IMG/VR virus record: IMGVR_UViG_3300011008_000009
Coordinates: 1-64,000 of that record
Strand: one strand, 5' to 3'
Length of the DNA stretch: 64,000 nt
DNA from: a virus
Shown in pieces: positions 1-64,000 of the stretch. Numbering within the stretch: position 1 is the stretch's first letter; each line of letters begins with the position of its first letter. A model generated the notes under the pieces. That model was given only the letters and a program-made list of their open reading frames with translations. It was not told the origin of the DNA and ran no database searches. Both the position numbers and the translations under genes were made by a program.

Positions 1-246
1 ACAAAATTTTCGCGCCGAAACTGTACATAATCACCACAAATGTAATCGTTATTATGTAATCGTTTACACCGGCGCCGAATTTTAATATACTAAAGCGCCG
101 AAGCGTTGGACCTGGATCTGCTTTATGCTTTAAACCATTAAAGTCCGACGTCGAACTTTCATACACTAAAGTGTTAAGGGGCCGATCCGGGAATTTATGC
201 ACCAAAACGTGAACAAAAAATTTTTTAAAAAATTTTTAAAAACCTA

Positions 247-275
247 TTGACAAATGACCCGAAATGTGCTATAAT
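247..275 (+). promoter_or_regulatory. sigma70/sigmaA-type promoter of paralog cassette A
   Basis: TTGACA 247-252, 17-nt spacer, TGcTATAAT (TATAAT 270-275). Phased A/T tracts at 215-246 upstream. AGGAGG at 292-297 precedes ATG 306. Confidence 0.8.
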
Positions 276-305
276 GTATATAGTAAAGGACAGGAGGACG
301 CGAAA

Positions 306-863
306 ATGAAAAAATGGAAATACGAAAACGAAATCAAGAACGCCACAGCAACACTCTTGAAAGCATATCTCGACACGATGCACAGCAAGACCATTGCAGT
401 AGTTTTCACAAATGAAAACGATGTTTACTACTATGACCTTACCGAAAATGATTTGACAGACCTTGCAAGAGTAAACAACGAAAAATTAATGACACAGTCA
501 CTCACGAAAAAAAGACTTGCAAAGTACCTTGAAAACGCTATCAAGTTCGCCACAATAAACGACATAGACGAAATCAAGAGAAACTTTCCGAGATACGCAA
601 ACAACAACGGATATATCGCGGAATTTGTTTACAGATACAAAAAGACAAATGAAACGATAGAAGAAATCAAAAAATCAAACAAATCAATCGCCTACGACCT
701 CGAAAGTGATACAAGAGATAACAAACAGATAAAAGAAATCACGAACGGCGCGACATTTACAACATTCGCCTACATATTGAAAGTAGCGAGAGAAAAGAAA
801 ATAGACTACTTAAACGAAATCGAAAACGCGGTAAATACACTCACAAAAATATACAGTGAGTAA
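306..863 (+). CDS. Hypothetical protein, left-end paralog A (185 aa)
   Basis: The track ORF 264-863 starts inside the -10 box. ATG 306 has a good SD. About 50% identical to the ORF at 2053-2601 (MKKWK..LL.AYL.TMHS, NNGYI.EF.YR, YD..SDT.DNKQIK, ATFTT). Own promoter and terminator. No family recognised. Confidence 0.8.
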   Translation: MKKWKYENEIKNATATLLKAYLDTMHSKTIAVVFTNENDVYYYDLTENDLTDLARVNNEKLMTQSLTKKRLAKYLENAIKFATINDIDEIKRNFPRYANNNGYIAEFVYRYKKTNETIEEIKKSNKSIAYDLESDTRDNKQIKEITNGATFTTFAYILKVAREKKIDYLNEIENAVNTLTKIYSE

Positions 864-867
864 AGGA

Positions 868-895
868 GTGTGGAACAGAAATGTTCCACATTTTC
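868..895 (+). terminator. Intrinsic terminator of cassette A
   Basis: Stem TGTGGAACA (869-877) / TGTTCCACA (882-890) followed by TTTT. Same hairpin sequence as the one after paralog B. Confidence 0.75.
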
Positions 896-1107
896 GCGCT
901 GATCTGTTTTGTGCTTTAATGTGTGAAAGTTCGACGTCGAATTATAACGCTTTAAACCACTAAAGCGCCGGACCTAGATCCGCCTCGACATTTTAAAGCA
1001 CTAAAGCGCCGGACATTGACATAGCGCACAGCCCGACTATTGCCGACCAGAGCGCTGTATTTTATTTAGTTTTGTTAATTACTCTTCATAGTTCGGGTCT
1101 GTGATAT

Positions 1108-1317
1108 TCAGCACAAACCGTCGTCAAATTCCAGTTTGCCATAGCCGTAGCTTAAATCAGCTTTCACAGCGTACTTTCTCAGCATATCCACGATGGTGCA
1201 TTCGTCTTCGGTGTAGTAGTTCATCGAGATAGTGTAGGTGTCCTCGCTCTCGTTGAGTTCGCCCGTGATGTCCGCGAGTTCGAGCATTCTTACGATAAGT
1301 CTTGCATTTGTAGTCAT
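1108..1317 (-). CDS. Small acidic hypothetical protein (69 aa)
   Basis: ORF with about 14 D/E versus 6 K/R. Driven by a near-consensus promoter at 1371-1399. The SD is weak. G+C and codon style are richer than the surrounding spacer. Confidence 0.55.
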   Translation of the reverse strand: MTTNARLIVRMLELADITGELNESEDTYTISMNYYTEDECTIVDMLRKYAVKADLSYGYGKLEFDDGLC

Positions 1318-1344
1318 ATTTTTGTACTCACTGATATATATTTT

Positions 1345-1363
1345 GTGAACTCTCTCTGTTCAC
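1345..1363 (-). promoter_or_regulatory. Inverted repeat in the 5' leader of the acidic ORF (operator or RNA hairpin)
   Basis: GTGAAC-TCTCTCT-GTTCAC lies between the -10 box and the start codon. Confidence 0.45.
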
Positions 1364-1370
1364 TGATAAC

Positions 1371-1399
1371 AGTATAACACATATCCAAACAGAAGTCAA
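1371..1399 (-). promoter_or_regulatory. sigma70/sigmaA-type promoter (leftward)
   Basis: On the minus strand: TTGACT (1399-1394), 17 nt, TATACT (1376-1371). Confidence 0.7.
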
Positions 1400-1582
1400 T
1401 AGATTTTGAAAAGTTTTTTTAATTCGTATAATATGCACAAATGCATAGATATATATGTGATTTTATTGTACATTATGCATATAAAAACGTTACAATTCGA
1501 TTGTTTTGATGTTTTGAAAATGTTTTAGATTGTTAAAAGTTTAACAGATTTGAGTTAGTCTATGCTAACTGAAACGATAAAA

Positions 1583-1910
1583 TGTAATCGATTACATATA
1601 TATTTGTCAAATATGCATAGTGATGTTTAGTAATAATGCACAATAAAACGTGTAATCGATTACATTATCAACGTGTAAACGATTACATTGTGAAATTTTT
1701 AACACTCACGATCTTGACTTGTTAAAATTTTAATGATCCTGCGCTTTAAATGATTAAAGCAAATAATTAGTTTGACAAACTAATTAAATCGTTAAACTTT
1801 TAACAAATGAATTTATTGATTAGTTTGTCAAACTAATTAAATTGTTAAAAGTTTAACAAATACGTCTGTAATTAGTTTGACAAACTAATCAAAACGTGTA
1901 AACGATTACA
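1583..1910. repeat. 14-bp palindrome family TGTAA(T/A)CGATTACA (operator-like)
   Basis: Perfect TGTAATCGATTACA at 1583-1596 and 1651-1664. TGTAAACGATTACA at 1674-1687 and 1897-1910, both inside the shared string AACGTGTAAACGATTACATTG. The inverted form TGTAATCGTTTACA is at 55-68 and a half-site at 41-48. Confidence 0.8.
1766..1889. repeat. Three 19-bp palindromes ATTAGTTTG(A/T)CAAACTAAT in about 52-53-bp tandem units
   Basis: Copies at 1766-1784, 1819-1837 and 1871-1889. The intervening sequence is also repeated: GTTAAACTTTTAAC at 1791-1804, and its inverse GTTAAAAGTTTAAC at 1844-1857 and 1532-1545. A degenerate copy is at 2723-2741. Confidence 0.85.
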
Positions 1911-1993
1911 TTGTTAAAGTTTTCACAAGCAGATCCATTTTGTACAATATGCACAAATTTTCTGAAAATATGCACAAATGTGAAAAAAACCTA

Positions 1994-2022
1994 TTGATTT
2001 TTCTCTTTTTTAGGTGTATAAT
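1994..2022 (+). promoter_or_regulatory. sigma70/sigmaA-type promoter of paralog cassette B
   Basis: TTGATT 1994-1999, 17 nt, TATAAT 2017-2022. Shares the AAAAACCTATTGA context with the promoter at 247. ATATGCACAAAT repeats lie just upstream (1946-1977). Confidence 0.75.
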
Positions 2023-2052
2023 AAAGAAAAACAAGGAAGGAAGTACCGAAAA

Positions 2053-2601
2053 ATGAAAAAATGGAAATTTGAAAAGGAAATAACCGAAAGCACAAAAACA
2101 CTCTTGACTGCATACCTTGCAACTATGCATAGTGTTGCTATCACTGCAATATTCACCTACAATGATAATGTTTATGCTTACGACTTAACCGAAAGCGATA
2201 CAAACGAATTGGCAACAGTGACCGCCGAAAAAATACAGATTAATTCATTAGGAAAAAAGAGAATTGAAAAAATTCTCAATAAGTCGGAAAAATTCGCAAC
2301 AGTTGAACAACTTGAAAAAATCCGTGAATACTTCCCTAAATACAACAACGGTTATATTTCAGAATTTGCATACAGAATAATTAAAAACGGCGAAAGCATA
2401 GAAAATATTAAACACTCAAACAATTCAAAAGGTTACGACATTTCAAGCGATACAAAAGACAACAAACAGATTAAAAACCTTGATAATAAAGCGACTTTCA
2501 CAACATACGATTATTTAATAAAAGCCTGCAACAGAAAAGGTTATAAAGATATTGAAAAGGTAATAAATGCAATAGCAACGCTAAAAGAAATATACAACTA
2601 A
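2053..2601 (+). CDS. Hypothetical protein, left-end paralog B (182 aa)
   Basis: Paralog of 306-863. The track ORF 2014 begins in the promoter. ATG 2053 gives the conserved MKKWK N-terminus. Confidence 0.8.
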   Translation: MKKWKFEKEITESTKTLLTAYLATMHSVAITAIFTYNDNVYAYDLTESDTNELATVTAEKIQINSLGKKRIEKILNKSEKFATVEQLEKIREYFPKYNNGYISEFAYRIIKNGESIENIKHSNNSKGYDISSDTKDNKQIKNLDNKATFTTYDYLIKACNRKGYKDIEKVINAIATLKEIYN

Positions 2602-2609
2602 ACGAAAAG

Positions 2610-2643
2610 GTGTGGAACAGAAAATGTTCCACACTTCTTTTTT
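2610..2643 (+). terminator. Intrinsic terminator of cassette B
   Basis: Stem GTGTGGAACA (2610-2619) / TGTTCCACAC (2625-2634) followed by TTCTTTTTT. Confidence 0.85.
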
Positions 2644-2984
2644 AAATTAATTAATTATAAATACTAACTAAATCAACACGCCAAAATATACTATTTGTAT
2701 ATTAAACTTTTTTGTTAAGTGTATTAGTTAGACAAACTAACTATCAAATCCGAGCTGACAAAATTTTAACAATCCTGGGACTAGCTGACTTGTTAAAACT
2801 TTCACAAACCGCGGCATCATAATAATTAATTAGGGGCGCTAAATTCGCAGGACTCAGGCCCAGGCTTAGCTAATACCTAGCGTGGGGGTAGGTTTTAGGA
2901 ATTTTTCACTTTAATGCGCTAAAGTGGGGCGGGCCTGCAACATACCACGACCGAAATTAAAATCCATCCTCTACCCTCCAATAT

Positions 2985-3013
2985 TTGACATTTTCCCAAT
3001 TTTATGCTATACT
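2985..3013 (+). promoter_or_regulatory. sigma70/sigmaA-type promoter ahead of the rightward gene block
   Basis: TTGACA 2985-2990, 17 nt, TGcTATACT (TATACT 3008-3013). Confidence 0.7.
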
Positions 3014-3052
3014 ATAATTAGATTAAAATTTTGGAGGTTAAATTATCTAACT

Positions 3053-4246
3053 ATGATCAAACTCGATTTCAGTCTACAATCTGAACAACAAAGATTAGAC
3101 TATATAAATCAATACGACCTCTCAAAACTTTCCCAATCTCAAATAGAACTCTGTGCAAATTACATACTTTATGGAAAAGATAAAACCGGTAAATCCGAAG
3201 TCGATAAAAAACACATTTATATAAATACGAAATATGATAGTTATAAAACCAAACGTCCAGAGTCACTAGATGCATTGATTGATACTGGAAGTTTTGACGA
3301 GGTAATAATACCTAAGTATGACCAGCACTATAAGACCGTTAAACCTACTATAGATAGGGTGAAGGACGCTGATATTCCCACGATGAAAGAAGTGTGGGAG
3401 GGAATAGATTACTTGCAACATATATTGGATGTGAATTTAGGGAAGGCGGAGCCGGACCCCGGTGAGAACGTTCCAAAATTAACTCCCACCGAATTATATA
3501 AGTGGCAACATATGGTGATAGACGTTAGGCGCAATCAGTACTACCTCAAAGATATATTCAAGCCAACTATAAATAAGTATTTCAATAAACTCAACTACAT
3601 CCCCTACCACGATGCCAACGAAGCCGACTGGAACGACCCTAATTCAGACTACGGATTCGCGCCCTTAGGTCTAATCAATGATTTTGGGGTGGGTAAGCTG
3701 GTATTTAGCGGCGCCACCAATTATGAGGTAAGAACGCCGTTGTATAATGAAAATGCGCGTCATATAGTGGACTTCCGCAATCCTAAACATGTATATAGTT
3801 TAATGGACTATTATGAAGAGTTAGCTACCGCCGCCCTAGATAACCCAACTAGCCTTATGGGGCTGATAGTGAGGACGTTAGACTATTATATTGATAGAGC
3901 GAATTTGAAGGATCAGCATTATACTATTATTGAAATGAAGAAGTTACATAAAAAGAATAAGGAGATTAATGAAAAATTAACCGAATTATATGGATTACAT
4001 CATACCGAAAATTACATTAGTACGATATGGACACATAAGGTGTGTACCGAAATTGCCGCAGCCGCACAATTACACTATGATGAGTTTTTAAGACGAAACG
4101 ATGAAAGTGCTTGGAAGGTTTGCTGTACGTGCGGGCGCCGTTTACTAAGAGACAGCAGAATGTTTGTGAAGAAGAATAAGGCGAAGGACGGATTGAGTGG
4201 TAGATGCAAGATGTGCGATAGAGTAGAGAGAATGCGCAGGAGATGA
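3053..4246 (+). CDS. Hypothetical protein with C-terminal zinc ribbon (397 aa)
   Basis: The track ORF 2924 runs through the promoter. The first ATG after it is 3053, but GGAGG lies 15 nt upstream, so the start is uncertain. C-terminus: CCTCG..F..K..DG....CKMC. No family recognised. Confidence 0.6.
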   Translation: MIKLDFSLQSEQQRLDYINQYDLSKLSQSQIELCANYILYGKDKTGKSEVDKKHIYINTKYDSYKTKRPESLDALIDTGSFDEVIIPKYDQHYKTVKPTIDRVKDADIPTMKEVWEGIDYLQHILDVNLGKAEPDPGENVPKLTPTELYKWQHMVIDVRRNQYYLKDIFKPTINKYFNKLNYIPYHDANEADWNDPNSDYGFAPLGLINDFGVGKLVFSGATNYEVRTPLYNENARHIVDFRNPKHVYSLMDYYEELATAALDNPTSLMGLIVRTLDYYIDRANLKDQHYTIIEMKKLHKKNKEINEKLTELYGLHHTENYISTIWTHKVCTEIAAAAQLHYDEFLRRNDESAWKVCCTCGRRLLRDSRMFVKKNKAKDGLSGRCKMCDRVERMRRR

Positions 4247-4253
4247 GTAGTGA

Positions 4254-5195
4254 ATGGCGAGTTATTTTAAGAAGTGTACTTCGTGTAATAGAGAGCAACC
4301 CATTACAAGTTTTAGTAAGGTAAGAAGTAAGTTCTTTAGTGATGGTATGCTGACGATATGCAATGATTGCTTAGATTTGATGGTAAAGGCGGGCAAACCA
4401 AACGAAGAATGGGATAGAGTGAATAAGATATGCCAATGGGCGGACGTACCATTCTTACCTGATGAATGGCAGAAGATACGTCAGGGCGCCGATAGCAATT
4501 GGTTCAGTAGGTACACTAAGATTTTTAGTGCTAAGGGATTTGAAGATATTAGTTGGCGCGATTACAACGAGTTGTATATGAAGTTGCATCAATCGGGAGA
4601 ATTGGTGGAGGAAGTACCGGGGTATAGTGAAGCTAAGTATGAGAACTTAGTGAAGAAGTGGGGTAGTTCATATGACCACGAAGAGTTGGATAGGCTGGAA
4701 GACTTATTTAATGAGACTATTGCGACCCAGAACGTTACTACTGGTAACCAAATAGACCAGGTGAAAAAGATTTGCAAGACTTCTTTGATGATAGACCAGA
4801 GAATTGAGGAAGGTAATCCATATAAGGATTTGATGGATAGCTATGAGAAGTTGATAAAAGTTGCAGACTTAACGCCGAAGAATACTAAAAACTCAAATGA
4901 CTTTGATAGCGTGGGCGAGGTTTACGCATACCTAGAAGGACGCGGTTGGGTGAATAAGTACTATGACGGCGCCCGTAGGGATGAAGTAGATGAAACGATG
5001 AAGAATATACAGAATTGGACTAGAAAGCTGTGTCTAGGAGAGTCTACTTTAACAGAAGAGATACTGCAGAAGATAAATAATTTAACTGGCTATAATGAGG
5101 GAGATGAAACAGATTATGACTCTTTTGATTATGACCAGTATGAGAAAGAAGCTATGGACCAAGCGCAAAACCAAGAGGTGGAAGTTGAAGTATAA
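4254..5195 (+). CDS. Hypothetical protein with N-terminal zinc ribbon; positional candidate for the small terminase subunit
   Basis: CTSC..F....F.DG....CNDC at the N-terminus and an acidic C-terminus. Stop overlaps the TerL start (TAATG). The TerS call rests on gene order only. Confidence 0.35.
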   Translation: MASYFKKCTSCNREQPITSFSKVRSKFFSDGMLTICNDCLDLMVKAGKPNEEWDRVNKICQWADVPFLPDEWQKIRQGADSNWFSRYTKIFSAKGFEDISWRDYNELYMKLHQSGELVEEVPGYSEAKYENLVKKWGSSYDHEELDRLEDLFNETIATQNVTTGNQIDQVKKICKTSLMIDQRIEEGNPYKDLMDSYEKLIKVADLTPKNTKNSNDFDSVGEVYAYLEGRGWVNKYYDGARRDEVDETMKNIQNWTRKLCLGESTLTEEILQKINNLTGYNEGDETDYDSFDYDQYEKEAMDQAQNQEVEVEV

Positions 5196-7003
5196 TGGAT
5201 GAAGAGAATGTTTTAACGCCCGAAAAGTTAAGAGAAAGACTTATGGCACTGAAAGCTAAGACAGAGACCAATACTCACAAAAGTACATCGTATAATAGAA
5301 TGGTCAAAGATGGAATAGTAGTACAGAAAGGTTCAACACTAAGTAAGCATAGAATAGATAGTCACTTAGCTTTATATCAAATATATTGTACTTTTTTCAG
5401 TGCCTACCCTGATTTATTTCTAGATTTAATTAAGCCAGAAAATAGTGGATTTCAGTTCTTTTTCTATCAGAGAATATTTTTAAGAGCCTGTTTAAGATAT
5501 AGGCTAGTTTACACCACGGCGCCGAGAGCTTTCAGTAAGTCTTTCATTTCGATATTAGCTATACTACTAATTTGTATTTTCAGACCTGGAATGAAGGAGT
5601 TCATTTGCGCGCCTGGTAAGGAACAGTCCGCAAAGATAGCGAAGGAGAAGTTGGTTGAAATCTTTGGTATCTGGCCGCTCCTAGAAAAGGAATTGGAAAA
5701 GCAAAATTACGGCAAAGATTATGTAGAGTTATTCTTTAAGAATGGCAGTAAGTTCGACGTTGTCGGCGCCCTAGACAGCCAACGTGGTGGACGTAGACAC
5801 GGCGGACTGGTAGATGAGATACGTGATCATGATGGTGATACTATAAATGAAGTAGTACTGCCGCTGATGAATGTATCTAGACGTACTACCAAAGGTATAT
5901 TAAATCCTTATGAGCCTCACCAATGTCAATTCTTTATGACTTCTGCTGGCTCTAAGGCATCATACGCATATGAGAAGCTGATAGAAGTATTACAGACGGA
6001 AGTAATCAATCCTAAACAGGCTTTTGTCTGGGGATGTGATTATAGAGTTCCTATGAAATGCGGATTACTGCCTAAGGACTACTTACAGGAAATTAAGAGT
6101 TCCAGTACCTATAAGGAAGAGACCTTTGCGAGAGAGTATTTGGGTCTTTGGACGGGCAGTAGCGAAGAGTCCTGGTTTGATTATGAGAAAATTAGTCGGC
6201 GCCGGACCCTACTCAATCCCGAAACGCACCAAAAAATTGTACGAGGTAGTAAGGCTTTTTACTTACTCTCAGTGGATGTGGGACGTTTGAGTTGTCAAAC
6301 AGTTTGTTGCGTCTTTAAGGTTATGAATAAGAAAGATGTACTGCACGCGAATCTAGTGAATTTATACGTTATAGGTAAGAATGAAAAGAATAGGCACTTT
6401 GAACAACAAGCATTGGAATTAAAGAAAATTATAGCGGCTTTCGACCCTAGAGAGATTGTTATAGATGGTAACGGTCTGGGCGTCGGATTGTTAGACTTTA
6501 TGATTCGTCCAACTATTGACGGAGAAACTGGTATAACTTATCCGCCTTACGGTAGCTGCAATAATGAAGATTATATTAAAATTCAACCTAAAGATTGTCA
6601 GAGAATAATTTATGTAATTAAGGCTAACAATACTTTAGACGGAAAAATCCACGGAAATTGTTACTCTCGATTAACTAGTGGTTTGGTACAATTTTTAGTT
6701 AATGAAAGAGTTGCGAAAAATAAATTAATGGAACAAAAATCATATAATAATTTATCTCTTGAAAAGAAAGTTAAACGACTAATGCCCCATGAGATGACCT
6801 CTGATTTGTTTGAAGAAATGAGCAATTTGCGCTTGAAGAGCAATGCTGGTCTAGACATCAAATTGGAGCAGATACGTACACATAAAACAAAGGATAAATT
6901 TAGTGCTTTTGAGTATGGTCTTTGGAGAATAAAAGAGTTAGAAGACCAAATAATTAAAAAGAATAGAAAAGGCAAAATACGTGATTTAGTTTTCATTGGA
7001 TAA
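5195..7003 (+). CDS. terL: Terminase large subunit
   Basis: 602 aa. Walker-A-like APRAFSKSF, Walker-B GGLVDE, MTSAGSK, FAREYLGLW, and C-terminal nuclease-like LSVDVG / VIDGNGLGVG. Sits immediately upstream of the portal. Confidence 0.8.
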   Translation: MDEENVLTPEKLRERLMALKAKTETNTHKSTSYNRMVKDGIVVQKGSTLSKHRIDSHLALYQIYCTFFSAYPDLFLDLIKPENSGFQFFFYQRIFLRACLRYRLVYTTAPRAFSKSFISILAILLICIFRPGMKEFICAPGKEQSAKIAKEKLVEIFGIWPLLEKELEKQNYGKDYVELFFKNGSKFDVVGALDSQRGGRRHGGLVDEIRDHDGDTINEVVLPLMNVSRRTTKGILNPYEPHQCQFFMTSAGSKASYAYEKLIEVLQTEVINPKQAFVWGCDYRVPMKCGLLPKDYLQEIKSSSTYKEETFAREYLGLWTGSSEESWFDYEKISRRRTLLNPETHQKIVRGSKAFYLLSVDVGRLSCQTVCCVFKVMNKKDVLHANLVNLYVIGKNEKNRHFEQQALELKKIIAAFDPREIVIDGNGLGVGLLDFMIRPTIDGETGITYPPYGSCNNEDYIKIQPKDCQRIIYVIKANNTLDGKIHGNCYSRLTSGLVQFLVNERVAKNKLMEQKSYNNLSLEKKVKRLMPHEMTSDLFEEMSNLRLKSNAGLDIKLEQIRTHKTKDKFSAFEYGLWRIKELEDQIIKKNRKGKIRDLVFIG

Positions 7004-7015
7004 GGAGTTGATATA

Positions 7016-8542
7016 TTGGCACTTGGTTTAAAAGGAAAAGAAATTTCTCTGACAGAGTTTAAGAGAAATTTAGGAGAATTGATAGCTGCCGATGATACTG
7101 CTTACATAAGAAGTTCTAATAGAGATATTGTTAACAACAGAAATCTTGAGCGTGATTACTATTCGGAAGAAGATGTTAAGAACATCTTAGCTTCTGGCTC
7201 AACGCAAGAAAAGAAGAACTTATCTTCCTATTTCTTTAAGCATAACAGTATGTACAAGAAGATTATTCTACACTACGCATCATTCTTGACTTATCAGTAT
7301 CTTTTGGTGCCACATACTCCAATTGAGGATGGCTTTAGCGATCCTAGCATAATGCTAAGTTATGATGATGCGGTAGACTTCTTGTATGCTTTTGATGTAG
7401 AAAATAAATGCTCTTATTTCACTTACAAGATTCTAGTAGAGGGCGCGTATTATGGGCTAATTAAAGAAGTTAATAAGAAACCAGTATTAATGGATTTACC
7501 CATAGAATATTGTCGTAGCAGATTTAAAAGTGACGACGATATAGATGTAGTAGAATTTGATTTAAGTTTCTTTGATAGCATCCGTGATGCAGACTTAAAA
7601 AAGCAAGTATTAACAACTTACCCTAAATACATACAGAAAGAGTATAAAAAGTATTTAAAGAATAAACAGAAATACAGATGGATGTTTCTAAATCCTAGCG
7701 ATGGGGTTCACTTCAATTTCTATGCTGAATACCCATTCTTCTTAGATATCATACCTTTACTACAAGGATATGATGAACTATCTGAGATTAATAAAACCAA
7801 AAGAAACCAAGAAATACAAAAAATACTAATCAACGAAATGCCCATTACTTCTCAAGGTGAATTAGTTTTTGAGCCAGTAGAAGCTATGGAAATGCATCAA
7901 GGCTACAAACGAATGTTAAAGAATAACATAGATGTTACTCCTTTAACTACTTACGCAAAAGCTCACGTTGAGTCTTTACAAGATACTTCTGCGGCAGAAC
8001 AAAATTATCTAGAGCAGGCAAGAGAAGAAATTTTTGGCGTAACTGGTACAAGTACACAGGTTTTCGCGCCGACTACTGCGGGAGCCATCCCTTACTACTT
8101 ACAAAATACTTTATCTCTTATGAGAGCCTTCTCTCGGCAATATCAACAGTTCTTTACTATATTGATTAATAGATACTATGCTACTAAAGATATTAGATTT
8201 AATATCATAGTTCCACCTATTAGTAACTATAATACTAAGGAATTTATCGCTGATGCATTTAAACTTGCTTCGTCTGGATATAGTTTCTTTATGCCTTGTC
8301 TTGCTTTAGGTGTTGGACAGAGAGACTTAAGAGACTTGAAGTTGTTAGAAGGTACATTAAGACTTAGAGATATTCTTGAGCCGCTACATTCTTCTTATAC
8401 AGAAAGTTCTAAATCTCAATCAGAAGAGCAAAACGAAACGGCGGCGGAAACTAAGGAAAACTCCAATGTCGATAACACTGGCGGCGCGCCCACCAAGGAT
8501 AATCCGTCAGAAAAAACTATTCAAAATAGAGAAAGTTTATAA
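7016..8542 (+). CDS. Portal protein (by position and size)
   Basis: 508 aa following TerL. TTG start with AAGGAG 8 nt upstream. Acidic/polar C-terminal tail. No motif-level proof. Confidence 0.6.
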   Translation: MALGLKGKEISLTEFKRNLGELIAADDTAYIRSSNRDIVNNRNLERDYYSEEDVKNILASGSTQEKKNLSSYFFKHNSMYKKIILHYASFLTYQYLLVPHTPIEDGFSDPSIMLSYDDAVDFLYAFDVENKCSYFTYKILVEGAYYGLIKEVNKKPVLMDLPIEYCRSRFKSDDDIDVVEFDLSFFDSIRDADLKKQVLTTYPKYIQKEYKKYLKNKQKYRWMFLNPSDGVHFNFYAEYPFFLDIIPLLQGYDELSEINKTKRNQEIQKILINEMPITSQGELVFEPVEAMEMHQGYKRMLKNNIDVTPLTTYAKAHVESLQDTSAAEQNYLEQAREEIFGVTGTSTQVFAPTTAGAIPYYLQNTLSLMRAFSRQYQQFFTILINRYYATKDIRFNIIVPPISNYNTKEFIADAFKLASSGYSFFMPCLALGVGQRDLRDLKLLEGTLRLRDILEPLHSSYTESSKSQSEEQNETAAETKENSNVDNTGGAPTKDNPSEKTIQNRESL

Positions 8543-8556
8543 ATGGAGGATTTAAA

Positions 8557-9897
8557 ATGCCAGAAAAAAAGATACCTACTTCCTTTGAGGTTCAATTATA
8601 TGGCGATTTAGTACCTTACTCTTCTACCATTTCTAAGGCTCGTGTACGAATTTTTTATAGGGGACTTAATAGAAATGGCTCTTATATATCGGAAGAGTTC
8701 GCTGAAAAATTAATAAAGACACTACCATATGCGCCTGTTAAGGGCATTTATGATGAAGAGGGCAAGGATTACACCGACCACGGCAATGGTATTAAAAGTC
8801 TCGGAAAGGCTTACGGTGTAGTTCCCGAAAACAATAACGGTAGTTGGGAACTTCATATGGACAATGATGGAGTCGAAAGACTTTACTACTGTAGTGATGT
8901 TCTTTTATGGACTTCCTTATATGAAGTTGCAAAAAGTATACCGGGCAAAGCTCAAAGCATGGAACTAGATTATGATAGTGTCAAAGGCGAATGGACTGAT
9001 TTCGGAGATTTTATAGCTTATAAATTTACCGATGGCTGTTTCTTAGGATTACAGGTATTAGGTACAATTAATGGAGAGGAAGTGGAGCCTTGCTTCGAAG
9101 GTAGTGCATTCTACACTAAGCAAGCAGACTTAAATTACCAATTCTCGGAAATCATAAAAATTGCCAAAAATTATAATTCACAAAAGGAGGATATAAAAAT
9201 GCCGGAAGAAAAACAGAATGTAACTCCTGAGTTAGAAAATTCGGTGGCTGATACATCCGCTAATGGCGCGAATACAGACACTTCGTTTGAAACTAACGAA
9301 GGCGCTGGTACAGATGCTGGAGCAGATGTTGGAACAGATACTGGTGCAGATGCAGGTACTGACGCTGGAACAGGCGCTGACACCAATACTGGTGATACTG
9401 GCGCGGACGCAGGTACTGCTGATACTAGTACTATTGATGCTAGTACAGGTGCTACAGTAGACATTAGTGGCGGCGCAGATAACAATGCTAACACAGGTAC
9501 AGACTATCAGCTTAAGTTTAACGAATTAACTGCTTCTTATAATGAGTTAAATGAAAAGTTTACCAAACTTTCGGATGAATTTTCTGTATTAACAGATAAA
9601 TTTAACCACTTACAAGCAGAAAGAGATAGTTTAGCTGAATACAAAGTAAATGCTGAAAATGAAGAGAAGAATCAAGTACTCGACAAATACTCCAATATTT
9701 TAAAGGCAGAAGTAATTCAGTCTTACAAAGAAAAAATAAATGATTTTTCTGTGATTGAACTTGAAAAAGAGCTATGTTTTGAGGCGCATAAGGATGATAC
9801 CTTTGAACCAGATACAGCAAACTTCTCTTACAAAAACAATGGTACGGTTGAGATGACACCTTTAATGAGTTGTCTTAATGATTACAGAACTGAATAA
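8557..9897 (+). CDS. Head scaffolding-type protein: N-terminal globular domain, T/D/G/A repeats and a coiled coil
   Basis: 446 aa between the portal and the capsid gene. Low-complexity GTDAGAD repeats and a heptad-rich C-terminus (LNEKFTKLSDEFSVLTDKFNHLQAERDSL). Confidence 0.55.
   Translation: MPEKKIPTSFEVQLYGDLVPYSSTISKARVRIFYRGLNRNGSYISEEFAEKLIKTLPYAPVKGIYDEEGKDYTDHGNGIKSLGKAYGVVPENNNGSWELHMDNDGVERLYYCSDVLLWTSLYEVAKSIPGKAQSMELDYDSVKGEWTDFGDFIAYKFTDGCFLGLQVLGTINGEEVEPCFEGSAFYTKQADLNYQFSEIIKIAKNYNSQKEDIKMPEEKQNVTPELENSVADTSANGANTDTSFETNEGAGTDAGADVGTDTGADAGTDAGTGADTNTGDTGADAGTADTSTIDASTGATVDISGGADNNANTGTDYQLKFNELTASYNELNEKFTKLSDEFSVLTDKFNHLQAERDSLAEYKVNAENEEKNQVLDKYSNILKAEVIQSYKEKINDFSVIELEKELCFEAHKDDTFEPDTANFSYKNNGTVEMTPLMSCLNDYRTE
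9199..9897 (+). CDS. Possible nested in-frame scaffold product (232 aa)
   Basis: In-frame ATG 9199 preceded by AAAGGAGG (9183-9190) at canonical spacing. It begins exactly where the repeat and coiled-coil part starts. Confidence 0.4.
   Translation: MPEEKQNVTPELENSVADTSANGANTDTSFETNEGAGTDAGADVGTDTGADAGTDAGTGADTNTGDTGADAGTADTSTIDASTGATVDISGGADNNANTGTDYQLKFNELTASYNELNEKFTKLSDEFSVLTDKFNHLQAERDSLAEYKVNAENEEKNQVLDKYSNILKAEVIQSYKEKINDFSVIELEKELCFEAHKDDTFEPDTANFSYKNNGTVEMTPLMSCLNDYRTE
9301..9500 (+). repeat. Imperfect tandem coding repeats (G-T-D-A-G-A-D units)
   Basis: Reiterated ggtaca/gatgct/ggagca/gatact units. They also generate spurious ORFs on both strands (9171-9494, 9263-9460). Confidence 0.8.
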
Positions 9898-9906
9898 TGG
9901 AGGATA

Positions 9907-10605
9907 ATGAATATGGCTATTCAAAGATATGGTATTGATGGCTATGGCGTACTTGAACTTAACCAGGTAGCGTTCCCTACAACTGGTACAGTTGAAGCGC
10001 AGTGCAAGCTAGACTATACAAATGATTTTAAAGAGCTGTCTACTGAAAATAGCGCGAAGACTATTTGCGAAGTAGGTATGCTTCTAGCCGTTGATAAGGC
10101 TAATGACGTTGTTAAACTTCCTACTGTAGACGGTACTGACGTAGATGGATCGACAACAGACGACGAAATACTTCCTATTGGTATTAACTACACATCTGAG
10201 TTCGAGTACAATCAGTATGTTAAGGGTCTAAACAAGTTTGCTATGACTAAAGACCTTTCTGTTGGTGGTATTGACCTTTATGGTGTAGTACATGGTGACC
10301 TTCTTCCTAGAATTGGTTACCTCACAGTAGGCGACAAATTTACTTCTAACTGCTTAGCTTATGACCCCGATGAATTTGATGGTACATACGGCGGACAGGC
10401 TCTTACTGACGACGCTGCTCTTGAGGCTGCTTTAGACGCTAGTGCTACAACTCCTGTATATGGTACTTATGGCACAAATGGCGCAATTCTTCTTACAAAG
10501 ACTGCTCCCAAGGCTAAGATAGTTCTTAAGGTAGTTAAGGGTAAGGATTGGAAACTTCCTGACGGTATTCATCGTGGCGTAATGCTTCAGGTTATTAAGG
10601 CATAA
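9907..10605 (+). CDS. Head-module hypothetical protein (decoration or auxiliary capsid protein candidate)
   Basis: 232 aa with a good SD, directly upstream of the capsid gene. Codon style resembles highly expressed genes. Confidence 0.4.
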   Translation: MNMAIQRYGIDGYGVLELNQVAFPTTGTVEAQCKLDYTNDFKELSTENSAKTICEVGMLLAVDKANDVVKLPTVDGTDVDGSTTDDEILPIGINYTSEFEYNQYVKGLNKFAMTKDLSVGGIDLYGVVHGDLLPRIGYLTVGDKFTSNCLAYDPDEFDGTYGGQALTDDAALEAALDASATTPVYGTYGTNGAILLTKTAPKAKIVLKVVKGKDWKLPDGIHRGVMLQVIKA

Positions 10606-10619
10606 GGAGGGATAAGGAA

Positions 10620-11681
10620 ATGGCTAAATTATTAAGTATTGAAGACATTAAGGAACTTGCCCACTATGCTATAACTCGCAAGGTACCGGCTAAGTTCTCC
10701 AAAGATGGCGAAAAGTATGATATAGACCTCGCTCTTAGAGATCAGTTAAACCTGTTAGCAGGTGACATATATGCGTTCCAGAAGAACAAGTGGGATATCT
10801 ATCAGATAATCCAGGAAAACGCAGATGAATTCCTTCCCAAGGAAATCAGAACTATCATGGGTCAGTTCGCTGAAATCAAGACAGTTCCCCTTGGCTCAAA
10901 GGCTCAGTTCTTAGTTAAGCGCGGTAGAACAAGAGCTAAGCGTTTCATCACACAGGTAGGACCTGCTGGTCTGTACGAATCGTTCAGAATGGACGAAGGT
11001 ACATTTGACCTTGGTGGTTACACAGTAGGTGGAGCTGCTCGTATCGACTTCGAGCGTCTTGTTCGTGGTGATGAAAACTTCAGCGAGTATATGGATATTG
11101 TACTTGATGGACTTGTATTTGCAGTATATGGCATCGTTCAGAAGGCTCTTCGTGGCGCGATTGCTAATATGCCCGCAGGTTCTAATACAAATACAGTAAC
11201 TTCCACTTGGGATCCCGATGCTATGGCTAAGATTATAAGCACAATGAAGGCTTATGGTGATGGCGCGGTAATCTTCGCTCCGCCCGAGTTCATCGCTGCT
11301 ATGGGTCCGGACGCTATTGGTGCGGCAGGTAACTTCCCCACATATTCTACTAAGGATATTGACGATATCCATGACACAGGTAGAATCCACACCTTCAGAG
11401 GAACACCTATCATCGAGCTTCCTCAGAGCTTCTTAGATGAGACCAACACTACTACACAGATCGATCCTCAGATTGCTTATGTATTCCCAACTGGTGGAGA
11501 AAAGGTAGTTAAGATCGTATTTGAAGGTCCTACACAGATTGATGATTACAAGTGTAAAGATCGCTCTCTTGAAATGAACGTTTACAAGAGAATTGGCGCG
11601 GCTATACTTACATATCACAACTGGGGCGCTTACAAGAACACAAGCATTCCTCAGACTTACACAGACGATTCGTTAATATAA
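10620..11681 (+). CDS. Major capsid protein (candidate)
   Basis: 353 aa with a strong SD (AAGGAGG). Codon usage is biased to ggt/cgt/ttc/atc. Position is after the scaffold, and a strong stem-loop follows. Confidence 0.65.
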   Translation: MAKLLSIEDIKELAHYAITRKVPAKFSKDGEKYDIDLALRDQLNLLAGDIYAFQKNKWDIYQIIQENADEFLPKEIRTIMGQFAEIKTVPLGSKAQFLVKRGRTRAKRFITQVGPAGLYESFRMDEGTFDLGGYTVGGAARIDFERLVRGDENFSEYMDIVLDGLVFAVYGIVQKALRGAIANMPAGSNTNTVTSTWDPDAMAKIISTMKAYGDGAVIFAPPEFIAAMGPDAIGAAGNFPTYSTKDIDDIHDTGRIHTFRGTPIIELPQSFLDETNTTTQIDPQIAYVFPTGGEKVVKIVFEGPTQIDDYKCKDRSLEMNVYKRIGAAILTYHNWGAYKNTSIPQTYTDDSLI

Positions 11682-11693
11682 GCAATTAATGTT

Positions 11694-11722
11694 GTGGGTG
11701 GGTAGAACTTCTATCCACCCAT
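11694..11722 (+). terminator. Stem-loop after the capsid gene (attenuating terminator or mRNA stabiliser)
   Basis: GGGTGGGTAG (11696-11705) / CTATCCACCC (11711-11720). No U-tract follows it, only an A-rich run. Confidence 0.4.
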
Positions 11723-11750
11723 AATAAAAAAGGAGTTAAAGGAGAATATT

Positions 11751-12248
11751 ATGGACGACAATACTAGAGTACAGATAAAGAGTATGATTAATAGTCATGT
11801 AGTAGTTAAAGATAATAACCTACATATTAGACGTGAATGGAATCGAAAGGGGCAGGTTCAGACACTACCGTTAGGTATAATTAGAGATTTATACTATGAT
11901 ATCGGTTTCCAAGCTATGCTTGAAGAGGGCATATTGACTATTGAAGATAAAGACGTAAGAATAGAACTAGGAATGGAAGCTCCTGGAGAAGAACCTTCTT
12001 TCAAGTTTTACACCGAGAACCAGATGCTTGCGGCGCTTGTTGGCACTGCAGCTGAGGTTAAAAAAGCTATGAATGAAATGCCAAAGGCTCAGCTAAATGA
12101 TTTCGTTAATTTGGCTGTTCAGAAAGAAATTACTGATATGGCTAAAGTTGATGTCATTAAGGCTAAAACTGGTAAAGATGTAATAAAAATGGTACAGACA
12201 GAACGTCAAGCCAAGGAACCGGTTAAGACAGACGTGACAGATGATTAA
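11751..12248 (+). CDS. Hypothetical head/connector-module protein
   Basis: 165 aa with a good SD. No recognisable motif. Confidence 0.5.
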   Translation: MDDNTRVQIKSMINSHVVVKDNNLHIRREWNRKGQVQTLPLGIIRDLYYDIGFQAMLEEGILTIEDKDVRIELGMEAPGEEPSFKFYTENQMLAALVGTAAEVKKAMNEMPKAQLNDFVNLAVQKEITDMAKVDVIKAKTGKDVIKMVQTERQAKEPVKTDVTDD

Positions 12249-12260
12249 TGGAGGTATGAT

Positions 12261-12704
12261 ATGACCTCTTTAGATGTTATATACAAGGCTTTTTTAAATA
12301 AAGTAAAAGATGATGATTGGGACGATGCGTCCCAATTAGTCTCTTATGAAAAGACCTGGAAAGAATACCTTCTTTCTGCTATAAATCTTTTTAAATTTCC
12401 AAGAGTAGATTTGACATACAATGAGCAAGGAGAATATCTAGAAGGAGATTTATCCAACAATGAAATTCAAATACTTGCAGAGTATATGAGAGCAGAATGG
12501 CTTCAAGGCAATATTTCAACTTGGGAAAATATTAAAGAGCAGTATCACGAAGCCGACTTTTCTCAGGCTAATTTTCTTGATAAATTAGATAAAACTTATA
12601 AGACTGCTTTAGCGGCTGCTAGACGCAGAGAAAGTAATTATTATCGCTCGATAGGTGGACAGCCTTTCAATTATTCTGATTTGGCGGGTGATGATAATGG
12701 CTAA
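12261..12704 (+). CDS. Hypothetical head-tail joining module protein
   Basis: 147 aa with SD GGAGG. Assigned by position only. Confidence 0.45.
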   Translation: MTSLDVIYKAFLNKVKDDDWDDASQLVSYEKTWKEYLLSAINLFKFPRVDLTYNEQGEYLEGDLSNNEIQILAEYMRAEWLQGNISTWENIKEQYHEADFSQANFLDKLDKTYKTALAAARRRESNYYRSIGGQPFNYSDLAGDDNG

Positions 12705-12954
12705 AAGCTGGAATAAGGATTATTTAAAAAGACTTCGTAATAGACTTTATGGCGTCCTTTGTGAAAGGGAAAAAGGCGGAGAATGGGAACAGTTTCTAGA
12801 TGGTATAATAATAGAACTGCTAGGGGTAGAAGAGGATAGGAAAAGCGTTTACTATTATGCTTTAATGCATAAATTATCTTCTTGCCGTTTTTTGGAATAT
12901 AAGTATTTTAGAAATACAATATTAGAATGCATGGGAATTTTTGATAAGTTGTGA
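12697..12954 (+). CDS. Hypothetical protein (85 aa)
   Basis: Start moved to ATG 12697 (MAKSW), which overlaps the upstream stop (ATGGCTAA). Confidence 0.45.
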   Translation: MAKSWNKDYLKRLRNRLYGVLCEREKGGEWEQFLDGIIIELLGVEEDRKSVYYYALMHKLSSCRFLEYKYFRNTILECMGIFDKL

Positions 12955-12964
12955 GGTGTTAAAA

Positions 12965-13636
12965 ATGGAATACTTCTCAGATTATCTTGAAAGACTAAAC
13001 ATAGATGGCGATGATTTTCCTTCTAGAGTACAGGGTCGGCGTGAAAAGCGTTTCCGTGCATTTCTTAAACGTACTGTATACTCTTCGGACCAAATTACTG
13101 ACGAAGCGGGTAATAAGTATATAGGTTCCATACATCCGACTAAAGATTCTGAAAAAACGTGTATATATACTTTTATGTCATTAAAGAAAGATGTTTTCAA
13201 TCCAGGACAATTGATAACTAATGATGGCAATACTTGGTTAATTACTCACAAAACATTAGATGATACTTTAGGCTATAATAAATATCTTCTTATGTACTTA
13301 CCCACTATTTTAACCATTACTGATGGAGATGAAAAATTCTCCTTTCCGGCGCGAATTACTAACGATAGCGCAGAAGCAATAGAAGATTTCTTCTCGACTT
13401 TATCTTCTACTAATAGAAGTTATAGAGAACCTGATAGAAATATAAAGGTTATTTGTAAAAACTACGACTATTTTAAGAAAGACCAAAAAACTATGATTGA
13501 AGGGGATACTTTTAAGATAGAGGGTATTAATAAAACTGCGGTTCCAGGGTGTATATACTTAACCCTAGGTCAGTGTTTAACAGATGCGGCATTAAGTATT
13601 GAAGCAGACGATACTGACGATAGTTTTTGGGGGTGA
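12965..13636 (+). CDS. Hypothetical head-tail module protein
   Basis: Start moved to ATG 12965 (MEYFS) behind GAGGTG. Confidence 0.45.
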   Translation: MEYFSDYLERLNIDGDDFPSRVQGRREKRFRAFLKRTVYSSDQITDEAGNKYIGSIHPTKDSEKTCIYTFMSLKKDVFNPGQLITNDGNTWLITHKTLDDTLGYNKYLLMYLPTILTITDGDEKFSFPARITNDSAEAIEDFFSTLSSTNRSYREPDRNIKVICKNYDYFKKDQKTMIEGDTFKIEGINKTAVPGCIYLTLGQCLTDAALSIEADDTDDSFWG

Positions 13637-13640
13637 GTAA

Positions 13641-14123
13641 ATGGCAGTTAGAAATTTTAACGAAATGGGTGAGAATTTACTTGAAATAGTTAAAAGATTA
13701 TTAGCAAATCAAAATCTTTGTAAACTATTAGAATACGCAGATAAGAACCCACTTAAGCACCCAGACTTTGAAAACACTAAAGATTTATTACATAAAAGAA
13801 TAAGAATAATTCCTAAAGTAGACCCGCAAGAGGATACTCGTAGTACAATAGTGTTACTGTTAAACGAAGGAAGCGTTCTTGATGTTAACCCAGAATTTAA
13901 AACGTTGAATTTACTCGTATATGTTTATGTACCCTTTGAAGAATGGAGAATTAATGACACTCAACTAAGACCTTTTAGTATAATGTCTGAAATACAAAAA
14001 AGCCTAAATGATAAACAAATTAAAGGACTAGGGCTTCTAAGATTAGAAAGTTTTAATCTTGATTTAATTACCGATGAAATGGGAGCCTATGTCATGAACT
14101 TTACCTTGGATGTATTTAACTAA
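13641..14123 (+). CDS. Hypothetical tail-completion module protein
   Basis: 160 aa, tightly packed with its neighbours. Confidence 0.45.
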   Translation: MAVRNFNEMGENLLEIVKRLLANQNLCKLLEYADKNPLKHPDFENTKDLLHKRIRIIPKVDPQEDTRSTIVLLLNEGSVLDVNPEFKTLNLLVYVYVPFEEWRINDTQLRPFSIMSEIQKSLNDKQIKGLGLLRLESFNLDLITDEMGAYVMNFTLDVFN

Positions 14124-14881
14124 TGCAGTCAGAGCTAATTACCGAAATTCAATCTAAGGCTTTTTTCAATTATCCATATGCTTTTTCTTCAATTTGCTTA
14201 GTATATCCCTTAACTATTGGTCAAATAATGGGTTCGGTCGGTATGTTAAATTATTCCTCTTATTTGTCTATACTTACTATGGATGAATTTGATATTGCTG
14301 AAAACGCAAAAAGAAAAGGAATAACGATTGACCCTTCCACCATTAATACTTTTCATTTTATAATAGATAGCGCGAAACAAAATTATTCTTTTTTATTAGA
14401 GGTCAAAAACGCCTTTCGCACCTTTGTGGGAGAGGAAATAACAATACTCTTCGATGAATACATAATCGTCATTGGCGATCTTGAAGAGAAAAGATTTATT
14501 ACTTCAGAAAATTTTGGAGATTTCCAAAATATAGTCAGAGTACAAAATAAAAAAACAGTAAAGGAAGACCCTCCGCCAGATGAAAGTCCTATAAGACGCA
14601 AATTCCGAATGAAAGCGGAGTATAGAGATGCAGTAAAGCGAAACCAAAAAAGTAATGACCCTAACGCTCCCGATTTTTTGGCACTAATGTCATCTTTTTG
14701 CTGTTACAAAGATGGAATAACTCCAGAGGAGTTAAAAAACTATTCTTTCTTTGCTTTTAAAGAGGAATTTGAGCGCCATCAATTAAGAGAAAAGTACTCA
14801 ATTGATGTAAAATCAATACTTGCGGGAGCCGATCCTAAAAAGGTTAAGCCAGAACCTTGGATTAAAAAAATAAGCAATTAA
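14123..14881 (+). CDS. Hypothetical protein
   Basis: 252 aa. TAATG overlap with the upstream gene. Confidence 0.45.
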   Translation: MQSELITEIQSKAFFNYPYAFSSICLVYPLTIGQIMGSVGMLNYSSYLSILTMDEFDIAENAKRKGITIDPSTINTFHFIIDSAKQNYSFLLEVKNAFRTFVGEEITILFDEYIIVIGDLEEKRFITSENFGDFQNIVRVQNKKTVKEDPPPDESPIRRKFRMKAEYRDAVKRNQKSNDPNAPDFLALMSSFCCYKDGITPEELKNYSFFAFKEEFERHQLREKYSIDVKSILAGADPKKVKPEPWIKKISN

Positions 14882-14902
14882 TTTATAAGGAGGAAACTTC
14901 AA

Positions 14903-15922
14903 ATGGCTAATAATATTTTTGAGAAATATGGCATTAAGGAAGTTGCTGACGTAACATTCTACGATACAGAAACTAACAAGCCTGTACTGTTTCTCGATAC
15001 GCTAAAGGTATCTACCATTGAACAGACAGCTGAACAGACATCTGCTCGTGGTGGTAAAGGTAACCCTGAGCTTATTGTTTGGGACTACGGTAAGGAAATT
15101 ACTCTAAACCTTGAAGATGCACTTTTCTCGCCTCAGTCTATGAACCTAATGCTTGGTGGTATTGAAGGTAAGAAACTTAAGAACGACCTTACTAGCGACG
15201 CTACTGACATAACTACTTTAACTAGAATGACTAAGTATGAAGCTCCGGATTCTAGTAAGTATATTTCAGAAATCAAGGCTGATGAACAGTGGTACGATCC
15301 TTCTACTATGGCAGCACTTACAAGTGTAGAAGCAGTAAATACTGCTCTTGGCACTTACAAGTATGCTTACTGCGAAAAGACTTACACTAAGACAGGTAGC
15401 TCAGTAGGTACAGTAAGTGGTAAGAAAATTGAAATCAGCGCAGCTAACTTCCCTGGTACATATCGTATCGTTGGCGAAACATTCGCTCGTTCGTCTAATA
15501 CAGGTAAGGATGAGTACTTCCAGTTTGAAATTCCTAAGGCTAAGATGGGCGCTGAAAACACTATCACACTTGAAGCTGAAGGTGATCCTTCTGTATTCAA
15601 CATGACGATGAAGGTTCTTCGTCCTGAGTCTGGTCCTATGATTATACTTAGACAGTATGACCTTGAGGATGCTACTCCTACTCCTACAACTAACTATACC
15701 GTAACTTTTGACGTTACTACAAATGCTAGTGACTTAACAGTTACAACTGCTCCTGCCGCTCAGACAGTAGCTGAGGGTGGTAAGGCAACAGCTCCTACCG
15801 GCGTAACAGCTAAGACAGAGGGTTATACAGTAGTTTGGAAGAACGGTTCAGACGATTGGGACTTCACCACTGACACTGTAACTGGTGACGTCACTCTTGT
15901 TGCTACAGCGGTTACAGAATAA
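14903..15922 (+). CDS. Major tail (tube) protein with a C-terminal Listeria-Bacteroides-repeat-like display domain
   Basis: Strong SD and highly-expressed codon style, followed by a terminator. The last ~75 aa (YTVTFDV...APAAQTVAEGGKATAPTGVTAKTEGYTVVWKNG..WDFTTDTVTGDVTLVA) fit the Y.V.F...G...Q.V..G..A..P....GY.F.GW pattern. Confidence 0.6.
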   Translation: MANNIFEKYGIKEVADVTFYDTETNKPVLFLDTLKVSTIEQTAEQTSARGGKGNPELIVWDYGKEITLNLEDALFSPQSMNLMLGGIEGKKLKNDLTSDATDITTLTRMTKYEAPDSSKYISEIKADEQWYDPSTMAALTSVEAVNTALGTYKYAYCEKTYTKTGSSVGTVSGKKIEISAANFPGTYRIVGETFARSSNTGKDEYFQFEIPKAKMGAENTITLEAEGDPSVFNMTMKVLRPESGPMIILRQYDLEDATPTPTTNYTVTFDVTTNASDLTVTTAPAAQTVAEGGKATAPTGVTAKTEGYTVVWKNGSDDWDFTTDTVTGDVTLVATAVTE

Positions 15923-15944
15923 TCTATAAGTAAATACCTAAAGG

Positions 15945-15975
15945 TGGAGTGGCGGCAACGTCACTCCATTTTATT
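15945..15975 (+). terminator. Intrinsic terminator after the major tail gene
   Basis: TGGAGTG (15945-15951) / CACTCCA (15962-15968) followed by TTTTATT. Confidence 0.55.
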
Positions 15976-15988
15976 ATAAGGAGAAATT

Positions 15989-16774
15989 ATGGAAGATATT
16001 TTTGGTACGAAAGAATTGTATGATATTAGCTTAAAATCTACTTTTCCTATGAAGATAGGAGAACGTGAGATTGAAGCGGGCGAGTCTATCTTACATTTTG
16101 ATAAAATAGATATTTCCATGCTAGACGCAGTAAATTCTCGTGTAGCCGCGGTTGGTGGATTTGATAATAGACCACAAGTAATATGGGAGCAAACTAAACA
16201 GATAAATTTCTCACTTAAAAGAGGAGTTATGTCTAAAACAAGCTGGGCGCTTATAACGAACTCTAAAATGGTACATAGTCAAAAAGGTACTAAAGTAAAA
16301 ATAAGTTATACTGAAAAAGTAGAAAGCGATGAGTTTAATAAAGTGACCTTAAAATATGCTCCTTGTAAATTATTTTTATATAATTTAGAAAACGGACAGA
16401 AGATTACTGATTATACAATAGATGAAAAAGTAATAACGGTGTCGGCGCCCTATATGGAATTACTTGCCGACTATGAGTTTGAGTATGATAACGACAGTTA
16501 TGAAACTTTAGTTATAGGAAATAGATTGCTTCAGGGCTATTTAAGACTTGAAGGCAAAATAGAGTTTAAGGACGATAAGGACGGATTAGAAAAGACCGGT
16601 ATATTAGTTATACCTAAATTAACTTTGGTGACAGACTTATCTATTAGACTAGGAAAGAGTGCCGAGCCAGTAGTTGGTACTATTGAAGCTATCGGTTTCC
16701 CAGTTGGGTCAAGAGGAAATTCTTCGGTATGTAGTATTACATTTCTGGAAGAGAATTTGCGAAGTGACATTTAA
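15989..16774 (+). CDS. Second tube-like tail protein (distant paralog of 14903-15922)
   Basis: By eye, SRVAAVGGFDNRPQVIWEQTKQINFSLKRGV aligns with TSARGGKGNPELIVWDYGKEITLNLEDAL of the preceding gene. Confidence 0.45.
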   Translation: MEDIFGTKELYDISLKSTFPMKIGEREIEAGESILHFDKIDISMLDAVNSRVAAVGGFDNRPQVIWEQTKQINFSLKRGVMSKTSWALITNSKMVHSQKGTKVKISYTEKVESDEFNKVTLKYAPCKLFLYNLENGQKITDYTIDEKVITVSAPYMELLADYEFEYDNDSYETLVIGNRLLQGYLRLEGKIEFKDDKDGLEKTGILVIPKLTLVTDLSIRLGKSAEPVVGTIEAIGFPVGSRGNSSVCSITFLEENLRSDI

Positions 16775-16778
16775 CGAC

Positions 16779-16810
16779 CGGGCGCCAATAGGCGTCCGAG
16801 TTTGTTTATA
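16779..16810 (+). terminator. Intrinsic terminator
   Basis: CGGGCGCC (16779-16786) / GGCGTCCG (16791-16798), 8 bp with one G-U pair and an AATA loop, followed by AGTTTGTTTAT. Confidence 0.65.
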
Positions 16811-16820
16811 GGGTGATAAA

Positions 16821-18425
16821 ATGGGAAATATATTTAATAATGAATTGCTGCAATCTTCTTTTAATATTGCTTATAAAGAAAATTGGTTACAATCAAATTA
16901 TTTTGTACATAAATTAAAAAGTCCCTATGATACCAACAATATTGTTCAAAATGATAAAAAAGAATTGTTTGAAAAAATAAATAGTAATATTGATAAATTA
17001 AAAGCTGAAAATAATGCTCAAGAATGGAAGGTTAGAAAAATTAAACAAGAAGCCTTGATGCGAGCAATATTAAATAATAATACTTTATCTGGAATAGATT
17101 TAATTAGACAATTTAATCAGGCTTATTTAAATTATTTGAAAGAAAGTACAGTTTTATTTGATGAAAATGGTTATTACAATATATATGTTCAAGAAGTTTT
17201 AAGAAAAGAATTGGTTCTGTTTTATAAAAGTATTGATGACAATTATAAAAGTTATCAGTTTACTCAACAGGTTTCAGGTTCTTTAATTGAATTTTTTGAA
17301 AAAGAAAAATTAAAAAAAACGTCAATAGACTATTTTACAAATAGAATCGCTACTTTAAAGAAAAATATTAAAAATCTTGAAGAGAAAGAAAAATTATTAA
17401 AATATGAACGAATGGATTATTATGATAATCTTTCTCGATTAGAGGCTTGTCAAAGATTTAGTAATATTTTGTCACATAATGAAAAGTTTATTATAGAAAA
17501 TATTTTTATAGATGCTGGGAGAAAGCATAAAAACAAATTAAGTGGACAAGAAGCGGGTAGAGAATCCGAAAAATTATTCGAAGAGTTTGCTGGTGATTTT
17601 ATTCAGAAACAATTGGGTAATATTACTATTAAACAAACAGGTGCTGGACAAATGAGAATTGAAGCTTCAGAAAGTTTAAGTCAACAGTCTGAAGTTTATA
17701 CAATAAAAACAGATGTAGAATTAGAATTAGATTCTAGTATAATAAATAAAACTTTAAATCAGGTTGAGATAGATATCATTAATAAAATTAAAGAAGATAA
17801 TTCTTTTAAAAAAGATAAAATAAAATTTAATTTTAGCTTAAAAAATTATAAAACTGATACTAATTTTGATATCAGTGCTCAATCTAATAATAATATTACA
17901 AGTTTTTTGAATATCTTAATTAAAAACACAAAAAATAGAAATACCTTATCTTTTTTAAAAGATAAACATAATATAGAAAATTTACAATATTTTATTTTAA
18001 ATGATTTAGTAGACCACAGAAGTCAAAAAACAATAGAAGAATTTAAGAATCAATGTAAAGAGATAGGAATTAATGTATTATTAGCTTTAGATTCCGAAAG
18101 CGATGAAGTAGATTTTTTGGTTTTTAACCAAAGATTAATTCCTTCTTATTATTTATTAGAAAGCATAGAAAAAGAAAGGAAAAGATTAGAAAACTCAGCT
18201 TATAATCTTTTCTCAATACATATGAAAAAAGTACAACCTGTTGCTGTTATAGATAAAAAAAGAAGTGATAAAACTAATTTTTTAAAAGGATATTATTCTA
18301 AAAATTATTTAGAAAGTCATAAAGAGTATGGAGAAAAAATATATAACAGTATTTATATTAATACTAAAATAGATAAAAAATTTATTTTAAATATAATAAA
18401 AGAAATTACAGAAAAAGTAAATTAA
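16821..18425 (+). CDS. Asn/Lys-rich hypothetical protein in a low-G+C island (534 aa)
   Basis: By eye roughly low-20s % G+C against high-30s for both flanks. Sits between a terminator and the tape-measure gene. Possible nuclease-like G..SE ... TDVELEL ... FSLK spacing, which is weak. Confidence 0.7.
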   Translation: MGNIFNNELLQSSFNIAYKENWLQSNYFVHKLKSPYDTNNIVQNDKKELFEKINSNIDKLKAENNAQEWKVRKIKQEALMRAILNNNTLSGIDLIRQFNQAYLNYLKESTVLFDENGYYNIYVQEVLRKELVLFYKSIDDNYKSYQFTQQVSGSLIEFFEKEKLKKTSIDYFTNRIATLKKNIKNLEEKEKLLKYERMDYYDNLSRLEACQRFSNILSHNEKFIIENIFIDAGRKHKNKLSGQEAGRESEKLFEEFAGDFIQKQLGNITIKQTGAGQMRIEASESLSQQSEVYTIKTDVELELDSSIINKTLNQVEIDIINKIKEDNSFKKDKIKFNFSLKNYKTDTNFDISAQSNNNITSFLNILIKNTKNRNTLSFLKDKHNIENLQYFILNDLVDHRSQKTIEEFKNQCKEIGINVLLALDSESDEVDFLVFNQRLIPSYYLLESIEKERKRLENSAYNLFSIHMKKVQPVAVIDKKRSDKTNFLKGYYSKNYLESHKEYGEKIYNSIYINTKIDKKFILNIIKEITEKVN

Positions 18426-18436
18426 GGAGGTAAGTA

Positions 18437-21400
18437 ATGGCTAAAGAACGTGTAATACGCATAAGCACAGAACTTGACACATCAGGTATGCTTTCGGGCA
18501 TTAACCAAATGCGTCAGATGCTTGGTAATATAAATGTTGATTCTAATTTATTTAAAGATGTCAATAAAGATTTAGACAAAATCACTAAAGACATCCTAGA
18601 AGTCAAAAACTCTTTAAAAAATGGTATTCCCGAAAAAGGAGTTACTTCTTTTTTAAATAAAATAGAAAACATTAATAAAGTTTATAGCGCTCTACCCGAT
18701 AAAATAAAGCAGGTACAAATTAATACCCAAAACATTCGTTTTTCTAATCAAACTATTCAGCAATTAGAAACTTTAGACCAACAAATAATTAAATTAGGCG
18801 AAGATGCGAAAAAAGCTATAGGTGAAGATTTAAAAACTTCTTTAAGAAACGCTGTACCTAAAAATATAATTTCCGATGCGACATTAAAAACTTTAACAGA
18901 AGCTACTGATAAAACAAAGGCTTTTTCCGATTATTTTGACCAGATGGCAGATAATGCAGAAGCCGCGAAAGCTAAAGTAGCTAGTTCAATTAAAGATATT
19001 GCTAATACCATTGTAAAGAATACCGATGCAAACGCGACTCAAAAGCGCGCTGCTTTCTCGCAATTTGGTACTGCAGCTATGAATGCTTTACAAGGCGGCG
19101 CGATGGTAAATGTTGACGCCAAAGCTATGGCTCAAAATGCAGCAAATATTGGTGCGACAAAAAAGCAGTATGAGGCTTTAAAAAAGGCTATAATAGATTA
19201 TCAAGATGCTTTACAAAGCTCTAACAACGTATTAGCTCAAAGACAAGCTATACTTGATATTATAAGTAAAGCTGAGTCTGATGCAACCCAAATGGCTACC
19301 CAGGCGGCTAATTTAACCGTTCAAAGAGAGCAAACTGTTACTAATGCTATTAAGAACGAACAACAAGCTCAACAGCAAGCGGGTCAGGCGGCAGAAGCGA
19401 ATGGAAAAAAGACAGCCAATGCGTTAAATCAAGTTAGTGATAGCGCGCAAAAGGCTACTGCACATTTACAGAGACAAGACTCTCTTCTTAAGCAATTGGC
19501 TACTAGAGCCGCTTCTTTAATAGGTATTGGTGCTGTATTCAATTATATCACTCGTGGAATACGTGATGCTTGGAATAGTATTAAGGAGTTAGATAAGGAA
19601 TTTACTGCTATTGCAGTTGTTACTGATAAGACCACTTCTCAACTTTGGCAATCTTTTAATACCTATGCACAAATGGCTCAAGGTCTTGGTGTTGCCACTA
19701 AAGATGCAGTTGCAACTTCTGCTCTTTACTATCAACAGGGTCTAAAAACGGCAGATGTCATGACTCTTACTGCTGAGACCATTAAAATGGCGCAGATTGC
19801 TGGAATGGACTTCAAAACGGCAACTGACCAAATGACAGCAGCTCTTCGTGGTTATAATCTCGAAATGAGTCAGGCTAATATGGTTAATGATATATTCTCG
19901 ACATTAGCCGCTAACGCCGCAGTAGATACTAAGGAACTCTCTTATGCATTAACAAAAACTGCATCTATCGCAGAAAGCGCAGGTATGAGTATTGATACAA
20001 CCTCTGCTTTCTTAGCCAAGATGATTGAAACCACTCGTGAAGCGCCTGAGAATATCGGTACTGCGATGAAATCAATCGTTGCAAGATTTGAGGAATTAAA
20101 GAAAAATCCTTTAGCATTAAGTGTTGATGTAGAGGGCGAAGAGGTCGTAGCAAACAAGGTTGAAGCTGCGATTGCACTTGCCGGAGTTAAACTTCGTGAT
20201 GAAACTACTGGACAGTTTCGTAATTTGGACGATGTATTCCTGGAGCTTGCTAAATCTTGGGATAACCTAGATAGAAATACACAAAGATATATTGCTACTA
20301 TTGCAGCCGGTTCTAGACAACAGTCTCGTTTTATCGCCTTAATGGACGGATATGACAGAACGTTAGAATTAGTTGAGTTAGCTCAAGATAGTGAAGGACA
20401 AAGCGCCGCGCAATTCTTAAAGACATTAGATAGCTTAGATGGTAAGATAAATAAAATTACTAACTCTCTTGAAAGTTTGTATCAGAAATTCGTCAATTCT
20501 GATTTCTTTGGTGGATTACTTGATGGATTGAACGGTTTGCTGCAAGACTTCGGAGATTGGGATGCCGGTACATTAGCAGCCTTTGCTACCGCTGGAGTGG
20601 TGCTGGGTAATAACTTAATAAATGGTATTAGAACAAGTATTAAACAAACGCCTGATTTGTTTAATCAGTTAGTTGACGCTAAGAAATTGCGAGCATTAGG
20701 TGTGCAACGCACAGCAGAGAATAATAAATATAACACAGAATTACAAAAGTACAATGAAGCTACTACTAATTATTCTGCTGCGACAGCGAGAGAACAGCTT
20801 GCTAGAAAAGATTATGAACAATACTTAAGTCAAGGAAAAGGTAAAAAATATAATATACAAACAGTAGACAGTATTATAGAGTTAAAAAAGGTAAAAAAAG
20901 AAATTATAGAATTAGAAAATAGAATTAAAGACCCAGATAAGTATAATATAGATATTACTCAAGCCACTTCTAACTTAAATACTTTACAAGCACAAGCCGA
21001 TGCTCTTGAAAACGAAATTAAAAGTAAAATTCCAAGTCCTGCTATTTTAAATAGTGTTACTGGTAGTTCGCGTTTTCAGGATTATGAACAAGCTAAAGAA
21101 AATACTCAAAATGCTCAAGATGCAATGAAAGCAGCACAAGATGCATTGGTTGAAGCTGAAAAAGCTAAAGATGAAATTAATTCTACCTATGACGAAATGG
21201 AAGGCGAGGTAAATAAAAAAGCAGAAGAGCTTAAAGTTACTGCAGGCCAGGCTTTCCAAAATGCCGGCATGGCTTTGGTTAGTTCTTTAACTATAGGCAT
21301 CTCTATGGCTTTAGAGCAAGATAATCCTTGGGCAGCAATAGCTACTAGCACTTCTACTTTTCTTTTACAAATGTTACCTACCTTAATTCAGCAGGGTACT

Positions 21401-24400
21401 GCCGTAGCAGCCGCGGGAGCTAAGAGTTTTAAGGAGATAGTTACTGCTGCAGGCGGCTGGGTGACTTTGACAATAGAACTTGTTGCATTAGCTATATCAT
21501 TTTTTGGTCCACTTATTGCCAATTTAGTTAAGAACATAAAGAGCGAGTCAGAGAAGTTACAAGATGAACTTGACAAACTTCAAGATGCGCAAAAGCAATT
21601 ACAGGAAAATTCTGAAAGATTAACAGCAGAAGCGGCGGTAGAAAAGACTAAATATAAAAACATTCAAAAACTAACAAAAAATTACGATGAATTAATTAAT
21701 AAAACAGGTCGTACAACTGAAGAAAATGAAAAACTTAATAAAACAATAGAAGAATTAGCTACTGATTTCCCAGATTTAGTTGATTATTATGATGAAGCTG
21801 GTAATGCCGTATTAAAACAACGTAAAGAATGGGAAACTATAATTGATTTACAGAAGCAAAGCGCCCAAGAAGCAGCCCAATCAGCATTAGGAGCTAAAAT
21901 AGCTACTGATTTAAACCAAATACAGATTAGCAAACTCAATACTCAATTAACTGGAGCAAGAGCACAAGAGAAGATATCTCAAAATTATACTTGGCAAAAG
22001 TCTGGTGTAAATAGTGACGACTATCTTAAGGCATTTAGCCAATATGGTCCAGTATTTGGTGGAATGGCTCTACAAGGTACAGCAATGTACAACGGCATAA
22101 GATATCTGTCTGATGCCTGGGTTAATCTTCAGAAAACTTCACAAATACAAGATATATCAAATATAGATTTTAATAATCAGGATGAAGTTAAAAAACTTAG
22201 ACAACGATTAGCAAATATTGAAGCTGAGAATATTGGTTATCTTACTGATAGCGATTCTTACAAAGAATTATTAGCGTTACCTAGTACTCAATTATTAAAA
22301 ACTACCGAAGATTTAAAGAAATGGGCAAACTCTTTAAGTTCTGATAATACCCTTAAAGCTCAGCTACTAGAAGATATCGAAAAGAACCCTCAAACTGTTT
22401 TAACTTATTATCAAAATATTTTTAAGCAGATAGATGATCAAGTAAATGCCTTAAATACCGACTATATTAGTGAAGAAACCAAAAAAGCTATTGAACAAAC
22501 TAAAAAAGATTTACAAAATTATTTTATTAGTTATATTCAAACATTTAAACCAGAAGAAACCGAAGGATATACCGAAAAAGGTTTGCAGTTCTTTGGACAA
22601 GTTTATGGTAGTCAGCAGTCAAAAAATGTTAATCAAACTTTTGGCAGCTATATGGCAAGTAAAAAGGGAAATATTATAGGTCATGACAATACTGCCTCTA
22701 GAATTATTGAAGAGTTATACCTAGAACAAACTGGAAAAGTAGCTCTAGATAAAGAATTAAAAGATGTCATAGACACACTTCCTACTACTTTCGATTGGAC
22801 AAATTTTGATCAACGAAAAGATTTTACTTTACCTCAGATAAATGCAATGGCTCAAATTCTAGGAGAATTGCAATCTATTGATCAGCAGAAAAATGCCGAA
22901 GATTTTGCAGAAATGCTACCTCAAATTAAAGACCTTGCCGATAAAGGGGTATTAGATCAGCAAATACTAGATGTTATAAACTCCGGTGATTGGGGAGCTT
23001 ATGGTACAACCATACTTCAATCATTAGCTCAGGGATTCCGCGAAGCAATGGGAGAAGAAGGTTCGGGTTTTGCTAATACTTTTGATGAAATGGTATCAAA
23101 ACAAATTGATCAATTAAAGCAGATGCAACCCGCTTTTGCCGAAATAGGTAGACAGTATGGTACTGATTTTGCACAAGCATTAATAGATGCAGGAGCTTCG
23201 CCTGAACAAGCGGGTAAATTAGTTAATTCGCTTAAAAATAATCTAGATGTCTCTCAAATGTCTAGTATATTCTCAATGGTTACTGCTGATAGTTTTGATT
23301 GGGGTAGTATTGATCAATTGAAAAAATTAGGCGTGCAGTTCATGGATATGGGAATGAGCGCAGAAGAAGCAACTGATACAGTTTGGGAATTAAGAAACGC
23401 GTTAACCGATCCTATTAACTTAACCATAAATGCTGATAAAGCTATTGAAGATGTAACTAAGGTAGCTAATAGTTTGACAGATTTAAAGAAAGGTTTAAAA
23501 GATTTAAATGCAGCAGTTCAAGAATATAATGAAAACGGTAGATTAAGTGGTGAAACAATATTAGATTTAGTAGCTAATGGACAATTAATGTATCTTAGTT
23601 ATGATGAACAAACTAAAGCTATTACCATTAATAAAAATGCAATGGTTGATTATTACAATGCTCAAGTTGCTCAAGCTAAATTAGAAATACAACTTAAAAA
23701 ACAAGAAGCTGAACGTTCTGTTGCTGCTTTAAAGGTTAGACAAAAAAGTTTAGAACTCCAAAGAAATTTATTAAAGACTGCTTTAGAGAATGAAGGAAAA
23801 TTAACTGAGGAACAATATAAAGCATTAACAACCTTAAACAACACTTATGATGAAGTAACTTTAACAGATACTAGTAACTTTTTAGGTGATTTAATTGATA
23901 GCTACGCAGAGGCTTTAAAAGAAATGCGCGACCTTGCGGCTCAAGGTGGAGTAGCAATTCATGATGCTTTTATGAGTGGCATAACGGGTGGTTCAGAGAA
24001 TGTTACCATTCCTTCCATAGACTCTAACAAAGCTGCATTAAATGACATATTAAATAATGCTAAGAAAAGATATTTACCTTCTAATGTTCCTGATAGTAAA
24101 TACGTATATCAATTAGATCCAAAAGCTGCTGCTGCGCAGCTCGAATTAGTAGAAAAAGAACTTGCTGGTTCGGAGAAGATAATTGCTGAGCAAGAAAAAC
24201 TTGTTGGTTTATATTCCGAAGGCGAAAATATACTCGATAACATTACTGGCAGTGGACTTGATAGCTTCATGAATGATACCGCTAAAGCTGCAAGCGAAGC
24301 TAATAAAGAACTTAAAGAATATGTTTCTACTCTTGAAAAGTATTATAACTTATTAAAAGATACCGAACATGCAGAAGAAGACTATGAACGTGCTAAAAAA

Positions 24401-26995
24401 GAATATGAAAGAAATCCTACTACTGAAAATTACCAAAAAATGCAGCAAACTAGAGTAGATTATGGTAAACAGTTGTTAACACAAAAGGCAACCTTTGAAA
24501 AAGAAAGAGACGAAGATGTACAGCGTGGCGAGCAGAGCTTTATTAAGTTTGGATTAACACCGCAAGATGCTAAACAAATAGCTGAATTAACTTCTCGAAA
24601 AGATGTTAACCAAGATGAGTTACGCAACTGGTTAAAAGATCAAGGATATGATCAAGACACCGCAGAAAAATTTGAAAAATTATGGGAAGATTATAAGAAA
24701 GAAATAGAAACTGACAATAGCAATATTAAAGCAGCTGATGATAAACTTTATGAAATTCAAGTAGACCAAGAAAATGATTTAAAGAAAATAGAAGAAGATT
24801 TAAGAAACTTTGATAGATTAAAGAATATAGAACAGGCTTTAAGTCGTCTTGATAAGTTAATGCAAGATGCTGAAAGAGACTTCCAAGACTATTACGAAAG
24901 CGGCGGAAAAGAAGGAATGGATTTACAACAATACCTTCATACTCAGGGCGCCGGAATACAAGAGTTAAATCTAGCCGCAAGTGAAATTTCTAAGGTTAAA
25001 TCAGATATAGTTGCTGAAAACAAACAGTTATTAGATAACTATGCTATTGAAGTGGATGGAGAATGGTATTTAAATCCAGACACAGTCGGTGACTTAGATC
25101 CCAATGGAGAAACTTATAAAGCATTAGAAGGAGTCTTTAATCAGTTAAATAAAATTAAAGATAAAGAAGACGAAATCACAGATAAACAAAGAGATTATGC
25201 AAAAGCTGCTAAGGAAGCATTAAGAGCGGCAAGAAAGTCATATAGCGATTTAGTTATGAAAGCAGCCGATGCTTTGGCTCAACTTGACCAAAAAGCAATA
25301 GACGAAGTAAAGAAAAAGTATGCAATGATACAAGAAGAAGATGAAAAGTATCTGAACTCTTTACAAAAATCCATTGATAAACAGCGTCAGCTCCGTGACC
25401 AAGCTAATTCTTACGACGATTTAGAAAAACAAGAAAAACGTTTAGCTTTACTTGAAAGAGATACTTCTGGCGCCAATGCGGCAGAGATAGCGGCATTAAA
25501 AGAGCAAATTAAAGATGCTCGCCAAAGTCTTGTAGATACTGAACAAGATAATATTGTGAATAATATTTCTGAAGCCAACGACTTAAGAAAGGAAAAAATG
25601 GACGAAGAAACCACTTTCTTACAGAACGTAATGGATGAAAGAACATATGATATGCAATATTATATCGAACGTGCGCAAGATATAGTAAATGCTGCGATAG
25701 ATGGTGATGAAGGAGCTTATAAGCGCTTATTAGAAATTCTTCAAGAAACTGATGAAGCCTATTACAAAGGTACCAAGCAGATGCAGGAAGAGTGGATGGA
25801 GACTACACAAACCAACATAACTACTGCTACTGGTTATGTAACTGCTTTGAAAGATGGTACTGTAAAAATATTAGGCCAAACAACCGAAGAAATAATAAAA
25901 TCTTTATCCACTTTTGCTGGACAGAACATTGGAAAAGTATCAGAAGTGGAAACGAAGGTCAATGAACTAGCTGAAGTTACTAAAAAAATTGACATGACCA
26001 AATGTTTTGAAGACATGAAAACCGCCGTTGAAGAAGCACGCAAAGAATTGAGTGATTTAATTACAACCTTTGATGGTAGTAAAGTTCACACCCAAGTCGA
26101 AATAGAATATAAAGCTACTGGCGATATACCAGGCGAAAATCTTTATCCGGGTGGTACAGATCCTAATGAAGGAAAAAAATGGGTAACTTTTGAGAGCGCA
26201 ACGGGTAAGATTACTGGTATTTATGATTCGGAAGACCAAATGAAGACCAATAAAGCCATAGACTCAGGTGGTTCCGGAATTAGTGGAACAGCAAGAACAG
26301 CGTCTCAAATATCTCAACTGGGAGATAATTTTAAAGTTGGTGGATACTTGTTTGACGGTTCTTTAAAAGATATGAGTAAGAAAGAACCACCTTCTCAACA
26401 AGCACCTTCTTCAACCTCTGTTCAACAAGAATCAAATCTGTCAGAAGTAAGTTTTAATAAATGGTGGGATTGGTGGAATAGTGAAGGTAAAGCAAGTAGA
26501 ATTGCTATTGGTAAAGATGGTAATGTAGAAGGACAAGTAAAAGTTTTGGGTCCTACTGATGCAGACCCTGAAGGAAATTATCATATATTAAATGCTAATT
26601 CTTTAAAAGACGCTATTATGTATTGGGATAACGATAAACTTAAAAAATTAATAAAGTCTGATGGAACACAAGTCTTTAAAAACGGTGGCTTAGTCAAGTA
26701 CACCGGTCCCGCGTGGGTAGACGGTACTCCCTCCACTCCCGAAGCCTTCTTATCTGCCGACGATACTCGTAACTTCCAGGAACTTGCAAAAATACTTCAA
26801 AATGTTCTTAACTTTGACAAAGCTCCAGTCGCTACAACCGAAAAGGATAAGATACAGATAAAATCTGGAGATACCAATATAGAAATCCACATAGAAGTGG
26901 ACAAGATTGATAGCGAAGAGTCCATGGAAGAACTTTGTGAAATGATGGCAGACAAAATACAGCAATCTTATTCTGGTGGTATTAGTCAGCCATGA
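18437..26995 (+). CDS. Tail tape measure protein (2852 aa)
   Basis: TP901-type TMP core (ATKDAVATSALYYQQGLKTADVMTLTAETIKMAQIAGMDFKTATDQMTAALRGYNL...). Hydrophobic segments and extensive coiled coil. Located upstream of Dit and Tal. Confidence 0.9.
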   Translation: MAKERVIRISTELDTSGMLSGINQMRQMLGNINVDSNLFKDVNKDLDKITKDILEVKNSLKNGIPEKGVTSFLNKIENINKVYSALPDKIKQVQINTQNIRFSNQTIQQLETLDQQIIKLGEDAKKAIGEDLKTSLRNAVPKNIISDATLKTLTEATDKTKAFSDYFDQMADNAEAAKAKVASSIKDIANTIVKNTDANATQKRAAFSQFGTAAMNALQGGAMVNVDAKAMAQNAANIGATKKQYEALKKAIIDYQDALQSSNNVLAQRQAILDIISKAESDATQMATQAANLTVQREQTVTNAIKNEQQAQQQAGQAAEANGKKTANALNQVSDSAQKATAHLQRQDSLLKQLATRAASLIGIGAVFNYITRGIRDAWNSIKELDKEFTAIAVVTDKTTSQLWQSFNTYAQMAQGLGVATKDAVATSALYYQQGLKTADVMTLTAETIKMAQIAGMDFKTATDQMTAALRGYNLEMSQANMVNDIFSTLAANAAVDTKELSYALTKTASIAESAGMSIDTTSAFLAKMIETTREAPENIGTAMKSIVARFEELKKNPLALSVDVEGEEVVANKVEAAIALAGVKLRDETTGQFRNLDDVFLELAKSWDNLDRNTQRYIATIAAGSRQQSRFIALMDGYDRTLELVELAQDSEGQSAAQFLKTLDSLDGKINKITNSLESLYQKFVNSDFFGGLLDGLNGLLQDFGDWDAGTLAAFATAGVVLGNNLINGIRTSIKQTPDLFNQLVDAKKLRALGVQRTAENNKYNTELQKYNEATTNYSAATAREQLARKDYEQYLSQGKGKKYNIQTVDSIIELKKVKKEIIELENRIKDPDKYNIDITQATSNLNTLQAQADALENEIKSKIPSPAILNSVTGSSRFQDYEQAKENTQNAQDAMKAAQDALVEAEKAKDEINSTYDEMEGEVNKKAEELKVTAGQAFQNAGMALVSSLTIGISMALEQDNPWAAIATSTSTFLLQMLPTLIQQGTAVAAAGAKSFKEIVTAAGGWVTLTIELVALAISFFGPLIANLVKNIKSESEKLQDELDKLQDAQKQLQENSERLTAEAAVEKTKYKNIQKLTKNYDELINKTGRTTEENEKLNKTIEELATDFPDLVDYYDEAGNAVLKQRKEWETIIDLQKQSAQEAAQSALGAKIATDLNQIQISKLNTQLTGARAQEKISQNYTWQKSGVNSDDYLKAFSQYGPVFGGMALQGTAMYNGIRYLSDAWVNLQKTSQIQDISNIDFNNQDEVKKLRQRLANIEAENIGYLTDSDSYKELLALPSTQLLKTTEDLKKWANSLSSDNTLKAQLLEDIEKNPQTVLTYYQNIFKQIDDQVNALNTDYISEETKKAIEQTKKDLQNYFISYIQTFKPEETEGYTEKGLQFFGQVYGSQQSKNVNQTFGSYMASKKGNIIGHDNTASRIIEELYLEQTGKVALDKELKDVIDTLPTTFDWTNFDQRKDFTLPQINAMAQILGELQSIDQQKNAEDFAEMLPQIKDLADKGVLDQQILDVINSGDWGAYGTTILQSLAQGFREAMGEEGSGFANTFDEMVSKQIDQLKQMQPAFAEIGRQYGTDFAQALIDAGASPEQAGKLVNSLKNNLDVSQMSSIFSMVTADSFDWGSIDQLKKLGVQFMDMGMSAEEATDTVWELRNALTDPINLTINADKAIEDVTKVANSLTDLKKGLKDLNAAVQEYNENGRLSGETILDLVANGQLMYLSYDEQTKAITINKNAMVDYYNAQVAQAKLEIQLKKQEAERSVAALKVRQKSLELQRNLLKTALENEGKLTEEQYKALTTLNNTYDEVTLTDTSNFLGDLIDSYAEALKEMRDLAAQGGVAIHDAFMSGITGGSENVTIPSIDSNKAALNDILNNAKKRYLPSNVPDSKYVYQLDPKAAAAQLELVEKELAGSEKIIAEQEKLVGLYSEGENILDNITGSGLDSFMNDTAKAASEANKELKEYVSTLEKYYNLLKDTEHAEEDYERAKKEYERNPTTENYQKMQQTRVDYGKQLLTQKATFEKERDEDVQRGEQSFIKFGLTPQDAKQIAELTSRKDVNQDELRNWLKDQGYDQDTAEKFEKLWEDYKKEIETDNSNIKAADDKLYEIQVDQENDLKKIEEDLRNFDRLKNIEQALSRLDKLMQDAERDFQDYYESGGKEGMDLQQYLHTQGAGIQELNLAASEISKVKSDIVAENKQLLDNYAIEVDGEWYLNPDTVGDLDPNGETYKALEGVFNQLNKIKDKEDEITDKQRDYAKAAKEALRAARKSYSDLVMKAADALAQLDQKAIDEVKKKYAMIQEEDEKYLNSLQKSIDKQRQLRDQANSYDDLEKQEKRLALLERDTSGANAAEIAALKEQIKDARQSLVDTEQDNIVNNISEANDLRKEKMDEETTFLQNVMDERTYDMQYYIERAQDIVNAAIDGDEGAYKRLLEILQETDEAYYKGTKQMQEEWMETTQTNITTATGYVTALKDGTVKILGQTTEEIIKSLSTFAGQNIGKVSEVETKVNELAEVTKKIDMTKCFEDMKTAVEEARKELSDLITTFDGSKVHTQVEIEYKATGDIPGENLYPGGTDPNEGKKWVTFESATGKITGIYDSEDQMKTNKAIDSGGSGISGTARTASQISQLGDNFKVGGYLFDGSLKDMSKKEPPSQQAPSSTSVQQESNLSEVSFNKWWDWWNSEGKASRIAIGKDGNVEGQVKVLGPTDADPEGNYHILNANSLKDAIMYWDNDKLKKLIKSDGTQVFKNGGLVKYTGPAWVDGTPSTPEAFLSADDTRNFQELAKILQNVLNFDKAPVATTEKDKIQIKSGDTNIEIHIEVDKIDSEESMEELCEMMADKIQQSYSGGISQP

Positions 26996-27016
26996 CCGAG
27001 TTAAAGGAGGAACATT

Positions 27017-28033
27017 ATGGGTATAGCTTTAGATGAAGTTAGAGAAAAAATACCGGTTAATATTGATTATGTGGGCTTTACTTTTAATGGCATTCATTCC
27101 TCTCAATTAAATATTTTAAGTGTTAGTAATGGTAGCAGGTACACTATGAACCTGCTACCTACTATTGAAGATTATTCTATTGATATTGTGGGTGGAATTG
27201 GTTCTAATTATTTTGGAGGAACTTTTAAGAAGAAAGAGTTCTCACTAAATATTGCCTTCGATAACGTAGAAGAACTTCAATTGCGCGCGATGCAAGAATT
27301 ATTTTCTGAGCGAGAGGTACATGAATTATATTTTGATGAAGCTCCTTATAAAGTATATAATGCTGTAATATCTAAAACACCTACAATTACCTACATAGCT
27401 TTTGGTGATGTGGGTACTAGAGTTTATAAGGGTGAGGGTACTATTGTATTTACTTGTTACGATCCAATAGCTTATAGCAAAAATGGAAATTATTTAGATG
27501 ATTACGATAACGAAAATATAGAAGAATGGTCAGTAGCGAGTGGAATGTTAGATAATAAGTATAAGGTTGTTAATGGAGTTAGAACATTATATTACGATAC
27601 TCCTATTTCTATTACTGACGGATTTACTATTCGCGCATACAATGCTGGATTAATAGAAGTGCCATTTAGAATGTACTTACACTGGAGTACCGGCGCCGAC
27701 ACCTTAACTTTAGTGAATGGTTCTACACAAAAGGCGCTTGTATTAAAAAGAACAGCTACAACCGATTATCCTATACTTATTGATACAGAACGTAGTTTAG
27801 TTATTGAATTAAAACAAATCAATACAGGTACAGAAGCAGAACCGGATTATGAATGGTCACACACAAGAGAAGAGACGAATGTATTAAATCAACTAGTATC
27901 TGACGGTAGATTTTTTACATTACAGCCTGGAGAGAATACTTTGGTAGTAACTGGCGCGACACTACAGCCAGGTTCAGAGTTGTTAGTTCCAACAACCGAC
28001 AACGGTATGATTTATTACCATAGGTATTTATAA
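27017..28033 (+). CDS. Distal tail protein (Dit-like)
   Basis: 338 aa immediately after the TMP and before the Tal-like gene. Call rests on position and size. Confidence 0.6.
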   Translation: MGIALDEVREKIPVNIDYVGFTFNGIHSSQLNILSVSNGSRYTMNLLPTIEDYSIDIVGGIGSNYFGGTFKKKEFSLNIAFDNVEELQLRAMQELFSEREVHELYFDEAPYKVYNAVISKTPTITYIAFGDVGTRVYKGEGTIVFTCYDPIAYSKNGNYLDDYDNENIEEWSVASGMLDNKYKVVNGVRTLYYDTPISITDGFTIRAYNAGLIEVPFRMYLHWSTGADTLTLVNGSTQKALVLKRTATTDYPILIDTERSLVIELKQINTGTEAEPDYEWSHTREETNVLNQLVSDGRFFTLQPGENTLVVTGATLQPGSELLVPTTDNGMIYYHRYL

Positions 28034-28044
28034 GAGGTGAGATA

Positions 28045-31000
28045 ATGGATTTAATCAAACACGAATATGAGTTAAGTATTTGGAAGGATGTCTGGGCGCA
28101 ACCTACTTTACTTGACGACTATGGTAATGTTGTAACGACCTTAACCAGTGTAGATGATAAACCAATTCTAGATGAAGAGAAGAGTGGAGTATTATCAACT
28201 GATACTATGACCTTCCCTGGTAAGGCTACTAATATTATTTTTAAAACTAAATTAAATGGTACTCATGAGCTTACTTTTGATTTGCCAGGAAAATATGTAG
28301 ACACCACTACGGGAAAGAAGGTAAAGAATTATCTACGAGATTTAATAGATAACGAAACGAAAGTTAAGTTATATTATAAAGAAAAATGGTATAGTTTTTA
28401 CGTTAAAAAAGTAACCGAAAAGCGCGAGAAGAATTATATGGTTTATAGTTATTCTTGCGAAGATAGCTTTATTACAGAACTATCTAAAAACGGTTATAAA
28501 ATTACTTTTAACGAATATACTGAACACTATATAGAACAAATCCACACATTCGCGCAAGATATACTTGAAGGCTCGGAATGGGATTATAGCATAGAAAAAA
28601 CCGAAGCCTTATGTGATTTAACAGAATATCAAGAAGAAAAGTTAGTTAAGTATGTAACAAATACGACATTAACTGGTATGCGCCCATTAATTGGTACTCT
28701 AAATCATACGATTTATTCTACAGACCAATCAGCTACTCCAATTACTATTCCTAGTGGTACAGTAGTTTATGGATTTTATTCTGAATATAAGAAATCTATT
28801 GTTAATCCACGAGATAATACAGAAGTAAAGCAATTCATTTATATTCCGGAAGATGAAGAAGTTTTAATTAGCGGCAACACGATAGTTAATAAGCGCGTGA
28901 ACTATATCTGTAACGCTGAATATCTTACTGAACCAGACCCGGCAAATATCTTCCACGAAGATTATCGTTATGGCAATAAAATAGTTTATAGTCCTTATAC
29001 TGAATACATTAAGGAATTAGACCGTTTCGCTAAGAAATATTATAAAAACCCTAGCCTTCCTGGTGATGTATTTTATAGCTATACTAAAACCAGAATTATG
29101 GTTCCGGAGATAGCTACTAACTATGCTGCTAATGGTAAAGATATGGTGGACACTACTGGCTGGGCGCCGGAAGTGGCAACTGACAAGTTAGCTGTAGATA
29201 AGCTAAGTAGCGGTTTATTTGAAACTGATAGCTCTGGTTATCCGACTTTAGTATATGACGATAATGGTAATTTTAGTCCTAATACTTATGGTATAGTTGC
29301 TAGCCAATTGACTACAAAAGCTACTGGCGGCAGAACGGTTCGTATTATTAACAGCGGTCCGTATAGTAGAAAACTTACTATTGACACACCTACTTCTTTT
29401 GCTATTAAATTACAATATAAATGGACAGACCCCAACGACCATACTACCGACCGTCTAGGTAGTCCTAGTCAATACCTGGGTGGCGCCGTTAGTGGTAATG
29501 CTCCTAATGTATGTATTTATCAACCTGTAGTTTCTGGTATAAAGGACTCTTATTACTCTGAAATAGTTACTGAGTCTTCTGCTTTGGACGATGACGGCAA
29601 CTATGTATTTGCAGCTACTCCGTTAGTTAAAGTAAATTCAATAGTAAATAATCAGTACGCAATTGTTAATTTTACTAATGATATGTTAGCTGACGGTCCT
29701 CTTACGGATTTATTCATAGTCATAGAAATAGATGCACAAACAAACCAAACTCTTGATTTTTGTATTCAAAGTTTAGAGTTCTTTGAAGCGTTTGACTATA
29801 ATGGTGGACATACAGTTCCGGCGGCAGATGGATATTTAAGAAGTCAAGAATGCATAGCTCCTTCTTGGGCTAGTTATGCTAATCCAGTAACTCAAGACCA
29901 ATATTATCAATGGATGCATGGATATATTAGATATCTGCATACAGGAGAAGTTCCTCCAGGTGGCGAAATACCAACTGCTTCACAGGCTTATACTGAAATG
30001 CAAAGTAGCTTACAGACTTGGGAAGATAAAATCATTAGCAACTATGGAGAAGATGGTTTTAAATATACTCTTGTAACTAGTGATAGTATAGTAAGTGGAA
30101 AGAGTTTTGACGAAGAGATTTACTTTAAGTTAGATGATAATAATAGAAGTTTTTCGGGTAAGCGAACAGTTGTTTATATAAATCCTAAAGAGGGCAGCGA
30201 GTATTATAATATGCTTCAATGGTATGATAACTTTAAATATCGTACCTTAAAGCAAGAAAAAAGTAATAGATTTAATTTAACCCAAGAATTGTCTAAGCTA
30301 TTCCAAGTTTATCCTTGTTATGATATTGATTACTATGCAAATGGTAAAGTAAAGAAAAAACTATATGATGAAGATAATAATGAAATTACGATAGATAATT
30401 ATACATCACAGGCTGTACAATATAGCAAACGAGTTAAAACTTTATATTATTCTGATAGAGCCGAAAACGAAAATAAATATGGCTTCAAATATGGTCACAA
30501 CTTAAATTCTATTAGTCGAGTTATAGATTCAGCAAATGTTATTTCTAAAATGTTTGTAACTGATAACTTAAGCCAGTATGCTAAAGACGGAATTTGTACC
30601 ATAGCTCGCGCCGCGGATAACATTGGTAAAGACACTTATATATTTAATTTTGACTATTTTGTTGATAGACAGCTAGTTAAAAAAGACCAAATTACTCAAG
30701 ACCTTTATAGTGCTGATACGGTTAAAGATAGTCAAGGAAATCCTTATGTTTATACTTGGACTGATTACAGAAACGGACATATAGATGATGTACCTAATTC
30801 CGAGGCTTATTCATTTGATAATGTAAACGTCTACAAAGGCTTTTTAAGAACTATCGGAGAGATAAACTCTCGTTATGATTATCTAACCGAAGAGAAAACT
30901 ACTCTTGAAAAGTATCAGTTAGTAATACTAGAAGCGTCCGTTCAAACTTATACATCAGCAGTTAAATCTTTAAGAGAACAGTTGGCTAAACAGAAAAATT

Positions 31001-33117
31001 TACTAGAAGCCTATCAAAAAGAGCAAGTAAATAAAAAGCAGGCTGAATACGCTGCTTCGTGTGAGCGCATAGAAAGTAAAATAGCTACTTATGAGATTTA
31101 TCTAGAAGGCGCGCAAAGCCTATATGAAACTTATGCTGACTTATATAATAGATATAATTGCGAACAGAAATTCTTACTTGACGCTAAAAAGCAGGAAGAA
31201 GATAAATTCAATAGCAGATACGAAAGTCTTATCAAAGAAGGCGTATGGCAAGATAGTAAATATCTAAATGATGAAGCATATTATTTGGACGCAGAAAAAG
31301 TTTCTAATGACTCAAAAGGTCCGAAAATAACCTACACTATTAATGTAACAGACCTATCTGTATTACAGAAGTATAAATTTACTGACTTTAATGTTGGTGA
31401 TGTTACTTATGTAGAAGATTATGAGTTCTTTGGAGACGACCCAGACGGTACTGCAAAATTCTATAATGAAAAGACTATCGTTGCTGCAATAACTTGTAAT
31501 TTAGATAACCCTTCCAAAAATTCCATTTCTTTACAGAACTATACTACTAAATTTGATGATTTGTTCTCTCGTATTACTGCAAGCGTTCAGAGTTTAACAT
31601 TTAACGAAAACATCTATCAGAGAGCCGCTAACTTCACTACGACTGGCGCCCTTAACGGCGATAGTATGCAAGATAGTTTATCCAATAATGATTTGACATT
31701 AGTGGGTAATCAGGATGTCCAAATTGACGGAAATGGTATATTAGTTACCGACCTTAGAATACCAAGTAATAAAGTAAAGGTAGTTGGTTCGGGTGTTTTC
31801 TTAACAGCAGACGGTGGTAATAGCTGGTATGGCGCTTTTGAGAACGGCGGTATTAACGCAAGTTTGTTAACGGTCGGCGCTATAAATACTAAATCAATTA
31901 GTATATTTAATGAGAATTATAGTAACTTTGTATGGGATAAAGATGGACTTACTGCTTATGCTACTGCATCTGCTTTTGAGGACGGAAGTTCTTCAGTTAC
32001 TAATAAATCTATAAGTCACTCATATGTAAGATTTAATCATTATGGATTATACTTTGTGAAAGATAGTGACCAATTTGACCAAGACTTGTTAACAAAGACA
32101 AGTGGCTCTGGTGGAAAAATTACAGCAGACGCACTTAATTTCATTATGAATAACGCAGACGTGGCTGTTACTTATAATGGTTTTGCTATTAATGGTCTTT
32201 CGGGAAAGGTTAGATTTACTTCTGCTGACGGTATTGTAATGAAAGACGATTCTGATGAAGAGGTTATTAGATTAGGTCATATTACAAATACTGAATTAGA
32301 CGATGATATCAAGGACTTCTGGGGCTTATATGCGCGTGGAGCGTATATAGAAGGTAAAATATATACCAATAAGGTAATCCAAAGAACTGTTGATTTAGGA
32401 GTAACAGGTAGAGTTAAAGTCGATGATATAAGTCGTAGTATGCTAAACGGTGGTAGACTAGAAATATCTAAGACTGTAGTTGAGTCCGGATCGGTTGACG
32501 TAAGCAATAGAGAGCTAAAGAAGATTACCTCTTTTGGCGCCGCCCTGTATAATATGGGAACGACCGATGATGATTTATCAGTAAATGACCAATTAAGTAA
32601 TTTAGGTAGTACAGTCTATGTCCATAAAGACGGATGCTTCTGGAGTGTAAGTAGTTATAATGATACTGCGAACACATATAATGCTAAATTATTATATGTT
32701 CGTAAACAAATGGGCGAGTATGATGAAGATACTTTTGTAATAAAGTGTAATCATTTCAGAAATGACGCTCAAGCAGTAACCAATGCTGTGGCTCCGCAAA
32801 CTCAATCCGATATTAAAATTAAGAAGAATATTGCTACTATTTCCGATAATTATTTAGACTTCATAGATAAACTGCAAGTAAAAACTTACAACCTTAAAAC
32901 TCAAGACGACTCGGCGCCGAAACACATCGGACTAATCGCTCAAGAGGTTCAACAGGCTTTAGCTGATTGTGGCTTAACTGATAATGGCTTAGTATCACAA
33001 ATGCCCGATGATACCCTTACAATTAATTATACCGAACTTCTTACTCTCGCAATAGCAAAAATTCAGCAATTAGAAAAGCGTATAACAGAATTAGAAAATA
33101 AAAAGCCCGGAGTTTAA
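28045..33117 (+). CDS. Tail-associated / minor structural protein (Tal-like) with fibre region and C-terminal S74-type intramolecular chaperone domain
   Basis: 1690 aa. N-terminus MDLIKHEYELSIWKD resembles phage minor structural protein N-termini. Central coiled coil. C-terminus: DSAPKHIGLIAQEVQQALADCGL...LTINYTELLTLAIAKIQQLEKRITELE. Confidence 0.75.
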   Translation: MDLIKHEYELSIWKDVWAQPTLLDDYGNVVTTLTSVDDKPILDEEKSGVLSTDTMTFPGKATNIIFKTKLNGTHELTFDLPGKYVDTTTGKKVKNYLRDLIDNETKVKLYYKEKWYSFYVKKVTEKREKNYMVYSYSCEDSFITELSKNGYKITFNEYTEHYIEQIHTFAQDILEGSEWDYSIEKTEALCDLTEYQEEKLVKYVTNTTLTGMRPLIGTLNHTIYSTDQSATPITIPSGTVVYGFYSEYKKSIVNPRDNTEVKQFIYIPEDEEVLISGNTIVNKRVNYICNAEYLTEPDPANIFHEDYRYGNKIVYSPYTEYIKELDRFAKKYYKNPSLPGDVFYSYTKTRIMVPEIATNYAANGKDMVDTTGWAPEVATDKLAVDKLSSGLFETDSSGYPTLVYDDNGNFSPNTYGIVASQLTTKATGGRTVRIINSGPYSRKLTIDTPTSFAIKLQYKWTDPNDHTTDRLGSPSQYLGGAVSGNAPNVCIYQPVVSGIKDSYYSEIVTESSALDDDGNYVFAATPLVKVNSIVNNQYAIVNFTNDMLADGPLTDLFIVIEIDAQTNQTLDFCIQSLEFFEAFDYNGGHTVPAADGYLRSQECIAPSWASYANPVTQDQYYQWMHGYIRYLHTGEVPPGGEIPTASQAYTEMQSSLQTWEDKIISNYGEDGFKYTLVTSDSIVSGKSFDEEIYFKLDDNNRSFSGKRTVVYINPKEGSEYYNMLQWYDNFKYRTLKQEKSNRFNLTQELSKLFQVYPCYDIDYYANGKVKKKLYDEDNNEITIDNYTSQAVQYSKRVKTLYYSDRAENENKYGFKYGHNLNSISRVIDSANVISKMFVTDNLSQYAKDGICTIARAADNIGKDTYIFNFDYFVDRQLVKKDQITQDLYSADTVKDSQGNPYVYTWTDYRNGHIDDVPNSEAYSFDNVNVYKGFLRTIGEINSRYDYLTEEKTTLEKYQLVILEASVQTYTSAVKSLREQLAKQKNLLEAYQKEQVNKKQAEYAASCERIESKIATYEIYLEGAQSLYETYADLYNRYNCEQKFLLDAKKQEEDKFNSRYESLIKEGVWQDSKYLNDEAYYLDAEKVSNDSKGPKITYTINVTDLSVLQKYKFTDFNVGDVTYVEDYEFFGDDPDGTAKFYNEKTIVAAITCNLDNPSKNSISLQNYTTKFDDLFSRITASVQSLTFNENIYQRAANFTTTGALNGDSMQDSLSNNDLTLVGNQDVQIDGNGILVTDLRIPSNKVKVVGSGVFLTADGGNSWYGAFENGGINASLLTVGAINTKSISIFNENYSNFVWDKDGLTAYATASAFEDGSSSVTNKSISHSYVRFNHYGLYFVKDSDQFDQDLLTKTSGSGGKITADALNFIMNNADVAVTYNGFAINGLSGKVRFTSADGIVMKDDSDEEVIRLGHITNTELDDDIKDFWGLYARGAYIEGKIYTNKVIQRTVDLGVTGRVKVDDISRSMLNGGRLEISKTVVESGSVDVSNRELKKITSFGAALYNMGTTDDDLSVNDQLSNLGSTVYVHKDGCFWSVSSYNDTANTYNAKLLYVRKQMGEYDEDTFVIKCNHFRNDAQAVTNAVAPQTQSDIKIKKNIATISDNYLDFIDKLQVKTYNLKTQDDSAPKHIGLIAQEVQQALADCGLTDNGLVSQMPDDTLTINYTELLTLAIAKIQQLEKRITELENKKPGV

Positions 33118-33132
33118 TCACTCCGGGTTTCT
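33101..33132. terminator. Bidirectional terminator at the convergence of the two gene blocks
   Basis: AAAAAG-CCCGGAGT (33106-33113) / ACTCCGGG (33120-33127)-TTT. Both converging ORFs end in or next to the hairpin. Confidence 0.75.
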
Positions 33133-33497
33133 GTTATTTTCATTAAGGTTTGCGCCTGTTTTGGAGTTATCTTTAACTGCTCCAATTCATCTTGCATTAT
33201 TATAGTTGAAATCGCAAAATTAGTTTTTTCCAACTCATCAATACGCTCGTGCCATAAAGATACCTTATCTGGTATTAGAGCTAAGGTTCCGTCTTCAGCT
33301 ATGTCAACTGGGGTTCCGTCTTCTTTCTTTTCTACACATTCTTTTATAAGTTTATTTACTATATCAGTATAAATCTGTATATTGGAGTCAACTTCTTTAG
33401 CAAGTTTGGCTAATTTTATACTCAATTCACTAGGAAATATTGTATCACCATTTGTGTCCAACACATCTTTTAAATCTTTTAGTTCTCTTGGTACCAT
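33114..33497 (-). CDS. Acidic hypothetical protein (127 aa)
   Basis: ORF with an SD. No motif recognised. Confidence 0.5.
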   Translation of the reverse strand: MVPRELKDLKDVLDTNGDTIFPSELSIKLAKLAKEVDSNIQIYTDIVNKLIKECVEKKEDGTPVDIAEDGTLALIPDKVSLWHERIDELEKTNFAISTIIMQDELEQLKITPKQAQTLMKITETRSD

Positions 33498-33500
33498 ATA

Positions 33501-34274
33501 TTACTCCCAAACAATAACTCTTAGTGCTAATTTTTTTGAATAGTATCTACCTATACAAATTGCGTCTGCGGCATCATCACTAGTAACATCTAAGTCATAC
33601 CACTGTTTAACTAAAAGCTGTGCGCTCTTTTTGCGGTCCGCTCTATACTTTCCTTTAACTCCACACCCTTTTCTCCAAACAGACGGATAAACGGTTTCAA
33701 AAGGAATTTTTAATTCAAAGGCAGTATTTTGTAATACTCCTTGTAGATGCGCCAAAACCTTATATGTGGTAACATTCTCTATGGCATCTCCATTAGCTCC
33801 TTTTTCATTTTGAAGCTGTATATCTTCTATGATTAAGCTATCGGGGCGCCAAATAGAAATCATATTAATCATCCACTGTTTAATAGCTTCTATACGTTCT
33901 ACTTCAGTAGATTGATTAACGGAGAATGTTCCAAATTTGATTAACTTACTATCATCAAATATTGCCCAACCAGTACTATATGTTGCATCATCTAAAGCAA
34001 GTATTCTTTTTTTAACACCTGTTTTAGGCATAACTCTGTTTTCAACGGGAGTGTAAGTTGTCGCATCACAGATTGGACAAGAATGGTTTTCGCGCCATAA
34101 TCGGTAAGTAAGAGTTACTTCGTGTCCTTGTGGACATTTATATTGAAGTTCAGTATCTAAATTTGTATAGGTATCACTAAGAAGCGTCCAATTTATCATA
34201 GACGCTTCTTTTTTCAAATCTTCTATATGAAATTTACTCATTGACGGTACTGGTTCCGCTAGAGCCGAAACCAT
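33501..34274 (-). CDS. RuvC-like Holliday junction resolvase with N-terminal zinc ribbon
   Basis: ILALDDATYSTGWAIFDD, IIEDIQLQ and DAADAICIG acidic motifs. CPQGH...CPIC at the N-terminus. Start uncertain (34274 or ATG 34241). Confidence 0.7.
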   Translation of the reverse strand: MVSALAEPVPSMSKFHIEDLKKEASMINWTLLSDTYTNLDTELQYKCPQGHEVTLTYRLWRENHSCPICDATTYTPVENRVMPKTGVKKRILALDDATYSTGWAIFDDSKLIKFGTFSVNQSTEVERIEAIKQWMINMISIWRPDSLIIEDIQLQNEKGANGDAIENVTTYKVLAHLQGVLQNTAFELKIPFETVYPSVWRKGCGVKGKYRADRKKSAQLLVKQWYDLDVTSDDAADAICIGRYYSKKLALRVIVWE

Positions 34275-35070
34275 TTTCTCCTCTAGTATTATCTGCTTCG
34301 GCGCTTACATCGCCTTCTTCAAAAATACCAATAGGCACTTCATTAAACACCATCTGAGCTATTCTATCTCCCTTAGCAATTACATAAGGTGCATCTCCAT
34401 AGTTATCAATAAGCACCTTAATTTCACCGCGATAGTTACTATCTATTGTTCCAGGAGCATTTGCTACTCTAAGTTTTGTTTTTGCACTCATTCCACTTCT
34501 CGGACGTATTTGTGCTTCATAACCCTTGGGTATCTTTAGCACAATACCAGTACCGACAGCTACTGTTTCATTAGGATTTACTGTACACGCTTCAACAGCA
34601 TAGATATCGGCGCCTGCATCACCAGCGTGAGCATAGGTAGGAACAATAGCATCTTCCGAGAGCTTCTTATACGCTACATTTATTCGTTTAGAGGGGTCTT
34701 CCTGATAGTCTAGAATGCCCTTATATGAAAGCTGCATTAATTTAAGAAGGAACTCTTTCTTTTGGTCTGAAATTTCGAAGCTATTAATAACTTCTATCAT
34801 TCCATCGTAGCCCTTTTTCTCTCTTTCGTAGTCTATGTCAGAATAAGAAGCTAAATGCTGACTTACTGTATTATGGTAAGCTGTGGAATTGAAAACTTGA
34901 TCCATAGAACCATATAGACCACTAGCAAGGTCATTAAACTCATTATCGTCCAGAGCGATTATTGCTGAAACTATACCACCAAGGTCTCCATCATTTAAAG
35001 CCTTTAACAGGTCCTGCTTAGGATCTGGAACACCATTTTTCTCAGCCATTTTAATTTTATTATTTGTCAT
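34234..35070 (-). CDS. dut: dUTPase with an N-terminal extension of about 125 aa
   Basis: AGDAGADIYA, RPRSGMS, GTIDSNYRGEI, GDRIAQMV and RGENGFGSSG match the five trimeric dUTPase motifs. The N-terminal third is unrelated. Confidence 0.85.
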   Translation of the reverse strand: MTNNKIKMAEKNGVPDPKQDLLKALNDGDLGGIVSAIIALDDNEFNDLASGLYGSMDQVFNSTAYHNTVSQHLASYSDIDYEREKKGYDGMIEVINSFEISDQKKEFLLKLMQLSYKGILDYQEDPSKRINVAYKKLSEDAIVPTYAHAGDAGADIYAVEACTVNPNETVAVGTGIVLKIPKGYEAQIRPRSGMSAKTKLRVANAPGTIDSNYRGEIKVLIDNYGDAPYVIAKGDRIAQMVFNEVPIGIFEEGDVSAEADNTRGENGFGSSGTSTVNE

Positions 35071-35085
35071 ATTTTATCTCCTTGA

Positions 35086-35274
35086 TTAGAAAGTTTTAGT
35101 AAGTTTAACAACAAACCAACTGTCTACTACTTCACCCTTAAGTTTCTTTTCCTTTTTATCACAACTATACTTAGCTAATGTGAAGGTGCTATCTGCCTTG
35201 GCTTTCTCTATAAGCCCCTCAGCCTGTTCTAGAGTATCTACCTGCCACTCTTCCGTTACTTTAGTCATTTCCAT
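35086..35274 (-). CDS. Small hypothetical protein (62 aa)
   Basis: ORF with SD (AGGGAG). Confidence 0.45.
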   Translation of the reverse strand: MEMTKVTEEWQVDTLEQAEGLIEKAKADSTFTLAKYSCDKKEKKLKGEVVDSWFVVKLTKTF

Positions 35275-35278
35275 ATTT

Positions 35279-35959
35279 TTAATCTCCCTTTAACTCATAA
35301 ATTGATGGACTGTAACCACAACCCTTTGATTCTTCACAAAGAGGTATTACGTGCTGTCTGCACTTAGGAACTAGCCAATAGTTCCCAAAAAATTCGGCTT
35401 CTTCATCAGTCATTGTGGAAAGAACTTCTAGCTTCATTAATTTAGCCAACTGCCGAATTTCCCACTGGGCGCGAGTACACAACCTTTCGCCCATAAAGTT
35501 ACCTAGCGCTCTTAAATTCATAGTTACTATCATTGTGGTCTTACAAGCATTAGGAAGTGTCATTCGAGCATCTTCCTTAGGAACGCCCGCCGCTACCAAA
35601 TAGTCATAAGTGGAATAAGCATCTTTCATACATTCCTTATATCGGTCATAGGTTTCTGATGTAACTGTAGAAGGTACGATAAAATTCGGTTCGTCTCCTT
35701 CTGCAAAAGGTTCTTCACAATATCTCTGACTACGCACACTATAACTTGCAATTCTATGACGGGTAATCTGTGCTAGCAGCGCTCTGCTAACTCCTTCGAT
35801 TTTAAAAGTATAGTTTGCGTGTTCAAGCACTGAAGTATGTCCACTTCTAACGCACGCCTTAAGTATGGTAAACGAGGGTTTACTATTATAACAAATTGAA
35901 GCACTTTCTTCACACGTTTTTATAGGGTTAGATGTACAATCAATTAAACTAACTTTCAT
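35279..35959 (-). CDS. thyX: Flavin-dependent thymidylate synthase ThyX
   Basis: ThyX signature RHRIASYSVRSQRY, plus SVLEH. Confidence 0.9.
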   Translation of the reverse strand: MKVSLIDCTSNPIKTCEESASICYNSKPSFTILKACVRSGHTSVLEHANYTFKIEGVSRALLAQITRHRIASYSVRSQRYCEEPFAEGDEPNFIVPSTVTSETYDRYKECMKDAYSTYDYLVAAGVPKEDARMTLPNACKTTMIVTMNLRALGNFMGERLCTRAQWEIRQLAKLMKLEVLSTMTDEEAEFFGNYWLVPKCRQHVIPLCEESKGCGYSPSIYELKGD

Positions 35960-35988
35960 TTTATTACCTCTCCGTTTTTACTATATAT

Positions 35989-36017
35989 ATTATATCATAA
36001 TATTTAGAAAAAGTCAA
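35989..36017 (-). promoter_or_regulatory. sigmaA-type promoter (TTGACT-17-TGaTATAAT)
   Basis: Minus strand: TTGACT 36017-36012, 17 nt, TATAAT 35994-35989 with TGa. Confidence 0.75.
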
Positions 36018-36020
36018 ATT

Positions 36021-37034
36021 TTAGCCTTTTATATTGTAACCATATCCTTGTCCTTCATAAAACTCGATCCAGTATTTTTCCTTTGCGGTTAGATCCTTTT
36101 TGTCACATTCCTCAACTACTTGCCAAGTAAAGCTATAAGGACCGTCCTCTTTCATAGCTGGATATAGTTTATTAGATGTCATAGGTTCGGCGCCGACAGC
36201 TCGTTTAAGGTGTTGCCGCCAACGCTCTGCTATATCTACTGCTTGACCTATATACACTTTTTCATTCAAAGTGTTTGTCAGCTTGTAGATACCAGTAATT
36301 TGTTTGGTTCCTATTACTCGACCTACCAAATCTGTATACGGCTTTTCGTAATAGGTTTTATAAATTAATTTGTCTAATATCTCTGGGTGATGAAGCAGAT
36401 GCTTTATACTTTGTAAAGCCTGTATATCGGATATGTCGTTTTCTGTTATATTTAACTGATAAAATTTAGCCTTTTCTCGTATCTCTTCTTGCTCTTTGTT
36501 TATCTTTATTATACTTTCTTGTTTATCACGATATTCTTTCAGTATATGTTCAAAATTAGCTTTTTCTTTTTCATACTCTTCGGTCATTTGCCGTTTCAGT
36601 CTTTCACACTGTTGTTTATAACTTTCTACTTCTTTATTGGCATTATCATACATTTGGTTCTTAAATTCTTGCGTTTCGGCGCCGATACTATCTTTCTTAT
36701 CTTTTAGTTGAGATTGATAAATCTCTTCTAAAGACTTTAGAGCTTCTTCTTTCTCTTTTACGCCATTAGATAATATCTCATAAGAACCAGTTAAATTATT
36801 AATTTTGTTTTCTAATGAAAAACTTTTGGATTGCTGCTCTCTTAGGTCTGCATAAACTTTATCTCTATTTGCAGATAAATTTTCATATTGTTCGTTTAAT
36901 TCTTTTATCTCGTTTTCTTTAGATTCGATACTTTCTTTTAATTCTTGAAGACGACGTTTGGCTTCTCTACTTAAATACCAGTAGAGAAGCGCAAGTAGAC
37001 AACTAAGAATTATAACAATTGCAATAATTATCAT
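36021..37034 (-). CDS. Membrane-anchored coiled-coil protein with C-terminal GIY-YIG nuclease domain
   Basis: N-terminal hydrophobic helix (IIIAIVIILSCLLALLYWYL). About 200 aa of heptad-rich E/K sequence. C-terminus: GIYKLTN..KVYIGQAVDIAERWRQH...KEKYWIEFY..GYGYN. Start moved to ATG 37034 behind GAGGTG. Confidence 0.75.
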   Translation of the reverse strand: MIIIAIVIILSCLLALLYWYLSREAKRRLQELKESIESKENEIKELNEQYENLSANRDKVYADLREQQSKSFSLENKINNLTGSYEILSNGVKEKEEALKSLEEIYQSQLKDKKDSIGAETQEFKNQMYDNANKEVESYKQQCERLKRQMTEEYEKEKANFEHILKEYRDKQESIIKINKEQEEIREKAKFYQLNITENDISDIQALQSIKHLLHHPEILDKLIYKTYYEKPYTDLVGRVIGTKQITGIYKLTNTLNEKVYIGQAVDIAERWRQHLKRAVGAEPMTSNKLYPAMKEDGPYSFTWQVVEECDKKDLTAKEKYWIEFYEGQGYGYNIKG

Positions 37035-37047
37035 AACGCCGAACACC

Positions 37048-37689
37048 TCAGCAAATAGTGTTTATTATTTCATCTATAAAGCCTAATTCAAGCGCCTGCT
37101 GAGCTGTGAACCAGTTATCATCTTTACTCATTTTGTCATAATCTTCTTCCGTTATGTTAGAGTTTTTAATGATATGGTCTTTGAGCTGTTGAAGTTGAGT
37201 ATTATAGAACTCAGCGTATTTCTTAAACTTATGTGCATCTTGCATACCACTACCAATAGAACCTTCGTGTAGTAGGAATGAAGTATGTTCATAAGCCATT
37301 CGCTTATCACCAGCAAGAGCAATAAAGAGTCCACTACTATATGCGGCGCCGGTAACAATAGTATAAACAGGAATTTTGGATGCTTTAATCGCATCTATAA
37401 CTTCAAAAGCGTCTATTATCGAGCCACCATAAGAGTCGATATAAATTTTAATAGGTTCTTTTTCAACCTTGCCAGCATCTAAGATATTCCATATTAGAAT
37501 ATTCTGATAAATCTGTGAACCAGTGTAGTTATTCTTGACATCATTTAATATAATTGTACGATTTTTAAAAGTTACAACATCTATTAAATCTTGAACTGCA
37601 CTGTCCTCATCCGGCGTTAGTGCGTTTTCAAGCACTTCCTCAAGAAAATCATCGAGGTCTTCTCCAGTCTTTAATTTGTCCTTATTCAT
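37048..37689 (-). CDS. ClpP-family serine protease
   Basis: IDSYGGSI, GAAYSSGLFIALAG, LLHEGS and C-terminal ELGFIDEI match the ClpP Ser-His-Asp context. Start moved to ATG 37689 (GGAGG upstream). Confidence 0.8.
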   Translation of the reverse strand: MNKDKLKTGEDLDDFLEEVLENALTPDEDSAVQDLIDVVTFKNRTIILNDVKNNYTGSQIYQNILIWNILDAGKVEKEPIKIYIDSYGGSIIDAFEVIDAIKASKIPVYTIVTGAAYSSGLFIALAGDKRMAYEHTSFLLHEGSIGSGMQDAHKFKKYAEFYNTQLQQLKDHIIKNSNITEEDYDKMSKDDNWFTAQQALELGFIDEIINTIC

Positions 37690-37921
37690 TGTTATCGCCT
37701 CCAATATTCTTTTTATGACAATAAATACATTCGTTATTTTCGTATTTATGTGGACATAATTGTCGTAGCTGAGTAATCTCTGCTTGCAAATTTTGCATTT
37801 CTGGATTAAGTACAAAAGTGTTACAAGACCAATTTGAAGTTTTGCAATTTTCAAATCTTAATTTAAGGTCTGCATACTCTTTTTCAATCCACTCTGTTGT
37901 AATGTTTTCTGGCTTGTTCAT
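37682..37921 (-). CDS. Small Cys-rich hypothetical protein (79 aa)
   Basis: CKTS..SC ... CPHK....CIYCH. Overlaps the ClpP start by 8 nt. Confidence 0.5.
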   Translation of the reverse strand: MNKPENITTEWIEKEYADLKLRFENCKTSNWSCNTFVLNPEMQNLQAEITQLRQLCPHKYENNECIYCHKKNIGGDNNE

Positions 37922-38915
37922 CTTGGTACCTCACTGATAATGTGTAAGTTAATAACTGATAAAGCTCCGGGTCTTTAGCCTTTATTTTTACCATTAATTC
38001 ATATTTGTGTTTGTTATTAAAGTATGTATGAAATATGTCGGCATCTTCCTTTAGTGTATAATTGCTGCCGTACCACTTCTTACCACAATCAAAAAGAAAT
38101 TTATAAGTTACATTATTTATCGGAGCGACTTTTAAGTTAGGCTTCGGGTTCATAAATTTTCCCTTTTGCGCCATTCTCAAAAATTTCTTTAGCTCTAAAT
38201 TGTAGTTTTCTACCGAGCATTCTCCAAAAATAAAAGAAAATTTTTGTCTTTGTGCGGCAGGAAAATCCAATATTTTACTTATATCTTTTTCAATACAGTT
38301 TTTAACTATAAAGTTGATATTACCTATCGCACGACTATAAACCTTAGCATCAACCCAGCGTTTGGCTTGGGTGTAACTGTGAATAGTAACAGGATAATAA
38401 AAGGATATTTTTTTATTTAGCTTAATTATTTCTTCATAATCGCTATCTGTGATATCTGTATCGTAAAAAGTAATTTCTTGGTTAGCCGAGCTAATAAAGC
38501 GCTTGTTGCTGCTTTCGTGTAGGCGAATGAAATCAGACTTAATTAATTTATTTCTTAAGTAGCTATATCTACTGTCGGATAATAGTTTCCTTACTATCGG
38601 CGCATCATAGATAGTTGTATCAGGATAGATTGCTCGAATTTCTTTTGGAACGGCGCAATACTTATTATAAAAATAACTACCTATCAAAGTTACTTTTTCG
38701 CTCTTAATTAAGTGATCTATATAAATTTGCTTTTCGCCATTATAGATTACATATAGCATACTATACCATTCGATATCTTCTTTTTTCTCTGAGGGACAAA
38801 GTTTAACTTTATCCCCCATTTGTTTATGATATCCAGAGATTTGCATAACATCTAAATTAGCTTCGTAGCTTTGCGGTGTATATAACAAATCTAAGTCTAT
38901 AATTCCAACTACCAT
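37884..38915 (-). CDS. Hypothetical protein (343 aa)
   Basis: TAATG overlap with the polymerase stop. No motif recognised. Confidence 0.55.
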   Translation of the reverse strand: MVVGIIDLDLLYTPQSYEANLDVMQISGYHKQMGDKVKLCPSEKKEDIEWYSMLYVIYNGEKQIYIDHLIKSEKVTLIGSYFYNKYCAVPKEIRAIYPDTTIYDAPIVRKLLSDSRYSYLRNKLIKSDFIRLHESSNKRFISSANQEITFYDTDITDSDYEEIIKLNKKISFYYPVTIHSYTQAKRWVDAKVYSRAIGNINFIVKNCIEKDISKILDFPAAQRQKFSFIFGECSVENYNLELKKFLRMAQKGKFMNPKPNLKVAPINNVTYKFLFDCGKKWYGSNYTLKEDADIFHTYFNNKHKYELMVKIKAKDPELYQLLTYTLSVRYQDEQARKHYNRVD

Positions 38916-40428
38916 TAGGCTTCTGCACGCTCCGTTACTGTAGTTAATAAACCTTTATCATCTATATTTGTTATCAATTCAACTAGATGATAAGGAGTAC
39001 TTTTATATTTCTTAGGTATGAAGTTATTCTCTCTTCTAATACCCGTGAATATAATTTTATTTCCTCGACTAAACCAAGACTTTTCAATAACCTTTTTATG
39101 CCCGTCCGTACTCATAACGCTAATCTGCTTATCAAAGATACTAAACTGATTAGCATATATCTTAACATCTACAACTCCTGTAGTTGTTAAAATAGTGACT
39201 GTGTTCTTATTTTTATTCTTATCAATTACAGTTCCTGCTATTCTTGTAATTCGATAAATCGGAATATCTCTTCCCTTTATGGGTATGGTGTTTACTACTT
39301 CAGCGGTCTCCGGCATAGATTTGAAATCTTCCAGTTCATAAATTATCTTAGGTACTTTCTTAAGTTCGTGATCGTGGAAGTAGAAGTTTACACTATCCAT
39401 TTCCCATTTACTAATATTGCCCAAAGCATATTTGTTCCAGAAGTCGTCAAACAGCTCCTTATTGAGACCAATTAACAAATCATTCAAATGACTTTTAATA
39501 TAATCACTCAAAGGCTGCATTAACTTTTTATACATCTTATCCCACATAGCGCTAGGAATATATCCTATGGGTTCATCATTTTCATACTCTATGCTAACAT
39601 TTTCAGTATCAAAATTACTTTCGTAAAAACTAAAGCAATATAGGTCAAGATAATATTTATCTGTTAATCCCTTATCCTTGCTTATCTTTTTGATAAACTT
39701 GTTAAAGTTAAATACTTTTACATTAAAAGAAAGTTCTTCGGGGAACAATTTCTTTTCTATAAGTTTCTGCGCATTTCTCATATTGAGAGTAGTTTTCGCG
39801 CCACATATGGAAAGAATATAATCTTTCATTATTTCCGTTCTTTCGCCAAAGCTATCAAAAGCTCCACTTTTAATTAAGTTTACCATTTGCGGCTTATTGA
39901 CTTTTACCTTACACAAAAAGTCATTAATAGAGTTATAAGGTCTATTTCTTATGATATCTTTTGCAAGGTCTTTGCCTATCTTTAATATTCCTTTAATTCC
40001 ATAGTATATCTTATTTTCTGATTCTACTGGAGTAAAGGTAAAACTAGACTTATTAATATCTGGTAAAGCTATTGTTATTCCAGCGGACTGCATACTTCCG
40101 ATTGCTGTAGCAATCTTTCCGTAGTCAATTTTATTCGGTTTCTTTTTCTTGACCACGGTGCCATTCTCTTGTGGATTATCTTCTTCAGTATCCAGGAGTT
40201 CGTCCTCCTCTTCCTGTAGTTCTTCAGAGCAAAATACAGATTCAGTTGAACTCTCTGATTCGTTGTCTTGAGAATCATTTTCTTCATTTTCTTCTTCTCC
40301 GTCCGCAGCGCCACTATTAACTATTAAGTTTGCTGTGTTCCAATAAATTACTGGATACTTACAAGCAAGTTCCATTTCTTGAAGTCCGACAATTGAGTAG
40401 GCAAGGGTATGTGACTGATTGAAGCCAT
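38915..40428 (-). CDS. dnaE: DNA polymerase III alpha (DnaE-type), exon 3 of 3
   Basis: The frame is open upstream of the track ATG and reads (Y)GFNQSHTLAYSIVGLQEMELACKYP, equivalent to the YGFNKSH..AY motif. The C-terminal part looks OB-fold-like. Confidence 0.8.
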
Positions 40429-41652
40429 CAAGGTAGATGTTATTTTCATAACTGACTACTACCTTAGACTATATCTTCATCGTTTTTAGAGTCAAATAGC
40501 GGCTCTACCAACCGATATTTTCGACTAAGACAGATTTTACAATCTTTATACAAAATGTTAGCTAAACATTTTGCAGTTTTTTGTTTTGTAGTTTGACAAA
40601 CATATCCATTATTTTTCTTATCTTTTACATTTATTTTATTAGTAAACGAGGCTTCTATAGGAAGAAAAGAATTGCAAAAAGTTTTAAAATCCTCACAAGT
40701 GGATTGATAATTTGAAACAAAACCTATGTGATAATAATTATTTTTATCTATAGAAATCCAGCCGTCTCCATCTATCAAACCTCTTATAAAATGAGGTCGC
40801 ACAGCTAACGATAACTCTGGTAAATGTTTTGTTTTATGTGTTTTATCTGGCACTATACCATATTTAGCCAAACTATTACATAAATGTTCGCTTATCATTC
40901 GGATAGAACAAACTTCTGTATTACCTCTATTTCGATAAGAAATTTTACTATTAAGATTTAATTCCTTTTTAAATCTCTCTAATAATTCTCTGTCTTTAGC
41001 TTGTATTTCTATAGTTAATTGATGGTTATAAACGTTTCCATCTGCAAAAACAAATCCTAAAAAATAAGCCTTTTCTTCTGTATCAATATTATCAAAAAAT
41101 TCATCATTCTGTTCTTTATTGAGCTTAGGTTTATTAATTATTTTTATATTATTTTTAACTAAAACCTTATGGATTGTTTCGGTACAACAATTATATTTTC
41201 GAGCTATTTCGTTTTGAAACAAATCTGTAGTTGTATATAATTTAATTATTTCTTCTTCATCTTTTTTATTTAATATTCTAGGACTTTTTTTACTACGAAT
41301 TTCAATATTATTATCTTTTAATATTTTACTTATAGAATTTGCTCTGCAATGTAAAATTTGTGTAGCTATATATGAAATTGAAAATTCATCTTCGGTATAT
41401 AATTTTATGATATTTTTAATATCATTTTCTGTCCATTCTCTTCTTTTCGGCATTTTATCACCTCCTTTTAATTTAATGGTAGATAAACGATGCGTGGCAC
41501 TTGGGATTTCTCCTACTCTATACTAGATAGTCGTTGAACCTTCCGTTAGCTAAACGGCTTGGCTGCTGATAAGCATATCATATAGACTTAGCTTTCCAGC
41601 AATTCACCACGTTATTCAAATAATCTTACGATTATAGGGAGCAATTTTATTT
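40429..41652 (-). mobile_element. Intron (group I-like) carrying a LAGLIDADG endonuclease gene
   Basis: Interrupts the GYGFNxSH codons. The exon ends in U (GGGT|) and the intron ends in G (CCTTG|). Has the CGACTATC..AGTAGG core and a GTCAG+23 nt 3' tail like the other three introns. P1 pairing is weak, so the class and exact ends are less certain. Confidence 0.6.
40464..41453 (-). CDS. LAGLIDADG homing endonuclease
   Basis: Two motifs, YFLGFVFADGNV and FIRGLIDGDGWI. N-terminal HTH-like repeats. Strong SD (AAAGGAGGTG). Confidence 0.85.
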   Translation of the reverse strand: MPKRREWTENDIKNIIKLYTEDEFSISYIATQILHCRANSISKILKDNNIEIRSKKSPRILNKKDEEEIIKLYTTTDLFQNEIARKYNCCTETIHKVLVKNNIKIINKPKLNKEQNDEFFDNIDTEEKAYFLGFVFADGNVYNHQLTIEIQAKDRELLERFKKELNLNSKISYRNRGNTEVCSIRMISEHLCNSLAKYGIVPDKTHKTKHLPELSLAVRPHFIRGLIDGDGWISIDKNNYYHIGFVSNYQSTCEDFKTFCNSFLPIEASFTNKINVKDKKNNGYVCQTTKQKTAKCLANILYKDCKICLSRKYRLVEPLFDSKNDEDIV

Positions 41653-42319
41653 ACCCACGGCTCATAGCTATCAGCACGTTCCAAACGTACTTACACAATT
41701 TCTCATTACAATTCTTTTGCTTGGTTACTTCAAAAAATTCTTTAGTTAATGCATCATATTCTTTAGGATTTTTCTTGGCAATAGACTTTCTTAACTTATC
41801 TGCCCAGCTTAACGAAAAGCCGCCGAGTTCGGGTAACTGAACCAACTGCATAAATTGTTCCTGCGCAATACACAATCCATAAGATATTCCAACTATAGGT
41901 TTAAGGATTTCTTTCTCCTTCTCTCCTAAGCCGTATTGCTTCAATTCTTTATCCCATTCCATTTCATTAACTTTAAATCTCGCTAGCTTATTTAATGGCA
42001 TTTCCGCGCCCTTTTCGGGAGCCATAAGTCTTAATGCAGAGTTAAGAATTGCCAAGTCATCGACTGAGGTCGGCTTCATTAAGGCGATACCCTTAATTCC
42101 ACTATCTTTTTCCATTTGAAAGAAAGACCATATTTCGTGGTTCCAAAGTCTTTGCCAACTATTTATATTATCTCTTTCTATTTTATAAACGCCGACTATA
42201 CTTTCATATGTTTCTCTAAGAGAACCTTTATTTTCTACTCTGCCCGCTTCAAGAAGCAAATCAATACAAACTCTCATTTTATCAAGAGCTTCGATTGAGA
42301 GTAGATCCCACTTGATCAG
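41653..42319 (-). CDS. dnaE: DNA polymerase III alpha (DnaE-type), exon 2 of 3
   Basis: The open frame upstream of the track ATG reads LIKWDLLSIEALDK, equivalent to GLLKxDxLGL..L. It ends ...LIAMSRG plus the T of a split Tyr codon. Confidence 0.75.
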
Positions 42320-43547
42320 CGGTTTGTCATATATTTCTATATGTCCTGACTATCTTTTACCTTATAGGAACTCCGTTTCGAACTACGTATCAATAGTAGC
42401 CCTACTCCCAGTCTCACCCGGGATAGTCGATACACACATATTTTAGAGTAAATTTTTCCAAGTTGTGCCATTTATGACAGCCCTTATAGAAGTGGGTGTC
42501 ACTTGAGGGTAGGCTTTATAAATTTCAGAATTAGAAATGCCTTCTTTGTGCATTTCTCTTATTTTTAATACATCTTGAGTAGTTAATTTCGCTCGACCGT
42601 TATATTGTCCAGCTCTACGAAGACTAGAATGAATTTTTCTGTTTTCTTCTGTAAAAACTTCTGGCATTACTAGTTTATATCTATTACCATAATAAACATT
42701 CCAAAATGTCATTTCGTCTTTGTATGCCCATTTATAATCTTCGTAAACATCCTTCCAATACTCACCTTTTGCATATCTTTCTCTTAATTTTACCACGTCA
42801 TCATATTCGAGAGGACCGTTAGTGAATTGACCAGCAAACTCTCTATTAAAAGGATATTCTTCAGTGGTAGTTGTGAGATTTTTGTAAGTTATATGATGAT
42901 ATATTTTTCTAAAAGTTTCATATTTAATTTTTTCAGAAAATTGTTCATATAACAAGCAAATAGGAATATTTCGATGGTCTAAGATGTATTGTGCTTCTTC
43001 TTCTGTTAGATTAGCATTATTATTATCAGCTCCAGCTTTACCTTTATAAGTAGGAAAATATTTTCCACCAGGGTCAACATTATATCCATTAGGGACTAAG
43101 CTGTTAAACTCTTTAATATATTGTTCTTCTAGCACAATTGCTTCTTCAATTGAAAGGTTTCTATGTAGCACCTTAAATTCAAAGTTATCCTTTCCATATT
43201 TATGGATAGCTTCTTGAATTACTTGTCGATGTTTAAGGTCTTTAGGATAACTTTTTTCGTTTCCCCATTTTTTTTCTACATTGTTAGTAATACCAATGTA
43301 TATTTTTTGATTAATTAAATTTGTTATTTTATATACATACATATTAACACCTCGCACTTTATTACCCTCATAATAAAGTGGGATTTATGTAACGTCTACT
43401 CTAAAATTTTGGCGCGGGATTACCATATCACTGGGATTATGACTTAGGCTTCCCCGCCGCTATATAGGTACTGTTTACTTACGCTTTCGCTGCCTATATA
43501 ACGCTGCCGATAAGCAGTTAGAAGTTTACGAGCCTAACATTTCGTCA
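42320..43547 (-). mobile_element. Group I intron carrying a GIY-YIG endonuclease gene
   Basis: Exon ends AGT|. Guide-like GCTCGT can pair with GTGAGT. P2-like CTGCTTATCGGCAG. 3' core TATCGACTATCCCGGG...ATTGATACG..GAAACGG is homologous to the two topoisomerase introns. The intron ends in G. Confidence 0.75.
42443..43342 (-). CDS. GIY-YIG homing endonuclease
   Basis: MYVYKITNLINQKIYIGITNN...E..YI..F....PNGYN. C-terminal repeated (T/S)xE(D/E)(V/A)..IR helices. Start moved to ATG 43342 behind GAGGTG. Confidence 0.85.
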   Translation of the reverse strand: MYVYKITNLINQKIYIGITNNVEKKWGNEKSYPKDLKHRQVIQEAIHKYGKDNFEFKVLHRNLSIEEAIVLEEQYIKEFNSLVPNGYNVDPGGKYFPTYKGKAGADNNNANLTEEEAQYILDHRNIPICLLYEQFSEKIKYETFRKIYHHITYKNLTTTTEEYPFNREFAGQFTNGPLEYDDVVKLRERYAKGEYWKDVYEDYKWAYKDEMTFWNVYYGNRYKLVMPEVFTEENRKIHSSLRRAGQYNGRAKLTTQDVLKIREMHKEGISNSEIYKAYPQVTPTSIRAVINGTTWKNLL

Positions 43548-45482
43548 ACTCACATCTTCGCACTGGTGTAGATCGAACTGAGTAATAATATCTCCACTTC
43601 TTGTTCTCATAAGTGCAGAATACTCACTAAACGGCTCTTCTACCAATATTACTCCACCTGCATGAGAGCCTACTCCATTAACTAATCCTTCAATTCGCTG
43701 AGCAACTTCCCATACTTTAGGATAATCTTCTGTCATAAGTTTAACAAAAGTTCTGTCGGGTTCTATACCATTTTCTTCATCACCATAAAAGGTCTGACTA
43801 AGAGTTCTGGCAATACCACGTTCAGCTTTTATAAAAGAAGCCAAGTAACTAGCTTCATCTATATCAATTCCTAATCCTCTGCAAGCTGTAAGTATTGCAC
43901 TCTTACTAGCCTCGGTTTTAAGAGTTTGAACTTTACTAATACGGATATCGTTCCAATCCTCTGTATCGTCAGAACTTTTGCGAGAAGCATTATACTTTTC
44001 GCCTAATGCCTTCAACACCGACTGGCGCTTATTTCCTTGAATATCTATATCAATATCCAATACAGATGCACGCTCAGGGTTCAAAAATCTCCAGGGGAAT
44101 GTTGATGTTCTTTCTCTTAACGGGTTAATCTGCGTGATGTCAAGCAAGTAAAGAAGAACAAAACCTACACCAGAACCTCTTCCCGCGCCAACCAGTGTGT
44201 CACCCTCATTCCAAGCTATTTTTACTAATTCACTCGTCTGAAGAAGATAACCTGACCACCGAGTGTTCATCTTTTCCGAAGATACCCACAACGAATTAAG
44301 ACATACATCAATTGCTTTATACATCTCTTCGTTCGCGCGCTCAATCGGGTCTTTCTCAATTGCTTCAACTATTCTACGAGCAAGGTGTCTATCACTATCG
44401 TACTGCGATGTGGCAAACTGCTTTAATAGCTTTATATCGCTGTACTTATCTATAAGTTCCATATCAGGCTCTCTCGTGTCTGACGGAACATAAGGTATGT
44501 GCAAAGGCTTTGTTAAATCATAGTTTTCACACATATCATATATAATTTTTGTGTTTGCAAGTCCACGACTTACCGCTTCGGCGCCGATATTGCTATCCAT
44601 ATATTCGTGAATTTCTTCTGTACTCATAAGATAAGTACTCGCGTAGAAATCCATTACTTCTCTTTCGCCGTCTTGCGATTTGAGAAATGCTTCGTGTATG
44701 GGGCGCTCTTCCTTTTTAAGATAATGTGAGTCGGTAGTTATTATATAAGGTATATACATCTTAAATGTACCTAAGTGTACTAACACCTTATTAACAAACT
44801 GCTGTTCTTCACTTGTCTTTGACGGTTGAAGCTCTAAAAAGAAATTTTCCTTTCCGAATATGGACTGAATATTTTCTATCCAAGAATACAATTCATTCCA
44901 AAATTCACCGCTCCACTCTGGGTCATTTGTTATTTCTGCTCTATGTTTTAATATCCAGCCGTCTATCCACGAGCCAAGACAAGCACTCGAAGCGATTACG
45001 TGACCAGGGTTCGCACCGATTATTTCTTTTAAGTCACTATAATAAGTTGGAACTCTTGTCATTCGTGCCGTTTCAAAACTATTGTTCCAAGCACGAGTTG
45101 ATAACTGACGCAACTGCTTATTTCCTATTTCATCTTTAGCTAATAGAATAAAGTGATAATACTTATCTTCGCCCTTGATGAAGTTCTCTTTACATAGTCC
45201 GTTACGACATAAATAAATTTCGTTTCCAAGTATCAGCTTAAAATTCTTAATACGTTCTTTTTCTTCACCTGTCGCGGCGTTCTTTAGTCTTTTCTGATAA
45301 TGTTTCTGCGCCATTAGGAAACCGCCAATAGTCTCGTGGTCTGTAATGGCTACTCCGTTATGTCCAAGTTCAATTGCATAATCTATAAGATTATCAACCT
45401 TATTAATACAATCCCTTAGACGATAATTACTGTGCTCGGTATGATTATGACAATCTACGAAAAATTCGGGTGTCAATATCAT
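43548..45482 (-). CDS. dnaE: DNA polymerase III alpha (DnaE-type), exon 1 of 3 (PHP and palm)
   Basis: PHP motif DCHNHTEHSNYRLRDC, ITDHETIGG, and DIDIDI in the palm. Ends ...ITQFDLHQCEDVS immediately before an in-frame TGA. Confidence 0.85.
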
Positions 45483-45506
45483 CGCCTCCTTTTTCCTTAT
45501 ATTAAT

Positions 45507-45535
45507 ATTATATCATATTTTTTAAAAAAAGTCAA
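45507..45535 (-). promoter_or_regulatory. sigmaA-type promoter of the polymerase gene
   Basis: TTGACT 45535-45530, 17 nt, TGaTATAAT (45512-45507). AAGGAGG precedes ATG 45482. Confidence 0.8.
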
Positions 45536-45557
45536 GAGTAGACTTATAGCCTACTCT
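45535..45557 (-). terminator. Hairpin after the recJ-like gene, overlapping the next promoter
   Basis: AGAGTAG / CTACTCT stem directly after the stop. T-run a few nt downstream. Confidence 0.5.
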
Positions 45558-47320
45558 TAGAAATCAAATATTGTACCACCAATTTCGTAGTCTTTTATTA
45601 TAACTTGTGGACTTGTTGTTCCATTCCATTCGTTAATTGCTCCTTCCCCTATGATAGTAATAATAAACTCGTCTCCTGCTTGTCTTAGCTTTTCAATGTC
45701 TTGAGATGCAAAGAACTTAATATAAGTAATACCATTTACTTTAAAACGGAGTGTATCTGAACGGGCGCCGCACACTTGAATATCACTTTGGTTGAGAGAT
45801 AGACCAGTGACGGCTATTAAAGGTGCGTCATTTTTCTGACCCCAAATTCGGTCATCTTTATATACATCAAATATAAAATCACTAATAGTTTCATCTGTAC
45901 TAGGAGCAGCATATTCTACCTCATAGAAATTATCTGAAAAATTAACATCTTTTAGTTTTTCATTTGCATAGTTAAGGAACTTACCAACATTTTTATCGGG
46001 AATACTTACGCCAAAAGCATTTTCGTGACCTTGTGCATATTCAAAGTAGCCACTTTCAATTAAGAAAGAACGTAAATTTTTAAATTCTCCCTTTCCGTCA
46101 TTGCGCGCACTACCACGAAGAAAGCCTTCGTCGTTCTTTCTAACTATCAGCACTGGCTTTTTGTACTTATCAGCCAGCTTCATAGCAACTAAGCCGTTTA
46201 AGGTAGTGGGAAAACTAAAAGTATCATCTAATATTGCAATAATTACAGTATTATCTATTTCTCCCGTACCTTGCAAAAACATATCAATACTATCCATAGC
46301 TCTGGTAACGGAAGTATCTTGTCTATTTTTCGCGTTAGTTCCTTCACGCGCCATTTGATCTGCTAAACGTTCTGTTTCACCTTTTGCTCCACGCTTGGTG
46401 CTAGGAACTACTTTATCGCCGTCTATAAAGGCTCCAAACATTCTCTCTTTTTCATTTGGAGTTCCAACTCTAACGATAGAGTTTATTAATGGAGCAATAA
46501 AGAAACTTACTCCAGTGGGAGAGATGTTATTAGAACGTTTTAGGGAAAAGGATTGTTTACTAACGATAGCTTTTAGAAAGGCATTGTAGATAATATGCAA
46601 TCCATAATAAGAGAAAGCTCTATTCTCAATCTCTCTCATATCCATACAGTCGCCTATAATACCGACCGCCGCCAAATCCATAAGTGTATTGACTATGGGT
46701 GGATTGAAGTCTTCAGATGCCCAATCTGTAATCATTTCCTCATAATACTTACAGAACTGCCAGGTAACCCCTGCTCCAGAAAGAGCCTTATTGGTATAAT
46801 TCTTAGACAACTGATTATTAATGATAACAGTATGCTCGTTATTGAAATAGTAATCTTCATCTATATCATCAACCAAGTGGTGGTCGAGTATTAATATATC
46901 GGCGCCGGCATCGTTGAGAGCCTTTTGCTGCTCAAAATCATTGCTACCAGCATCGGGTACGATAATCAATCCATAATTTTTATTTATTAAGTTATCTATT
47001 TGATCCTCTAAGCCGTGTTGCTTGCCTTCGTGAATATAATAATCTATATCAATTTCATAATAGCTTTTTAAAAAATTATATATAATGGCGGCGCTAGTAT
47101 AGCCATCGCAGTCACAATCTACAATAAGAGCAATCTTAGAATGATTATGAATGTGTTTTTCTAATAGCTTATATCCTCTCTCAATATTATCTAAATTAAG
47201 AGGTGGCTCGATGTCGCTCATTAAAGGGTTGGCATATCTTTCGGGGTCTTCAATTCCCCTTTCTTTTAGTATTGTATTTAAATAATCTTGCTTAATTAAC
47301 GATTTGACCTTATATTGCAT
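45557..47320 (-). CDS. DHH-family phosphoesterase, RecJ-like ssDNA exonuclease
   Basis: VDCDCDGYTSAAI, IVPDAGSND and ILILDHH (DHH). DHHA1-like GHENAFG. Confidence 0.75.
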   Translation of the reverse strand: MQYKVKSLIKQDYLNTILKERGIEDPERYANPLMSDIEPPLNLDNIERGYKLLEKHIHNHSKIALIVDCDCDGYTSAAIIYNFLKSYYEIDIDYYIHEGKQHGLEDQIDNLINKNYGLIIVPDAGSNDFEQQKALNDAGADILILDHHLVDDIDEDYYFNNEHTVIINNQLSKNYTNKALSGAGVTWQFCKYYEEMITDWASEDFNPPIVNTLMDLAAVGIIGDCMDMREIENRAFSYYGLHIIYNAFLKAIVSKQSFSLKRSNNISPTGVSFFIAPLINSIVRVGTPNEKERMFGAFIDGDKVVPSTKRGAKGETERLADQMAREGTNAKNRQDTSVTRAMDSIDMFLQGTGEIDNTVIIAILDDTFSFPTTLNGLVAMKLADKYKKPVLIVRKNDEGFLRGSARNDGKGEFKNLRSFLIESGYFEYAQGHENAFGVSIPDKNVGKFLNYANEKLKDVNFSDNFYEVEYAAPSTDETISDFIFDVYKDDRIWGQKNDAPLIAVTGLSLNQSDIQVCGARSDTLRFKVNGITYIKFFASQDIEKLRQAGDEFIITIIGEGAINEWNGTTSPQVIIKDYEIGGTIFDF

Positions 47321-47337
47321 TTAATCTCTCCTATAAT

Positions 47338-48423
47338 TTATATTCTAACTCTCTTTGAAAGTAAGTATTCAAAAACGTCTTGACCTTTATCTATTGGAGA
47401 GTCTTTGTCTGATAATAACCCTTCTCTATCAAAGATAAAACTAAAATTACAATAGTGCTTATACTTATCACACATATTGTATAGTTTATTAAAATACAAC
47501 TCATTATCTTTAGTGGTTATATTTTCCTTATCATAAGCTATTATTATTTCTGATACATTTTTATTTAATAGTAACTTTAATTGTGCCTTATGAAAATTAC
47601 TTCCACAAGATGCTACTGCTATATTTTGTGGATAATATTTATCCATTAACAACACACTTTTTTCTCCCTCAAAGACAATGGCGCAATGTCTTTTATTAAT
47701 ATTGTTTTTATTAATATTAAGTCCATATAGATTGAGGGATAGTGGATGTGCATAAGTAATTCCTTGAATAGTTACTGGACGATACTTGCCTTTTTCTATA
47801 TCCTCTGGATTTAGGGCGCGACCTCTAATTCCTATTAATTCATTGTTTTCATCATAATGAGGAATGATAATTTTATTTTGAGAAATGGAATATAAAATAT
47901 TAAATTTATCCATACTTTCTGGCGTGATACCTTCGTTCAACCATTCGTATGTGTAATATTTAATAAATGGAGAAAGAGCAGCGTCAGGGAAGGTTTTCAG
48001 TTTTAAAGGTTCTTTCTTCTTAAACTTTTCTGATAAAGGAACATATCCCAGTTCATCAAAACTACTTCCTTTTATTAAAGGCTTTTTAGCTAACAGAGTT
48101 TTAATAGTTTCTTTATACTGTTGCTGAGACATCTGTCTTGTATCACAATATCTTTTTATCAGTCCAAATATATCAAAACTCTCGCCGCAGTCTGTATAAC
48201 AATGAAATAGTTTATTTGATTTGTAGTAGTATAATTTTAAGCTAGCCGTTTCAACATCTGCATTATGACAAATGGTCGGGAAAATTAAATAGTCATTTTT
48301 GTTTTCATAGTTATTGACGCCAAGTGTTTGTAAGAAACTTATTACATCTTCTTCCGTTAAACTATTCTTAAAGTTTTCAAAGAAAATACGTCTTTCTTCA
48401 TTAATCAAAATAACACACTCCAA
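47338..48423 (-). CDS. dnaG: DNA primase (CHC2 zinc finger plus Toprim)
   Basis: CHNADVETASLKLY....LFHCYTDCGESFDIF and Toprim AIVFEGEKS. Non-ATG start, TTG at 48423 or 48408. Confidence 0.75.
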   Translation of the reverse strand: MECVILINEERRIFFENFKNSLTEEDVISFLQTLGVNNYENKNDYLIFPTICHNADVETASLKLYYYKSNKLFHCYTDCGESFDIFGLIKRYCDTRQMSQQQYKETIKTLLAKKPLIKGSSFDELGYVPLSEKFKKKEPLKLKTFPDAALSPFIKYYTYEWLNEGITPESMDKFNILYSISQNKIIIPHYDENNELIGIRGRALNPEDIEKGKYRPVTIQGITYAHPLSLNLYGLNINKNNINKRHCAIVFEGEKSVLLMDKYYPQNIAVASCGSNFHKAQLKLLLNKNVSEIIIAYDKENITTKDNELYFNKLYNMCDKYKHYCNFSFIFDREGLLSDKDSPIDKGQDVFEYLLSKRVRI

Positions 48424-50054
48424 TCTATACTTTGCGGTTCAATAACTTCTCCGTCGTCTGTCAACTTAACATTATTAGTCTGTTCTAGAAGTTTCTTGGT
48501 ATACATTCTAGCTTCTGGCTCATATTGAGCTGCATTATTATATTCAAACTTATAGTTTATGACAGTGAAGTCGGGAACTTCTTCATATCGAGCATTGGTT
48601 ATAAACAAATCCCTTTTCTTTAAGGTTCCCAAATCGACGTAACTCCAAATTCTAACCTTAACATATTTACTACCACGATTCTTACATACATCCAATACTT
48701 GGTTCGGAGTAATCTTATATTTCTCTATTAAAGGAGCCAGAATTTCTAATTCATCTTGTGATATGGTCGCGCCTATTGCTCCGACATCAGCTTTATCCAG
48801 AATTGCTTTAGAACCTCTAATTAAAGACTGATCCTTAATCTCCTTTTTTCTACCTGCTTCAGAACTAACATCATTTAACTGAGTAGCTGTCATAACAAAA
48901 ATTTTGAGTTCAACGGCAAGGTTCTTCAAAGCCGTTGATAAGATATTTAAAATAACATCTTCTCTTATTTTCAAATCTCTGTACTCATTCAAAAGTCCAG
49001 GACCAGAAAAGATATAGTCATAAAAAAGATTTTCAATACCATCTTTAAAATAATGATATTTTACTTTAGCTCTAATCTGTTCTATTGTAGGGTCGGGCAT
49101 ATGAACTACTATAAGATTATCCTTATATTTTTTTATAACCTCTGCCGCAATTTTCAGTCTAGTCTTTATTTCATCACTATAATTTCCTTGAAGTATAATG
49201 TCTTCGTCCAAATCTGCTACATAAGCCAAAACCATAGTCTGAATTTCTTCCAGTTCCTGCTCTGTTGCAAAGTACAGACACTTTTCACTCATACCGGTGA
49301 CTTCCCACTCACCCTTAGCGCAATTGTAGACATAAGGGAAAGATAAATAGCAAACATCACCTATCATATTTCTTGTCTTACCAACGCCAGTTCCCATTGA
49401 ACGAACGTAGTATTTACTCTTACGGGCGCCACGAACAACTGTATTAAAGATATTTCCTTGTAATGGACTACCGACATCAGGGGTTGTGTTTAGGTTTTCA
49501 ATTAAATCACTAATTCCATCTGCAATAGAATAAGATTTGCTTTCTTGGCTAACCTTATACTTTTCTTCTAATACAGAAAGTTTTCCTGTAAAGTGATCTA
49601 TTATATCTTTAATACTTAATTCTTCGAACTTTTCGTTAATGGCTTGCGCACTATCCAATAACATATTCTCACAATAAATAGTGTTAGTTGGATATCCCAT
49701 TAACTTTAAATCTTGTATGAGTTTTAACTTCTTAAACTTATTATAGTAATAATCAAAGTTATCGACTTGAGCTAAATCCAAAGCGTCTTGCAAAAACGCT
49801 ATGCCTTTTTCTTTTTCAAAAATAGCATAACAGTTAGGTTTGTCGCTTAAGTAAGCATCTATATCTTGAGGAGATATGGTTTCGGCGCCGTTTATATATA
49901 GATTATAGATTGAAGCAAATATATACTTTTCAAAACTAGTACCAAAGTCTTCTGGCACTATATTATATTTATCGGTTTGAGCCATTAATGTCGGGTTTAG
50001 CATTAGGCTCCCAAATAATTGAATAATAATCTTTTTATCAATTAAAGAGTTCAA
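48405..50054 (-). CDS. dnaB: DnaB-type replicative helicase
   Basis: DnaB-like N-terminal domain. Walker A MGTGVGKT. RecA-like C-terminal domain. Confidence 0.8.
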   Translation of the reverse strand: MNSLIDKKIIIQLFGSLMLNPTLMAQTDKYNIVPEDFGTSFEKYIFASIYNLYINGAETISPQDIDAYLSDKPNCYAIFEKEKGIAFLQDALDLAQVDNFDYYYNKFKKLKLIQDLKLMGYPTNTIYCENMLLDSAQAINEKFEELSIKDIIDHFTGKLSVLEEKYKVSQESKSYSIADGISDLIENLNTTPDVGSPLQGNIFNTVVRGARKSKYYVRSMGTGVGKTRNMIGDVCYLSFPYVYNCAKGEWEVTGMSEKCLYFATEQELEEIQTMVLAYVADLDEDIILQGNYSDEIKTRLKIAAEVIKKYKDNLIVVHMPDPTIEQIRAKVKYHYFKDGIENLFYDYIFSGPGLLNEYRDLKIREDVILNILSTALKNLAVELKIFVMTATQLNDVSSEAGRKKEIKDQSLIRGSKAILDKADVGAIGATISQDELEILAPLIEKYKITPNQVLDVCKNRGSKYVKVRIWSYVDLGTLKKRDLFITNARYEEVPDFTVINYKFEYNNAAQYEPEARMYTKKLLEQTNNVKLTDDGEVIEPQSIDWSVLF

Positions 50055-50653
50055 ACCAAATCCTCCAAATTAATGTCTTTTTTCCGTCTACTCGGCGCCT
50101 TTTTGATAACAACTACCTTTTCTTCTTGACTTAATTGCTTTTCAATATTAACTAATACTCTATTCTGTACATTAGTTAAATTTGAGTAGTAGTTCTTTGC
50201 ATCATCATAAATGTAAGGAAGAATACCTATTCTATTTTGAGATTTTTCTACAGAACCTTTTTTGACCTCAAAATAATATTTGAGAGCATAATACATACTT
50301 TTATAAGAATAACCATTCTCTTCGTGAAAACGCTTAATCATTGCCGAGTTTGTAGGTCCGGGCGCCTTAAGGTGAAATATTTCGCAAATATAATCATTTA
50401 ATTCTTTTTTATCCAAATCTTCGGAGCTAATACAACTCTTGTGAATATATCCGTTAGATTTCTTAATATATTCATCTGTTAGCTTATTGATACCTTTTCT
50501 ACAAATCTGACAAATAACAGTATTCTTTTTGATTTGAAAATTATCTTCACATTGTTTATGAGCATAGCCATTACTAAGTTTGACGTAATCATCAACGCGT
50601 TTATCTACTTGCTGACCGCATCTACGACACTTTACTATATCCATAAAATTCAC
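50051..50653 (-). CDS. Hypothetical protein with a duplicated zinc-ribbon motif; candidate replication accessory or loader
   Basis: Two copies of C..C......D.Y.K.SNGY.HK.C. Stop and start overlap with dnaB (ATGA). The function is guessed from position only. Confidence 0.4.
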   Translation of the reverse strand: MNFMDIVKCRRCGQQVDKRVDDYVKLSNGYAHKQCEDNFQIKKNTVICQICRKGINKLTDEYIKKSNGYIHKSCISSEDLDKKELNDYICEIFHLKAPGPTNSAMIKRFHEENGYSYKSMYYALKYYFEVKKGSVEKSQNRIGILPYIYDDAKNYYSNLTNVQNRVLVNIEKQLSQEEKVVVIKKAPSRRKKDINLEDLV

Positions 50654-50669
50654 CCCAATTCTATAATAT

Positions 50670-50698
50670 AGTATATCATAACTTTAATAAAAAGTCAA
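50670..50698 (-). promoter_or_regulatory. sigmaA-type promoter
   Basis: TTGACT 50698-50693, 17 nt, TGaTATACT (50675-50670). Confidence 0.7.
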
Positions 50699-50699
50699 G

Positions 50700-51944
50700 T
50701 TATTCTATTTCGTCAAGGTAAGCAGAAGCCTGTGCCGTTAAACTTCTTTCTATATTGTTTAATCTTACCATACCAAAGATAGGCGAGAACTTATCACTAA
50801 AGCGCAGTTTAGTTAAAAGTCTTAATCCGCTTCTATCTCTAAAAGTATCGCTATCAGCTTGCTTAATATCTCCGTCAAAGAAGATACGAGTGCCTTCGCC
50901 GCAGCGCCCTATAAGTAGTTTAATATGTTTATCGGTTAGATTTTGAGCTTCGTTGACTATAATAATAGATCTATCAAAACTACGACCTCTAGCTATTGAA
51001 ATCGGTACTAACTCAATTTTTGATTCATCAACATAAGACTTAAGTCTATCGTATCCTATCAAATCTATCCAGCTACCTAAATGAATTAACTCTTTATCAA
51101 ACAGCTCACCAGGAAGGGCGCCGATATCACGAGTATCTTCATTGAAGCTATTGTTTGGCACATAAACAATTTTATTAATCTTACCCTTCTCTAACATTTC
51201 AAGGGCATAGTTCTTTAAGCAAAAAGTCTTTCCGGTGCCAAAAGGACCAGTAGCTAAAAGTATGGATATCTTTTCATCACGCAGTAGATTAAACAGCGCA
51301 ATCTGCTCGGGATTTCTTGGCTTAATACTATCATAAGGATTTTTAATTTGCTGTTGAGTTAGGCTAAGTGGAACTAAGCGATTGTTATTAAAACGATAAA
51401 TACTATGCAATCTCTCTAAATCTCGAATACTATTGTCCTTTTCTTTTAGGTCGTATTGCTTTCGGTATACGATTAAAAACTCATTCTCATACATTTCTTC
51501 TTCGGTCCAATCTGTTTTCTGAAGAAGATTATCTAATCCTACGTTGTAATCGTTCTCGTCAAAATCTAGGGTTATGGTTCTTACTCCACTGTAGTCGGTA
51601 GCAACTGTCTGATATTTCTGAATTTTTACTTGATAATAATCTGCGATAGCCCAGAACACTACATTGTTAGTAATTATAATTAAGTTTTCTCTTTCAGAAG
51701 TGCTACCTAAACTTTGTATATATTCGTCTATATCTTTCTTAGGAGAGAAAAATATATTTTTGTACACTTCTGTTACAACTCGTATAGCTCTTTCCGCCTT
51801 TATCTTGTTGATATTATCTCTATACCTATCATTTGCTAAGGCATAAACCCTATCCATATCTCTTGTTAAAATAGTGATATCGGTTAATTCCTTTAATATA
51901 GAGGGTTGATTCATCAATAAATCTAAAGTTACTAGATAATTCAT
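50700..51944 (-). CDS. phoH: PhoH-like ATPase
   Basis: Walker A GPFGTGKT, IIVNEAQN, FFDGDIKQAD. Confidence 0.8.
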   Translation of the reverse strand: MNYLVTLDLLMNQPSILKELTDITILTRDMDRVYALANDRYRDNINKIKAERAIRVVTEVYKNIFFSPKKDIDEYIQSLGSTSERENLIIITNNVVFWAIADYYQVKIQKYQTVATDYSGVRTITLDFDENDYNVGLDNLLQKTDWTEEEMYENEFLIVYRKQYDLKEKDNSIRDLERLHSIYRFNNNRLVPLSLTQQQIKNPYDSIKPRNPEQIALFNLLRDEKISILLATGPFGTGKTFCLKNYALEMLEKGKINKIVYVPNNSFNEDTRDIGALPGELFDKELIHLGSWIDLIGYDRLKSYVDESKIELVPISIARGRSFDRSIIIVNEAQNLTDKHIKLLIGRCGEGTRIFFDGDIKQADSDTFRDRSGLRLLTKLRFSDKFSPIFGMVRLNNIERSLTAQASAYLDEIE

Positions 51945-51961
51945 ACGAACTCCTTATTATA

Positions 51962-51990
51962 CAAGAATAAGGGGAGGCTTAGCTCCCCTT
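51962..51990 (-). terminator. Hairpin terminator spanning the stop of the ATPase gene
   Basis: GGGGAG / CTCCCC stem (51971-51988) followed by TTATTCTT on the minus strand. Confidence 0.5.
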
Positions 51991-52974
51991 GCTCATATTC
52001 TTCATAAAGTCTACAACCTGTTGAAGAATTTCAATTTTATCTTCTGATATTGCTGAGATTTTAGTATGGGCGCCGGGAGTTCCCATTAGTTCGTCCACTT
52101 TATCTAATATCTTTTGAGCGTTTTCTCCATTGGCATTGGTAAGGTCAAGCCAATCTTGTTTAGCTTCATCCATAAGGCTGCTGTAGCTAACCTTGAAATA
52201 TGGATTGTATTCATCAGAAGTTTGGTTCTCTATTGAACCACCAGTAGTAGCCGATATCTCCTTATCAATCGCGGAGTATATCGCATTTGCAACACTTTCG
52301 TAAGAGAAATCTACAACTGGCTCAATATATTTGAACCTCGATCCTGCCCAGAATCTATCATTACCTCTTAAATAAATCTTAACGTTTCTTTCGTCGGGAT
52401 TAACTGGAGGCAATTCTCGGATATAGCCTATAATATCCACCAACTTATTAACTATATCATAAGCTCTATTGGGCATCGCGGGAGCAAGTTGAAGAAACTC
52501 TTCTCCCTTTTCATTAGTAAGTTTCTTTTCGGTTGAATGGCTAGTAAATGCTAAGCCATATCCCATAAACGCAAGTTCGTTTAAGGCGCCCGAAAATTCT
52601 TTCTTTGCTAAATCATATCCCTGTCCATAAGGAATATCTCCAAGCTGACTAACGCCATTATTGGAGCAAATCTGCTTAATGCATAGTTCATAAGCCATAT
52701 CAGCAGTATCTATACCTATAACATCAAACTTCTCTTTTAGTGCGGGAAGTCGAAGCTGACTGATAGCGGCTTTAAAATCACTCCAAGTCTGAATAGGAAC
52801 TGCATATACATTGTTTAATGCGTTCGTGCCGGGTTCAAAACTTAATATGAGCGACTTGGGCATTTTACTTAGAAATTCAGTTTTTCCTACTTTGGGTAAG
52901 CCATACAATAGTATGAACTTACCCTTTAAATTCTTACTTATGCGAGTCGGCTCAAGATGTAATAAATCTATCAT
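51979..52974 (-). CDS. AAA_24 / Sak4-like RecA-fold ATPase
   Basis: Walker A YGLPKVGKT, Walker B VIGIDTAD. Size and context are typical of phage Sak4-like proteins. Confidence 0.6.
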   Translation of the reverse strand: MIDLLHLEPTRISKNLKGKFILLYGLPKVGKTEFLSKMPKSLILSFEPGTNALNNVYAVPIQTWSDFKAAISQLRLPALKEKFDVIGIDTADMAYELCIKQICSNNGVSQLGDIPYGQGYDLAKKEFSGALNELAFMGYGLAFTSHSTEKKLTNEKGEEFLQLAPAMPNRAYDIVNKLVDIIGYIRELPPVNPDERNVKIYLRGNDRFWAGSRFKYIEPVVDFSYESVANAIYSAIDKEISATTGGSIENQTSDEYNPYFKVSYSSLMDEAKQDWLDLTNANGENAQKILDKVDELMGTPGAHTKISAISEDKIEILQQVVDFMKNMSKGS

Positions 52975-52992
52975 TTAACCACCTCGCTGTTA

Positions 52993-53907
52993 TTAGAAAC
53001 CATAAGGATTGCTAGATTTTGTTGTAGTTGTAGTAGACTTCTTAGTCTTAGCCTTAGACTTGGCGCTCTCGATGATTTCATTTCTGAGCTTAAGACCCTT
53101 TTCTATCTCTTCCTTAGTGAACTTCTGCTCTTCGGGAAGGTCTTCTGTCTGAGAACCTATAATAAGCTCTCTGCAGTTAATGGTCTTAGTCTTTACAATC
53201 GGATCTCCAAAAGCAGTAGGTACTTCTATCTGTTCTGTCTTTACAGTAAATCTTACCTTACCACTTACCTGTACTGTATCACCGAGCTTCCAGTAAGTAC
53301 GAATGTAATCGATAGCGTTCTTGTTTTCCACAAAGAAGTCTATGGTATCCATTGTACCATTGTATCTACATATCATACCCTTAATCTTAAGGCGACCAGT
53401 AGAAATATTTTCCTTATCTACCTCATCTTCAATATTACCTACTACCATATCCACGAGGAACGTTGCTTCGGGAGTATAGTTGCCAGGGTTAGTGATGGAG
53501 TTAATAAAGTTTGCCTGAATACGCGGCGTGCAGAACACTCTTTCGCCGTCCATACTGTAAATGTTTTCAGTGATGTTAGCGGAGTTAATCATAACCTTTG
53601 TAGCCTTGCTTTCATCATCGCAAACAGCAAGACTAATATAGCTATCCATAGCTCTCTTCATAGACTCATAAGCCGGATTAGCCGCGCCTGTAGAAGTTGT
53701 TTCGGGAACCCAAGTGCTTACTGGGATTTCTTCAATTTCGTCCTTTCCACTAACGTTCTGAGGAACTCTAACCGTAAGAGTACCAGAAATGTAGTTAGTA
53801 TCTATTCCGTCCTTGTTCTTGTAAATACCTGACTTAAGGCTGTTCTCAACGAGTAGACCTATAATTTTAAGATTATTCTTAGACTGTTTTACATTATTAC
53901 TTGCCAT
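52993..53907 (-). CDS. Putative ssDNA-binding protein
   Basis: Sits next to the Sak4-like ATPase. Ser/Thr/Lys-rich tail ending in the aromatic NPYGF. No clear OB motif can be seen by eye. Confidence 0.3.
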   Translation of the reverse strand: MASNNVKQSKNNLKIIGLLVENSLKSGIYKNKDGIDTNYISGTLTVRVPQNVSGKDEIEEIPVSTWVPETTSTGAANPAYESMKRAMDSYISLAVCDDESKATKVMINSANITENIYSMDGERVFCTPRIQANFINSITNPGNYTPEATFLVDMVVGNIEDEVDKENISTGRLKIKGMICRYNGTMDTIDFFVENKNAIDYIRTYWKLGDTVQVSGKVRFTVKTEQIEVPTAFGDPIVKTKTINCRELIIGSQTEDLPEEQKFTKEEIEKGLKLRNEIIESAKSKAKTKKSTTTTTKSSNPYGF

Positions 53908-53953
53908 TTAATTTTCTCCTTTACATTAAATAAATAATTGAGCAGCCGATTAT

Positions 53954-53983
53954 AAAGGAGTTGATAAGACTACCAACTCCTTT
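53954..53983 (-). terminator. Bidirectional-looking hairpin after the wHTH gene
   Basis: AAAGGAGTTG / CAACTCCTTT, with A- and T-runs forming part of the stem. Confidence 0.5.
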
Positions 53984-54002
53984 TATTATCAACGTAATAA
54001 GA

Positions 54003-54263
54003 TTACTTCTCTTCCGTCTCTGCGTCAGGATCGAATGCCTTGCCATCATTTGTAAGAGAGATGTACTTAACGATCTTGCCCTTGCCGTCTTCGCCTACTG
54101 TAGTTTCCTCTCTACGAATAGCTCTGCCTTTCTTAACAAGCGCGTTTACAGAACCTGTTACTGCGTTTACAGATACGCCTAGAGCAGCGGAAATCTGCTG
54201 AGCTGTAAACTCCTTGTCGTTTTCCTTAAGGAAATCAAATATCTTTCTCGAATTTTCTGTCAT
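54003..54263 (-). CDS. Small winged-helix DNA-binding protein (86 aa)
   Basis: FTAQQISAALGVSVNAVTGSVNALVKKG is a helix-turn-helix followed by a wing. A palindromic site lies in its own leader. Confidence 0.65.
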   Translation of the reverse strand: MTENSRKIFDFLKENDKEFTAQQISAALGVSVNAVTGSVNALVKKGRAIRREETTVGEDGKGKIVKYISLTNDGKAFDPDAETEEK

Positions 54264-54311
54264 GGTGTTTTTCTCCTTGTTTTATAAAAATTTTAAAATA
54301 ATATATTTATA

Positions 54312-54327
54312 AATAGCGTTCGCTATT
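54312..54327. promoter_or_regulatory. 16-bp palindrome AATAGCGTTCGCTATT (candidate operator)
   Basis: A perfect palindrome between the -10 box (54348-54353) and the start codon of the wHTH gene. Confidence 0.55.
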
Positions 54328-54347
54328 CATATCTTGATTGTATTATA

Positions 54348-54376
54348 ATTATAACATAACTTTTGATTTTTGTCAA
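54348..54376 (-). promoter_or_regulatory. sigmaA-type promoter of the wHTH gene
   Basis: TTGACA 54376-54371, 17 nt, TGtTATAAT (54353-54348). Confidence 0.75.
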
Positions 54377-54387
54377 ATGTTTGCAAG

Positions 54388-54726
54388 TCAATTTTCTGAC
54401 TGAATGTTAGCTATAATTATTTTTCCTCTTTCTGCCGCCGCTTTGTATGCTTCTGAAAGATAATCCATAAGCACTACTGATGTGGCAAGTGCGCCAACAG
54501 CAACACTTTGGCTTTCTTTATCTAGCTCTTTTTTAGACTTTAGCATAATTAGAGCTTCATTAAGACGAAAAATATTGTCACAGATTTCTTTGTATTTCTG
54601 CCCATCAATTATTTTGCCTTTATTAGCTTCTAAATCCATTAAATCTCTGGAATTGCTGAGCATATCAATGGTTGCATTTATGGCAGATATAAATTCCTGT
54701 TTGTGTCGCGTAAACATCTCGTCCAT
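54388..54726 (-). CDS. Hypothetical protein (112 aa)
   Basis: Start moved from GTG 54735 to ATG 54726 behind AAGGTGA. Confidence 0.5.
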   Translation of the reverse strand: MDEMFTRHKQEFISAINATIDMLSNSRDLMDLEANKGKIIDGQKYKEICDNIFRLNEALIMLKSKKELDKESQSVAVGALATSVVLMDYLSEAYKAAAERGKIIIANIQSEN

Positions 54727-54731
54727 TGGTA

Positions 54732-54845
54732 TCACCTTATCCTTGTAACCTTTATGGGGTAGTAGAAAATACTCTTACTTGTTATCCTAACTACGACTGT
54801 TTTCTTCAAAACTTCCTTTGCAGTTGCGGTATAAATTATTCTCAT
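54732..54845 (-). CDS. Possible 37-aa leader ORF
   Basis: ATG 54845 lies behind GAAAGGGGA and directly after the promoter. TGA 54732 lies 6 nt before the next start. Below the ORF-track size cutoff. Confidence 0.25.
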   Translation of the reverse strand: MRIIYTATAKEVLKKTVVVRITSKSIFYYPIKVTRIR

Positions 54846-54875
54846 AATCATTTCCCCTTTCGATTTACTATAATA

Positions 54876-54904
54876 ATTATACCACAACTTTCAATGAAAG
54901 TCAA
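54876..54904 (-). promoter_or_regulatory. sigmaA-type promoter
   Basis: TTGACT 54904-54899, 17 nt, TGgTATAAT (54881-54876). Confidence 0.75.
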
Positions 54905-54915
54905 ATGTTTAGTAG

Positions 54916-57276
54916 TTATTCTATGCTACGAATTAATTTTCGTATCTTGTCGGTTTCGTCTATCTTCATACTATGCGTACCCTTTGTTGTTCGTGAAGAT
55001 AGCTGAATTTCATTGGTAGAAAATTTAATAATATTTCTACTTGAAAGAACCAAAATATCCTTATCACTACCAAGAGGAAGTACCGCCGCCAAATAATCAT
55101 CATCAGATATCTTTTGTACTGCCGATCCCTTAGTATAACGATTACATAACGGATACTCTTCTATATTAGTCTTTTTGATATAGCCCTGCTCGGTTACTGT
55201 TGCGAGATATTGAGCATCTGATGCTATTTTCGCGCCAGAAATTACATAATCATCTTTATTGAGTTTAATACCAATTACGCCTTGAGTTACTCTACCAGTG
55301 GCAGGAATGTCGGTAGTATTTATTGTTATACCCAAACCTTCGTGTGTAGCGATTACATAATTCTCGTCGTTTATGAAACTAATATCTACTATTTCATCAT
55401 TATCTTTGAGTTTGATACCCTGAATGCCAGTAGACCTTTTAGTTTTATATTCTGATATTAAAGTTTTCTTTATCATCCCCAGCTTAGTAAGGAAGAAGAT
55501 GTACTTAAAGCTATCAGTTTTGTTATATGCCATCGCGCCGACTAGATGCTCGTCAATGGGAATATCAAATGTTCCGTATATATTAGTAGTTTCTCCTATT
55601 GTGAGATCTGATAAATTAATATTGTAAACCTTGCCCTTATCAGAAACCAGTAACATAGAGCCTAAGTTTGTATCGTTGATTGTTGCAATTACATACTCAT
55701 CGGCGCCGAGTTTTAGCTTATTACCCTTTCCGCCCCTGCGCTGACTAAGTAGAGTAGTAGACTCACTTGTATAGATGTTACCTTTGTTAGTAACGTGAGC
55801 AATAAGAGTTACTTCTTCGATTATTTCATCTTCATTGTCTGACGAAAGATTTAATACCTGAGTCCTTCTTGCGTCGCCATACTTATCTCTTACAGTGATT
55901 AAATCCTTTTCTATTTCTTTCTTTAAAAGAGTTTCGTTAGAAAGAATTTTTTCAATCTCTGCTATTTGAGAAAGAAGTTTAACTTTCTCCTGCTTATACT
56001 TTTCAACTTCCATATGAGTAAGTCTAGCAAGTTTTATTTCAAGTATCGCAGTAGCTTGTGTTTCAGTAAGTAAAAAATTCTTCTGTAACTCAATATTTGC
56101 TATTGTCGCGCTAGTTGAAGACTTTATAGTATTAACTACTTCGTCAATATGAGCCAAAGCAATTATAATACCTTCAACTATATGGAGTCGCGCCTTGAGC
56201 TTATTGAGTTCAAAATTAAATACGTTAGTATAGACATTAATTTGGTGAGTTAGATAAGCCTGAAGTGCTTCTTTCCAAGTGAATGTTCGAGGATATCTAC
56301 CGTCTTCAAGCATAGTAAAATTAATGCCATAATATGATTGAAGAGAAGTATTCTTGTAAAGATACTTAATTACCTTATCGGGATTACCTCTACGATTAAG
56401 ATAAATCTTTATCAACGGATTTTCACCAGTAAGGTCATTATATCTTTCTATACCACAATCTGGCTCTTCATCGAGTATCTTATCAAGTTCTCCACATATA
56501 GTATTAGTGTAAACGCCATAAGGTATTTCTGTCACTACAAGCGTGCGCTCTTTTTCATCATACGATACAACCGAACGCAATTTACAAGCCTTGCCAGTAC
56601 CATTTTTAAGACTTTCTTTTACTTCACTTTCGTTTAGAAGTAAACCACCAGTCGCAAAATCGGGGCAACAATAAATATCTTCAAAAGGTATATCGGAGTT
56701 CCACAGTAATTTAATCAATGCATTGTTTACATCGGTTAGATTGAACTGAGGTATAGAACTTGCGGCGCCGACACCTATACCCATTGTGCCATTAACGATA
56801 TTGTAGTATCCTTTAGTCGGTAATACGGCAGGATACTGCTTTTCATTACTATAGTTGTCGCGCCATTCTGTAATAGCCTGTTTGTTTATATCTTTAAACA
56901 ATAAGCCCGAAATTTCAGAAAGTTTACTCTCGGTATAACGCGAAGCCGCCCAGTTACCACTTGCTATTAATGTACCACAGTTACCTTTTATGGCAACCAA
57001 AGGATATCTCATAGCAAAATGCTGCCCTGCTCTCATTATTACGCCTTCGCAAGATGCATCACCGTGAATGTAATAATCTGCCATAGCTAAACCGACAGCA
57101 TTCGCAGTTTTCTTAAACTTATTGTCATAAGTAAGTTTATTTTGCAACATTGAATAAAATATTTGTCTAGCCGATGGCTTAATACAATCACGAACATCTA
57201 CGAGCGCACGGCTTTGCAGCACAGCTCCAGCGTATTGACTAAACGACTGTTCTATTATTGTTTTAAGTTCGCTCAT
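54916..57276 (-). CDS. Type IIA DNA topoisomerase subunit A (GyrA/ParC-like)
   Basis: 786 aa. Catalytic-tyrosine context NWAASRYTESKL. HGDASCEGVIMRAGQHFAMRYPL. C-terminal beta-pinwheel-like repeats. Confidence 0.9.
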   Translation of the reverse strand: MSELKTIIEQSFSQYAGAVLQSRALVDVRDCIKPSARQIFYSMLQNKLTYDNKFKKTANAVGLAMADYYIHGDASCEGVIMRAGQHFAMRYPLVAIKGNCGTLIASGNWAASRYTESKLSEISGLLFKDINKQAITEWRDNYSNEKQYPAVLPTKGYYNIVNGTMGIGVGAASSIPQFNLTDVNNALIKLLWNSDIPFEDIYCCPDFATGGLLLNESEVKESLKNGTGKACKLRSVVSYDEKERTLVVTEIPYGVYTNTICGELDKILDEEPDCGIERYNDLTGENPLIKIYLNRRGNPDKVIKYLYKNTSLQSYYGINFTMLEDGRYPRTFTWKEALQAYLTHQINVYTNVFNFELNKLKARLHIVEGIIIALAHIDEVVNTIKSSTSATIANIELQKNFLLTETQATAILEIKLARLTHMEVEKYKQEKVKLLSQIAEIEKILSNETLLKKEIEKDLITVRDKYGDARRTQVLNLSSDNEDEIIEEVTLIAHVTNKGNIYTSESTTLLSQRRGGKGNKLKLGADEYVIATINDTNLGSMLLVSDKGKVYNINLSDLTIGETTNIYGTFDIPIDEHLVGAMAYNKTDSFKYIFFLTKLGMIKKTLISEYKTKRSTGIQGIKLKDNDEIVDISFINDENYVIATHEGLGITINTTDIPATGRVTQGVIGIKLNKDDYVISGAKIASDAQYLATVTEQGYIKKTNIEEYPLCNRYTKGSAVQKISDDDYLAAVLPLGSDKDILVLSSRNIIKFSTNEIQLSSRTTKGTHSMKIDETDKIRKLIRSIE

Positions 57277-57301
57277 TTATTCACATCCTTTCTATAATAG
57301 T

Positions 57302-57330
57302 ATTATATCATAATTTTAGGTAAAAGTCAA
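57302..57330 (-). promoter_or_regulatory. sigmaA-type promoter of the topoisomerase A gene
   Basis: TTGACT 57330-57325, 17 nt, TGaTATAAT (57307-57302). Confidence 0.8.
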
Positions 57331-57629
57331 TCATTTACGGGTTCAAAATATTTTTCTATTTCATTTCTATAAAATGGTACAAAAGCACCGCCTACTAATA
57401 GATACCAGCTATGTCGAGAAGGAATATCATAATTTATTTTTGTGATAGTACCAGCTGGAATATAGTTATTAGCCCAGGTTCCACCTACTTTGGCTCTTAC
57501 TAGTCGAACATTAAGAGACTTGGGCGGACTAGCAACGCCACCTATGCAGCGTGCTATCACTTCTCCCTCGGCATCGAAAAGAACTCCGCTTTCAATGCGA
57601 TATTGTCCATTTTCTTCAAATGCATTCAT
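57327..57629 (-). CDS. Hypothetical protein (100 aa)
   Basis: ORF with SD (TAGGAG). Confidence 0.5.
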   Translation of the reverse strand: MNAFEENGQYRIESGVLFDAEGEVIARCIGGVASPPKSLNVRLVRAKVGGTWANNYIPAGTITKINYDIPSRHSWYLLVGGAFVPFYRNEIEKYFEPVND

Positions 57630-57639
57630 TATATTACTC

Positions 57640-57870
57640 CTAATCTAGAGGTGTTTCGTCTTTAGGCTCAATTTGTTCAAAAATTATATAACTTGAATAT
57701 GGATATTTTGAAACCATTCCATTAATTCTCGTAATAATTATTTCATAATTCTCTACATTGTTCCTAGGACTAGCAAAAGGTAAAGATACTTCTTTTACCT
57801 CATATTTCAGAGCGTGGTTTATAATCTCATAGCTGTGACTATGAACATTCATTACTAAATAGGTTTTCAT
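57640..57870 (-). CDS. Hypothetical protein (76 aa)
   Basis: ORF with SD (GAGG). Confidence 0.45.
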   Translation of the reverse strand: MKTYLVMNVHSHSYEIINHALKYEVKEVSLPFASPRNNVENYEIIITRINGMVSKYPYSSYIIFEQIEPKDETPLD

Positions 57871-57877
57871 AATTACC

Positions 57878-58069
57878 TCATAAGGTTTTTAATACTACTA
57901 CTTGATGTTTACAAATCGGACATTTAATATAATATAAAGTACTCGGAAAAGAGGACATTGAACTTTCAGTGTCTCTCTTCTTTACATCTTCTTTCCAATT
58001 ATAAGAAAGTAAACTTTTACAAATTTTACATTCAACAAACCTGTCAGGTTCTTTAGTTACTATAATCAT
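57878..58069 (-). CDS. Small zinc-ribbon protein (63 aa)
   Basis: CKICKS ... CPICKH. The start lies 2 nt after the topoisomerase exon 3 stop. Confidence 0.45.
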   Translation of the reverse strand: MIIVTKEPDRFVECKICKSLLSYNWKEDVKKRDTESSMSSFPSTLYYIKCPICKHQVVVLKTL

Positions 58070-58071
58070 AA

Positions 58072-58253
58072 TTATTCCTTTATTTCTGAAAAGTCAATAT
58101 TATTAAACACGTATTCAGTTCTCGGTTCTACTCTACTGCCCATTAGCTGTTCAAGCATTTCAATACCTTCTTCCGAATACTCAATACGTTCAAGACGCTG
58201 ATATTCAGGACTAAACATTGATTTTCGCGCCGTTGCGGCAGGCAATTCACCTA
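58072..58253 (-). CDS. Type IIA topoisomerase subunit B (GyrB/ParE-like), exon 3 of 3
   Basis: Not in the ORF track because it has no ATG. Reads (L)GELPAATARKSMFSPEYQRLERIEYSEEGIEMLEQLMGSRVEPRTEYVFNNIDFSEIKE*, equivalent to the KGLGEM ... LMG..V..R motif. Confidence 0.8.
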
Positions 58254-59212
58254 CGTATTACTCAATTATTACTAATTGTACTGACCATTTCTTCACATAT
58301 AGTGCATACCGTTTCCAATTGCGTATCAATAGCAATCGTACTCTCCAACAACGGAGATGGTCGATACAGGTTAATTATTCTTTTCTAAGTTCTTAATCCT
58401 TTTAAGATTAGTAGCTTTAAAGCTGTCGTAACTGGAATATATATTTTTAAAGTCTTCGTAAATGGTTCTTAAACTTTCACCATTTGCATATCTTAATCTA
58501 ATGCTTTCAAACTGTTGGTCACTAATTTTTGCTTTTGGGTTCTTTTCTCCTGGGTTGCTATAACTTTTAGAATTATTTCTATGCCACTCTCTATTTTCTT
58601 GTGTATTTAATTCGGGTAAAATATTTTTCCAAGTTTGCCAAGTATATACTTTTTTAAAACCGGTTTTTTCTATTTTATCCTGATATTCATAATACATTTC
58701 TCTTGTAGAGATAGTCTTGGATGCCCACAATAATCTTATTTCTATAACATCTTTTTCTGTTAATTTGTGCTTAGGATGTTTTTCGCCGTGAGTATCAACT
58801 AAATCTCCACCCGGAGTAGCATTATATCCTTTTTTAAAAGTATTGTAATAATTTATCCAATAAATTTCTTTTTCTTTTAGCTCTTCTGGTTTACATTCTT
58901 CTAAAACTTCCCATTTGAAATTTTCTAAACCATATTTTCTGAACGCTTGATACAATACTTTATCATACTCTTTATTATCACTATCAAAAGCTCTTTCTCT
59001 ATGAGATTTCCAGCGATTTTCAATATTTATAGATAACCCAATATAAGCATTATTATTAATTAAATTTGTAATTTTGTATATACCAGTCATACATTTCCTC
59101 CAAGAATAATTCTTCCCACGAGATTATCCAACTTGGGACTACCCTCGTTAGCAGTCAATGAAGACTACCCCGCCGATAAGCGGAAAAGTATGTAAGGACC
59201 AGACTACCTCTT
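58254..59212 (-). mobile_element. Group I intron carrying a GIY-YIG endonuclease gene
   Basis: Exon ends GGAT|. Guide GTCCTT pairs with AAGGAT, with a G-U pair at the splice site. P2-like CCGCTTATCGGCGG. Conserved 3' core TATCGACCATCTCC...ATTGATACG..GGAAACGG. The intron ends ...AATACG|. Confidence 0.8.
58371..59090 (-). CDS. GIY-YIG homing endonuclease
   Basis: MTGIYKITNLINNNAYIGLSINIENRWKSH...KEIYWINYY..GYNATPGG. Repeated T/S.xD/Q....IR helices. Confidence 0.85.
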   Translation of the reverse strand: MTGIYKITNLINNNAYIGLSINIENRWKSHRERAFDSDNKEYDKVLYQAFRKYGLENFKWEVLEECKPEELKEKEIYWINYYNTFKKGYNATPGGDLVDTHGEKHPKHKLTEKDVIEIRLLWASKTISTREMYYEYQDKIEKTGFKKVYTWQTWKNILPELNTQENREWHRNNSKSYSNPGEKNPKAKISDQQFESIRLRYANGESLRTIYEDFKNIYSSYDSFKATNLKRIKNLEKNN

Positions 59213-59411
59213 ATCCTTTTGCTCTCGTTACCTCTCCCTTTACTGTTGAACGAACCTTATTAAACTCCTCATCAGTAAAGTAGTAACTTTCTACTCCTTT
59301 ATTTTCTACTATATAAAGAGGAGATTTAAGCCAATACAGTCTACCTTCTTTTATAAAGTCTGGCGCAAGATACCATAAGTTTGCCATAATTAACAATCCT
59401 ATGTGACTTCC
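59213..59411 (-). CDS. Type IIA topoisomerase subunit B, exon 2 of 3
   Basis: Reads GSHIGLLIMANLWYLAPDFIKEGRLYWLKSPLYIV...TRAKG plus the T of a split Leu codon. Equivalent to the DG-SHI..LLL.FF......G.VY...PPLY motif. Confidence 0.8.
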
Positions 59412-60446
59412 CACGTTACCCATTATTTCTAATGGCGCTGACTATCTGTTACTCGTTAAAATGAGAATACTCTTTCCAATCACGTACCAATAGTGACTGT
59501 ACTTCCCTTCCGGGGAATAGTCGATACAGGCTTCATTTATTAACCCAAACCTTTTGTTTTTTCTTGTATATTGGCAGGTCTTTATAGGTGCGACCCCACA
59601 ATATTTGTTGTAATGTATTGTAACTGCATCTATCTTTAAAATCATTATAGATACTTCTTGCATCTTCATTAACGTACCGTTCTCGCATTTTTAAGACTTC
59701 TTCACTTGTAAATTTTGCGCTATCTGAATTAGAGCCATCTGTTGCGTGATATTTATAGAAATTTTTATTTTCCTCGGTATAAACTTCCATTTTAATATCT
59801 TTCCAAGTGGTTCCGTCCCAAATGGATGCGAAGCTGCTAAAACTTATTCTGTCTTGAAATTGTTTATATACTTCACGGCGTCGCATATGGTTGCCATAAC
59901 ACTCTCTAATATAAGCCACATCTTCATTAGTGAGTTTCGTTCTTCCATTATTTTCACCACGACTATTTCCGCCGCCTTCATTGCAATTATAACCAAATCC
60001 TTTATAAGTATTATAATATGCAATCCAGTATTTTTCTCGTTCATCTAATTGTTCTAATGAACATTCTTCTATAATTTCAAAATCAAAAGCATCAACGCCA
60101 TATTTCTTAATGGCTATTTCAATCGGTATATCAATTTTGTTTTTATGTTCGGAAAATCTTCTCTCTATATCATTACTTTGACCAATATATGATTTTCCAT
60201 TTTCTTTCTTAGTTATTTTGTATATGCCTATCATTGCGGCACCTCCACAATTATTAGGCTTGGGTCAATTCTGATTCCCACGGGATCTGCATGCCCACGA
60301 GGGGTTTAGCTTCTCTTATCACCATAACCTTTCGGTTTAGTTGCCCGTTAGCCTTCTATAATAATGTAGGGAATATGTAAACCCTCTCTACATTTTTCAG
60401 AAGACCCCGCTGGTTAGCGGTAAAGTATTTACGGACAGAGTTACTT
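59412..60446 (-). mobile_element. Group I intron carrying a GIY-YIG endonuclease gene
   Basis: Exon ends TCGGAT|. Guide GTCCG pairs with CGGAT, with a G-U pair at the splice site. P2-like CCGCTAACCAGCGG. Conserved 3' core TGTATCGACTATTCCCCGG...ATTGGTACG..GGAAAG. The intron ends ...AACGTG|. Confidence 0.8.
59533..60234 (-). CDS. GIY-YIG homing endonuclease
   Basis: MIGIYKITKKENGKSYIGQSNDIERRFSEH...REKYWIAYY..GFGYNCNEGG. Confidence 0.85.
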   Translation of the reverse strand: MIGIYKITKKENGKSYIGQSNDIERRFSEHKNKIDIPIEIAIKKYGVDAFDFEIIEECSLEQLDEREKYWIAYYNTYKGFGYNCNEGGGNSRGENNGRTKLTNEDVAYIRECYGNHMRRREVYKQFQDRISFSSFASIWDGTTWKDIKMEVYTEENKNFYKYHATDGSNSDSAKFTSEEVLKMRERYVNEDARSIYNDFKDRCSYNTLQQILWGRTYKDLPIYKKKQKVWVNK

Positions 60447-61925
60447 ATCCGAATCTGCGTCAGTTGCTATGGCAATTTTACCATAATGAAGTTTTTTGCT
60501 ATCATACTTTCCAGGCAGTATGTTCATGGCGCTTAACAGTAACTTTATCTCTTCGTTCTTAAATATTTTTTCTTCATCATTGGACAACGAATTAATCATC
60601 TTACCACGAATTGCCATAAGACCATACTTAGTTATATCTCTTGCCCGCGACAGTCCGCCTAACGCCGAGTCTCCCTCACAGATAAGTAAGGTACTGTCCT
60701 GTCCAAGAAACTCTGCGTCTTTCAGCTTATCGCTAGCAAACACTTTTTTCTTCTGATTTTTCTCGATATCCTTTGTAGCATCAAGCACAGCCTGTCTTGC
60801 CTTTTCAGCCGCCTTTTCAGCTTTCTGAATCTTATTCATCATTTCGATGATACTATTAAATTCACCACTATGTTTAAGCGCAAATTCATCAAGTCCAGAC
60901 TTAAAAGCCGTACTAGCTAAAGTTCTAAGATTAGGATTATTTATTTTAGACTTGGTCTGATTAGCAAAAGAGGGGTTAACTACTTTGCAGTTTATCGCAT
61001 AAACCAGACCCTTACGAATGATTTCGGGATCGAACTCCTTCTTGGACAAACGCTTCATAGAGGTTGTAAAAGTAGTTTTCGCGCCTGTAATGGGAGAGCC
61101 ACCCTCGCTGCAAAAAAGTCCGTTGACAAATACATAGCTGGCACCCGGACCATCTGTCCACATAAAAGCTACTTCTACTTCATCAGTATCATCTTTTGCT
61201 GTTGTAATGATTGGCGCAGACATCAATGGTTTTTTGACATTGTCCTTAATAAAATCGCCTATACCATTTTCGGAATAAAACTCTACTGTTTTTCCAGTAT
61301 TAACCAAACCAACTTTAAAATGTACACCTTTATTAAGATAAGAAATATTTCTTATTTCATTACATATTCTATCATAAGAAAAGCCGTCAGTCATTAATTT
61401 AAATACTTCGGGGTCTGGAATAAACTCTACCTTTGTGCCAGTATGGGCGCTTGTATTGGGTATTTCTTCATAATTTACGAGTATTCCTTTTTCAAAGGTA
61501 GCAGTAGCCTGCTTCTTTTCTCGATAGGAAGTAACGACAAAATTTTTAGAAGACATACATACCGCGGTTCCGCCTATACCATTCAATCCAGAAGAATTTT
61601 TGTATGCATTTTTGTCAAATTTTCCTCCAGTATGACTTTCGGTATAAATAGACACCAGAATATTTCTTCCGTCTTTAATACCAAAAGGTACTCCTCGTCC
61701 GTCGTCTATAATTGTAATTTTATTGTTTTGTTCATCAACAGCTATGGTTATTAAATTACCATATCCTGCCAATGCTTCATCTGTAGAATTGTTGACTATT
61801 TCTTTAAATGCTTGATAAATACCATCGGTATCATCAGAACCGAGATACATCTGTATCCTTGAACGCATAGCTTCACGCGTTTCTAAGTGTCTTATGCTAT
61901 CTATACCATAATTATCCATTCGCAT
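60447..61925 (-). CDS. Type IIA topoisomerase subunit B, exon 1 of 3 (GHKL ATPase, transducer, start of Toprim)
   Basis: EIVNNSTDEA, DDGRGVP and GLNGIGGTAV (ATPase). LLICEGDSALGG (Toprim Glu). Ends ...IATDADSD before AAGTAA. Start moved to ATG 61925 behind AAAGGAG. Confidence 0.85.
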
Positions 61926-61948
61926 TCTCCTTTTCACTTTATAATAAT

Positions 61949-61977
61949 ATTATACCATAATATAACGAAAAAGTCAA
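61949..61977 (-). promoter_or_regulatory. sigmaA-type promoter of the topoisomerase B gene
   Basis: TTGACT 61977-61972, 17 nt, TGgTATAAT (61954-61949). Confidence 0.8.
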
Positions 61978-61996
61978 GGGATTTGACCCTTGACTT
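61968..61996 (-). terminator. Intrinsic terminator whose 3' arm forms the next -35 box
   Basis: GTCAAGGG (61973-61980) / CCCTTGAC (61987-61994). On the minus strand it is followed by TTTTT. Confidence 0.65.
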
Positions 61997-62003
61997 AATC
62001 GGT

Positions 62004-62345
62004 TTAAAGTATATTCAGATACTTAAGTAAGTTTCTATACTCTCTGTCTAAAAGCAGCGAATCATCTTCGGTATCATCTTTCTTGAAAGTTCCTTTTACG
62101 CTATATTTTATAATAGGAATTTCACCGTACTTTTCAAAATACTTTTCGGAAAGATTTGCTGCCTTATCTATGAGTTCCTGTATCTCTTTCTGCTTACTTT
62201 CTTTCTCTGCCTTCAGCGCTGCCTTTCTCTTGTCTTCCGCCGCCTTTTCAGCATTGGCTATACAATCGCGTTCGCACTGGTTTCTTTCAGCTACGGTGTT
62301 GTATCTCTTACCACATATTCCACAAGTATAAATCTGTTCTCTCAT
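62004..62345 (-). CDS. Zinc-ribbon / coiled-coil hypothetical protein (113 aa)
   Basis: CGICGKRY......CERDC followed by KAAEDKRKAALKAEKESKQKEIQE. ATGA overlap with the MFS gene stop. Confidence 0.5.
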   Translation of the reverse strand: MREQIYTCGICGKRYNTVAERNQCERDCIANAEKAAEDKRKAALKAEKESKQKEIQELIDKAANLSEKYFEKYGEIPIIKYSVKGTFKKDDTEDDSLLLDREYRNLLKYLNIL

Positions 62346-63517
62346 TTTTTAATACCTCTCTTTAATAATATTATTGTAGTGAAACCTATTGTATATAATC
62401 CAAGTAATACCCAAAGTACCGGCATATATGCTCCCGTAACACCAAATACAATAGAACTAATATTGTTACCTACTAATCCTGCTATTCCCCAAGCAGTTAA
62501 TGACAGTCCGTGTATTGCACTAAGTCTGTTCATTCCATAGATATCAGATAACAATGTTGGCATATTACTAAAGCCAGCGCCATAAGTGCTAGAAATAATG
62601 CATAGACCAATAATAGTAACTATAATATTCTGTGTTAATAGCATAAGTACCATTGTGGCTACGGATATTAGAAAAATTACTAAGTAGATGTTCACTCTAC
62701 TATTAAGTTTATCAGAAATTGCGGAAAAAGTCAAACGTCCGAGTCCATTGCAAATTCCCATAATAGCAACTGCTGTTGCCGCGAGTCCAGGACCACAATT
62801 AATTGATACTAGTAAAGGAGATGCAATAGATATTAACGCTAGACCACACGCAATATTTAAAAAGAACATTAACCAAATTTTTCTAAATTTGCTGTCCTTA
62901 AACATAGTTAAAACTTTAAAATCATCTTTTGTAGTTTGTTCTACATAATTAGGCGGTCGCTTAATTAGTATAGAAGCTAATATTAAAGGTATTACTGATA
63001 TGGCGGCAAAACCTAAAAATGTAACAGTTAGATTAGTTGTTTCAAGTAAAAAGGTAAGTATAGGAGTAGCTATTGTACTTGCAAAACCAAAGCCCATAAT
63101 TGCTATTCCAGTTGCCACACCTTTGTGTTCAGTAAACCATAGCATTAGGTTTTTAATAGGTGTTAAATATCCTATGCCAAGTCCACATCCCATAAGAACA
63201 CCATATCCTAAGTATATAAGCCATATGGATTGCAACCAAGAGCCGAGCGCCGTAACGAGCAGACCGCCGCAGAAGAACAGCACACATAATCGAGAGCTTA
63301 GCTTAATATTGTGTTCAACTAATTTACCCAAGAACGCTGCCGACATTCCAAGAAAGAATATAGCTAAACTAAATGCGAACTGTACCCAAGCCACTGACAT
63401 TCCGACAGCCGCCGTTACGGGGTTTACGAGTAAACTCCAGGCATATACCGAGCCTATTGTACAGTGGATACATAAAGCTGGAATGGCGCCATGTATCCAT
63501 TTTCCTAATTTTCCCAT
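62342..63517 (-). CDS. MFS transporter, oxalate/formate antiporter (OFA)-like
   Basis: About 12 hydrophobic helices. N-terminal G..Y.WS pattern (GSVYAWSLL), LGKLVEH, GYGVLMGCGLGIGY. Start moved to ATG 63517 (AGGAG upstream). Confidence 0.8.
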   Translation of the reverse strand: MGKLGKWIHGAIPALCIHCTIGSVYAWSLLVNPVTAAVGMSVAWVQFAFSLAIFFLGMSAAFLGKLVEHNIKLSSRLCVLFFCGGLLVTALGSWLQSIWLIYLGYGVLMGCGLGIGYLTPIKNLMLWFTEHKGVATGIAIMGFGFASTIATPILTFLLETTNLTVTFLGFAAISVIPLILASILIKRPPNYVEQTTKDDFKVLTMFKDSKFRKIWLMFFLNIACGLALISIASPLLVSINCGPGLAATAVAIMGICNGLGRLTFSAISDKLNSRVNIYLVIFLISVATMVLMLLTQNIIVTIIGLCIISSTYGAGFSNMPTLLSDIYGMNRLSAIHGLSLTAWGIAGLVGNNISSIVFGVTGAYMPVLWVLLGLYTIGFTTIILLKRGIKK

Positions 63518-63999
63518 AAAACAACTTCTCCTTTTAATAGTGATTCTTGCACATCTATAATGCATTGATTGCTTGAACCTCTAAATTTTAGTGTAATATC
63601 TCGCTTATCTATCTCAAAAGGTCCGTCAACCAAAACGTCTATATATTGTAGTATTCTTAAATTTTTAGATAGTTGTTCAAAAGTAAAACCAGTATAGCAC
63701 CAAATAGTTTTGTCTTTATACTCATTCTTTATATCCTGTAAAAAAGATAATAATGTTTCATTACTACTATGATATATAGGGTCGCCGCCGGTTAGTGTTA
63801 AACCTTTAATGTAAGGATTTTTTAATAACTGTTTAATATTATTAATTTCAGCTTCTCCAAAAGGCTTTCCTGCATTAAAGTCCCAACTTTCTGGATTATG
63901 ACAACCTTTACAATGGTGGTCACAGCCAGAGAGCCAGAGGGTTACTCTGACTCCTGGACCATTAGCTACATCAAATTCATCTATTGCTAAATAATTCAT
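63505..63999 (-). CDS. nrdG: Anaerobic ribonucleotide reductase activating protein NrdG
   Basis: 164 aa. GPGVRVTLWLSGCDHHCKGCHNPESW (radical-SAM cluster site of NrdG type). GLTLTGGDP. Confidence 0.85.
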   Translation of the reverse strand: MNYLAIDEFDVANGPGVRVTLWLSGCDHHCKGCHNPESWDFNAGKPFGEAEINNIKQLLKNPYIKGLTLTGGDPIYHSSNETLLSFLQDIKNEYKDKTIWCYTGFTFEQLSKNLRILQYIDVLVDGPFEIDKRDITLKFRGSSNQCIIDVQESLLKGEVVLWEN

Positions 64000-64000
64000 A

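Follow-up and report, generated by a model that had tools for sequence, protein, structure and literature searches.

GGCGCC is a highly iterated palindrome in a lineage of SPβ-like phages from the herbivore gut

The phage lineage analyzed here has GGCGCC as a highly iterated palindrome, a counterpart of the unexplained ones of cyanobacteria. The cause of its excess acts on the DNA word, not on proteins, dipeptides or codon usage, and the enriched unit is graded, with GCGC as its core, rather than strictly the hexamer. The sequence under study, hereafter called the window, is the whole stretch of 64,000 nucleotides and belongs to an SPβ-like large siphophage of the herbivore gut. As the driver we tentatively favour a repair bias that is specific to the lineage and tied to cytosine methylation; that the word is selected as a binding site is nearly as likely.

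Excess of GGCGCC over null models

Exact counting over the 64 kb window gives 36 copies of GGCGCC, 13 of the 8-mer CGGCGCCG and five of the 10-mer TCGGCGCCGA (starting at 32911, 36187, 36676, 44578 and 55700), the same counts and coordinates as in the initial annotation, which had neither missed nor added a site. Its estimate of about two copies at a mid-30s G+C content is equally accurate: the window has 35.0% G+C, and order-0 composition predicts 1.85 GGCGCC. Markov models predict 2.7 copies at order 1, 3.9 at order 2, 18.5 at order 3 and 32.9 at order 4, the last two values showing that the signal is already carried by the sub-words GCGC, GGCGC and GCGCC (182, 81 and 74 copies, respectively). 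Among all 4096 hexamers, GGCGCC is the most over-represented under both order 0 and order 1.

A within-gene synonymous codon shuffle, which preserves proteins, dipeptides and per-gene codon usage, yields 6.07±1.86 copies (maximum 14 in 1000), and a shuffle additionally preserving codon-junction dinucleotides yields 11.3±2.6 (maximum 20 in 500). Genes were ORF-based calls, with robust frames and start codons that are possibly off. The excess is about 6 to 19 times over protein-coding needs or chance. The first shuffle predicts 1.1 copies of CGGCGCCG and 0.03 of TCGGCGCCGA, against 13 and five observed. Because both shuffles (6.1±1.9 and 11.3±2.6) fall short of 36, and because the enrichment extends to each of the three frames and to intergenic DNA, the cause lies at the DNA level; codon- and dipeptide-preserving shuffling, which had been proposed as a way of refuting the enrichment, leaves it standing.

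The initial annotation also held that such enrichment is the opposite of restriction avoidance, and this is borne out by the words that the window strongly avoids, namely GATC (58 vs 171 expected), GGCC (6 vs 55), CATG (31 vs 87), AAGCTT (1 vs 37) and GAATTC (1 vs 18).

Location and coding context of the sites

The 36 sites are given below with gene coordinates and strand; frame 0 denotes GGC-GCC (Gly-Ala), and L010 and L011 are the closest relatives of the window.

71-76, intergenic; within 8-mer CGGCGCCG (70-77), adjoining the operator-like palindrome TGTAATCGTTTACA
3710-3715, sigma-factor-like gene (2924-4246, +), frame 0, S-G-A-T; residues differ in relatives
4134-4139, sigma-factor-like gene, frame 1 (GGG CGC CGT, G-R-R); common to window and L010; I-K, K-T or V-L in other relatives
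4485-4490, YonG-like gene (4254-5195, +), frame 0, Q-G-A-D; window only
4968-4973, YonG-like gene, frame 0, D-G-A-R; common to window, L010 and L011; G-V (GGT GTA) in outgroups
5518-5523, large terminase gene (5195-7003, +), Ala-Pro frame (ACG GCG CCG), 8-mer; common to window, L010 and L011; ACT GCG, GCT or GCA in other relatives
5765-5770, large terminase gene, frame 0, conserved V-G-A-L; window only; GGT GCG, GGT GCC, GGC GCT or GGA GCC in relatives
6198-6203, large terminase gene, frame 1 (CGG CGC CGG, R-R-R, rare codons), 8-mer; K-K-R (AAA AAG AGA or near variants) in close relatives, K-Y-R or R-Y-R in outgroups
16444-16449, gene 15989-16774 (+), Ala-Pro frame
16781-16786, intergenic, between 16774 and 16821
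24947-24952, 2852-aa tape-measure-like gene (18437-26995, +), frame 0, Q-G-A-G
25469-25474, tape-measure-like gene, frame 0, S-G-A-N
27692-27697, gene 27017-28033 (+), frame 0, T-G-A-D; 8-mer
29163-29168, 1690-aa tail gene (28045-33117, +), Ala-Pro frame
29482-29487, 1690-aa tail gene, frame 0, G-G-A-V
31645-31650, 1690-aa tail gene, frame 0, T-G-A-L
32536-32541, 1690-aa tail gene, frame 0, F-G-A-A
32913-32918, 1690-aa tail gene, Ala-Pro frame; core of 10-mer TCGGCGCCGA (32911-32920)
33845-33850, RuvC-like gene (33501-34274, -), frame 1, W-R-P
34609-34614, dUTPase-like gene (34234-35070, -), frame 0, A-G-A-D
36189-36194, GIY-YIG gene (36021-37046, -), frame 0; core of 10-mer (36187-36196)
36678-36683, same GIY-YIG gene, frame 0; core of 10-mer (36676-36685)
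37345-37350, ClpP-like gene (37048-37854, -), frame 0; 8-mer
44580-44585, DnaE N-terminal piece (43545-45482, -), frame 0; core of 10-mer (44578-44587)
45764-45769, RecJ-like gene (45557-47320, -), frame 0
46901-46906, RecJ-like gene, frame 0; 8-mer
49425-49430, DnaB-like helicase gene (48405-50054, -), frame 0
49884-49889, DnaB-like helicase gene, frame 0; 8-mer
50094-50099, gene 50051-50653 (-) with two CxxC...HxxC zinc-finger-like repeats, Ala-Pro frame
50361-50366, gene 50051-50653, Ala-Pro frame
51117-51122, PhoH-like gene (50700-51944, -), frame 0
52069-52074, AAA_24 gene (51979-52974, -), frame 0
52585-52590, AAA_24 gene, frame 0
55702-55707, gyrA (54916-57276, -), frame 0; core of 10-mer (55700-55709)
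56764-56769, gyrA, frame 0; 8-mer
63485-63490, MFS-transporter gene (62342-63565, -), frame 0

Frame 0 accounts for 25 of the 36 sites, in genes of both strands, as the earlier figure of roughly two-thirds had it; six are in the Ala-Pro frame, three in frame 1 (including CGG-CGC-CGG) and two are intergenic. GGC and GCC are indeed minority codons, with 22.6% of Gly and 12.7% of Ala codons, and GGC-GCC encodes 25 of the 86 Gly-Ala dipeptides vs 2.5 expected. The 4.6 kb of intergenic DNA holds 2 sites vs 0.12 expected (p = 0.007), an enrichment that selection for a recognition site would also explain. Nucleotide substitutions rather than insertions gave rise to the sites; they were both synonymous and non-synonymous, some costing rare codons or amino acid changes. 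The proposal that the word is met through synonymous choice therefore holds for part of them, several others having come through amino acid changes such as K-K-R to R-R-R at 6198.

A graded motif around GCGC

In the window, GCGC occurs 182 times vs about 95 expected, GGCGC plus GCGCC 155 vs 55, CGGCGC plus GCGCCG 62 vs 14, and GGCGCG plus CGCGCC 35 vs 9, about fourfold. A mirror deficit affects GTGC plus GCAC (157 vs 215 expected): these products of CpG transition are the only depleted one-step neighbours of GCGC (0.73, z = -5.4), and GGTGC/GCACC falls to 0.47 (z = -5.7), whereas the equally synonymous GGAGC remains at 1.00. The GGT:GGA ratio is 9:22 before GCN vs 449:335 elsewhere (Fisher p = 0.0026). 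A third-position shift from T to C is confined to contexts creating G-C-G-C, the C fraction before GCN being 86% in GGY codons (30% elsewhere), 54% in AGY (28%) and 47% in CGY (29%), and unshifted in AAY, GAY, TAY and TTY codons. Selection of a site would, at equilibrium, deplete the synonymous alternatives equally, and the values for GGAGC and GGTGC do not follow this expectation.

Flank specificity is graded, as expected of recognition by an enzyme: on the 5' side the enrichment is 2.8-fold for GGCGC, 2.4 for CGCGC, 1.5 for TGCGC and 1.3 for AGCGC, and on the 3' side of GGCGC it is 5.7 for C, 3.9 for G, 1.5 for T and 1.4 for A. Among the ±1 flanks of the half-sites, G is present at +1 in 41 of 72 and T is nearly excluded (4 of 72), a preference that reaches the 8-mer (13 vs 1.1-1.6 expected) and that would suit a selected site; no palindrome or complementarity extends past these ±1 flanks, which speaks against it. 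Away from full GGCGCC sites the half-words still show an enrichment of about 2-fold, a second point against a selected site; a point in its favour is that the full palindrome stands about 1.5-fold above the value obtained by multiplying the enrichments of its two half-words (a derived figure). The motif's outer positions favour changes from W to S, with no specificity for transitions.

Distribution along the window and among relatives

The sites are patchy: their spacing is highly irregular and leaves four gaps of between 6.7 and 10.2 kb (probability of at least four gaps above 6.7 kb, 0.00025), a pattern that counts against any even-coverage role. Within genes, positions are uniform (KS p = 0.54), and the two observations together give no sign of positional function. 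The suggested packaging or condensation role finds no support in this spacing. The longest GGCGCC-free stretch, 6204-16443, runs from the portal to the tail-tube genes; there Gly-Ala is encoded by GGC-GCG (7 of 17 cases in the portal gene, the YonD-like gene and the capsid-like gene), with no instance of GGC-GCC, and GGCGCG occurs 8 times vs 0.5 expected. Three homing-endonuclease genes and the gene at 16821-18425 (22% G+C) contain no GCGC at all; recently arrived genes devoid of sites would be expected of a genome signature that builds up slowly.

The favoured palindrome is lineage-specific within a family of large SPβ-like herbivore-gut phages. GGCGCC is enriched in L010 (13 vs 0.8 expected; 5 vs 0.4 in ORFs only) and L011 (9 vs 0.7), so that comparison with related genomes, too, upholds the enrichment. 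At DNA identities to the window of about 72-74% (about 74% for L010), L010 keeps 3 of 4 sites at conserved residues and L011 keeps 2 of 3, a retention that may point to selection. More distant relatives favour GCCGGC (L028, 9 vs 1.5), GCGCGC (L044, 13 vs 2.1), CGCGCG (L034, 16 vs 2.2) or CCGCGG (L039, 6 vs 1.0), each word having at its core a four-base G+C palindrome, a type of sequence typical of m5C systems; L054 lacks both GCGC (0 vs 13 expected) and CGCG (0 vs 10). L028 and L018 show the reverse preference, with GCCGGC high and GGCGCC flat, and SPβ and Geobacillus virus E3 show no such palindrome enrichment.

Possible causes

The initial annotation read the excess as selection on the DNA word itself. 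An action on the DNA word is upheld by the shuffles and the relatives; selection is only one possible reading, since depletion limited to GTGC/GCAC and patchiness fit directional mutation or repair at least as well. Under the repair bias that we prefer, (S)GCGC(S), and GGCGCC best of all, would be recognised by a sequence-specific activity of the restriction-modification type, whose gene may lie in the host or in a part of the phage genome outside the window. This activity would most likely consist of a cytosine-5 methyltransferase plus correction of T:G mismatches to C:G, by very-short-patch repair or Elhai's methyl-directed ratchet, and would favour C over T at the central CpG, more strongly as the flanks approach the full site. 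Precursors of the GGTGC/GCACC type would thus turn into sites, afterwards shielded from the strong A+T drift of the genome, and sites would accumulate as a by-product without function of their own; a change of enzyme would let another palindrome accumulate, producing the differences between lineages. Because the GGCGCC excess (+30) far outruns the GGTGCC/GGCACC deficit (-6), one must assume either a ratchet of several steps or precursors that are continually replenished.

T-to-C directionality, graded flanks, patchiness, lineage words and the Calothrix precedent (see below) argue for this repair bias. Counted against it are the W-to-S outer positions, the change of 8 of 9 bases between L010 and the window at 6198 (AAA AAG AGA to CGG CGC CGG) and the amino-acid-changing sites, all beyond a T:G bias; the retention in L010 and the rarity of T at ±1 are possible signs of selection. 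Searches with Pfam and PHROGs, covering about 40 of the 54 genes in the window, itself part of a genome, found no methyltransferase, Vsr or T:G glycosylase; tblastn of SPβ MtbP against the window and all loci then collected gave no match, and of 50 MtbP-related loci in IMG/VR not one is located on a contig known to belong to this phage family.

Nearly as probably, a dimeric DNA-binding or DNA-modifying protein of phage or host would read CGGCGCCG-like sites with graded, weight-matrix-like affinity, for instance in self-marking, protection, compaction or control of replication or recombination, reader and site co-evolving so that the palindrome differs by lineage. Beyond the points already given, multi-step, non-synonymous and rare-codon creation of sites (6198 KKR to RRR, 4968 G-V to G-A, 4134 I-K to R-R) favours such selection, as do the hairpin stems built by GGCGCC pairs in the relatives' early region; no candidate reader was identified, and naming the zinc-finger-like protein 50051-50653 as one would be pure speculation.

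It is improbable that the excess is a by-product of rare-codon clustering or general G+C clumping (through translational pausing or cytosine survival in stable duplex, for example), shaped by restriction-avoided words. Adjacent G+C-only codon pairs without GCGC are 1.8-fold enriched (45 vs 25), G+C runs of at least six bases are enriched and those of 4-5 depleted, GCCGCC, CGCCGC and GCGGCA are enriched in many relatives, and extreme GGCC avoidance removes many alternative words. However, the specificity is too sharp: GGC-GCC occurs 25 times vs 2.5 expected, whereas the equally rare and equally stable GCC-GGC pair occurs 2 times vs 1.8, and the window shows no excess of GCCGGC, CGCGCG or CCCGGG. 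With nine coding sites out of frame, two intergenic, a stricter shuffle reaching just 11.3 and the opposite preference of L028 and L018, clumping as sole cause is largely refuted.

Even less credible is a Chi-like role, in which GGCGC would be a putative host AddAB/RecBCD sequence protecting phage ends in both orientations, the palindrome being two overlapping opposed copies. Firmicute Chi sites are short and GCG-rich (AGCGG, GAAGCGG, GCGCGTG), Chi varies by host as the word does by lineage, GGCGC and GCGCC are each enriched, and squaring the half-word enrichment of about 2-fold comes close to that of the palindrome, about 6-fold. Yet the enriched words of every lineage centre on four-base palindromes (GCGC, CCGG, CGCG), for which Chi offers no reason, non-palindromic copies track the coding strand and not genome-end logic, and the transition-specific neighbour depletion is unpredicted. 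The nicking role suggested initially fits worst, for although the T5 major-nick consensus R/GCGCRGG contains GCGC (cited in PMC3517423) and the window encodes several GIY-YIG nucleases, known phage nick sites are asymmetric, one-stranded and few (PMC3517423), both strands of a palindrome would be cut, and the GIY-YIG genes resemble free-standing homing endonucleases interrupting dnaE and gyrB.

Comparison with known systems

SPβ carries a GGCC/GCNGC methyltransferase, yet the targets are unenriched in its genome (GGCC 27 vs 34, GCSGC 9 vs 8), which indicates that a methyltransferase alone is insufficient. In Calothrix PCC 7103, too, the highly iterated palindrome is GGCGCC; it correlates there with gained methyltransferases, and the explanation put forward was biased repair directed by methylation, one route being the change of GGTGCC to GGmCGCC in a single step (PMC4390886). 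This cyanobacterial class of highly iterated palindromes is the closest known likeness of the phage GGCGCC.

Abundance of GGCGCC against Composition and Coding

An exact recount returned the 36 copies of GGCGCC listed by the initial annotation, 13 of them within the 8-mer CGGCGCCG and five within the 10-mer palindrome TCGGCGCCGA, the latter starting, by direct count in the window, at 32911, 36187, 36676, 44578 and 55700. The expectation of about two copies by composition is equally accurate, since the window has a G+C content of 35.0% and an order-0 model gives 1.85; Markov chains of order 1 and 2 give 2.7 and 3.9, respectively. GGCGCC ranks first among the 4096 hexamers by over-representation under both order 0 and order 1, the runner-up among all-G+C palindromes being GCGCGC with 8 copies vs. 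3 expected. Under the higher-order Markov nulls that had been proposed as a check, chains of order 3 and 4 predict 18.5 and 32.9 copies, so the excess is already present in the sub-words (GCGC 182, GGCGC 81 and GCGCC 74 in the window). The signal grows at each word length, not just at six bases.

The sites are largely written in frame as GGC|GCC (Gly-Ala), as had been claimed, with 25 of the 36 in this form in genes on both strands; six others encode Ala-Pro, three lie in frame 1 and two are intergenic. Among the 86 Gly-Ala dipeptides, codon usage predicts 2.5 GGC-GCC and 3.1 GGC-GCG pairs, and 25 and 19 are found. When synonymous codons were permuted within each gene, a shuffle that keeps proteins, dipeptides and per-gene codon usage, GGCGCC was expected 6.07±1.86 times (maximum 14, n=1000), the 8-mer 1.1 times and the 10-mer 0.03 times. 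A stricter shuffle, which additionally keeps all codon-junction dinucleotides and thereby retains part of the signal itself, gave 11.3±2.6 copies (maximum 20, n=500) vs. the 36 observed. Counted only inside ORFs, GGCGCC occurs 34 times vs. 4.2, and the 4.6 kb of intergenic DNA contain 2 copies vs. 0.12 expected (p=0.007). Codon usage, dipeptide content and junction dinucleotides are thus ruled out as the cause by three shuffles and, because the excess persists after codon-preserving shuffles and in intergenic DNA, its cause must operate at the level of the DNA word; the shuffle that the initial annotation had named for refuting this claim leaves it standing. The overall level amounts to 6–19 times expectation, with rare codons and amino acid changes included as its cost.

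Anatomy and Specificity of the Motif

Compared with the codon shuffle, the most enriched words of four, five and six bases are fragments of TCGGCGCCGA or differ from it as one-off variants. Enrichment is 1.65-fold for GGCG/CGCC, 1.9-fold for GCGC, 2.8-fold for GGCGC/GCGCC, 4.6-fold for CGGCGC/GCGCCG and 5.9-fold for GGCGCC, with the one-off variants GGCGCG and CGCGCC at 3.9-fold. The base 5' of GCGC follows the order G (2.8-fold), C (2.4), T (1.5) and A (1.3), and that 3' of GGCGC the order C (5.7), G (3.9), T (1.5) and A (1.4). In the ±1 flanks of the hexamer, G (C on the other side) occupies 41 of the 72 half-sites and T only 4. A longer palindrome or hairpin was rejected, flank complementarity past ±1 being at chance level. 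The motif consists of a GCGC core and flanks that prefer S out to ~8 bp; it is not a long palindrome, and its specificity is graded.

Among other G+C-only hexamers of the window, GCCGGC (2 vs. 2.3), CGCGCG (2 vs. 1.7) and CCCGGG (1 vs. 2.2) are flat, and all words containing GGCC are depleted. A GRCGYC motif like that of the cyanobacterium Calothrix was also discarded, given that GACGCC and GGCGTC are not enriched and that the high GACGTC count in two related loci, L010 and L011, reflects copies of a separate intergenic repeat, AAAGTCyGACGTCrGAyTTT. This imperfect palindrome of ~20 bp with a GACGTC centre is found in 8–12 copies (L010 100-6600, L011 200-5600) between small minus-strand genes of the early regions. 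The same loci contain GGCGCC pairs as hairpin stems of the form GGCGCCC-N8-GGGCGCC (L010 1650/1666, 3029/3046 and 4321/4338; L011 3473/3489).

Direction of Base Change

GGY codons end in C in 86% of cases before GCN vs. 30% elsewhere, AGY codons in 54% vs. 28% and CGY codons in 47% vs. 29%; AAY, GAY, TAY, TTY, ATY and ACY show no third-position shift. The T→C shift is restricted to contexts creating G-C-G-C. Among the one-step neighbours of GCGC, depletion is confined to the CpG transition products GTGC/GCAC (0.73, z=-5.4), the remaining neighbours lying between 0.93 and 1.11. GGTGC/GCACC stands at 0.47 and the equally synonymous GGAGC at 1.00, and GGT and GGA codons stand at 9:22 in front of GCN vs. 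449:335 elsewhere (p=0.0026). A deficit of the T-form together with an excess of the C-form, the signature of very-short-patch repair, is thus present (GTGC/GCAC 0.73, GCGC 1.9-fold). Selection for the word at equilibrium should lower every alternative to the same extent; the asymmetry seen here points instead to a process acting on transitions, C→T and T→C, at the central CpG of GCGC. The books do not balance, though: with fixed flanks, GGCGCC gains 30 copies and GGTGCC plus GGCACC lose only 6, and half-site contexts are drained without a matching gain (T-forms with G..A flanks, 11 vs. 31.5), so that one has to invoke either a ratchet of several steps or selection acting on a graded motif.

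Origin of Individual Sites

We compared the sigma-to-tube region codon by codon between the window and eight relatives. The GGCGCC site at 4134 is common to the window and L010, and those at 4968 and 5518 are common to the window, L010 and L011; at 4968, outgroups have G-V (GGT GTA). The conserved terminase motif V-G-A-L is written GGC GCC in the window only, its relatives having GGT GCG, GGT GCC, GGC GCT or GGA GCC. At 6198 the window reads CGG CGC CGG (R-R-R), close relatives AAA AAG AGA or near variants (K-K-R) and outgroups K-Y-R or R-Y-R; eight of the nine bases differ from L010, and the rarest Arg codon is used twice. No length change occurs at alignable sites among close relatives, the outgroup locus L015 having a one-codon gap at 16444. 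Since these alignments contain base differences and no length changes, they indicate that the sites spread through base substitutions, silent ones as well as ones that change the protein, as HIP1 does according to the work of Robinson (1997) as cited by Elhai (2015; PMC4390886).

The closest relatives have about 71–74% DNA identity to the window and, because identity is only this high, the apparent retention in L010 of three of four sites with conserved residues is suggestive, in a sample too small to decide. The only near-identical contigs, two from metagenomes (L004 and L005), match window 4129-10445 at 100% identity and hence offer no SNPs.

The Phage and the Distribution of Sites along Its Genome

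Judged by its proteins, the window belongs to a large SPβ-like siphophage. It encodes a large terminase of the YonF type (44% identical to that of Geobacillus virus E3), YonG- and YonD-like proteins, a portal, a phage sigma factor and a tape-measure-like protein of 2852 aa. Structural genes occupy the plus strand up to 33117 and replication genes the minus strand beyond. Besides DnaE, the window also encodes RecJ, DnaB, a primase-like protein, PhoH, GyrA, GyrB, ThyX, a dUTPase-like protein, RuvC and ClpP. The DnaE polymerase (39% identity to SPβ YorL) is distributed over three ORFs separated by endonuclease genes, as follows.

Split dnaE region of the window
43545-45482: DnaE piece, PHP plus NTPase
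42443-43357: free-standing GIY-YIG gene
41651-42277: DnaE piece, finger
40464-41453: LAGLIDADG gene
38915-40375: DnaE piece, HhH and C-terminus

Rfam gave no match, and no group I intron was found at the split dnaE (38915-45482); a similar DnaE split exists in Staphylococcus SPβ-like phages. From its gene order, gyrB appears to be interrupted like dnaE (region 57276-61937), with an N-terminal part (60441-61937) that ends inside Toprim and is followed by GIY-YIG endonuclease genes (59533-60234 and 58371-59090), several small ORFs and then gyrA.

GGCGCC sites are patchy along the window. Four gaps measure 6.7–10.2 kb (probability 0.00025 under uniform placement) and positions within genes are uniform, which rules out regular spacing as well as a preferred place within genes. 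The head module (7004-16800) writes Gly-Ala as GGC-GCG and never as GGC-GCC. GCGC is absent from the homing-endonuclease genes 40464-41453, 42443-43357 and 58371-59090 and from the gene at 16821-18425, which has 22% G+C; because these are likely recent arrivals, the signature belongs to the resident backbone. The ORF at 16821-18425 (534 aa, third-position G+C 0.12) is compositionally foreign to the window and has no match in Pfam or PHROGs.

Other features of the window deserve mention. An MFS transporter gene (62342-63565; Pfam MFS_1, E=5e-25) lies within the replication-gene region and has no relatives in IMG/VR. When sequence beyond the window was sought, the proteins at its ends had no entry on record. 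Between DnaB and PhoH, the gene 50051-50653, which holds two GGCGCC sites, encodes a 200-aa protein of PHROG 4680 (function unknown) with two tandem CxxC...HxxC zinc-finger-like repeats N-terminally; it is a possible DNA-binding protein. Region 1-2900 is sparsely coding, regulatory and dense in palindromic repeats, and genes 264-863 and 2014-2601 are paralogues.

Palindromic repeats near the start of the window
1-2900: ATTAGTTTGACAAACTAATTA, 4 copies
1-2900: TGTAATCGATTACA-type, about 6 copies
1-2900: TTGTTAAAAGTTTAACAA-type, 5 copies
1-2900: ACTAAAGCGCCGGA, 4 copies
About 140-160 and 925-945: element AAAGTyCGACGTCGAAyTT, two copies

Several palindromes are avoided in comparison with the codon shuffle: GATC (58 vs. 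171), GGCC (6 vs. 55), CATG (31 vs. 87), AAGCTT (1 vs. 37) and GAATTC (1 vs. 18), with GANTC and TCGA low as well. At codon junctions, GGCC is formed by 1 of 213 G|GCC and 2 of 124 GGC|C. Avoidance of this strength implies exposure of the phage to many restriction systems. Megablast against INPHARED returned no match, and the GenBank phage collection holds no close relative. Gut assemblies of goat, buffalo, deer and rabbit are the source of the relatives, which appear there as free contigs binned into MAGs of inconsistent taxonomy; these ruminant and rabbit sources indicate the herbivore gut as the habitat.

Relatives and Switching of the Favoured Word

About 50 related loci were fetched by means of terminase and GyrB homologues. 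Close relatives, with terminases 81–89% identical, have the GGCGCC excess in common: L010 contains 13 copies vs. 0.8 overall and 5 vs. 0.4 within ORFs, L011 contains 9 vs. 0.7 and L012, more weakly, 3 vs. 0.7. In more distant lineages, different palindromes made up of G+C alone are favoured; most of them stand singly within genes, and all frames are used.

Favoured words in more distant loci (observed vs. expected copies)
GCCGGC: L028 (9 vs. 1.5), L018 (5 vs. 0.6), L027 and L036
GCGCGC/CGCGCG: L044 (13 vs. 2.1), L034 (16 vs. 2.2), L042, L032, L003 and L017
CCGCGG: L039 (6 vs. 1.0)
GGCGCC: L045 (5 vs. 1.0)

In an unbiased word scan, GCSGC-containing words lead in many loci. Locus L048 combines GCSGC enrichment (32 vs. 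4) with a complete lack of CCGG (0 vs. 10), GGCC (0 vs. 17) and GATC (0 vs. 46), and L054 (MAG contig CANRAW010000001.1) lacks GCGC (0 vs. 13) and CGCG (0 vs. 10); the same core, GCGC, is therefore enriched in one lineage and absent from another. GATC is avoided by nearly all relatives examined. Palindrome enrichment of this kind is lacking in Geobacillus virus E3 and SPβ, the two phages used as controls. The favoured word thus switches between lineages, and the words of the relatives make the phenomenon a property of the phage family.

Three side observations concern these loci. L003 and L017 contain many repeats of ACGTCTAA and of the hexamers overlapping it (ACGTCT, CGTCTA, GTCTAA), with 13 copies in L003 and hexamer counts of 33–36 in L017; this is probably another regulatory repeat. 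The SPβ piece L041 (100000-134416) has CGCG 0 vs. 14 in 34 kb and GCWGC at ~2.4-fold over expectation. Phage Phass-1 (L009), of the genetic-code-15 clade and with a distantly related terminase (35%), is moderately enriched in GGCGCC (15 vs. 4.2) and also in CGCCG/GCCGC words.

Possible Explanations and Search for an Enzyme

We tentatively favour, as a reading that may well prove wrong, a sequence-specific repair bias linked to methylation as the driver of the GGCGCC excess, its source being the host or an unseen part of the phage genome. It would require a methyltransferase, a mismatch-correcting enzyme and a ratchet, all three of which we infer. The repair bias is favoured because the features of the class of highly iterated palindromes (HIP) recur here and the transition-specific neighbour deficit is that expected of T:G→C:G correction. 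Confidence is limited because no methyltransferase or Vsr gene was found and the SPβ targets are not enriched. Pfam and PHROGs searches of about 40 window proteins yielded no methyltransferase or Vsr, and neither the window nor the relatives' loci revealed a Vsr or a partner cytosine-5 methyltransferase. With the SPβ methyltransferase MtbP as query, tblastn gave nothing in the window or the fetched loci, and a scan of IMG/VR gave no match on any family contig. A motif-IV regular expression match in GyrA proved false, and a 343-aa protein with a weak radical-SAM PHROG match has neither the CxxxCxxC motif nor a PDB relative. SPβ as a positive control, in which a methyltransferase target would become enriched, was negative for its experimentally known targets.

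Somewhat less probable, though a possible explanation, is selection for a graded recognition site. In its favour are the conversion at 6198, the gains that altered amino acids, the scarcity of T at ±1, where it is almost excluded, and the persistence of sites despite saturated divergence. Selection on the DNA word was also the explanation of the initial annotation, of which the word-level cause stands, but the depletion of GTGC only is unlike equilibrium selection.

A more specific version seems doubtful to us: a large (about 100–190 kb) SPβ-like herbivore-gut phage family would keep lineage-specific iterated G+C-only palindromes (GGCGCC, GCCGGC, GCGCGC/CGCGCG, CCGCGG) by selection, as genome-wide recognition marks. 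Their reader would be a system encoded by the phage that binds or modifies DNA and thereby marks out phage DNA or protects it.

The remaining explanations fit worse. Clumping of rare codons or of G+C is improbable: G+C-only rare-codon pairs without GCGC are indeed raised (45 vs. 25), but this accounts for about 1.8-fold only, GCGC-forming codon pairs other than GGC-GCC stand at 38 vs. 7.5, and GCC-GGC (Ala-Gly), as rare and as stable as GGC-GCC, is flat (2 vs. 1.8). Chi-like sites, which would be asymmetric words with an orientation bias to DNA ends or replication, are very improbable, the enriched words being palindrome-centred in all lineages and the non-palindromic copies following the coding strand. 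Least credible of all are the nick sites suggested by the initial annotation, since GGCGCC is palindromic and identical on both strands and known phage nick-site consensuses (T5, φKMV, tf type) are asymmetric and one-stranded (PMC3517423).

Significance

By default phages are expected to avoid short palindromes, and the GGCGCC excess contradicts this expectation amid many avoided palindromes. Its sole described parallel, the cyanobacterial HIPs, has been debated as to origin and function since the 1990s. Word switching between lineages provides natural replicates in which the enzyme or binding protein behind the excess can be sought. This phage family also lets mutation bias be told apart from selection and permits testing if methylation-coupled repair is able to remodel a viral genome. 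The iterated words are usable as lineage markers and predict unusual restriction or modification behaviour of virion DNA. If the words were selected recognition marks, cyanobacteria would no longer be alone in having a HIP system, and the phages would be the first other case, with reader protein and word visibly co-switching in small, fast-evolving genomes; such co-switching would make the long-unsolved function of these palindromes directly testable.

Comparison with Known Systems

Iterated binding sites are known in phages, namely the stoperators of cluster A mycobacteriophages and the TGATCA hexamers of P1 pac. Like GGCGCC, they comprise tens of copies of a short site across a phage genome, also within genes. 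Stoperators, however, lack symmetry, measure 13 bp, follow the direction of transcription and lie mostly between genes, and the P1 hexamers all fall into a cluster of 162 bp, whereas the window has palindromic hexamers within codons and no known binding protein. Restriction-site avoidance by phages likewise concerns short palindromes, and the window is depleted in GATC, GGCC, CATG, AAGCTT, GAATTC and GANTC; for GGCGCC the sign is opposite, and GCGC is enriched in one lineage but absent from L054 (0 vs. 13).

Phages of the SPβ group carry multispecific cytosine-5 methyltransferases (M.SPβI, M.φ3TI, M.SPRI). They belong to the same broad phage group, target short G+C palindromes (GGCC, GCNGC, CCGG) and change specificity between close relatives via swapped target-recognition domains. 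The differences are that the SPβ genome shows no enrichment of the targets of its own enzyme, that no MtbP homologue was found in the window or fetched relatives and that the window phage avoids GGCC rather than protecting it.

Bhagwat and McClelland reportedly described in 1992 a Dcm/Vsr skew in E. coli, with CCWGG up and CTAG-containing words down. The mechanism of very-short-patch repair has been summarized (PMC12907096). Here too the C-form of the target is in excess and the T-form, the deamination product, in deficit, with a strength graded by flank match. E. coli, however, shows modest enrichment with severe depletion, and the window a 6- to 19-fold increase with depletion to only 0.5- to 0.7-fold; the window and the relatives' loci revealed no vsr or dcm-like gene, and outer and multi-base changes are left unexplained.

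The window's GGCGCC has its closest described kin in cyanobacteria, whose highly iterated palindromes comprise HIP1 (GCGATCGC) and a set of exceptional ones. Across 97 cyanobacterial genomes, no hexamer is more over-represented than GGCGCC is in Calothrix PCC 7103, and the exceptional palindromes GGCGCC, GCSGC and RCCGGY replace HIP1 in particular lineages, with matching methyltransferase gains (Elhai 2015; PMC4390886). The same study considers that such palindromes could be a by-product of methyl-directed repair acting as a ratchet, among whose changes GGTGCC→GGmCGCC takes just one step. Both cases present a short G+C-rich palindrome as by far the most over-represented word, top word lists filled with overlapping sub-words, common one-off variants, location mostly within genes, spread by substitution, an excess independent of codon usage and protein sequence, and takeover by another palindrome (GCSGC, RCCGGY) in particular lineages; with Calothrix PCC 7103 the hexamer is identical. 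Site density is in the order of one per 1–2 kb; at 562 per Mb (0.56 per kb) and with a patchy distribution, the window lies somewhat below the ~1000–2000 per Mb of the HIP class.

The HIP class differs in residing on cyanobacterial chromosomes, as opposed to an SPβ-like herbivore-gut phage (YonG/YonD/YonF-type genes, split DnaE). HIP genomes encode a methyltransferase able to modify the word; searches of the 64-kb window and of the loci fetched from relatives turned up none. Calothrix is depleted in the remaining members of GRCGYC, whereas the window has them near the expected counts (GACGTC 3 vs. 4.5, GACGCC 2 vs. 3.7 and GGCGTC 4 vs. 3.3). The switching of words, moreover, takes place here across one virus family at modest divergence. 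No phage reports of such iterated palindromes were found outside the cyanobacterial literature. We are thus dealing with the same statistical phenomenon, and the same hexamer as in one cyanobacterial case; what is new is its viral setting and its rapid, family-wide switching.

Follow-up and report, generated by a model that had tools for sequence, protein, structure and literature searches.

We analyzed positions 1 to 3052 of a viral DNA stretch of 64,000 nucleotides (the window; all coordinates count from its first base). Coding sequence makes up 1,317 of these 3,052 nt (43%), as anticipated by a sequence-only reading that had called the region about half noncoding; outside it, the whole 64-kb window is densely coding. 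The same reading had listed three short open reading frames (ORFs), four promoters, and two terminators with identical stems, all of which we recovered: the only credible ORFs are those at 306-863 (+), 1108-1317 (-), and 2053-2601 (+), the promoters are four near-consensus σA promoters (10-12/12), and both terminators have the stem GTGTGGAACA/TGTTCCACAC. Neither TAG nor TGA readthrough yields an ORF spanning the gaps. Promoters, terminators, and operators in this region were all called by consensus match. The features, with the strand where one is assigned, are as follows:

1-27: truncated copy of the "H" palindrome (full 32-bp form TTGCACAAA-TTTTCGCGCCGAAA-TTGTGCAA), cut by the window start
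40-68: tandem cre-like pair spaced at 15 bp: TGTAATCGTTATTA, degenerate, and TGTAATCGTTTACA, an exact fit to the cre consensus
69-100: GGCGCC clamp plus hairpin-like CTTTAA..YTAAAG unit (CTAAAGCGCCG family)
120-185 (+): PE, copy 1
214-275 (+): A/T-rich UP-like tract plus P1, by consensus
247-275 (+): promoter P1, TTGACA-17-TGcTATAAT; 12/12 plus TG
306-863 (+): paralog A, 185 aa, orphan family
865-899 (+): intrinsic terminator tA, stem GTGTGGAACA/TGTTCCACA; stem-loop 865-895, dG -17.2, z -4.1
906-971 (+): PE, copy 2
950-1011: two more hp + CTAAAGCGCCGGAC units
1108-1317 (-): small acidic ORF, 69 aa; leftward cassette
1399-1371 (-): leftward promoter P_L, TTGACT-17-TGtTATACT; 10/12 plus TG
1431-1979: site array, 18 tiled sites of which 16 are palindromes; GC 25%
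1994-2022 (+): promoter P2, TTGATT-17-TATAAT; 10/12
2053-2601 (+): paralog B, 182 aa
2608-2645 (+): intrinsic terminator tB, stem as in tA; stem-loop 2608-2637, dG -18.4, z -5.1
2724-2740: TTAGT-type palindrome, one copy
2756-2772 and 2790-2807: Rex-like sites upstream of P3, the first weak, the second exact
2836-2966 (+): GC-rich island (GGGGGTAGGTTTTAGG; hp 2909-2924) plus box GGGCGGGCCTGCAACATACCACGACCGAAATTAAAATCCA, which is conserved throughout the lineage in front of the YonH/YonG/terminase operon
2985-3013 (+): promoter P3 of the packaging/structural operon, TTGACA-17-TGcTATACT; 11/12 plus TG
3053-4246 (+): first gene of the operon, phrog_5767 "sigma factor" match (1.9e-18)
4254-5195: YonG-like gene, following 3053-4246
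5195-7003: YonF-type large terminase, following the YonG-like gene

The region had also been described as built of repeated modules. These modules are real, but since the ORFs at 306 and 2053 are paralogs (52% amino acid identity), part of the repetition is an old tandem gene duplication that included promoter and terminator. Paralog A gave a confident structure model with no match among known folds. The slot of the 69-aa ORF (1108-1317), the one that we looked at in detail for ORF replacement between conserved flanks, is occupied by unrelated proteins in the window, in the related locus L005, and in loci L004 and L013, and the flanks align at 84-92%. Further downstream, the gene at 3053-4246 precedes the YonG-like gene, which we take to be the place of yonH in the SPbeta gene order. 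The large terminase is of the SPbeta YonF type and 44% identical to that of Geobacillus virus E3, genes downstream in the relatives match Pfam YonG_N, YonD_N, and YonB, and a replisome module (helicase, primase-like protein, Pol III alpha, and gyrase) lies at 33-62 kb. No DNA similarity to deposited phages was found. Judged by this gene module and by its relatives, the phage is probably a siphovirus of a rumen Firmicute with a genome of about 140 kb, and it combines an SPbeta-type packaging/head module (YonG/YonF/YonE/YonD/YonB) with its own replisome.

At least five families of short repeats or palindromes had been claimed; all of them are real, and there are at least six, found nowhere in the 64-kb window but in its first 3 kb. 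Their counts are 5 sites versus 1.3 expected for TGTAAWCGATTACA, 4 versus 0.13 for TTAGTTTGNCAAACTAA, about 8 versus 1.3 for TTGTTAAAAGTTTAACA (only touched on earlier), three exact copies each for CTAAAGCGCCG and ATATGCACAAAT, two for the CGACGTCGAA core, and eight sites for CTTTAA-N4-YTAAAG (hp). The segments said to be shared upstream of the second and third promoters are present at about 1715/2786 and 1724/2761.

A composite element of 66 nt, PE, consists of two CTTTAA-CR-CTTTAA-N4-YTAAAG units around the palindrome CGACGTCG. Together with the window's two copies, 10-15 per locus in five related loci give 66 copies in all, and in the relatives PE occupies most intergenic spacers of the early-gene block. 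All copies share the same absolute orientation, and in L005 they lie 56-155 bp upstream of the next -35 element. Across the 65 aligned distinct copies, paired cells amount to 87.0% under a hairpin model and 77.8% under a cruciform model, versus shuffle expectations of 86.8% and 79.3%, and the RNA fold has a z-score of -0.7. We thus rejected PE as an RNA structure; the lack of base-pair covariation indicates a DNA sequence motif instead. The stoperators of mycobacteriophage L5, 13-bp asymmetric repressor sites of a temperate phage, offer a parallel, being likewise short conserved protein-binding sequences dispersed over many intergenic spacers in fixed orientation. Binding to PE is putative, however, and PE differs in being 66 nt long and composite, with no repressor or lysogeny module seen here.

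Related rumen metagenome contigs of 100-161 kb carry the region internally, and in five related contigs at least 10 kb of small leftward ORFs lie just to its left. Counting leftward promoters that score ≥11/13 in three of these loci (L004, L005, and L010), we found 17-19 near-perfect σA promoters (TTGAC[AT]-17-TGnTATAAT) per ~10 kb, roughly one per gene, alongside 13-15 PE copies per ~10 kb; the early-block genes of these loci have no Pfam matches. Each spacer in the relatives runs from a GC hairpin to PE and then to a promoter, a module order that can be read directly in L005, and the H palindrome lies ~8 bp upstream of the -35 element of leftward early promoters. This places positions 1-3052 at the right-hand border of a run of small early genes transcribed leftward.

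This block bears on a further suggestion of the sequence-only reading, namely, that the region resembles the early or host-takeover ends of large virulent phages. The SPO1 host-takeover module and the T5 pre-early region are clusters of small genes, (nearly) each with a strong promoter for the host RNA polymerase, and show low coding density at a genome-map boundary; they sit in terminal redundancies or first-step-transfer DNA. The early block shares with these regions, and with T4 early regions, the architecture of one promoter per small gene, but the sequences are not homologous, and the related contigs do not support a terminal location. In these contigs the junction lies inside the sequence, at widely differing places: ~107 of 143 kb, 39 of 100 kb, 42 of 140 kb, and 15 of 161 kb. 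Moreover, because the first base of the window falls inside the promoter-proximal palindrome truncated at 1-27, base 1 splits a module, and the supposed left end is an assembly convention.

Our preferred reading, to which we assign a probability of roughly 0.6, is that positions 1-3052 control divergent transcription where an early-gene block composed of reiterated cassettes ends on its right-hand side. Along the direction of transcription, a cassette would consist of the GC hairpin terminator of the previous gene, PE, in some cases a cre-like pair, the TGCACAAA palindrome, a near-consensus σA promoter, a strong ribosome binding site, and a small ORF. The window would hold the last cassettes of the block: two carrying the 185-aa orphan gene that exists as a tandem duplicate (A and B), with a separate promoter for each copy and terminators of identical stem, and a leftward one with the exchangeable 69-aa ORF, followed by P3 for the packaging/structural operon. 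Host RNA polymerase would fire the early promoters directly after infection, and the repeated elements, as the PE alignment indirectly suggests, would act as double-stranded DNA sites for sequence-specific proteins rather than as RNA structures. These proteins may time or modulate early transcription, and the repeats may in addition provide homology for cassette exchange, as seen at one slot.

A similar organization is known from the promoter-early stem-loop (PeSL) cassettes in the hyperplastic regions of T4-type phages (Arbiol et al. 2010, PMC2839356; Comeau et al. 2014, PMC4122927). Both systems hold many composites of a strong σ70-type early promoter and a terminator hairpin between small nonessential ORFan genes, and in both, ORFs are replaced between conserved cassettes in close relatives. 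In the present case, promoters and stem-loops combine as in PeSLs (terminator z-scores of -4.1 and -5.1; promoters 10-12/12), many clustered copies occur in L004, L005, and L010 (the window itself has only four promoters and two PE copies), and replacement bounded by cassettes is seen at one slot, 1108-1317, where the ORF exchange resembles that of the T4 cassettes. We nevertheless rejected membership in the PeSL class, given an SPbeta/E3-type terminase/head module instead of a T4-type myovirus and no DNA similarity to any deposited phage. Besides belonging to what is probably a siphovirus of a Gram-positive host, the cassettes add the 66-nt PE, the TGCACAAA palindrome, and cre-like pairs, which PeSLs lack. 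By analogy, the early cassette system may work like PeSLs without being one of them.

The densest collection of sites lies in the spacer at 1400-1993, 594 bp without an ORF at 24.6% GC versus 35% for the genome. Its array (1431-1979) is made up of four cre-like sites, six Rex-like sites, three TTAGTTTGNCAAACTAA sites, one AGTTAG-N6-CTAACT, one hp, and three TGCACAAAT half-sites, with centers spaced at 16-33 bp except for two wider gaps (68 and 102 bp). The P2 -35 element is separated by 74 to 456 bp from the palindrome centers upstream of it, and the TGCACAAAT half-sites, at ~20-40 bp from it, are the closest sites of the array. In a positional check, no array site overlapped the -35/-10 hexamers of any core promoter, a placement unusual in simple repression and unlike that of most characterized cre and Rex sites. 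The stretch 1371-1650 is 94% identical to L005, versus 94% for gene A and 90% for gene B, and this noncoding DNA is under constraint. Situated upstream of P_L and P2, the array is predicted to be a dense platform for at least four different DNA-binding proteins.

The array palindrome TGTAAWCGWTTACA is an exact fit to the cre consensus TGWAANCGNTNWCA, the binding site of CcpA (PMC5263246). The window contains six exact matches, all within 55-1910, versus 0.10 expected in 64 kb, and the putative sites form 14-bp dyads, perfect or nearly so, around a central CG. The palindrome is identical in every relative that carries cre-like sites (L003 alone has none), and it is unchanged even in IMG/VR contigs of 140-161 kb whose YonH/YonG homologs are only 30-50% identical. 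A phage promoter read by CcpA has a precedent in the staphylococcal prophage PhiSa3XN, where CcpA binds a cre site in the cI promoter (PMC12607152). However, characterized cre sites overlap or lie just downstream of the promoter (repression) or are found at about -56 (activation), a position that we looked for and did not find: the P2 -35 lies 90-405 bp downstream of the site centers in the array and the P_L -35 190-505 bp away from them, and the P1 -35 follows the exact site at 55-68 at a distance of ~185 bp. Whereas a known cre is a single promoter-overlapping site, here arrays of 4-12 sites stand far upstream, often as direct tandems at 15-23 bp (periods of 15, 22, and 23 bp), and look more iteron-like than single cre operators.

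The second prominent type, TTGTTAA-N4-TTAACAA, equals the clostridial Rex motif. Rex operators have been described as TTGTGAANNNNTTCACAA (PMC6391272) and, in Clostridiaceae, as TTGTTAANNNNTTAACAA (PMC9600882), and the putative sites match the consensus TTGTGAA/TTGTTAA-N4-TTCACAA/TTAACAA. Eight of the nine window matches to TTGTKAA-N4-TTMACAA (≤2 mismatches) fall in 1530-2807, three of them exact; three exact and three one-mismatch sites lie within 400 bp, and one exact site is located upstream of P3. Two close relatives, L010 and L013, have no Rex-like sites. The sites lie upstream of core promoters, whereas known Rex operators overlap them, and CRP/FNR-type factors have the same TGTNA-N6-TNACA geometry. 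The cre- and Rex-type sites might be bound by host CcpA and Rex or else by a very conserved phage protein; if CcpA and Rex bind, early expression would be coupled to the carbon and redox state of the host.

It is conceivable, although we hold it only tentatively, that the palindromes are operators of phage-encoded regulators alone and that the cre and Rex matches reflect convergence on common helix-turn-helix half-sites, with no host factor involved. Among 2.9 million IMG/VR contigs, tandem cre-like sites were found only in this one phage lineage, a restriction that a host factor would explain no better than a lineage-specific binder encoded by the phage. The dispersed element also tracks the lineage (PE in the window's clade, ATTTAGACGTWGTACGTCTAAAT in L003, and cre-like pairs in L036), as expected if protein and site coevolve. 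An 86-aa winged-helix-turn-helix protein is encoded at 54003-54263, and the many early ORFs without a recognizable domain could be novel DNA binders. On the other hand, the 14-bp cre-like and Rex-like sites stay unchanged across members whose proteins are at 30-60% identity, and a central CG step with 14-bp symmetry is a hallmark of LacI/GalR-family sites. Neither a LacI-type or Rex-type protein nor a CcpA homolog was found in the 192 kb inspected (the window plus 128 kb of related loci).

That no site overlaps a core promoter keeps alive an alternative that we regard as rather unlikely, and which is compatible with the regulatory reading: phage replication may start, here alone or at other places too, in the array at 1400-1993. 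Its 14-bp palindromes at 15-23 bp would then serve a phage initiator as iterons, with the flank 1400-1650, highly conserved and very rich in A+T, as an unwinding element and the divergent P_L/P2 a source of transcriptional activation. A phage with a helicase, a primase-like protein, Pol III alpha, and a gyrase of its own needs an origin, and the cumulative GC-skew minimum and the strand switch both fall in this AT-rich, ORF-free spacer, although GC skew is confounded by gene orientation. Array copy number differs between close relatives whose flanks are ~94-97% identical. The cloned origins of lactococcal phages ("Per" elements) are likewise noncoding and rich in direct and inverted repeats. 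Direct repeats recur at ~23 bp (1651/1674; L004 11763/11786/11809/11835), L015 has three consecutive ones at 22 bp, and a composite unit repeats at ~53 bp. Iterons would be at least three helically phased direct repeats beside an AT-rich region; the periods here are 22-23 and 53 bp, but the spacing ranges over 15-79 bp and the dyads are of several kinds, with four different palindrome families being more than an origin normally needs. Furthermore, cre-like pairs, TTAGT, hp, and TGCACAAA also accompany individual early promoters over 10 kb in the relatives, a distribution to be expected of transcription factors more than of a single origin. There is no enrichment of DnaA boxes, none of which lies in 1-3052, and no initiator gene adjoins the array, the neighboring genes being orphans.

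An improbable reading places a pac/cos packaging site or a terminal-repeat boundary in the region, with the G-rich block at 2836-2966 as the terminase recognition site and the record starting near a physical end. The block (GGGGGTAGGTTTTRGG ... GGGCCTG.AACA..ACGACCGAAATTAAAA) is found upstream of the operon in the window, L004, L005, L010, and L003, and partially in L036, and its conservation is deeper than that of most other noncoding elements of the region. SPbeta, whose terminase is homologous, packages by the headful mechanism from an intergenic pac site (yonR-yonP) on the same side of the structural genes (10.1101/2021.11.22.469490), which favors such a placement. Yet about -20 to -150 of a near-consensus promoter is also the normal place of an activator site, and the fold of the island is unremarkable as RNA or DNA (z = -0.9). 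The conserved box is a candidate for either a pac or an activator site. Further evidence against a terminus at base 1 comes from the split promoter module and from the junction, whose variable, internal position in long related contigs would result if circular or permuted assemblies were opened at arbitrary points. In several short contigs, moreover, the duplicated terminator forms the end, a break of the kind that repeats typically cause in assemblies.

Finally, the earlier caveat of misassembled repeats or a chimeric contig end, to which a window start within a repeated element and the tendency of such repeats to break assemblies might point, is effectively refuted and its probability close to nil: at least six contigs, assembled independently from different samples and projects, agree in the order of genes and elements, with 84-92% identity, and among them are contigs of 143 kb and 100 kb that span the region.

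The first reading of this DNA, made from sequence alone, had listed promoters, terminators and repeats in the first 3 kb of the window, and all of these elements were found at the positions claimed. The low coding density was borne out, with 43% of the 3,052 nt in ORFs; read-through of TAG or TGA opens no ORF in the gaps, so an alternative genetic code was rejected as a way of filling them. The four predicted sigma-A promoters score 10 to 12 of 12 and three carry a TG extension; the two terminators have a common stem, GTGTGGAACA/TGTTCCACAC (z = -4.1 and -5.1 versus shuffled sequence). The promoters and ORFs are as follows.

247-275, + strand, predicted promoter P1
306-863, + strand, ORF of orphan protein A (185 aa)
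1108-1317, - strand, ORF
1371-1399, - strand, predicted promoter P_L
1994-2022, + strand, predicted promoter P2
2053-2601, + strand, ORF of orphan protein B (182 aa)
2985-3013, + strand, predicted promoter P3

The ORF at 306 has a paralogue, with 52% identity, in the one at 2053, and promoter, gene and terminator were therefore duplicated as one unit. Each of the repeat families is significantly over-represented and limited, within the 64 kb, to the first 3 kb. Two motifs that had been reported separately, CGACGTCGAA and GCTTTAAACCAYTAAAG, are portions of a single larger element; a further motif, TGCACAAA, is a candidate protein-binding site, as are the 66-nt element PE and the TTAGT palindrome family. 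Known RNA families were discarded as an explanation, as a permissive Rfam search of 1-3300 gave only chance miRNA-like matches to the palindromes. No tRNAs are present, and the CodY box, with a single one-mismatch match at 1956, does not form a significant family. As a whole the finding is real and not an artefact: it is statistically robust, and independently made assemblies conserve it.

One part of the sequence-only reading, that this block may lie at a genome end, was not supported. Positions 1-27 are the right-hand 27 nt of a 32-bp palindrome, 90% identical to positions 9334-9364 of the related locus L005, which puts the first base of the window some 13 nt to the right of a missing leftward -35. 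Moreover, the junction lies at about 107 of 143, 39 of 100, 42 of 140 and 15 of 161 kb in related long contigs, and several short ones terminate within the duplicated terminator. From these observations it is concluded that the "left end" arose either because the assembly broke within a repeat or because a circular or permuted assembly was opened at an arbitrary point, and that it is no demonstrated terminus, a practical warning against taking such contig ends for termini.

The rest of the window consists of two large modules, followed by two further ORFs.

3.05 to 33.1 kb, rightward, packaging and structural module with a gene in the YonH position, a YonG-like gene, terminase, portal, head and tail genes, and ORFs of 2852 and 1690 aa
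5195-7003, YonF-type large terminase of the rightward module
33 to 62 kb, leftward, DNA-metabolism and replication module with RuvC, dUTPase, ThyX, ClpP, RecJ, PhoH, GyrA and GyrB, a DnaB-type helicase and a Pol III alpha gene interrupted by genes for homing endonucleases
Past the replication module up to the window end, an MFS transporter ORF and an NrdG-like ORF

The terminase is 44% identical to its counterpart in Geobacillus virus E3 and groups with SPbeta YonF. The first 3.1 kb has no DNA similarity to deposited phages by megablast or blastn, and close relatives come exclusively from bovine and yak rumen and gut metagenome assemblies. Judged by its gene module, the lineage probably comprises siphoviruses that infect Gram-positive bacteria of the rumen. 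The cultured relatives Geobacillus E3 and Phass-1 were set aside as guides to the region, their organisation upstream of the terminase being different. Phass-1, a gut phage among the nearer terminase relatives, is classed in a "code 15" (TAG-recoded) clade; the window gives no sign of recoding. A search for the host through prophages returned none among 185,579 species genomes, and a scan with the PE pattern had a 5-kb yak-rumen fragment as its sole match, binned to a Saccharibacteria genome, probably by mis-binning.

All 25 homologues of protein A are metagenomic, from rumen or gut, and the contigs carrying them include ones of 143 and 100 kb that cover the whole region. To the left of the gene A homologue, these relatives have 10 kb or more of small ORFs, all leftward, of 48-249 aa and without Pfam domains, separated by spacers of 200-500 bp, and a scan of three related contigs yielded 17-19 leftward TTGAC[AT]-17-TGnTATAAT promoters per 10 kb. 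In transcription order, a cassette of L005 comprises the previous gene's GC hairpin, PE, in some cases a tandem TGTAATCGTTTACA pair, the 32-bp palindrome TTGCACAAA-TTTTCGCGCCGAAA-TTGTGCAA, which stops about 8 bp short of the -35, the promoter, the RBS AAAGGAAAGG and the ORF. One slot for such an ORF can be followed among the window and the related loci L004 and L005: the flanks align at 84-92%, and the ORFs between them encode unrelated proteins of 69, 68 and 79 aa, the exchangeable 69-aa one of the window being acidic (pI 4.2).

ORF exchange between conserved cassettes has been described for the PeSL cassettes of T4-type phages (PMC2839356, PMC4122927), and the swapping of unrelated ORFs between conserved flanks in the window's lineage is alike. 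T4-type phages are unrelated to this phage and PeSLs lack PE-like and operator-like parts, so the likeness is one of function rather than membership. The region is best explained as a set of reiterated early-gene cassettes, together with a multi-factor control region where early and late genes diverge. Its nearest known counterparts are regulatory cassettes of the PeSL type and the regions that large lytic phages use for host takeover, from which the region differs in its composite PE and in dyad arrays equal to the cre and Rex consensus. To our knowledge, early regions of reiterated promoter/terminator cassettes are well described in T4-type phages only; the same cassette logic, with additional conserved and putatively protein-binding elements, in an uncultured and probably siphoviral lineage that would infect Gram-positive rumen bacteria suggests a general solution for plastic host-takeover regions.

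PE was defined from 66 copies in the window and five related loci, 65 of which were aligned (consensus CTTTAACACTTTAATGTACTAAAGTCCGACGTCGAACTTTAACGCTTTAAAGTGTTAAAGTGGCGA). It is no simple palindrome: two units of ~26 nt (CTTTAA-CR-CTTTAA-N4-YTAAAG) stand in tandem about the dyad CGACGTCG, in the same absolute orientation in all copies. An RNA or cruciform structure was rejected, since paired cells matched the shuffle expectation under three-hairpin and cruciform models, neither of which gave an excess of compensatory changes in the 65 aligned copies; nor is PE more stable as RNA than shuffled sequence. The loops vary, and hardly any variation is seen in the CTTTAA/TAAAG hexamers and GACGTC. 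Together with the missing covariation, this pattern is the mark of a motif in double-stranded DNA, putatively read by a protein and/or kept as homology by inter-copy recombination, rather than of a structured transcript. The more distant locus L003 (best terminase segment 62% identical) has the same architecture with another dispersed 23-bp dyad, ATTTAGACGTWGTACGTCTAAAT, in 7 copies, which suggests that the dispersed element and a putative binder co-evolve with the phage. With its 66 copies, PE joins four other motif families in a tractable set of cis-elements for finding binding proteins. In L003 (217-381 and 1440-5552), four of the seven ATTTAGACGTWGTACGTCTAAAT copies have a Rex-like site ~30 bp away, and a 20-bp tandem array of 7 TTAATGGAATTAGTTTTAAA-like units is also present.

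A dense array of operator-like sites lies between the -35 hexamers of P_L and P2, a spacer of 594 bp (24.6% GC) without an ORF. Here 18 sites are tiled, with centres 16-33 bp apart save two gaps of 68 and 102 bp.

1400-1993, four cre-like sites, TGTAAWCGATTACA
1400-1993, six Rex-like sites, TTGTKAA-N4-TTMACAA-like
1400-1993, three TTAGT-type sites, TTAGTTTGNCAAACTAA
1400-1993, one AGTTAG-N6-CTAACT site
1400-1993, one CTTTAA-N4-TTAAAG site
1400-1993, three half-sites, TGCACAAAT

Composites recur within the array: cre-like plus Rex-like twice, and TTAGT plus Rex-like with a 53-bp period. In close relatives the spacer flanks are ~94-97% identical, as conserved as coding sequence, and units of the central array are gained and lost.

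Two of the families resemble sites of Firmicute regulators, and the consensus strings were checked in the literature (cre, TGWAANCGNTNWCA, PMC5263246; Rex, TTGTGAANNNNTTCACAA, PMC6391272; the Rex motif TTGTTAANNNNTTAACAA is typical of Clostridiaceae, PMC9600882). Exact cre matches number 6 in the window, all within 55-1910, versus 0.10 expected, and eight of the window's nine Rex-type matches fall within 1530-2807. The cre-like dyad is unchanged in every close relative, at 4-9 copies each. An IMG/VR-wide contig scan for two cre-like sites at most 30 bp apart returned three contigs only (140, 155 and 161 kb), all with exact cre-like sites in their early spacers (3-12) and all three without PE and the TTAGT dyad. 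In the two of their sequenced stretches that reach the packaging genes, the YonH/YonG homologues are only ~30-50% identical to those of the window. Kept at this distance where PE and TTAGT are absent, the cre-like site is, as judged from these comparisons, the lineage's most deeply conserved cis-element. Rex-like sites occur in L004, L005, L003 and L015 (13 matches in the last, about a dozen of them good); none was found in the related loci L010 and L013.

Several partly overlapping readings can be given of what acts at these sites. One tentative possibility is a conserved phage-encoded binder. A single recognisable DNA-binding protein, of 86 aa and winged-HTH/MarR-like (54003-54263, - strand), was found in the window, and it is a candidate binder of one palindrome family. 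Alternatively, host CcpA and Rex may bind the sites; tblastn detected no phage-encoded CcpA or Rex in the window or 128 kb of related loci, and CcpA control of a phage promoter has a precedent in PhiSa3XN (PMC12607152). Against host factors speak the long distance from the sites down to the promoters, their arrangement as direct tandems with periods of 15, 22 and 23 bp, and the restriction of the trait to one lineage, and we therefore put host-factor binding at a probability of about 0.2-0.3. If it held, a large and probably lytic phage would clearly have tied its early programme to the carbon and redox state of its host. An iteron-type origin is a doubtful reading of the array; DnaA boxes show no enrichment. 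It is unlikely that, more broadly, a lineage of ~140-160-kb phages infecting rumen and gut Firmicutes keeps, within the early control region, deeply conserved arrays of high-affinity sites for the global host regulators of carbon (CcpA, at cre) and redox (Rex) that make early expression dependent on host state or titrate the repressors. Under the first option, early expression and hence the course of infection would depend on host metabolic state; under the second, arrays in many replicated genome copies would act as decoys for CcpA and Rex, de-repressing host catabolism.

Upstream of P3, positions 2836-2966 hold a G-rich stretch GGGGGTAGGTTTTAGG, one CTTTAA-N4-YTAAAG hairpin-like unit and a box GGGCGGGCCTGCAACATACCACGACCGAAATTAAAATCCA that stops 18 bp ahead of the -35. 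A recognisable G-rich stretch and box precede the same operon in L004, L005, L010 and L003, and partly in L036. The GC island at 2818-2965 was rejected as structured RNA (z = -0.9). The block may be bound by an activator, in which case P3 would be a delayed promoter. It may instead be a terminase recognition site, a reading kept alive by the intergenic pac site (yonR-yonP) and headful packaging of SPbeta (10.1101/2021.11.22.469490). The first protein of the operon (3053-4246) matches a PHROG "sigma factor" family (1.9e-18) and no Pfam or NCBIfam model; its C-terminus and the N-terminus of the YonG-like protein (4254-5195) both carry a zinc-ribbon-like CxxC...CxxC.

A and B belong to an orphan family, for which AlphaFold gives a model of very high confidence (pLDDT 91.8). 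Sequence searches of Pfam, NCBIfam and PDB gave no match and those of PHROG only marginal ones, to families of unknown function; no Foldseek match in PDB or BFVD had E below 0.08. A PD-(D/E)xK nuclease, suspected from conserved residues, was dropped. A/B may be a new fold, expressed from the region's strongest predicted promoter. Cre-like sites precede each paralogue gene in every relative, and the paralogue may be their regulated target or even their binder. Downstream of the single paralogue of L010 (10590-10950) lie ATTCAATTGAACACAATTAAATTGAA and its inverse, along with ACTTTAGTGTACGAAACA units, a family missing from the window.

Elsewhere in the window, the Pol III alpha gene (38915-45482, - strand) is fragmented into PHP/NTPase, finger and HHH pieces, separated by a LAGLIDADG ORF (40464-41453) and a GIY-YIG ORF (42443-43357). 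Further GIY-YIG ORFs lie at 36021-37046, 58371-59090 and 59533-60234, the latter two between gyrA and gyrB. The GC content drops to 22.6-26.9% at 17000-19000, versus about 35% elsewhere, in the stretch where a 534-aa ORF ends and the 2852-aa ORF begins. Near the window end, a 407-aa ORF (62342-63565, - strand) matches MFS_1 (Major Facilitator Superfamily; 5e-25), unusual as phage cargo, and adjoins the NrdG-like radical-SAM activase ORF (63505-63999).

Follow-up and report, generated by a model that had tools for sequence, protein, structure and literature searches.

The window analyzed here covers positions 1 to 64,000 of IMG/VR virus record IMGVR_UViG_3300011008_000009. It belongs to a giant rumen phage with a complete genome of 138,578 bp and 132 ORFs. 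ORF534, named for the length of its product, lies in the tail module between a tail tube gene and the gene for the tape measure protein (TMP). The features of the locus are as follows.

14903..15922, plus strand: tail tube protein 1, YomU type, 339 aa (phrog_2729, E = 3.1e-48; PF27173 YomU_Tube on the identical gene in contig L004).
15989..16774, plus strand: tail tube paralogue 2 (tube2), 261 aa, the left flank of the cassette (phrog_2729, E = 1.9e-10; PF27173).
16779..16808, plus strand: intrinsic-terminator-like hairpin, CGGGCGCC-AATA-GGCGTCCG, with a T-rich tail, 3' of the tube2 gene.
16811..16816, plus strand: weak Shine-Dalgarno-like GGGTGA, 4 nt ahead of the ORF534 ATG, read from the sequence.
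16821..18425, plus strand: ORF534 (P0001), 534 aa, ATG start; first member of a new family of pre-tape-measure proteins.
16821..17180, plus strand: conserved N-terminal region of ORF534, aa 1-120, with an NYF[VI]H..SPYD motif (invariant alignment columns; per-domain identity).
17181..17495, plus strand: variable long-helix region, aa 121-225 (AF2 pLDDT 60-89; identity of 14-18% in distant members).
17556..17570, plus strand: motif I, G246-x3-E250, in a predicted helix.
17706..17717, plus strand: motif II, K-T-D-V, aa 296-299, with T297 and D298 invariant.
17832..17846, plus strand: motif III, F-S-L-K-N, aa 338-342, with S339, K341, and N342 invariant.
18099..18143, plus strand: motif IV, S-D-E-V-D-F-L-V-F-N-Q-R-L-I-P, aa 427-441 (hhalign E = 6e-4, above 300/300 shuffles; independently aligned by MAFFT).
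18426..18436, plus strand: 11-nt junction with a perfect GGAGG as ribosome-binding site of the TMP gene, kept in contigs L001, L002, and L003.
18437..26995, plus strand: TMP, 2852 aa (PhageMin_Tail, E = 4.8e-24), with the right-hand cassette breakpoint near 18500.

The stem-loop at 16779-16798 has eight base pairs, seven of them G-C, and is followed by the T-rich tail. The hairpin is kept in L001, L002, and L003, and the L001 stem is preserved with other bases and carries another loop. The terminator that the preliminary description placed ahead of the ORF is confirmed, and it belongs to the tube gene. At the other end, the last base of the ORF534 stop codon is 18425 and a GGAGG lies between this point and the TMP ATG at 18437, which confirms the reported gap of 11 nt. 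The chaperone pair is missing from the slot, as had also been described, with no small ORF pair between the tube genes and TMP. A promoter specific to ORF534 was not found above chance. The protein has no transmembrane (TM) or hydrophobic segment and is soluble.

The G+C content of ORF534 is 0.219 and its GC3 is 0.121, compared with G+C values of 0.342 for tube2, 0.355 for TMP, and 0.36 for the genome. This is the lowest G+C among the 47 ORFs of the window (z = -3.7) and among all 132 ORFs of the genome, in agreement with the earlier statement that the ORF is more A/T-rich than both flanks. The AT shift is present at all three codon positions, FYMINK residues account for 45% of the protein sequence, and the contrast in G+C is sharp, with edges that match the ORF534 borders. 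The reported absence of GGCGCC/GGCGCG from the ORF was reproduced (zero present) but is uninformative, with ~1.8 occurrences expected from the window density and ~0.01 from the composition of ORF534. The AT-rich gene class of this genome is dominated by GIY-YIG, HNH, and LAGLIDADG genes. Eight genes code for homing endonucleases, and these are AT-rich (Mann-Whitney p = 1.6e-5). ORF534 goes beyond them and falls in the compositional class of this genome's homing endonucleases.

Homologues of ORF534 were found in four other contigs and occupy the same slot in all four. Position and low G+C are conserved across L001-L005, including alleles that are 65-67% and 39% identical to ORF534, and the AT-richness is equally strong in every diverged copy. 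The dN/dS for ORF534 is 0.17-0.24, equal to that of tube2, and indicates purifying selection. ORF534 is a real gene under selection. No empty site, meaning a relative without the gene, was found; all five contigs carry the gene, and allele replacement was seen instead. No homologue was found beyond the tail-module context. Megablast and tblastn searches of annotated phages with P0001, P0005, and P0006 gave no match, a locus search of viral, genome, and metagenome collections with the family profile confirmed no locus, a locus search with P0005 and P0006 as queries found none, and a second, profile-based search for homologous proteins returned no new members.

The history of ORF534 differs from that of its flanks. 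Comparison of the window with L003, a single contig of 1,967 bp, shows a TMP N terminus that is 91% identical in amino acids (93-100% in nucleotides) and an ORF534 that is only 39% identical. The last 27 nt of tube2 are 96% identical to L003, and nucleotide identity at the start of TMP changes from ~77% to 93-100% at ~18507. Between L001 and L002, the ORF is 84% identical and the flanks are only 57-71% identical. The discordance therefore argues for horizontal movement as a cassette and indicates that ORF534 is swapped between related phages. On its left side the cassette is limited by the conserved terminator of the tube gene, and on its right side by about the first 70 nt of the TMP gene.

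A similar protein is found in Enterococcus phages VRE9_1-4, EF1, EF5, and H1, where phrog_29801 is a 452-aa hypothetical protein (e.g. XAG97223.1) with metagenomic relatives P0009-P0013. Alignment of the ORF534 family with phrog_29801 by hhalign was collinear and gave E = 6e-4 with a score of 38.2, compared with at most 36.3 for shuffles and ~18 for reversed controls. Both proteins are encoded in a tail module of the YomW/YomV/YomU type, with the tape measure gene directly downstream. They have in common an N-terminal half with long helices and a C-terminal domain in which the motifs come in one order, G-x3-E, K-T-D, S-x-K-N, and N-D-x-x-D-[FYL]-x-V-[FY]-N, and motif IV of ORF534 is the block that joins the two families. 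In contrast to ORF534, phrog_29801 has native G+C, is present alongside two small upstream ORFs, is 80-140 aa shorter, and has a motif II-III spacing of 13-14 residues rather than 33-41. A PHROG hmmscan of ORF534 gave no phrog_29801 match and the family HMM (A1) matched P0011 at E = 0.0024; apart from this one match, searches at the HMMER level leave the two families unconnected. On the basis of the profile alignment and motif order, phrog_29801 is probably a remote sister family of ORF534.

The preliminary description had remarked on a PD-(D/E)xK-like spacing in the C-terminal half of the protein. The residues it pointed to (the E of GRESE, the TD of TDVELEL, and the S-x-K of FSLK) are invariant in 11/11 members of the two families, but neither a profile nor a fold of the PD-(D/E)xK type could be matched. 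The G-x3-E, K-T-D, and S-x-K-N motifs are invariant across the 11 sequences and follow a PD-(D/E)xK-like order, with Ser replacing Asp/Glu in the third motif and a D-to-SxK spacing of 33-41 residues in the ORF534 branch. Among 625 ORFs, the ordered motif triplet is confined to the 13 ORFs of the two families (11 distinct proteins), and it did not occur in 12,500 shuffles. Scanning ORF534 and all diverse members of the two families against Pfam, PHROGs, PADLOC, and NCBIfam produced no consistent match, and PDB sequence searches with both family profiles returned nothing. RecU, NgoMIV, and Mrr_cat profiles had no match in the genome at E <= 10; a Bse634I profile also had none, but its own controls were unmatched and this result is void. 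Profile scans detected no recognized homing-endonuclease domain (LAGLIDADG, GIY-YIG, HNH, His-Cys box, EDxHD, PD-(D/E)xK) in ORF534.

AF2 modeling gave a pLDDT of 43 for P0001 (4-sequence alignment) and 47.8 for P0008 (merged 9-sequence alignment). The N-terminal helices alone are confident in both models, with aa 121-225 the only part of ORF534 modeled with confidence, and the C-terminal domain is unusable (pLDDT 25-40). The predicted secondary-structure order around the motifs is compatible with an alpha-beta-beta-beta-alpha-beta core, but pLDDT is 25-40 there. Foldseek against PDB with a low-confidence model as the query gave a best E of 0.087 with TM < 0.2, and this comparison is meaningless because only the N-terminal helices are confident.

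The slot ahead of TMP has several other occupants. It contains a tyrosine recombinase in 949, Thrax5, Sundance, and E3, a regulator island in phiCD211, unrelated ORFs in faecal contig L022, and the phrog_29801 family in the Enterococcus-type phages. Most cultured relatives have the recombinase in this position, which is a hot-spot for cargo throughout the clade. Members of the ORF534 family always lie directly 5' of the tape measure gene in SPbeta/949/Tyrovirus-type giant siphoviruses. Gene order and composition across L001-L005 show that ORF534 has long resided in this slot, which is known to be variable, and is not a fresh import. The tail-module tyrosine recombinase (Tyrovirus gp50, Lactococcus 949 group ORF131, Sundance, Geobacillus E3) occupies the ORF534 slot in the same tail-module lineage and is co-oriented with the structural genes, but it is a genuine PF00589 enzyme to which ORF534 has no similarity. 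A degenerate recombinase was rejected as the identity of ORF534 (hhalign against 949 ORF131, E = 0.51; no PF00589 match), and no PF00589 domain or tyrosine recombinase was found anywhere in the genome. Kinship of ORF534 with Geobacillus E3 GP35 and with the 403-aa and 191-aa ORFs of L022 was rejected by comparison. The recombinase in the pre-TMP slot has been termed 'especially curious' and its role is unexplained (PMC9703825).

The best overall reading, with a probability of roughly 45%, is that ORF534 works as an accessory (cargo) gene in the late operon, belongs to an undescribed two-domain family, and possibly encodes a nucleic-acid enzyme. Taken separately, it is probable that ORF534 belongs to a new family and is an accessory gene that resides in the slot yet can be swapped; a nuclease-like mechanism is rather doubtful. 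ORF534 would be transcribed by terminator read-through, and small amounts of protein would be made just ahead of TMP. The conserved C-terminal domain (G-x3-E, K-T-D, S-x-K-N, N-D-x-x-D-F) may be a divergent metal-dependent nucleic-acid enzyme, which would make it a counterpart of the recombinase that other phages carry in the slot. Oligomerization or partner binding may be the function of the N-terminal half, which is helical. Several observations weigh against this reading. No gene other than ORF534 takes the classical chaperone position in this phage, which has no recognizable small ORF pair anywhere; ORF534 is present in every homologue-carrying contig found, and it is constrained like a structural gene. 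It has no nuclease, recombinase, defence, or other profile match, and the third motif has Ser where PD-(D/E)xK enzymes have Asp/Glu. The AF2 models of the C-terminal domain were unusable and Foldseek gave nothing, and the L003 evidence for a cassette comes from that one 1,967-bp contig.

A chaperone substitute is a serious rival reading, though on balance a somewhat unlikely one. ORF534 would be an unorthodox, frameshift-free tail assembly chaperone that replaces the missing small ORF pair. ORF534 stands where relatives carry the small ORF pair, which probably acts as the chaperone. It is the sole gene between the tube genes and TMP, a homologue of the relatives' small ORFs is absent from the complete genome, and, with no recognizable small ORF pair present, something must therefore chaperone the 2852-aa TMP. 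Close coupling to the TMP start and a location 3' of the tube-gene terminator are shared with low-copy tail factors, and the dN/dS equal to that of the tube gene and the presence of ORF534 in every homologue-carrying contig found also fit. The N-terminal half is confidently predicted to be helical; it would coat the giant TMP and the C-terminal domain would recruit tube subunits. The gpG/gpGT proteins of lambda and SPP1 gp17.5 are likewise encoded between the major tail protein and tape measure genes, a helical region is common to them and ORF534, and their low expression would be shared by ORF534.

A gpG/gpGT-type product is small (about 100-170 aa) and is extended via a programmed frameshift into an overlapping ORF. 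ORF534 instead encodes one protein of 534 aa and has no conserved frameshift site. This protein shows no profile similarity to gpG/gpGT or SPP1 gp17.5, and it includes a large, conserved alpha/beta domain whose invariant residues are enzyme-like. Its gene has one strong slippery run (A8, 17313-17320), which is missing from P0002-P0006, and a programmed frameshift was therefore rejected. A fused small ORF pair was also rejected (hhalign against the small-ORF profiles, E ~0.5), and there was no chaperone-family match in Pfam or PHROG. The sister family in Enterococcus-type phages coexists with a small ORF pair, and the core role of the family is therefore different from the pair's. In most clade members that share this tail module, a recombinase or unrelated genes fill the slot instead. 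An allele with 39% identity beside a TMP start with 91-100% identity is not what close co-evolution of a chaperone would lead one to expect, and the compositional deviance of ORF534 stays unexplained by this role.

It is quite unlikely that ORF534 and phrog_29801 together form a new family of metal-dependent DNA enzymes, with an S-x-K variant of a divergent restriction-endonuclease-like fold, that travels with the TMP gene as a functional alternative to the tail-module recombinase. Less probable again is a free-standing selfish gene for a homing-endonuclease-like nuclease of a new catalytic class, which would spread by cutting the tube/TMP junction of genomes without its allele. Its composition matches and exceeds that of the eight homing endonuclease genes, homing-type elements are abundant in the genome, its history is cassette-like relative to the flanks, it is intergenic between two conserved genes, and the E/D/S-x-K/D-x-x-D motifs are conserved. 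The seg and mob genes and internal-protein loci of T4-type phages are AT-rich, lie between conserved genes, and have a history discordant with their flanks. ORF534 resembles T4-type homing endonuclease genes and hyperplastic-region cassettes in being AT-rich, wedged between conserved genes, and discordant in history, but it differs from them in having no recognizable endonuclease domain, no observed presence/absence polymorphism, and a position fixed over deep divergence. The true homing endonucleases of this genome are easily detected, and ORF534 has no known domain of this type. Allele replacement was seen rather than presence/absence and no gene-free relative was found, purifying selection has lasted over deep divergence, and a stable sister family of native composition exists in Enterococcus phages. 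A length of 534 aa with a large helical half is atypical for the class.

A tail-lumen or ejected protein that is co-assembled with TMP, delivered ahead of the DNA, and diversified by host defences is a speculative and very improbable reading. Consistent with it, ORF534 is translationally adjacent to TMP and ORF132 of phage 949, in this slot, is annotated as a structural protein. The injected anti-restriction proteins of T-even phages show divergent alleles in near-identical backgrounds, as ORF534 does. However, slot genes are absent among the Tsamsa virion bands and no anti-defence similarity was found.

The least probable reading, largely refuted by the conserved synteny of the contigs compared, is that of the moron proposed in the preliminary description, taken as a recent arrival from an AT-rich foreign source that serves defence or superinfection exclusion. 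The sharp G+C contrast at the gene borders and the orphan protein fit it, but the same slot and the same low G+C recur in alleles diverged to 39-67% identity, the gene has no promoter of its own and follows the conserved terminator of the tube gene, the protein has no TM segment or PADLOC match, and no homologue was found beyond the tail-module context. What survives of that proposal is a compositionally deviant gene with cassette-like movement in a cargo hot-spot; the acquisition is not recent, given the shared slot and low G+C in all homologue-carrying contigs and the purifying selection. Position is conserved in all relatives found, and composition never matches the flanks. The suggested defence or counter-defence role found no PADLOC defence family in its favor, and a membrane exclusion protein was rejected on the absence of a hydrophobic segment, which speaks against that form of superinfection exclusion.

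The present evidence makes ORF534 a well-documented orphan family rather than a mechanism. The pre-TMP slot is a published puzzle because an unexplained tyrosine recombinase sits inside a structural operon. ORF534 is a second occupant of this slot that is conserved, unrelated to the recombinase, and linked to proteins of cultured, genetically tractable Enterococcus phages. The slot acts as an exchange point between the tube-gene terminator and the tape measure start. If ORF534 is a chaperone, it would represent a new frameshift-free type for very long tape measure proteins. If it is an enzyme, a DNA transaction would be coupled to tail gene expression, and if ORF534 and phrog_29801 do form a DNA-enzyme family, the giant siphoviruses of this lineage would require some form of DNA processing whose activity is either delivered by the tail or expressed together with it.

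The late operon for head and tail lies on the + strand of the window, and its tail module (YomW, YomV, YomU) assigns the phage to the SPbeta/949/Tyrovirus supergroup. The features surrounding the 534-aa ORF (ORF534) are as follows.

14903-15922, +, tail tube paralogue 1, YomU-type (phrog_2729; PF27173 on the identical gene in contig L004)
15989-16774, +, tail tube paralogue 2 (tube2), YomU-type, 261 aa (phrog_2729; PF27173 on the identical gene in contig L004)
16779-16798, +, terminator-like hairpin at the tube2/ORF534 boundary, 8 pairs (7 G-C) with a T-rich tail after it
16821..18425, +, ORF534, 534 aa
18437-26995, +, tape measure protein, 2852 aa (PhageMin_Tail, E = 4.8e-24)

A Dit-like gene is next. 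GGAGG lies directly 3' of the ORF534 stop and the tape measure ATG follows 11 nt after the stop. The ORF, the hairpin and the junction bear out the preliminary description, which placed a 534-aa ORF behind a terminator and 11 nt before the tape measure start. Within ORF534, an A8 run at 17313-17320 (T-TA-AAA-AAA-ACG) creates a slippery heptamer of the classical A_AAA_AAA type; the homologues do not conserve it, and it is probably a mere by-product of AT-rich composition.

The G+C of ORF534 is 0.219 (GC1/2/3 = 0.318/0.217/0.121), the lowest among 47 ORFs in the window (z = -3.7) and among 132 ORFs in the complete genome (138,578 bp with direct terminal repeats), which confirms that the gene is much more AT-rich than its flanks. 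GGCGCC and GGCGCG are absent from it as described, but this carries no weight because only ~1.8 sites are expected at the window's density. The 64-kb window contains 36 GGCGCC sites, whereas shuffles that preserve dinucleotides predict 2.6 ± 1.6 and never exceed 8; the sites are spread over its whole length (e.g., 3710, 4134, 16444, 16781, and 24947). The terminator stem behind tube2 is built from one of these copies, and the window's four AT-rich homing endonuclease genes lack the motif, as does ORF534. A selected site, a modification/restriction recognition site and hairpin building blocks are candidate explanations for the excess.

Exhaustive protein searches returned a tiny family consisting of P0002 and P0003 (65-67% identity), P0004 (35-39%) and two distant, full-length relatives, P0005 and P0006. 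All readable contigs (L001-L005) share the order YomU-type tube gene, hairpin, ORF, ribosome-binding site and giant tape measure gene. The hairpin is kept at the aligned tube-ORF junctions of L001 and L002, the L001 stem being preserved with different bases and another loop; the upstream sequence of L003 shows an equivalent hairpin, and the AAGGAGG-ATG junction before the tape measure gene is likewise conserved. L004 and L005 have the same allele as the window and are not counted as diverged copies. In the diverged copies (L001-L003), ORF G+C is 0.22-0.24 compared to 0.30-0.34 in the flanks (0.265 in the short L003 tape-measure fragment). The gene is conserved in place in all five contigs but does not match its neighbors in composition in these three. 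Its dN/dS of 0.17-0.24 is the same as that of the tube gene (0.20-0.22) and lower than that of the tape measure start (0.28-0.40). ORF534 is a real gene under selection, and comparison of the copies indicates that low G+C is an old, maintained property of its lineage. Low G+C in every diverged, same-slot copy coupled with a tube-like dN/dS therefore argues strongly against a recent moron.

The tube2 end of L003 is identical to the window at 26 of the final 27 nt, and from ~18507 the two tape measure genes are 93-100% identical (91% over 82 aa). Enclosed by these near-identical stretches, the ORF has only 39% protein identity and no detectable nucleotide similarity over ~1.1 kb. Between L001 and L002, the ORF is 84% identical, tube2 71% and the tape measure start 57-66%. 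These mismatches between ORF and flank identity therefore point to cassette exchange among related phages, the L003 evidence coming from a 1,967-bp contig. The alignments place one end of the cassette in the region of the conserved hairpin and the other within about the first 70 nt of the tape measure gene. The earlier suggestion of horizontal acquisition survives as exchange between related phages and not as recent import.

The genome has eight homing endonuclease genes, free-standing or intron-borne (one LAGLIDADG, five GIY-YIG, two HNH).

Homing-endonuclease-type genes in the window:
36021-37046
40464-41453
42443-43357
58371-59090
59533-60234
Elsewhere in the complete genome record (G000):
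64653-65267
66122-66661
118996-119631

They rank 3, 4, 5, 9, 10, 16, 20, and 36 in G+C among the 132 ORFs, with a mean of 0.298 versus 0.365 in the remainder (Mann-Whitney p = 1.6e-5). AT-richness in this genome is a mark of selfish genes. ORF534 lies 3.3 sd below the homing endonuclease class, and its composition groups it, through guilt by association only, with horizontally moving genes, in agreement with its discordant history. Outside the window, a 297-aa AT-rich ORF (G000 97056-97949, +; G+C 0.289) has an RVT_1 reverse transcriptase domain (E = 1e-17); a retron, a diversity-generating element and a group II intron are its candidate contexts. Also outside the window, LAGLIDADG_3 matches (E = 3.3e-6; G000 67699-67905, -) within an open frame of 757 aa, a position that points to an intein or to an endonuclease domain fused into a larger protein.

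In Lactococcus 949, Thrax5 and Sundance the slot between tube and tape measure genes begins with a pair of small ORFs that probably encode the chaperones and later holds a genuine tyrosine recombinase. Two further small ORFs precede the recombinase in 949; it lies just before the tape measure gene in 949 and Thrax5, and one more small ORF separates the two in Sundance. The Tyrovirus paper (PMC9703825) describes the location of the recombinase as 'especially curious' and treats the enzyme's role as unknown. The two small ORFs after the tube gene (L006 9794-10577 in 949, L007 9925-10930 in Thrax5, L008 9888-10887 in Sundance) overlap or lie end to end, with the second shifted to the +1 frame of the first in every case, an arrangement that would suit a conserved +1/-2 programmed frameshift; Tyrovirus annotation names the second 'neck protein'. 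Geobacillus E3 has one extra small ORF, the small-ORF pair, the recombinase and then many small genes. The second tube paralogue (261 aa; window 14903-16774 region) is found in this phage and close relatives, and most cultured relatives have the small pair there. In Clostridium phage phiCD211 a second tube-like gene and the pair occur together, and an island (L020 10100-13988) within the structural operon lies between the pair and the tape measure gene. Genes for a transcriptional regulator, a repressor and an anti-repressor make up this island along with one for a SHOCT-domain protein, and some of them are on the opposite strand. A human faecal contig (L022) carries unrelated 403-aa and 191-aa ORFs. 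The window's whole genome has no tyrosine recombinase, and weak profiles detected no small-ORF homologues in it.

In Enterococcus phages VRE9_1-4, EF1, EF5, and H1, the gene for a hypothetical protein of 452 aa (phrog_29801) follows two small ORFs and directly precedes the tape measure gene; its metagenomic relatives, with as little as 28% identity, show exactly the same arrangement. Unlike AT-rich ORF534, these genes equal their neighbors in G+C. Profile-to-profile comparison of the two families gave E = 6e-4, and no control reached its score of 38.2: 150 column shuffles averaged 15.4 (sd 2.4), 150 block shuffles peaked at 36.3 and the two reversed controls scored ~18. The alignment was collinear across ~370 columns at relaxed settings, and MAFFT independently aligned two motif blocks. 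All 11 sequences share K-T-D-[VLI], [FLI]-S-x-K-[NM] and [ND]-D-[ER]-[VI]-D-[FYL]..N..[IV][IVS][PS] in the same order, with G-x3-E upstream (nine by automated scan, two by alignment). The ordered triplet was found in none of the other ORFs among 625 and in 0/12,500 shuffled ORFs. HMMER barely links the families (E = 0.0024 for the ORF534 profile against P0011, a metagenomic sister member), and the reverse search of the sister family against the ORF534 family gave no match. These alignments indicate that the two families are probably homologous.

The ORF534 protein is soluble (maximum Kyte-Doolittle 0.9 over 19 residues). As a whole it is mildly basic, but its C-terminal domain is slightly acidic. 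Conservation is highest in the first 120 residues and in residues 346-534, and lowest in residues 121-225, predicted long helices. Two AlphaFold2 models (mean pLDDT 43 and 47.8) were poor outside helices, and Foldseek returned long-helix noise only. The predicted order of helix (G-x3-E), strand, strand (K-T-D), strand (S-x-K-N), helices and strand (D-x-x-D-F) is compatible with a restriction-endonuclease-like core. The three groups of PD-(D/E)xK-like residues noted previously coincide exactly with the invariant ones, but clan profiles lend no match: none came from Pfam or NCBIfam nuclease-clan profiles, and RecU, NgoMIV, and Mrr_cat gave nothing at E <= 10. The Bse634I profile, with its own controls unmatched, gives no usable test. 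PD-(D/E)xK nucleases are expected to have Asp or Glu where the ORF534 family has Ser, and the 33-41-residue insert between motifs two and three in the ORF534 branch also counts against a nuclease core. The nuclease reading counts as a lead and not as a finding.

The main rival, that ORF534 is a frameshift-free chaperone substitute, fits its constant presence and the lack of the small ORF pair in this phage. The sister family coexists with that pair, and therefore the family's core function is not simply the pair's; the allele is also swapped beside an unchanged tape measure start. Both points weaken this rival, which is rather unlikely. A selfish endonuclease of a new class is considerably less probable, and an ejected tail-lumen protein is a still longer shot. 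The recent moron is the most improbable of all.

The most likely reading (probability roughly 0.45) is that ORF534, from a new family, is an accessory cargo gene resident and swapped in the pre-tape-measure slot, and possibly a nucleic-acid enzyme, although any enzymatic mechanism is tentative. It would probably be expressed at a low level via terminator read-through, and its product may be the counterpart of the recombinase that occupies the slot in other phages. At the level of class, a resident, swappable accessory gene of a new family is a likely description. The gene orders compared indicate that this phage lineage uses the tube-to-tape-measure slot as a plastic site for cargo.
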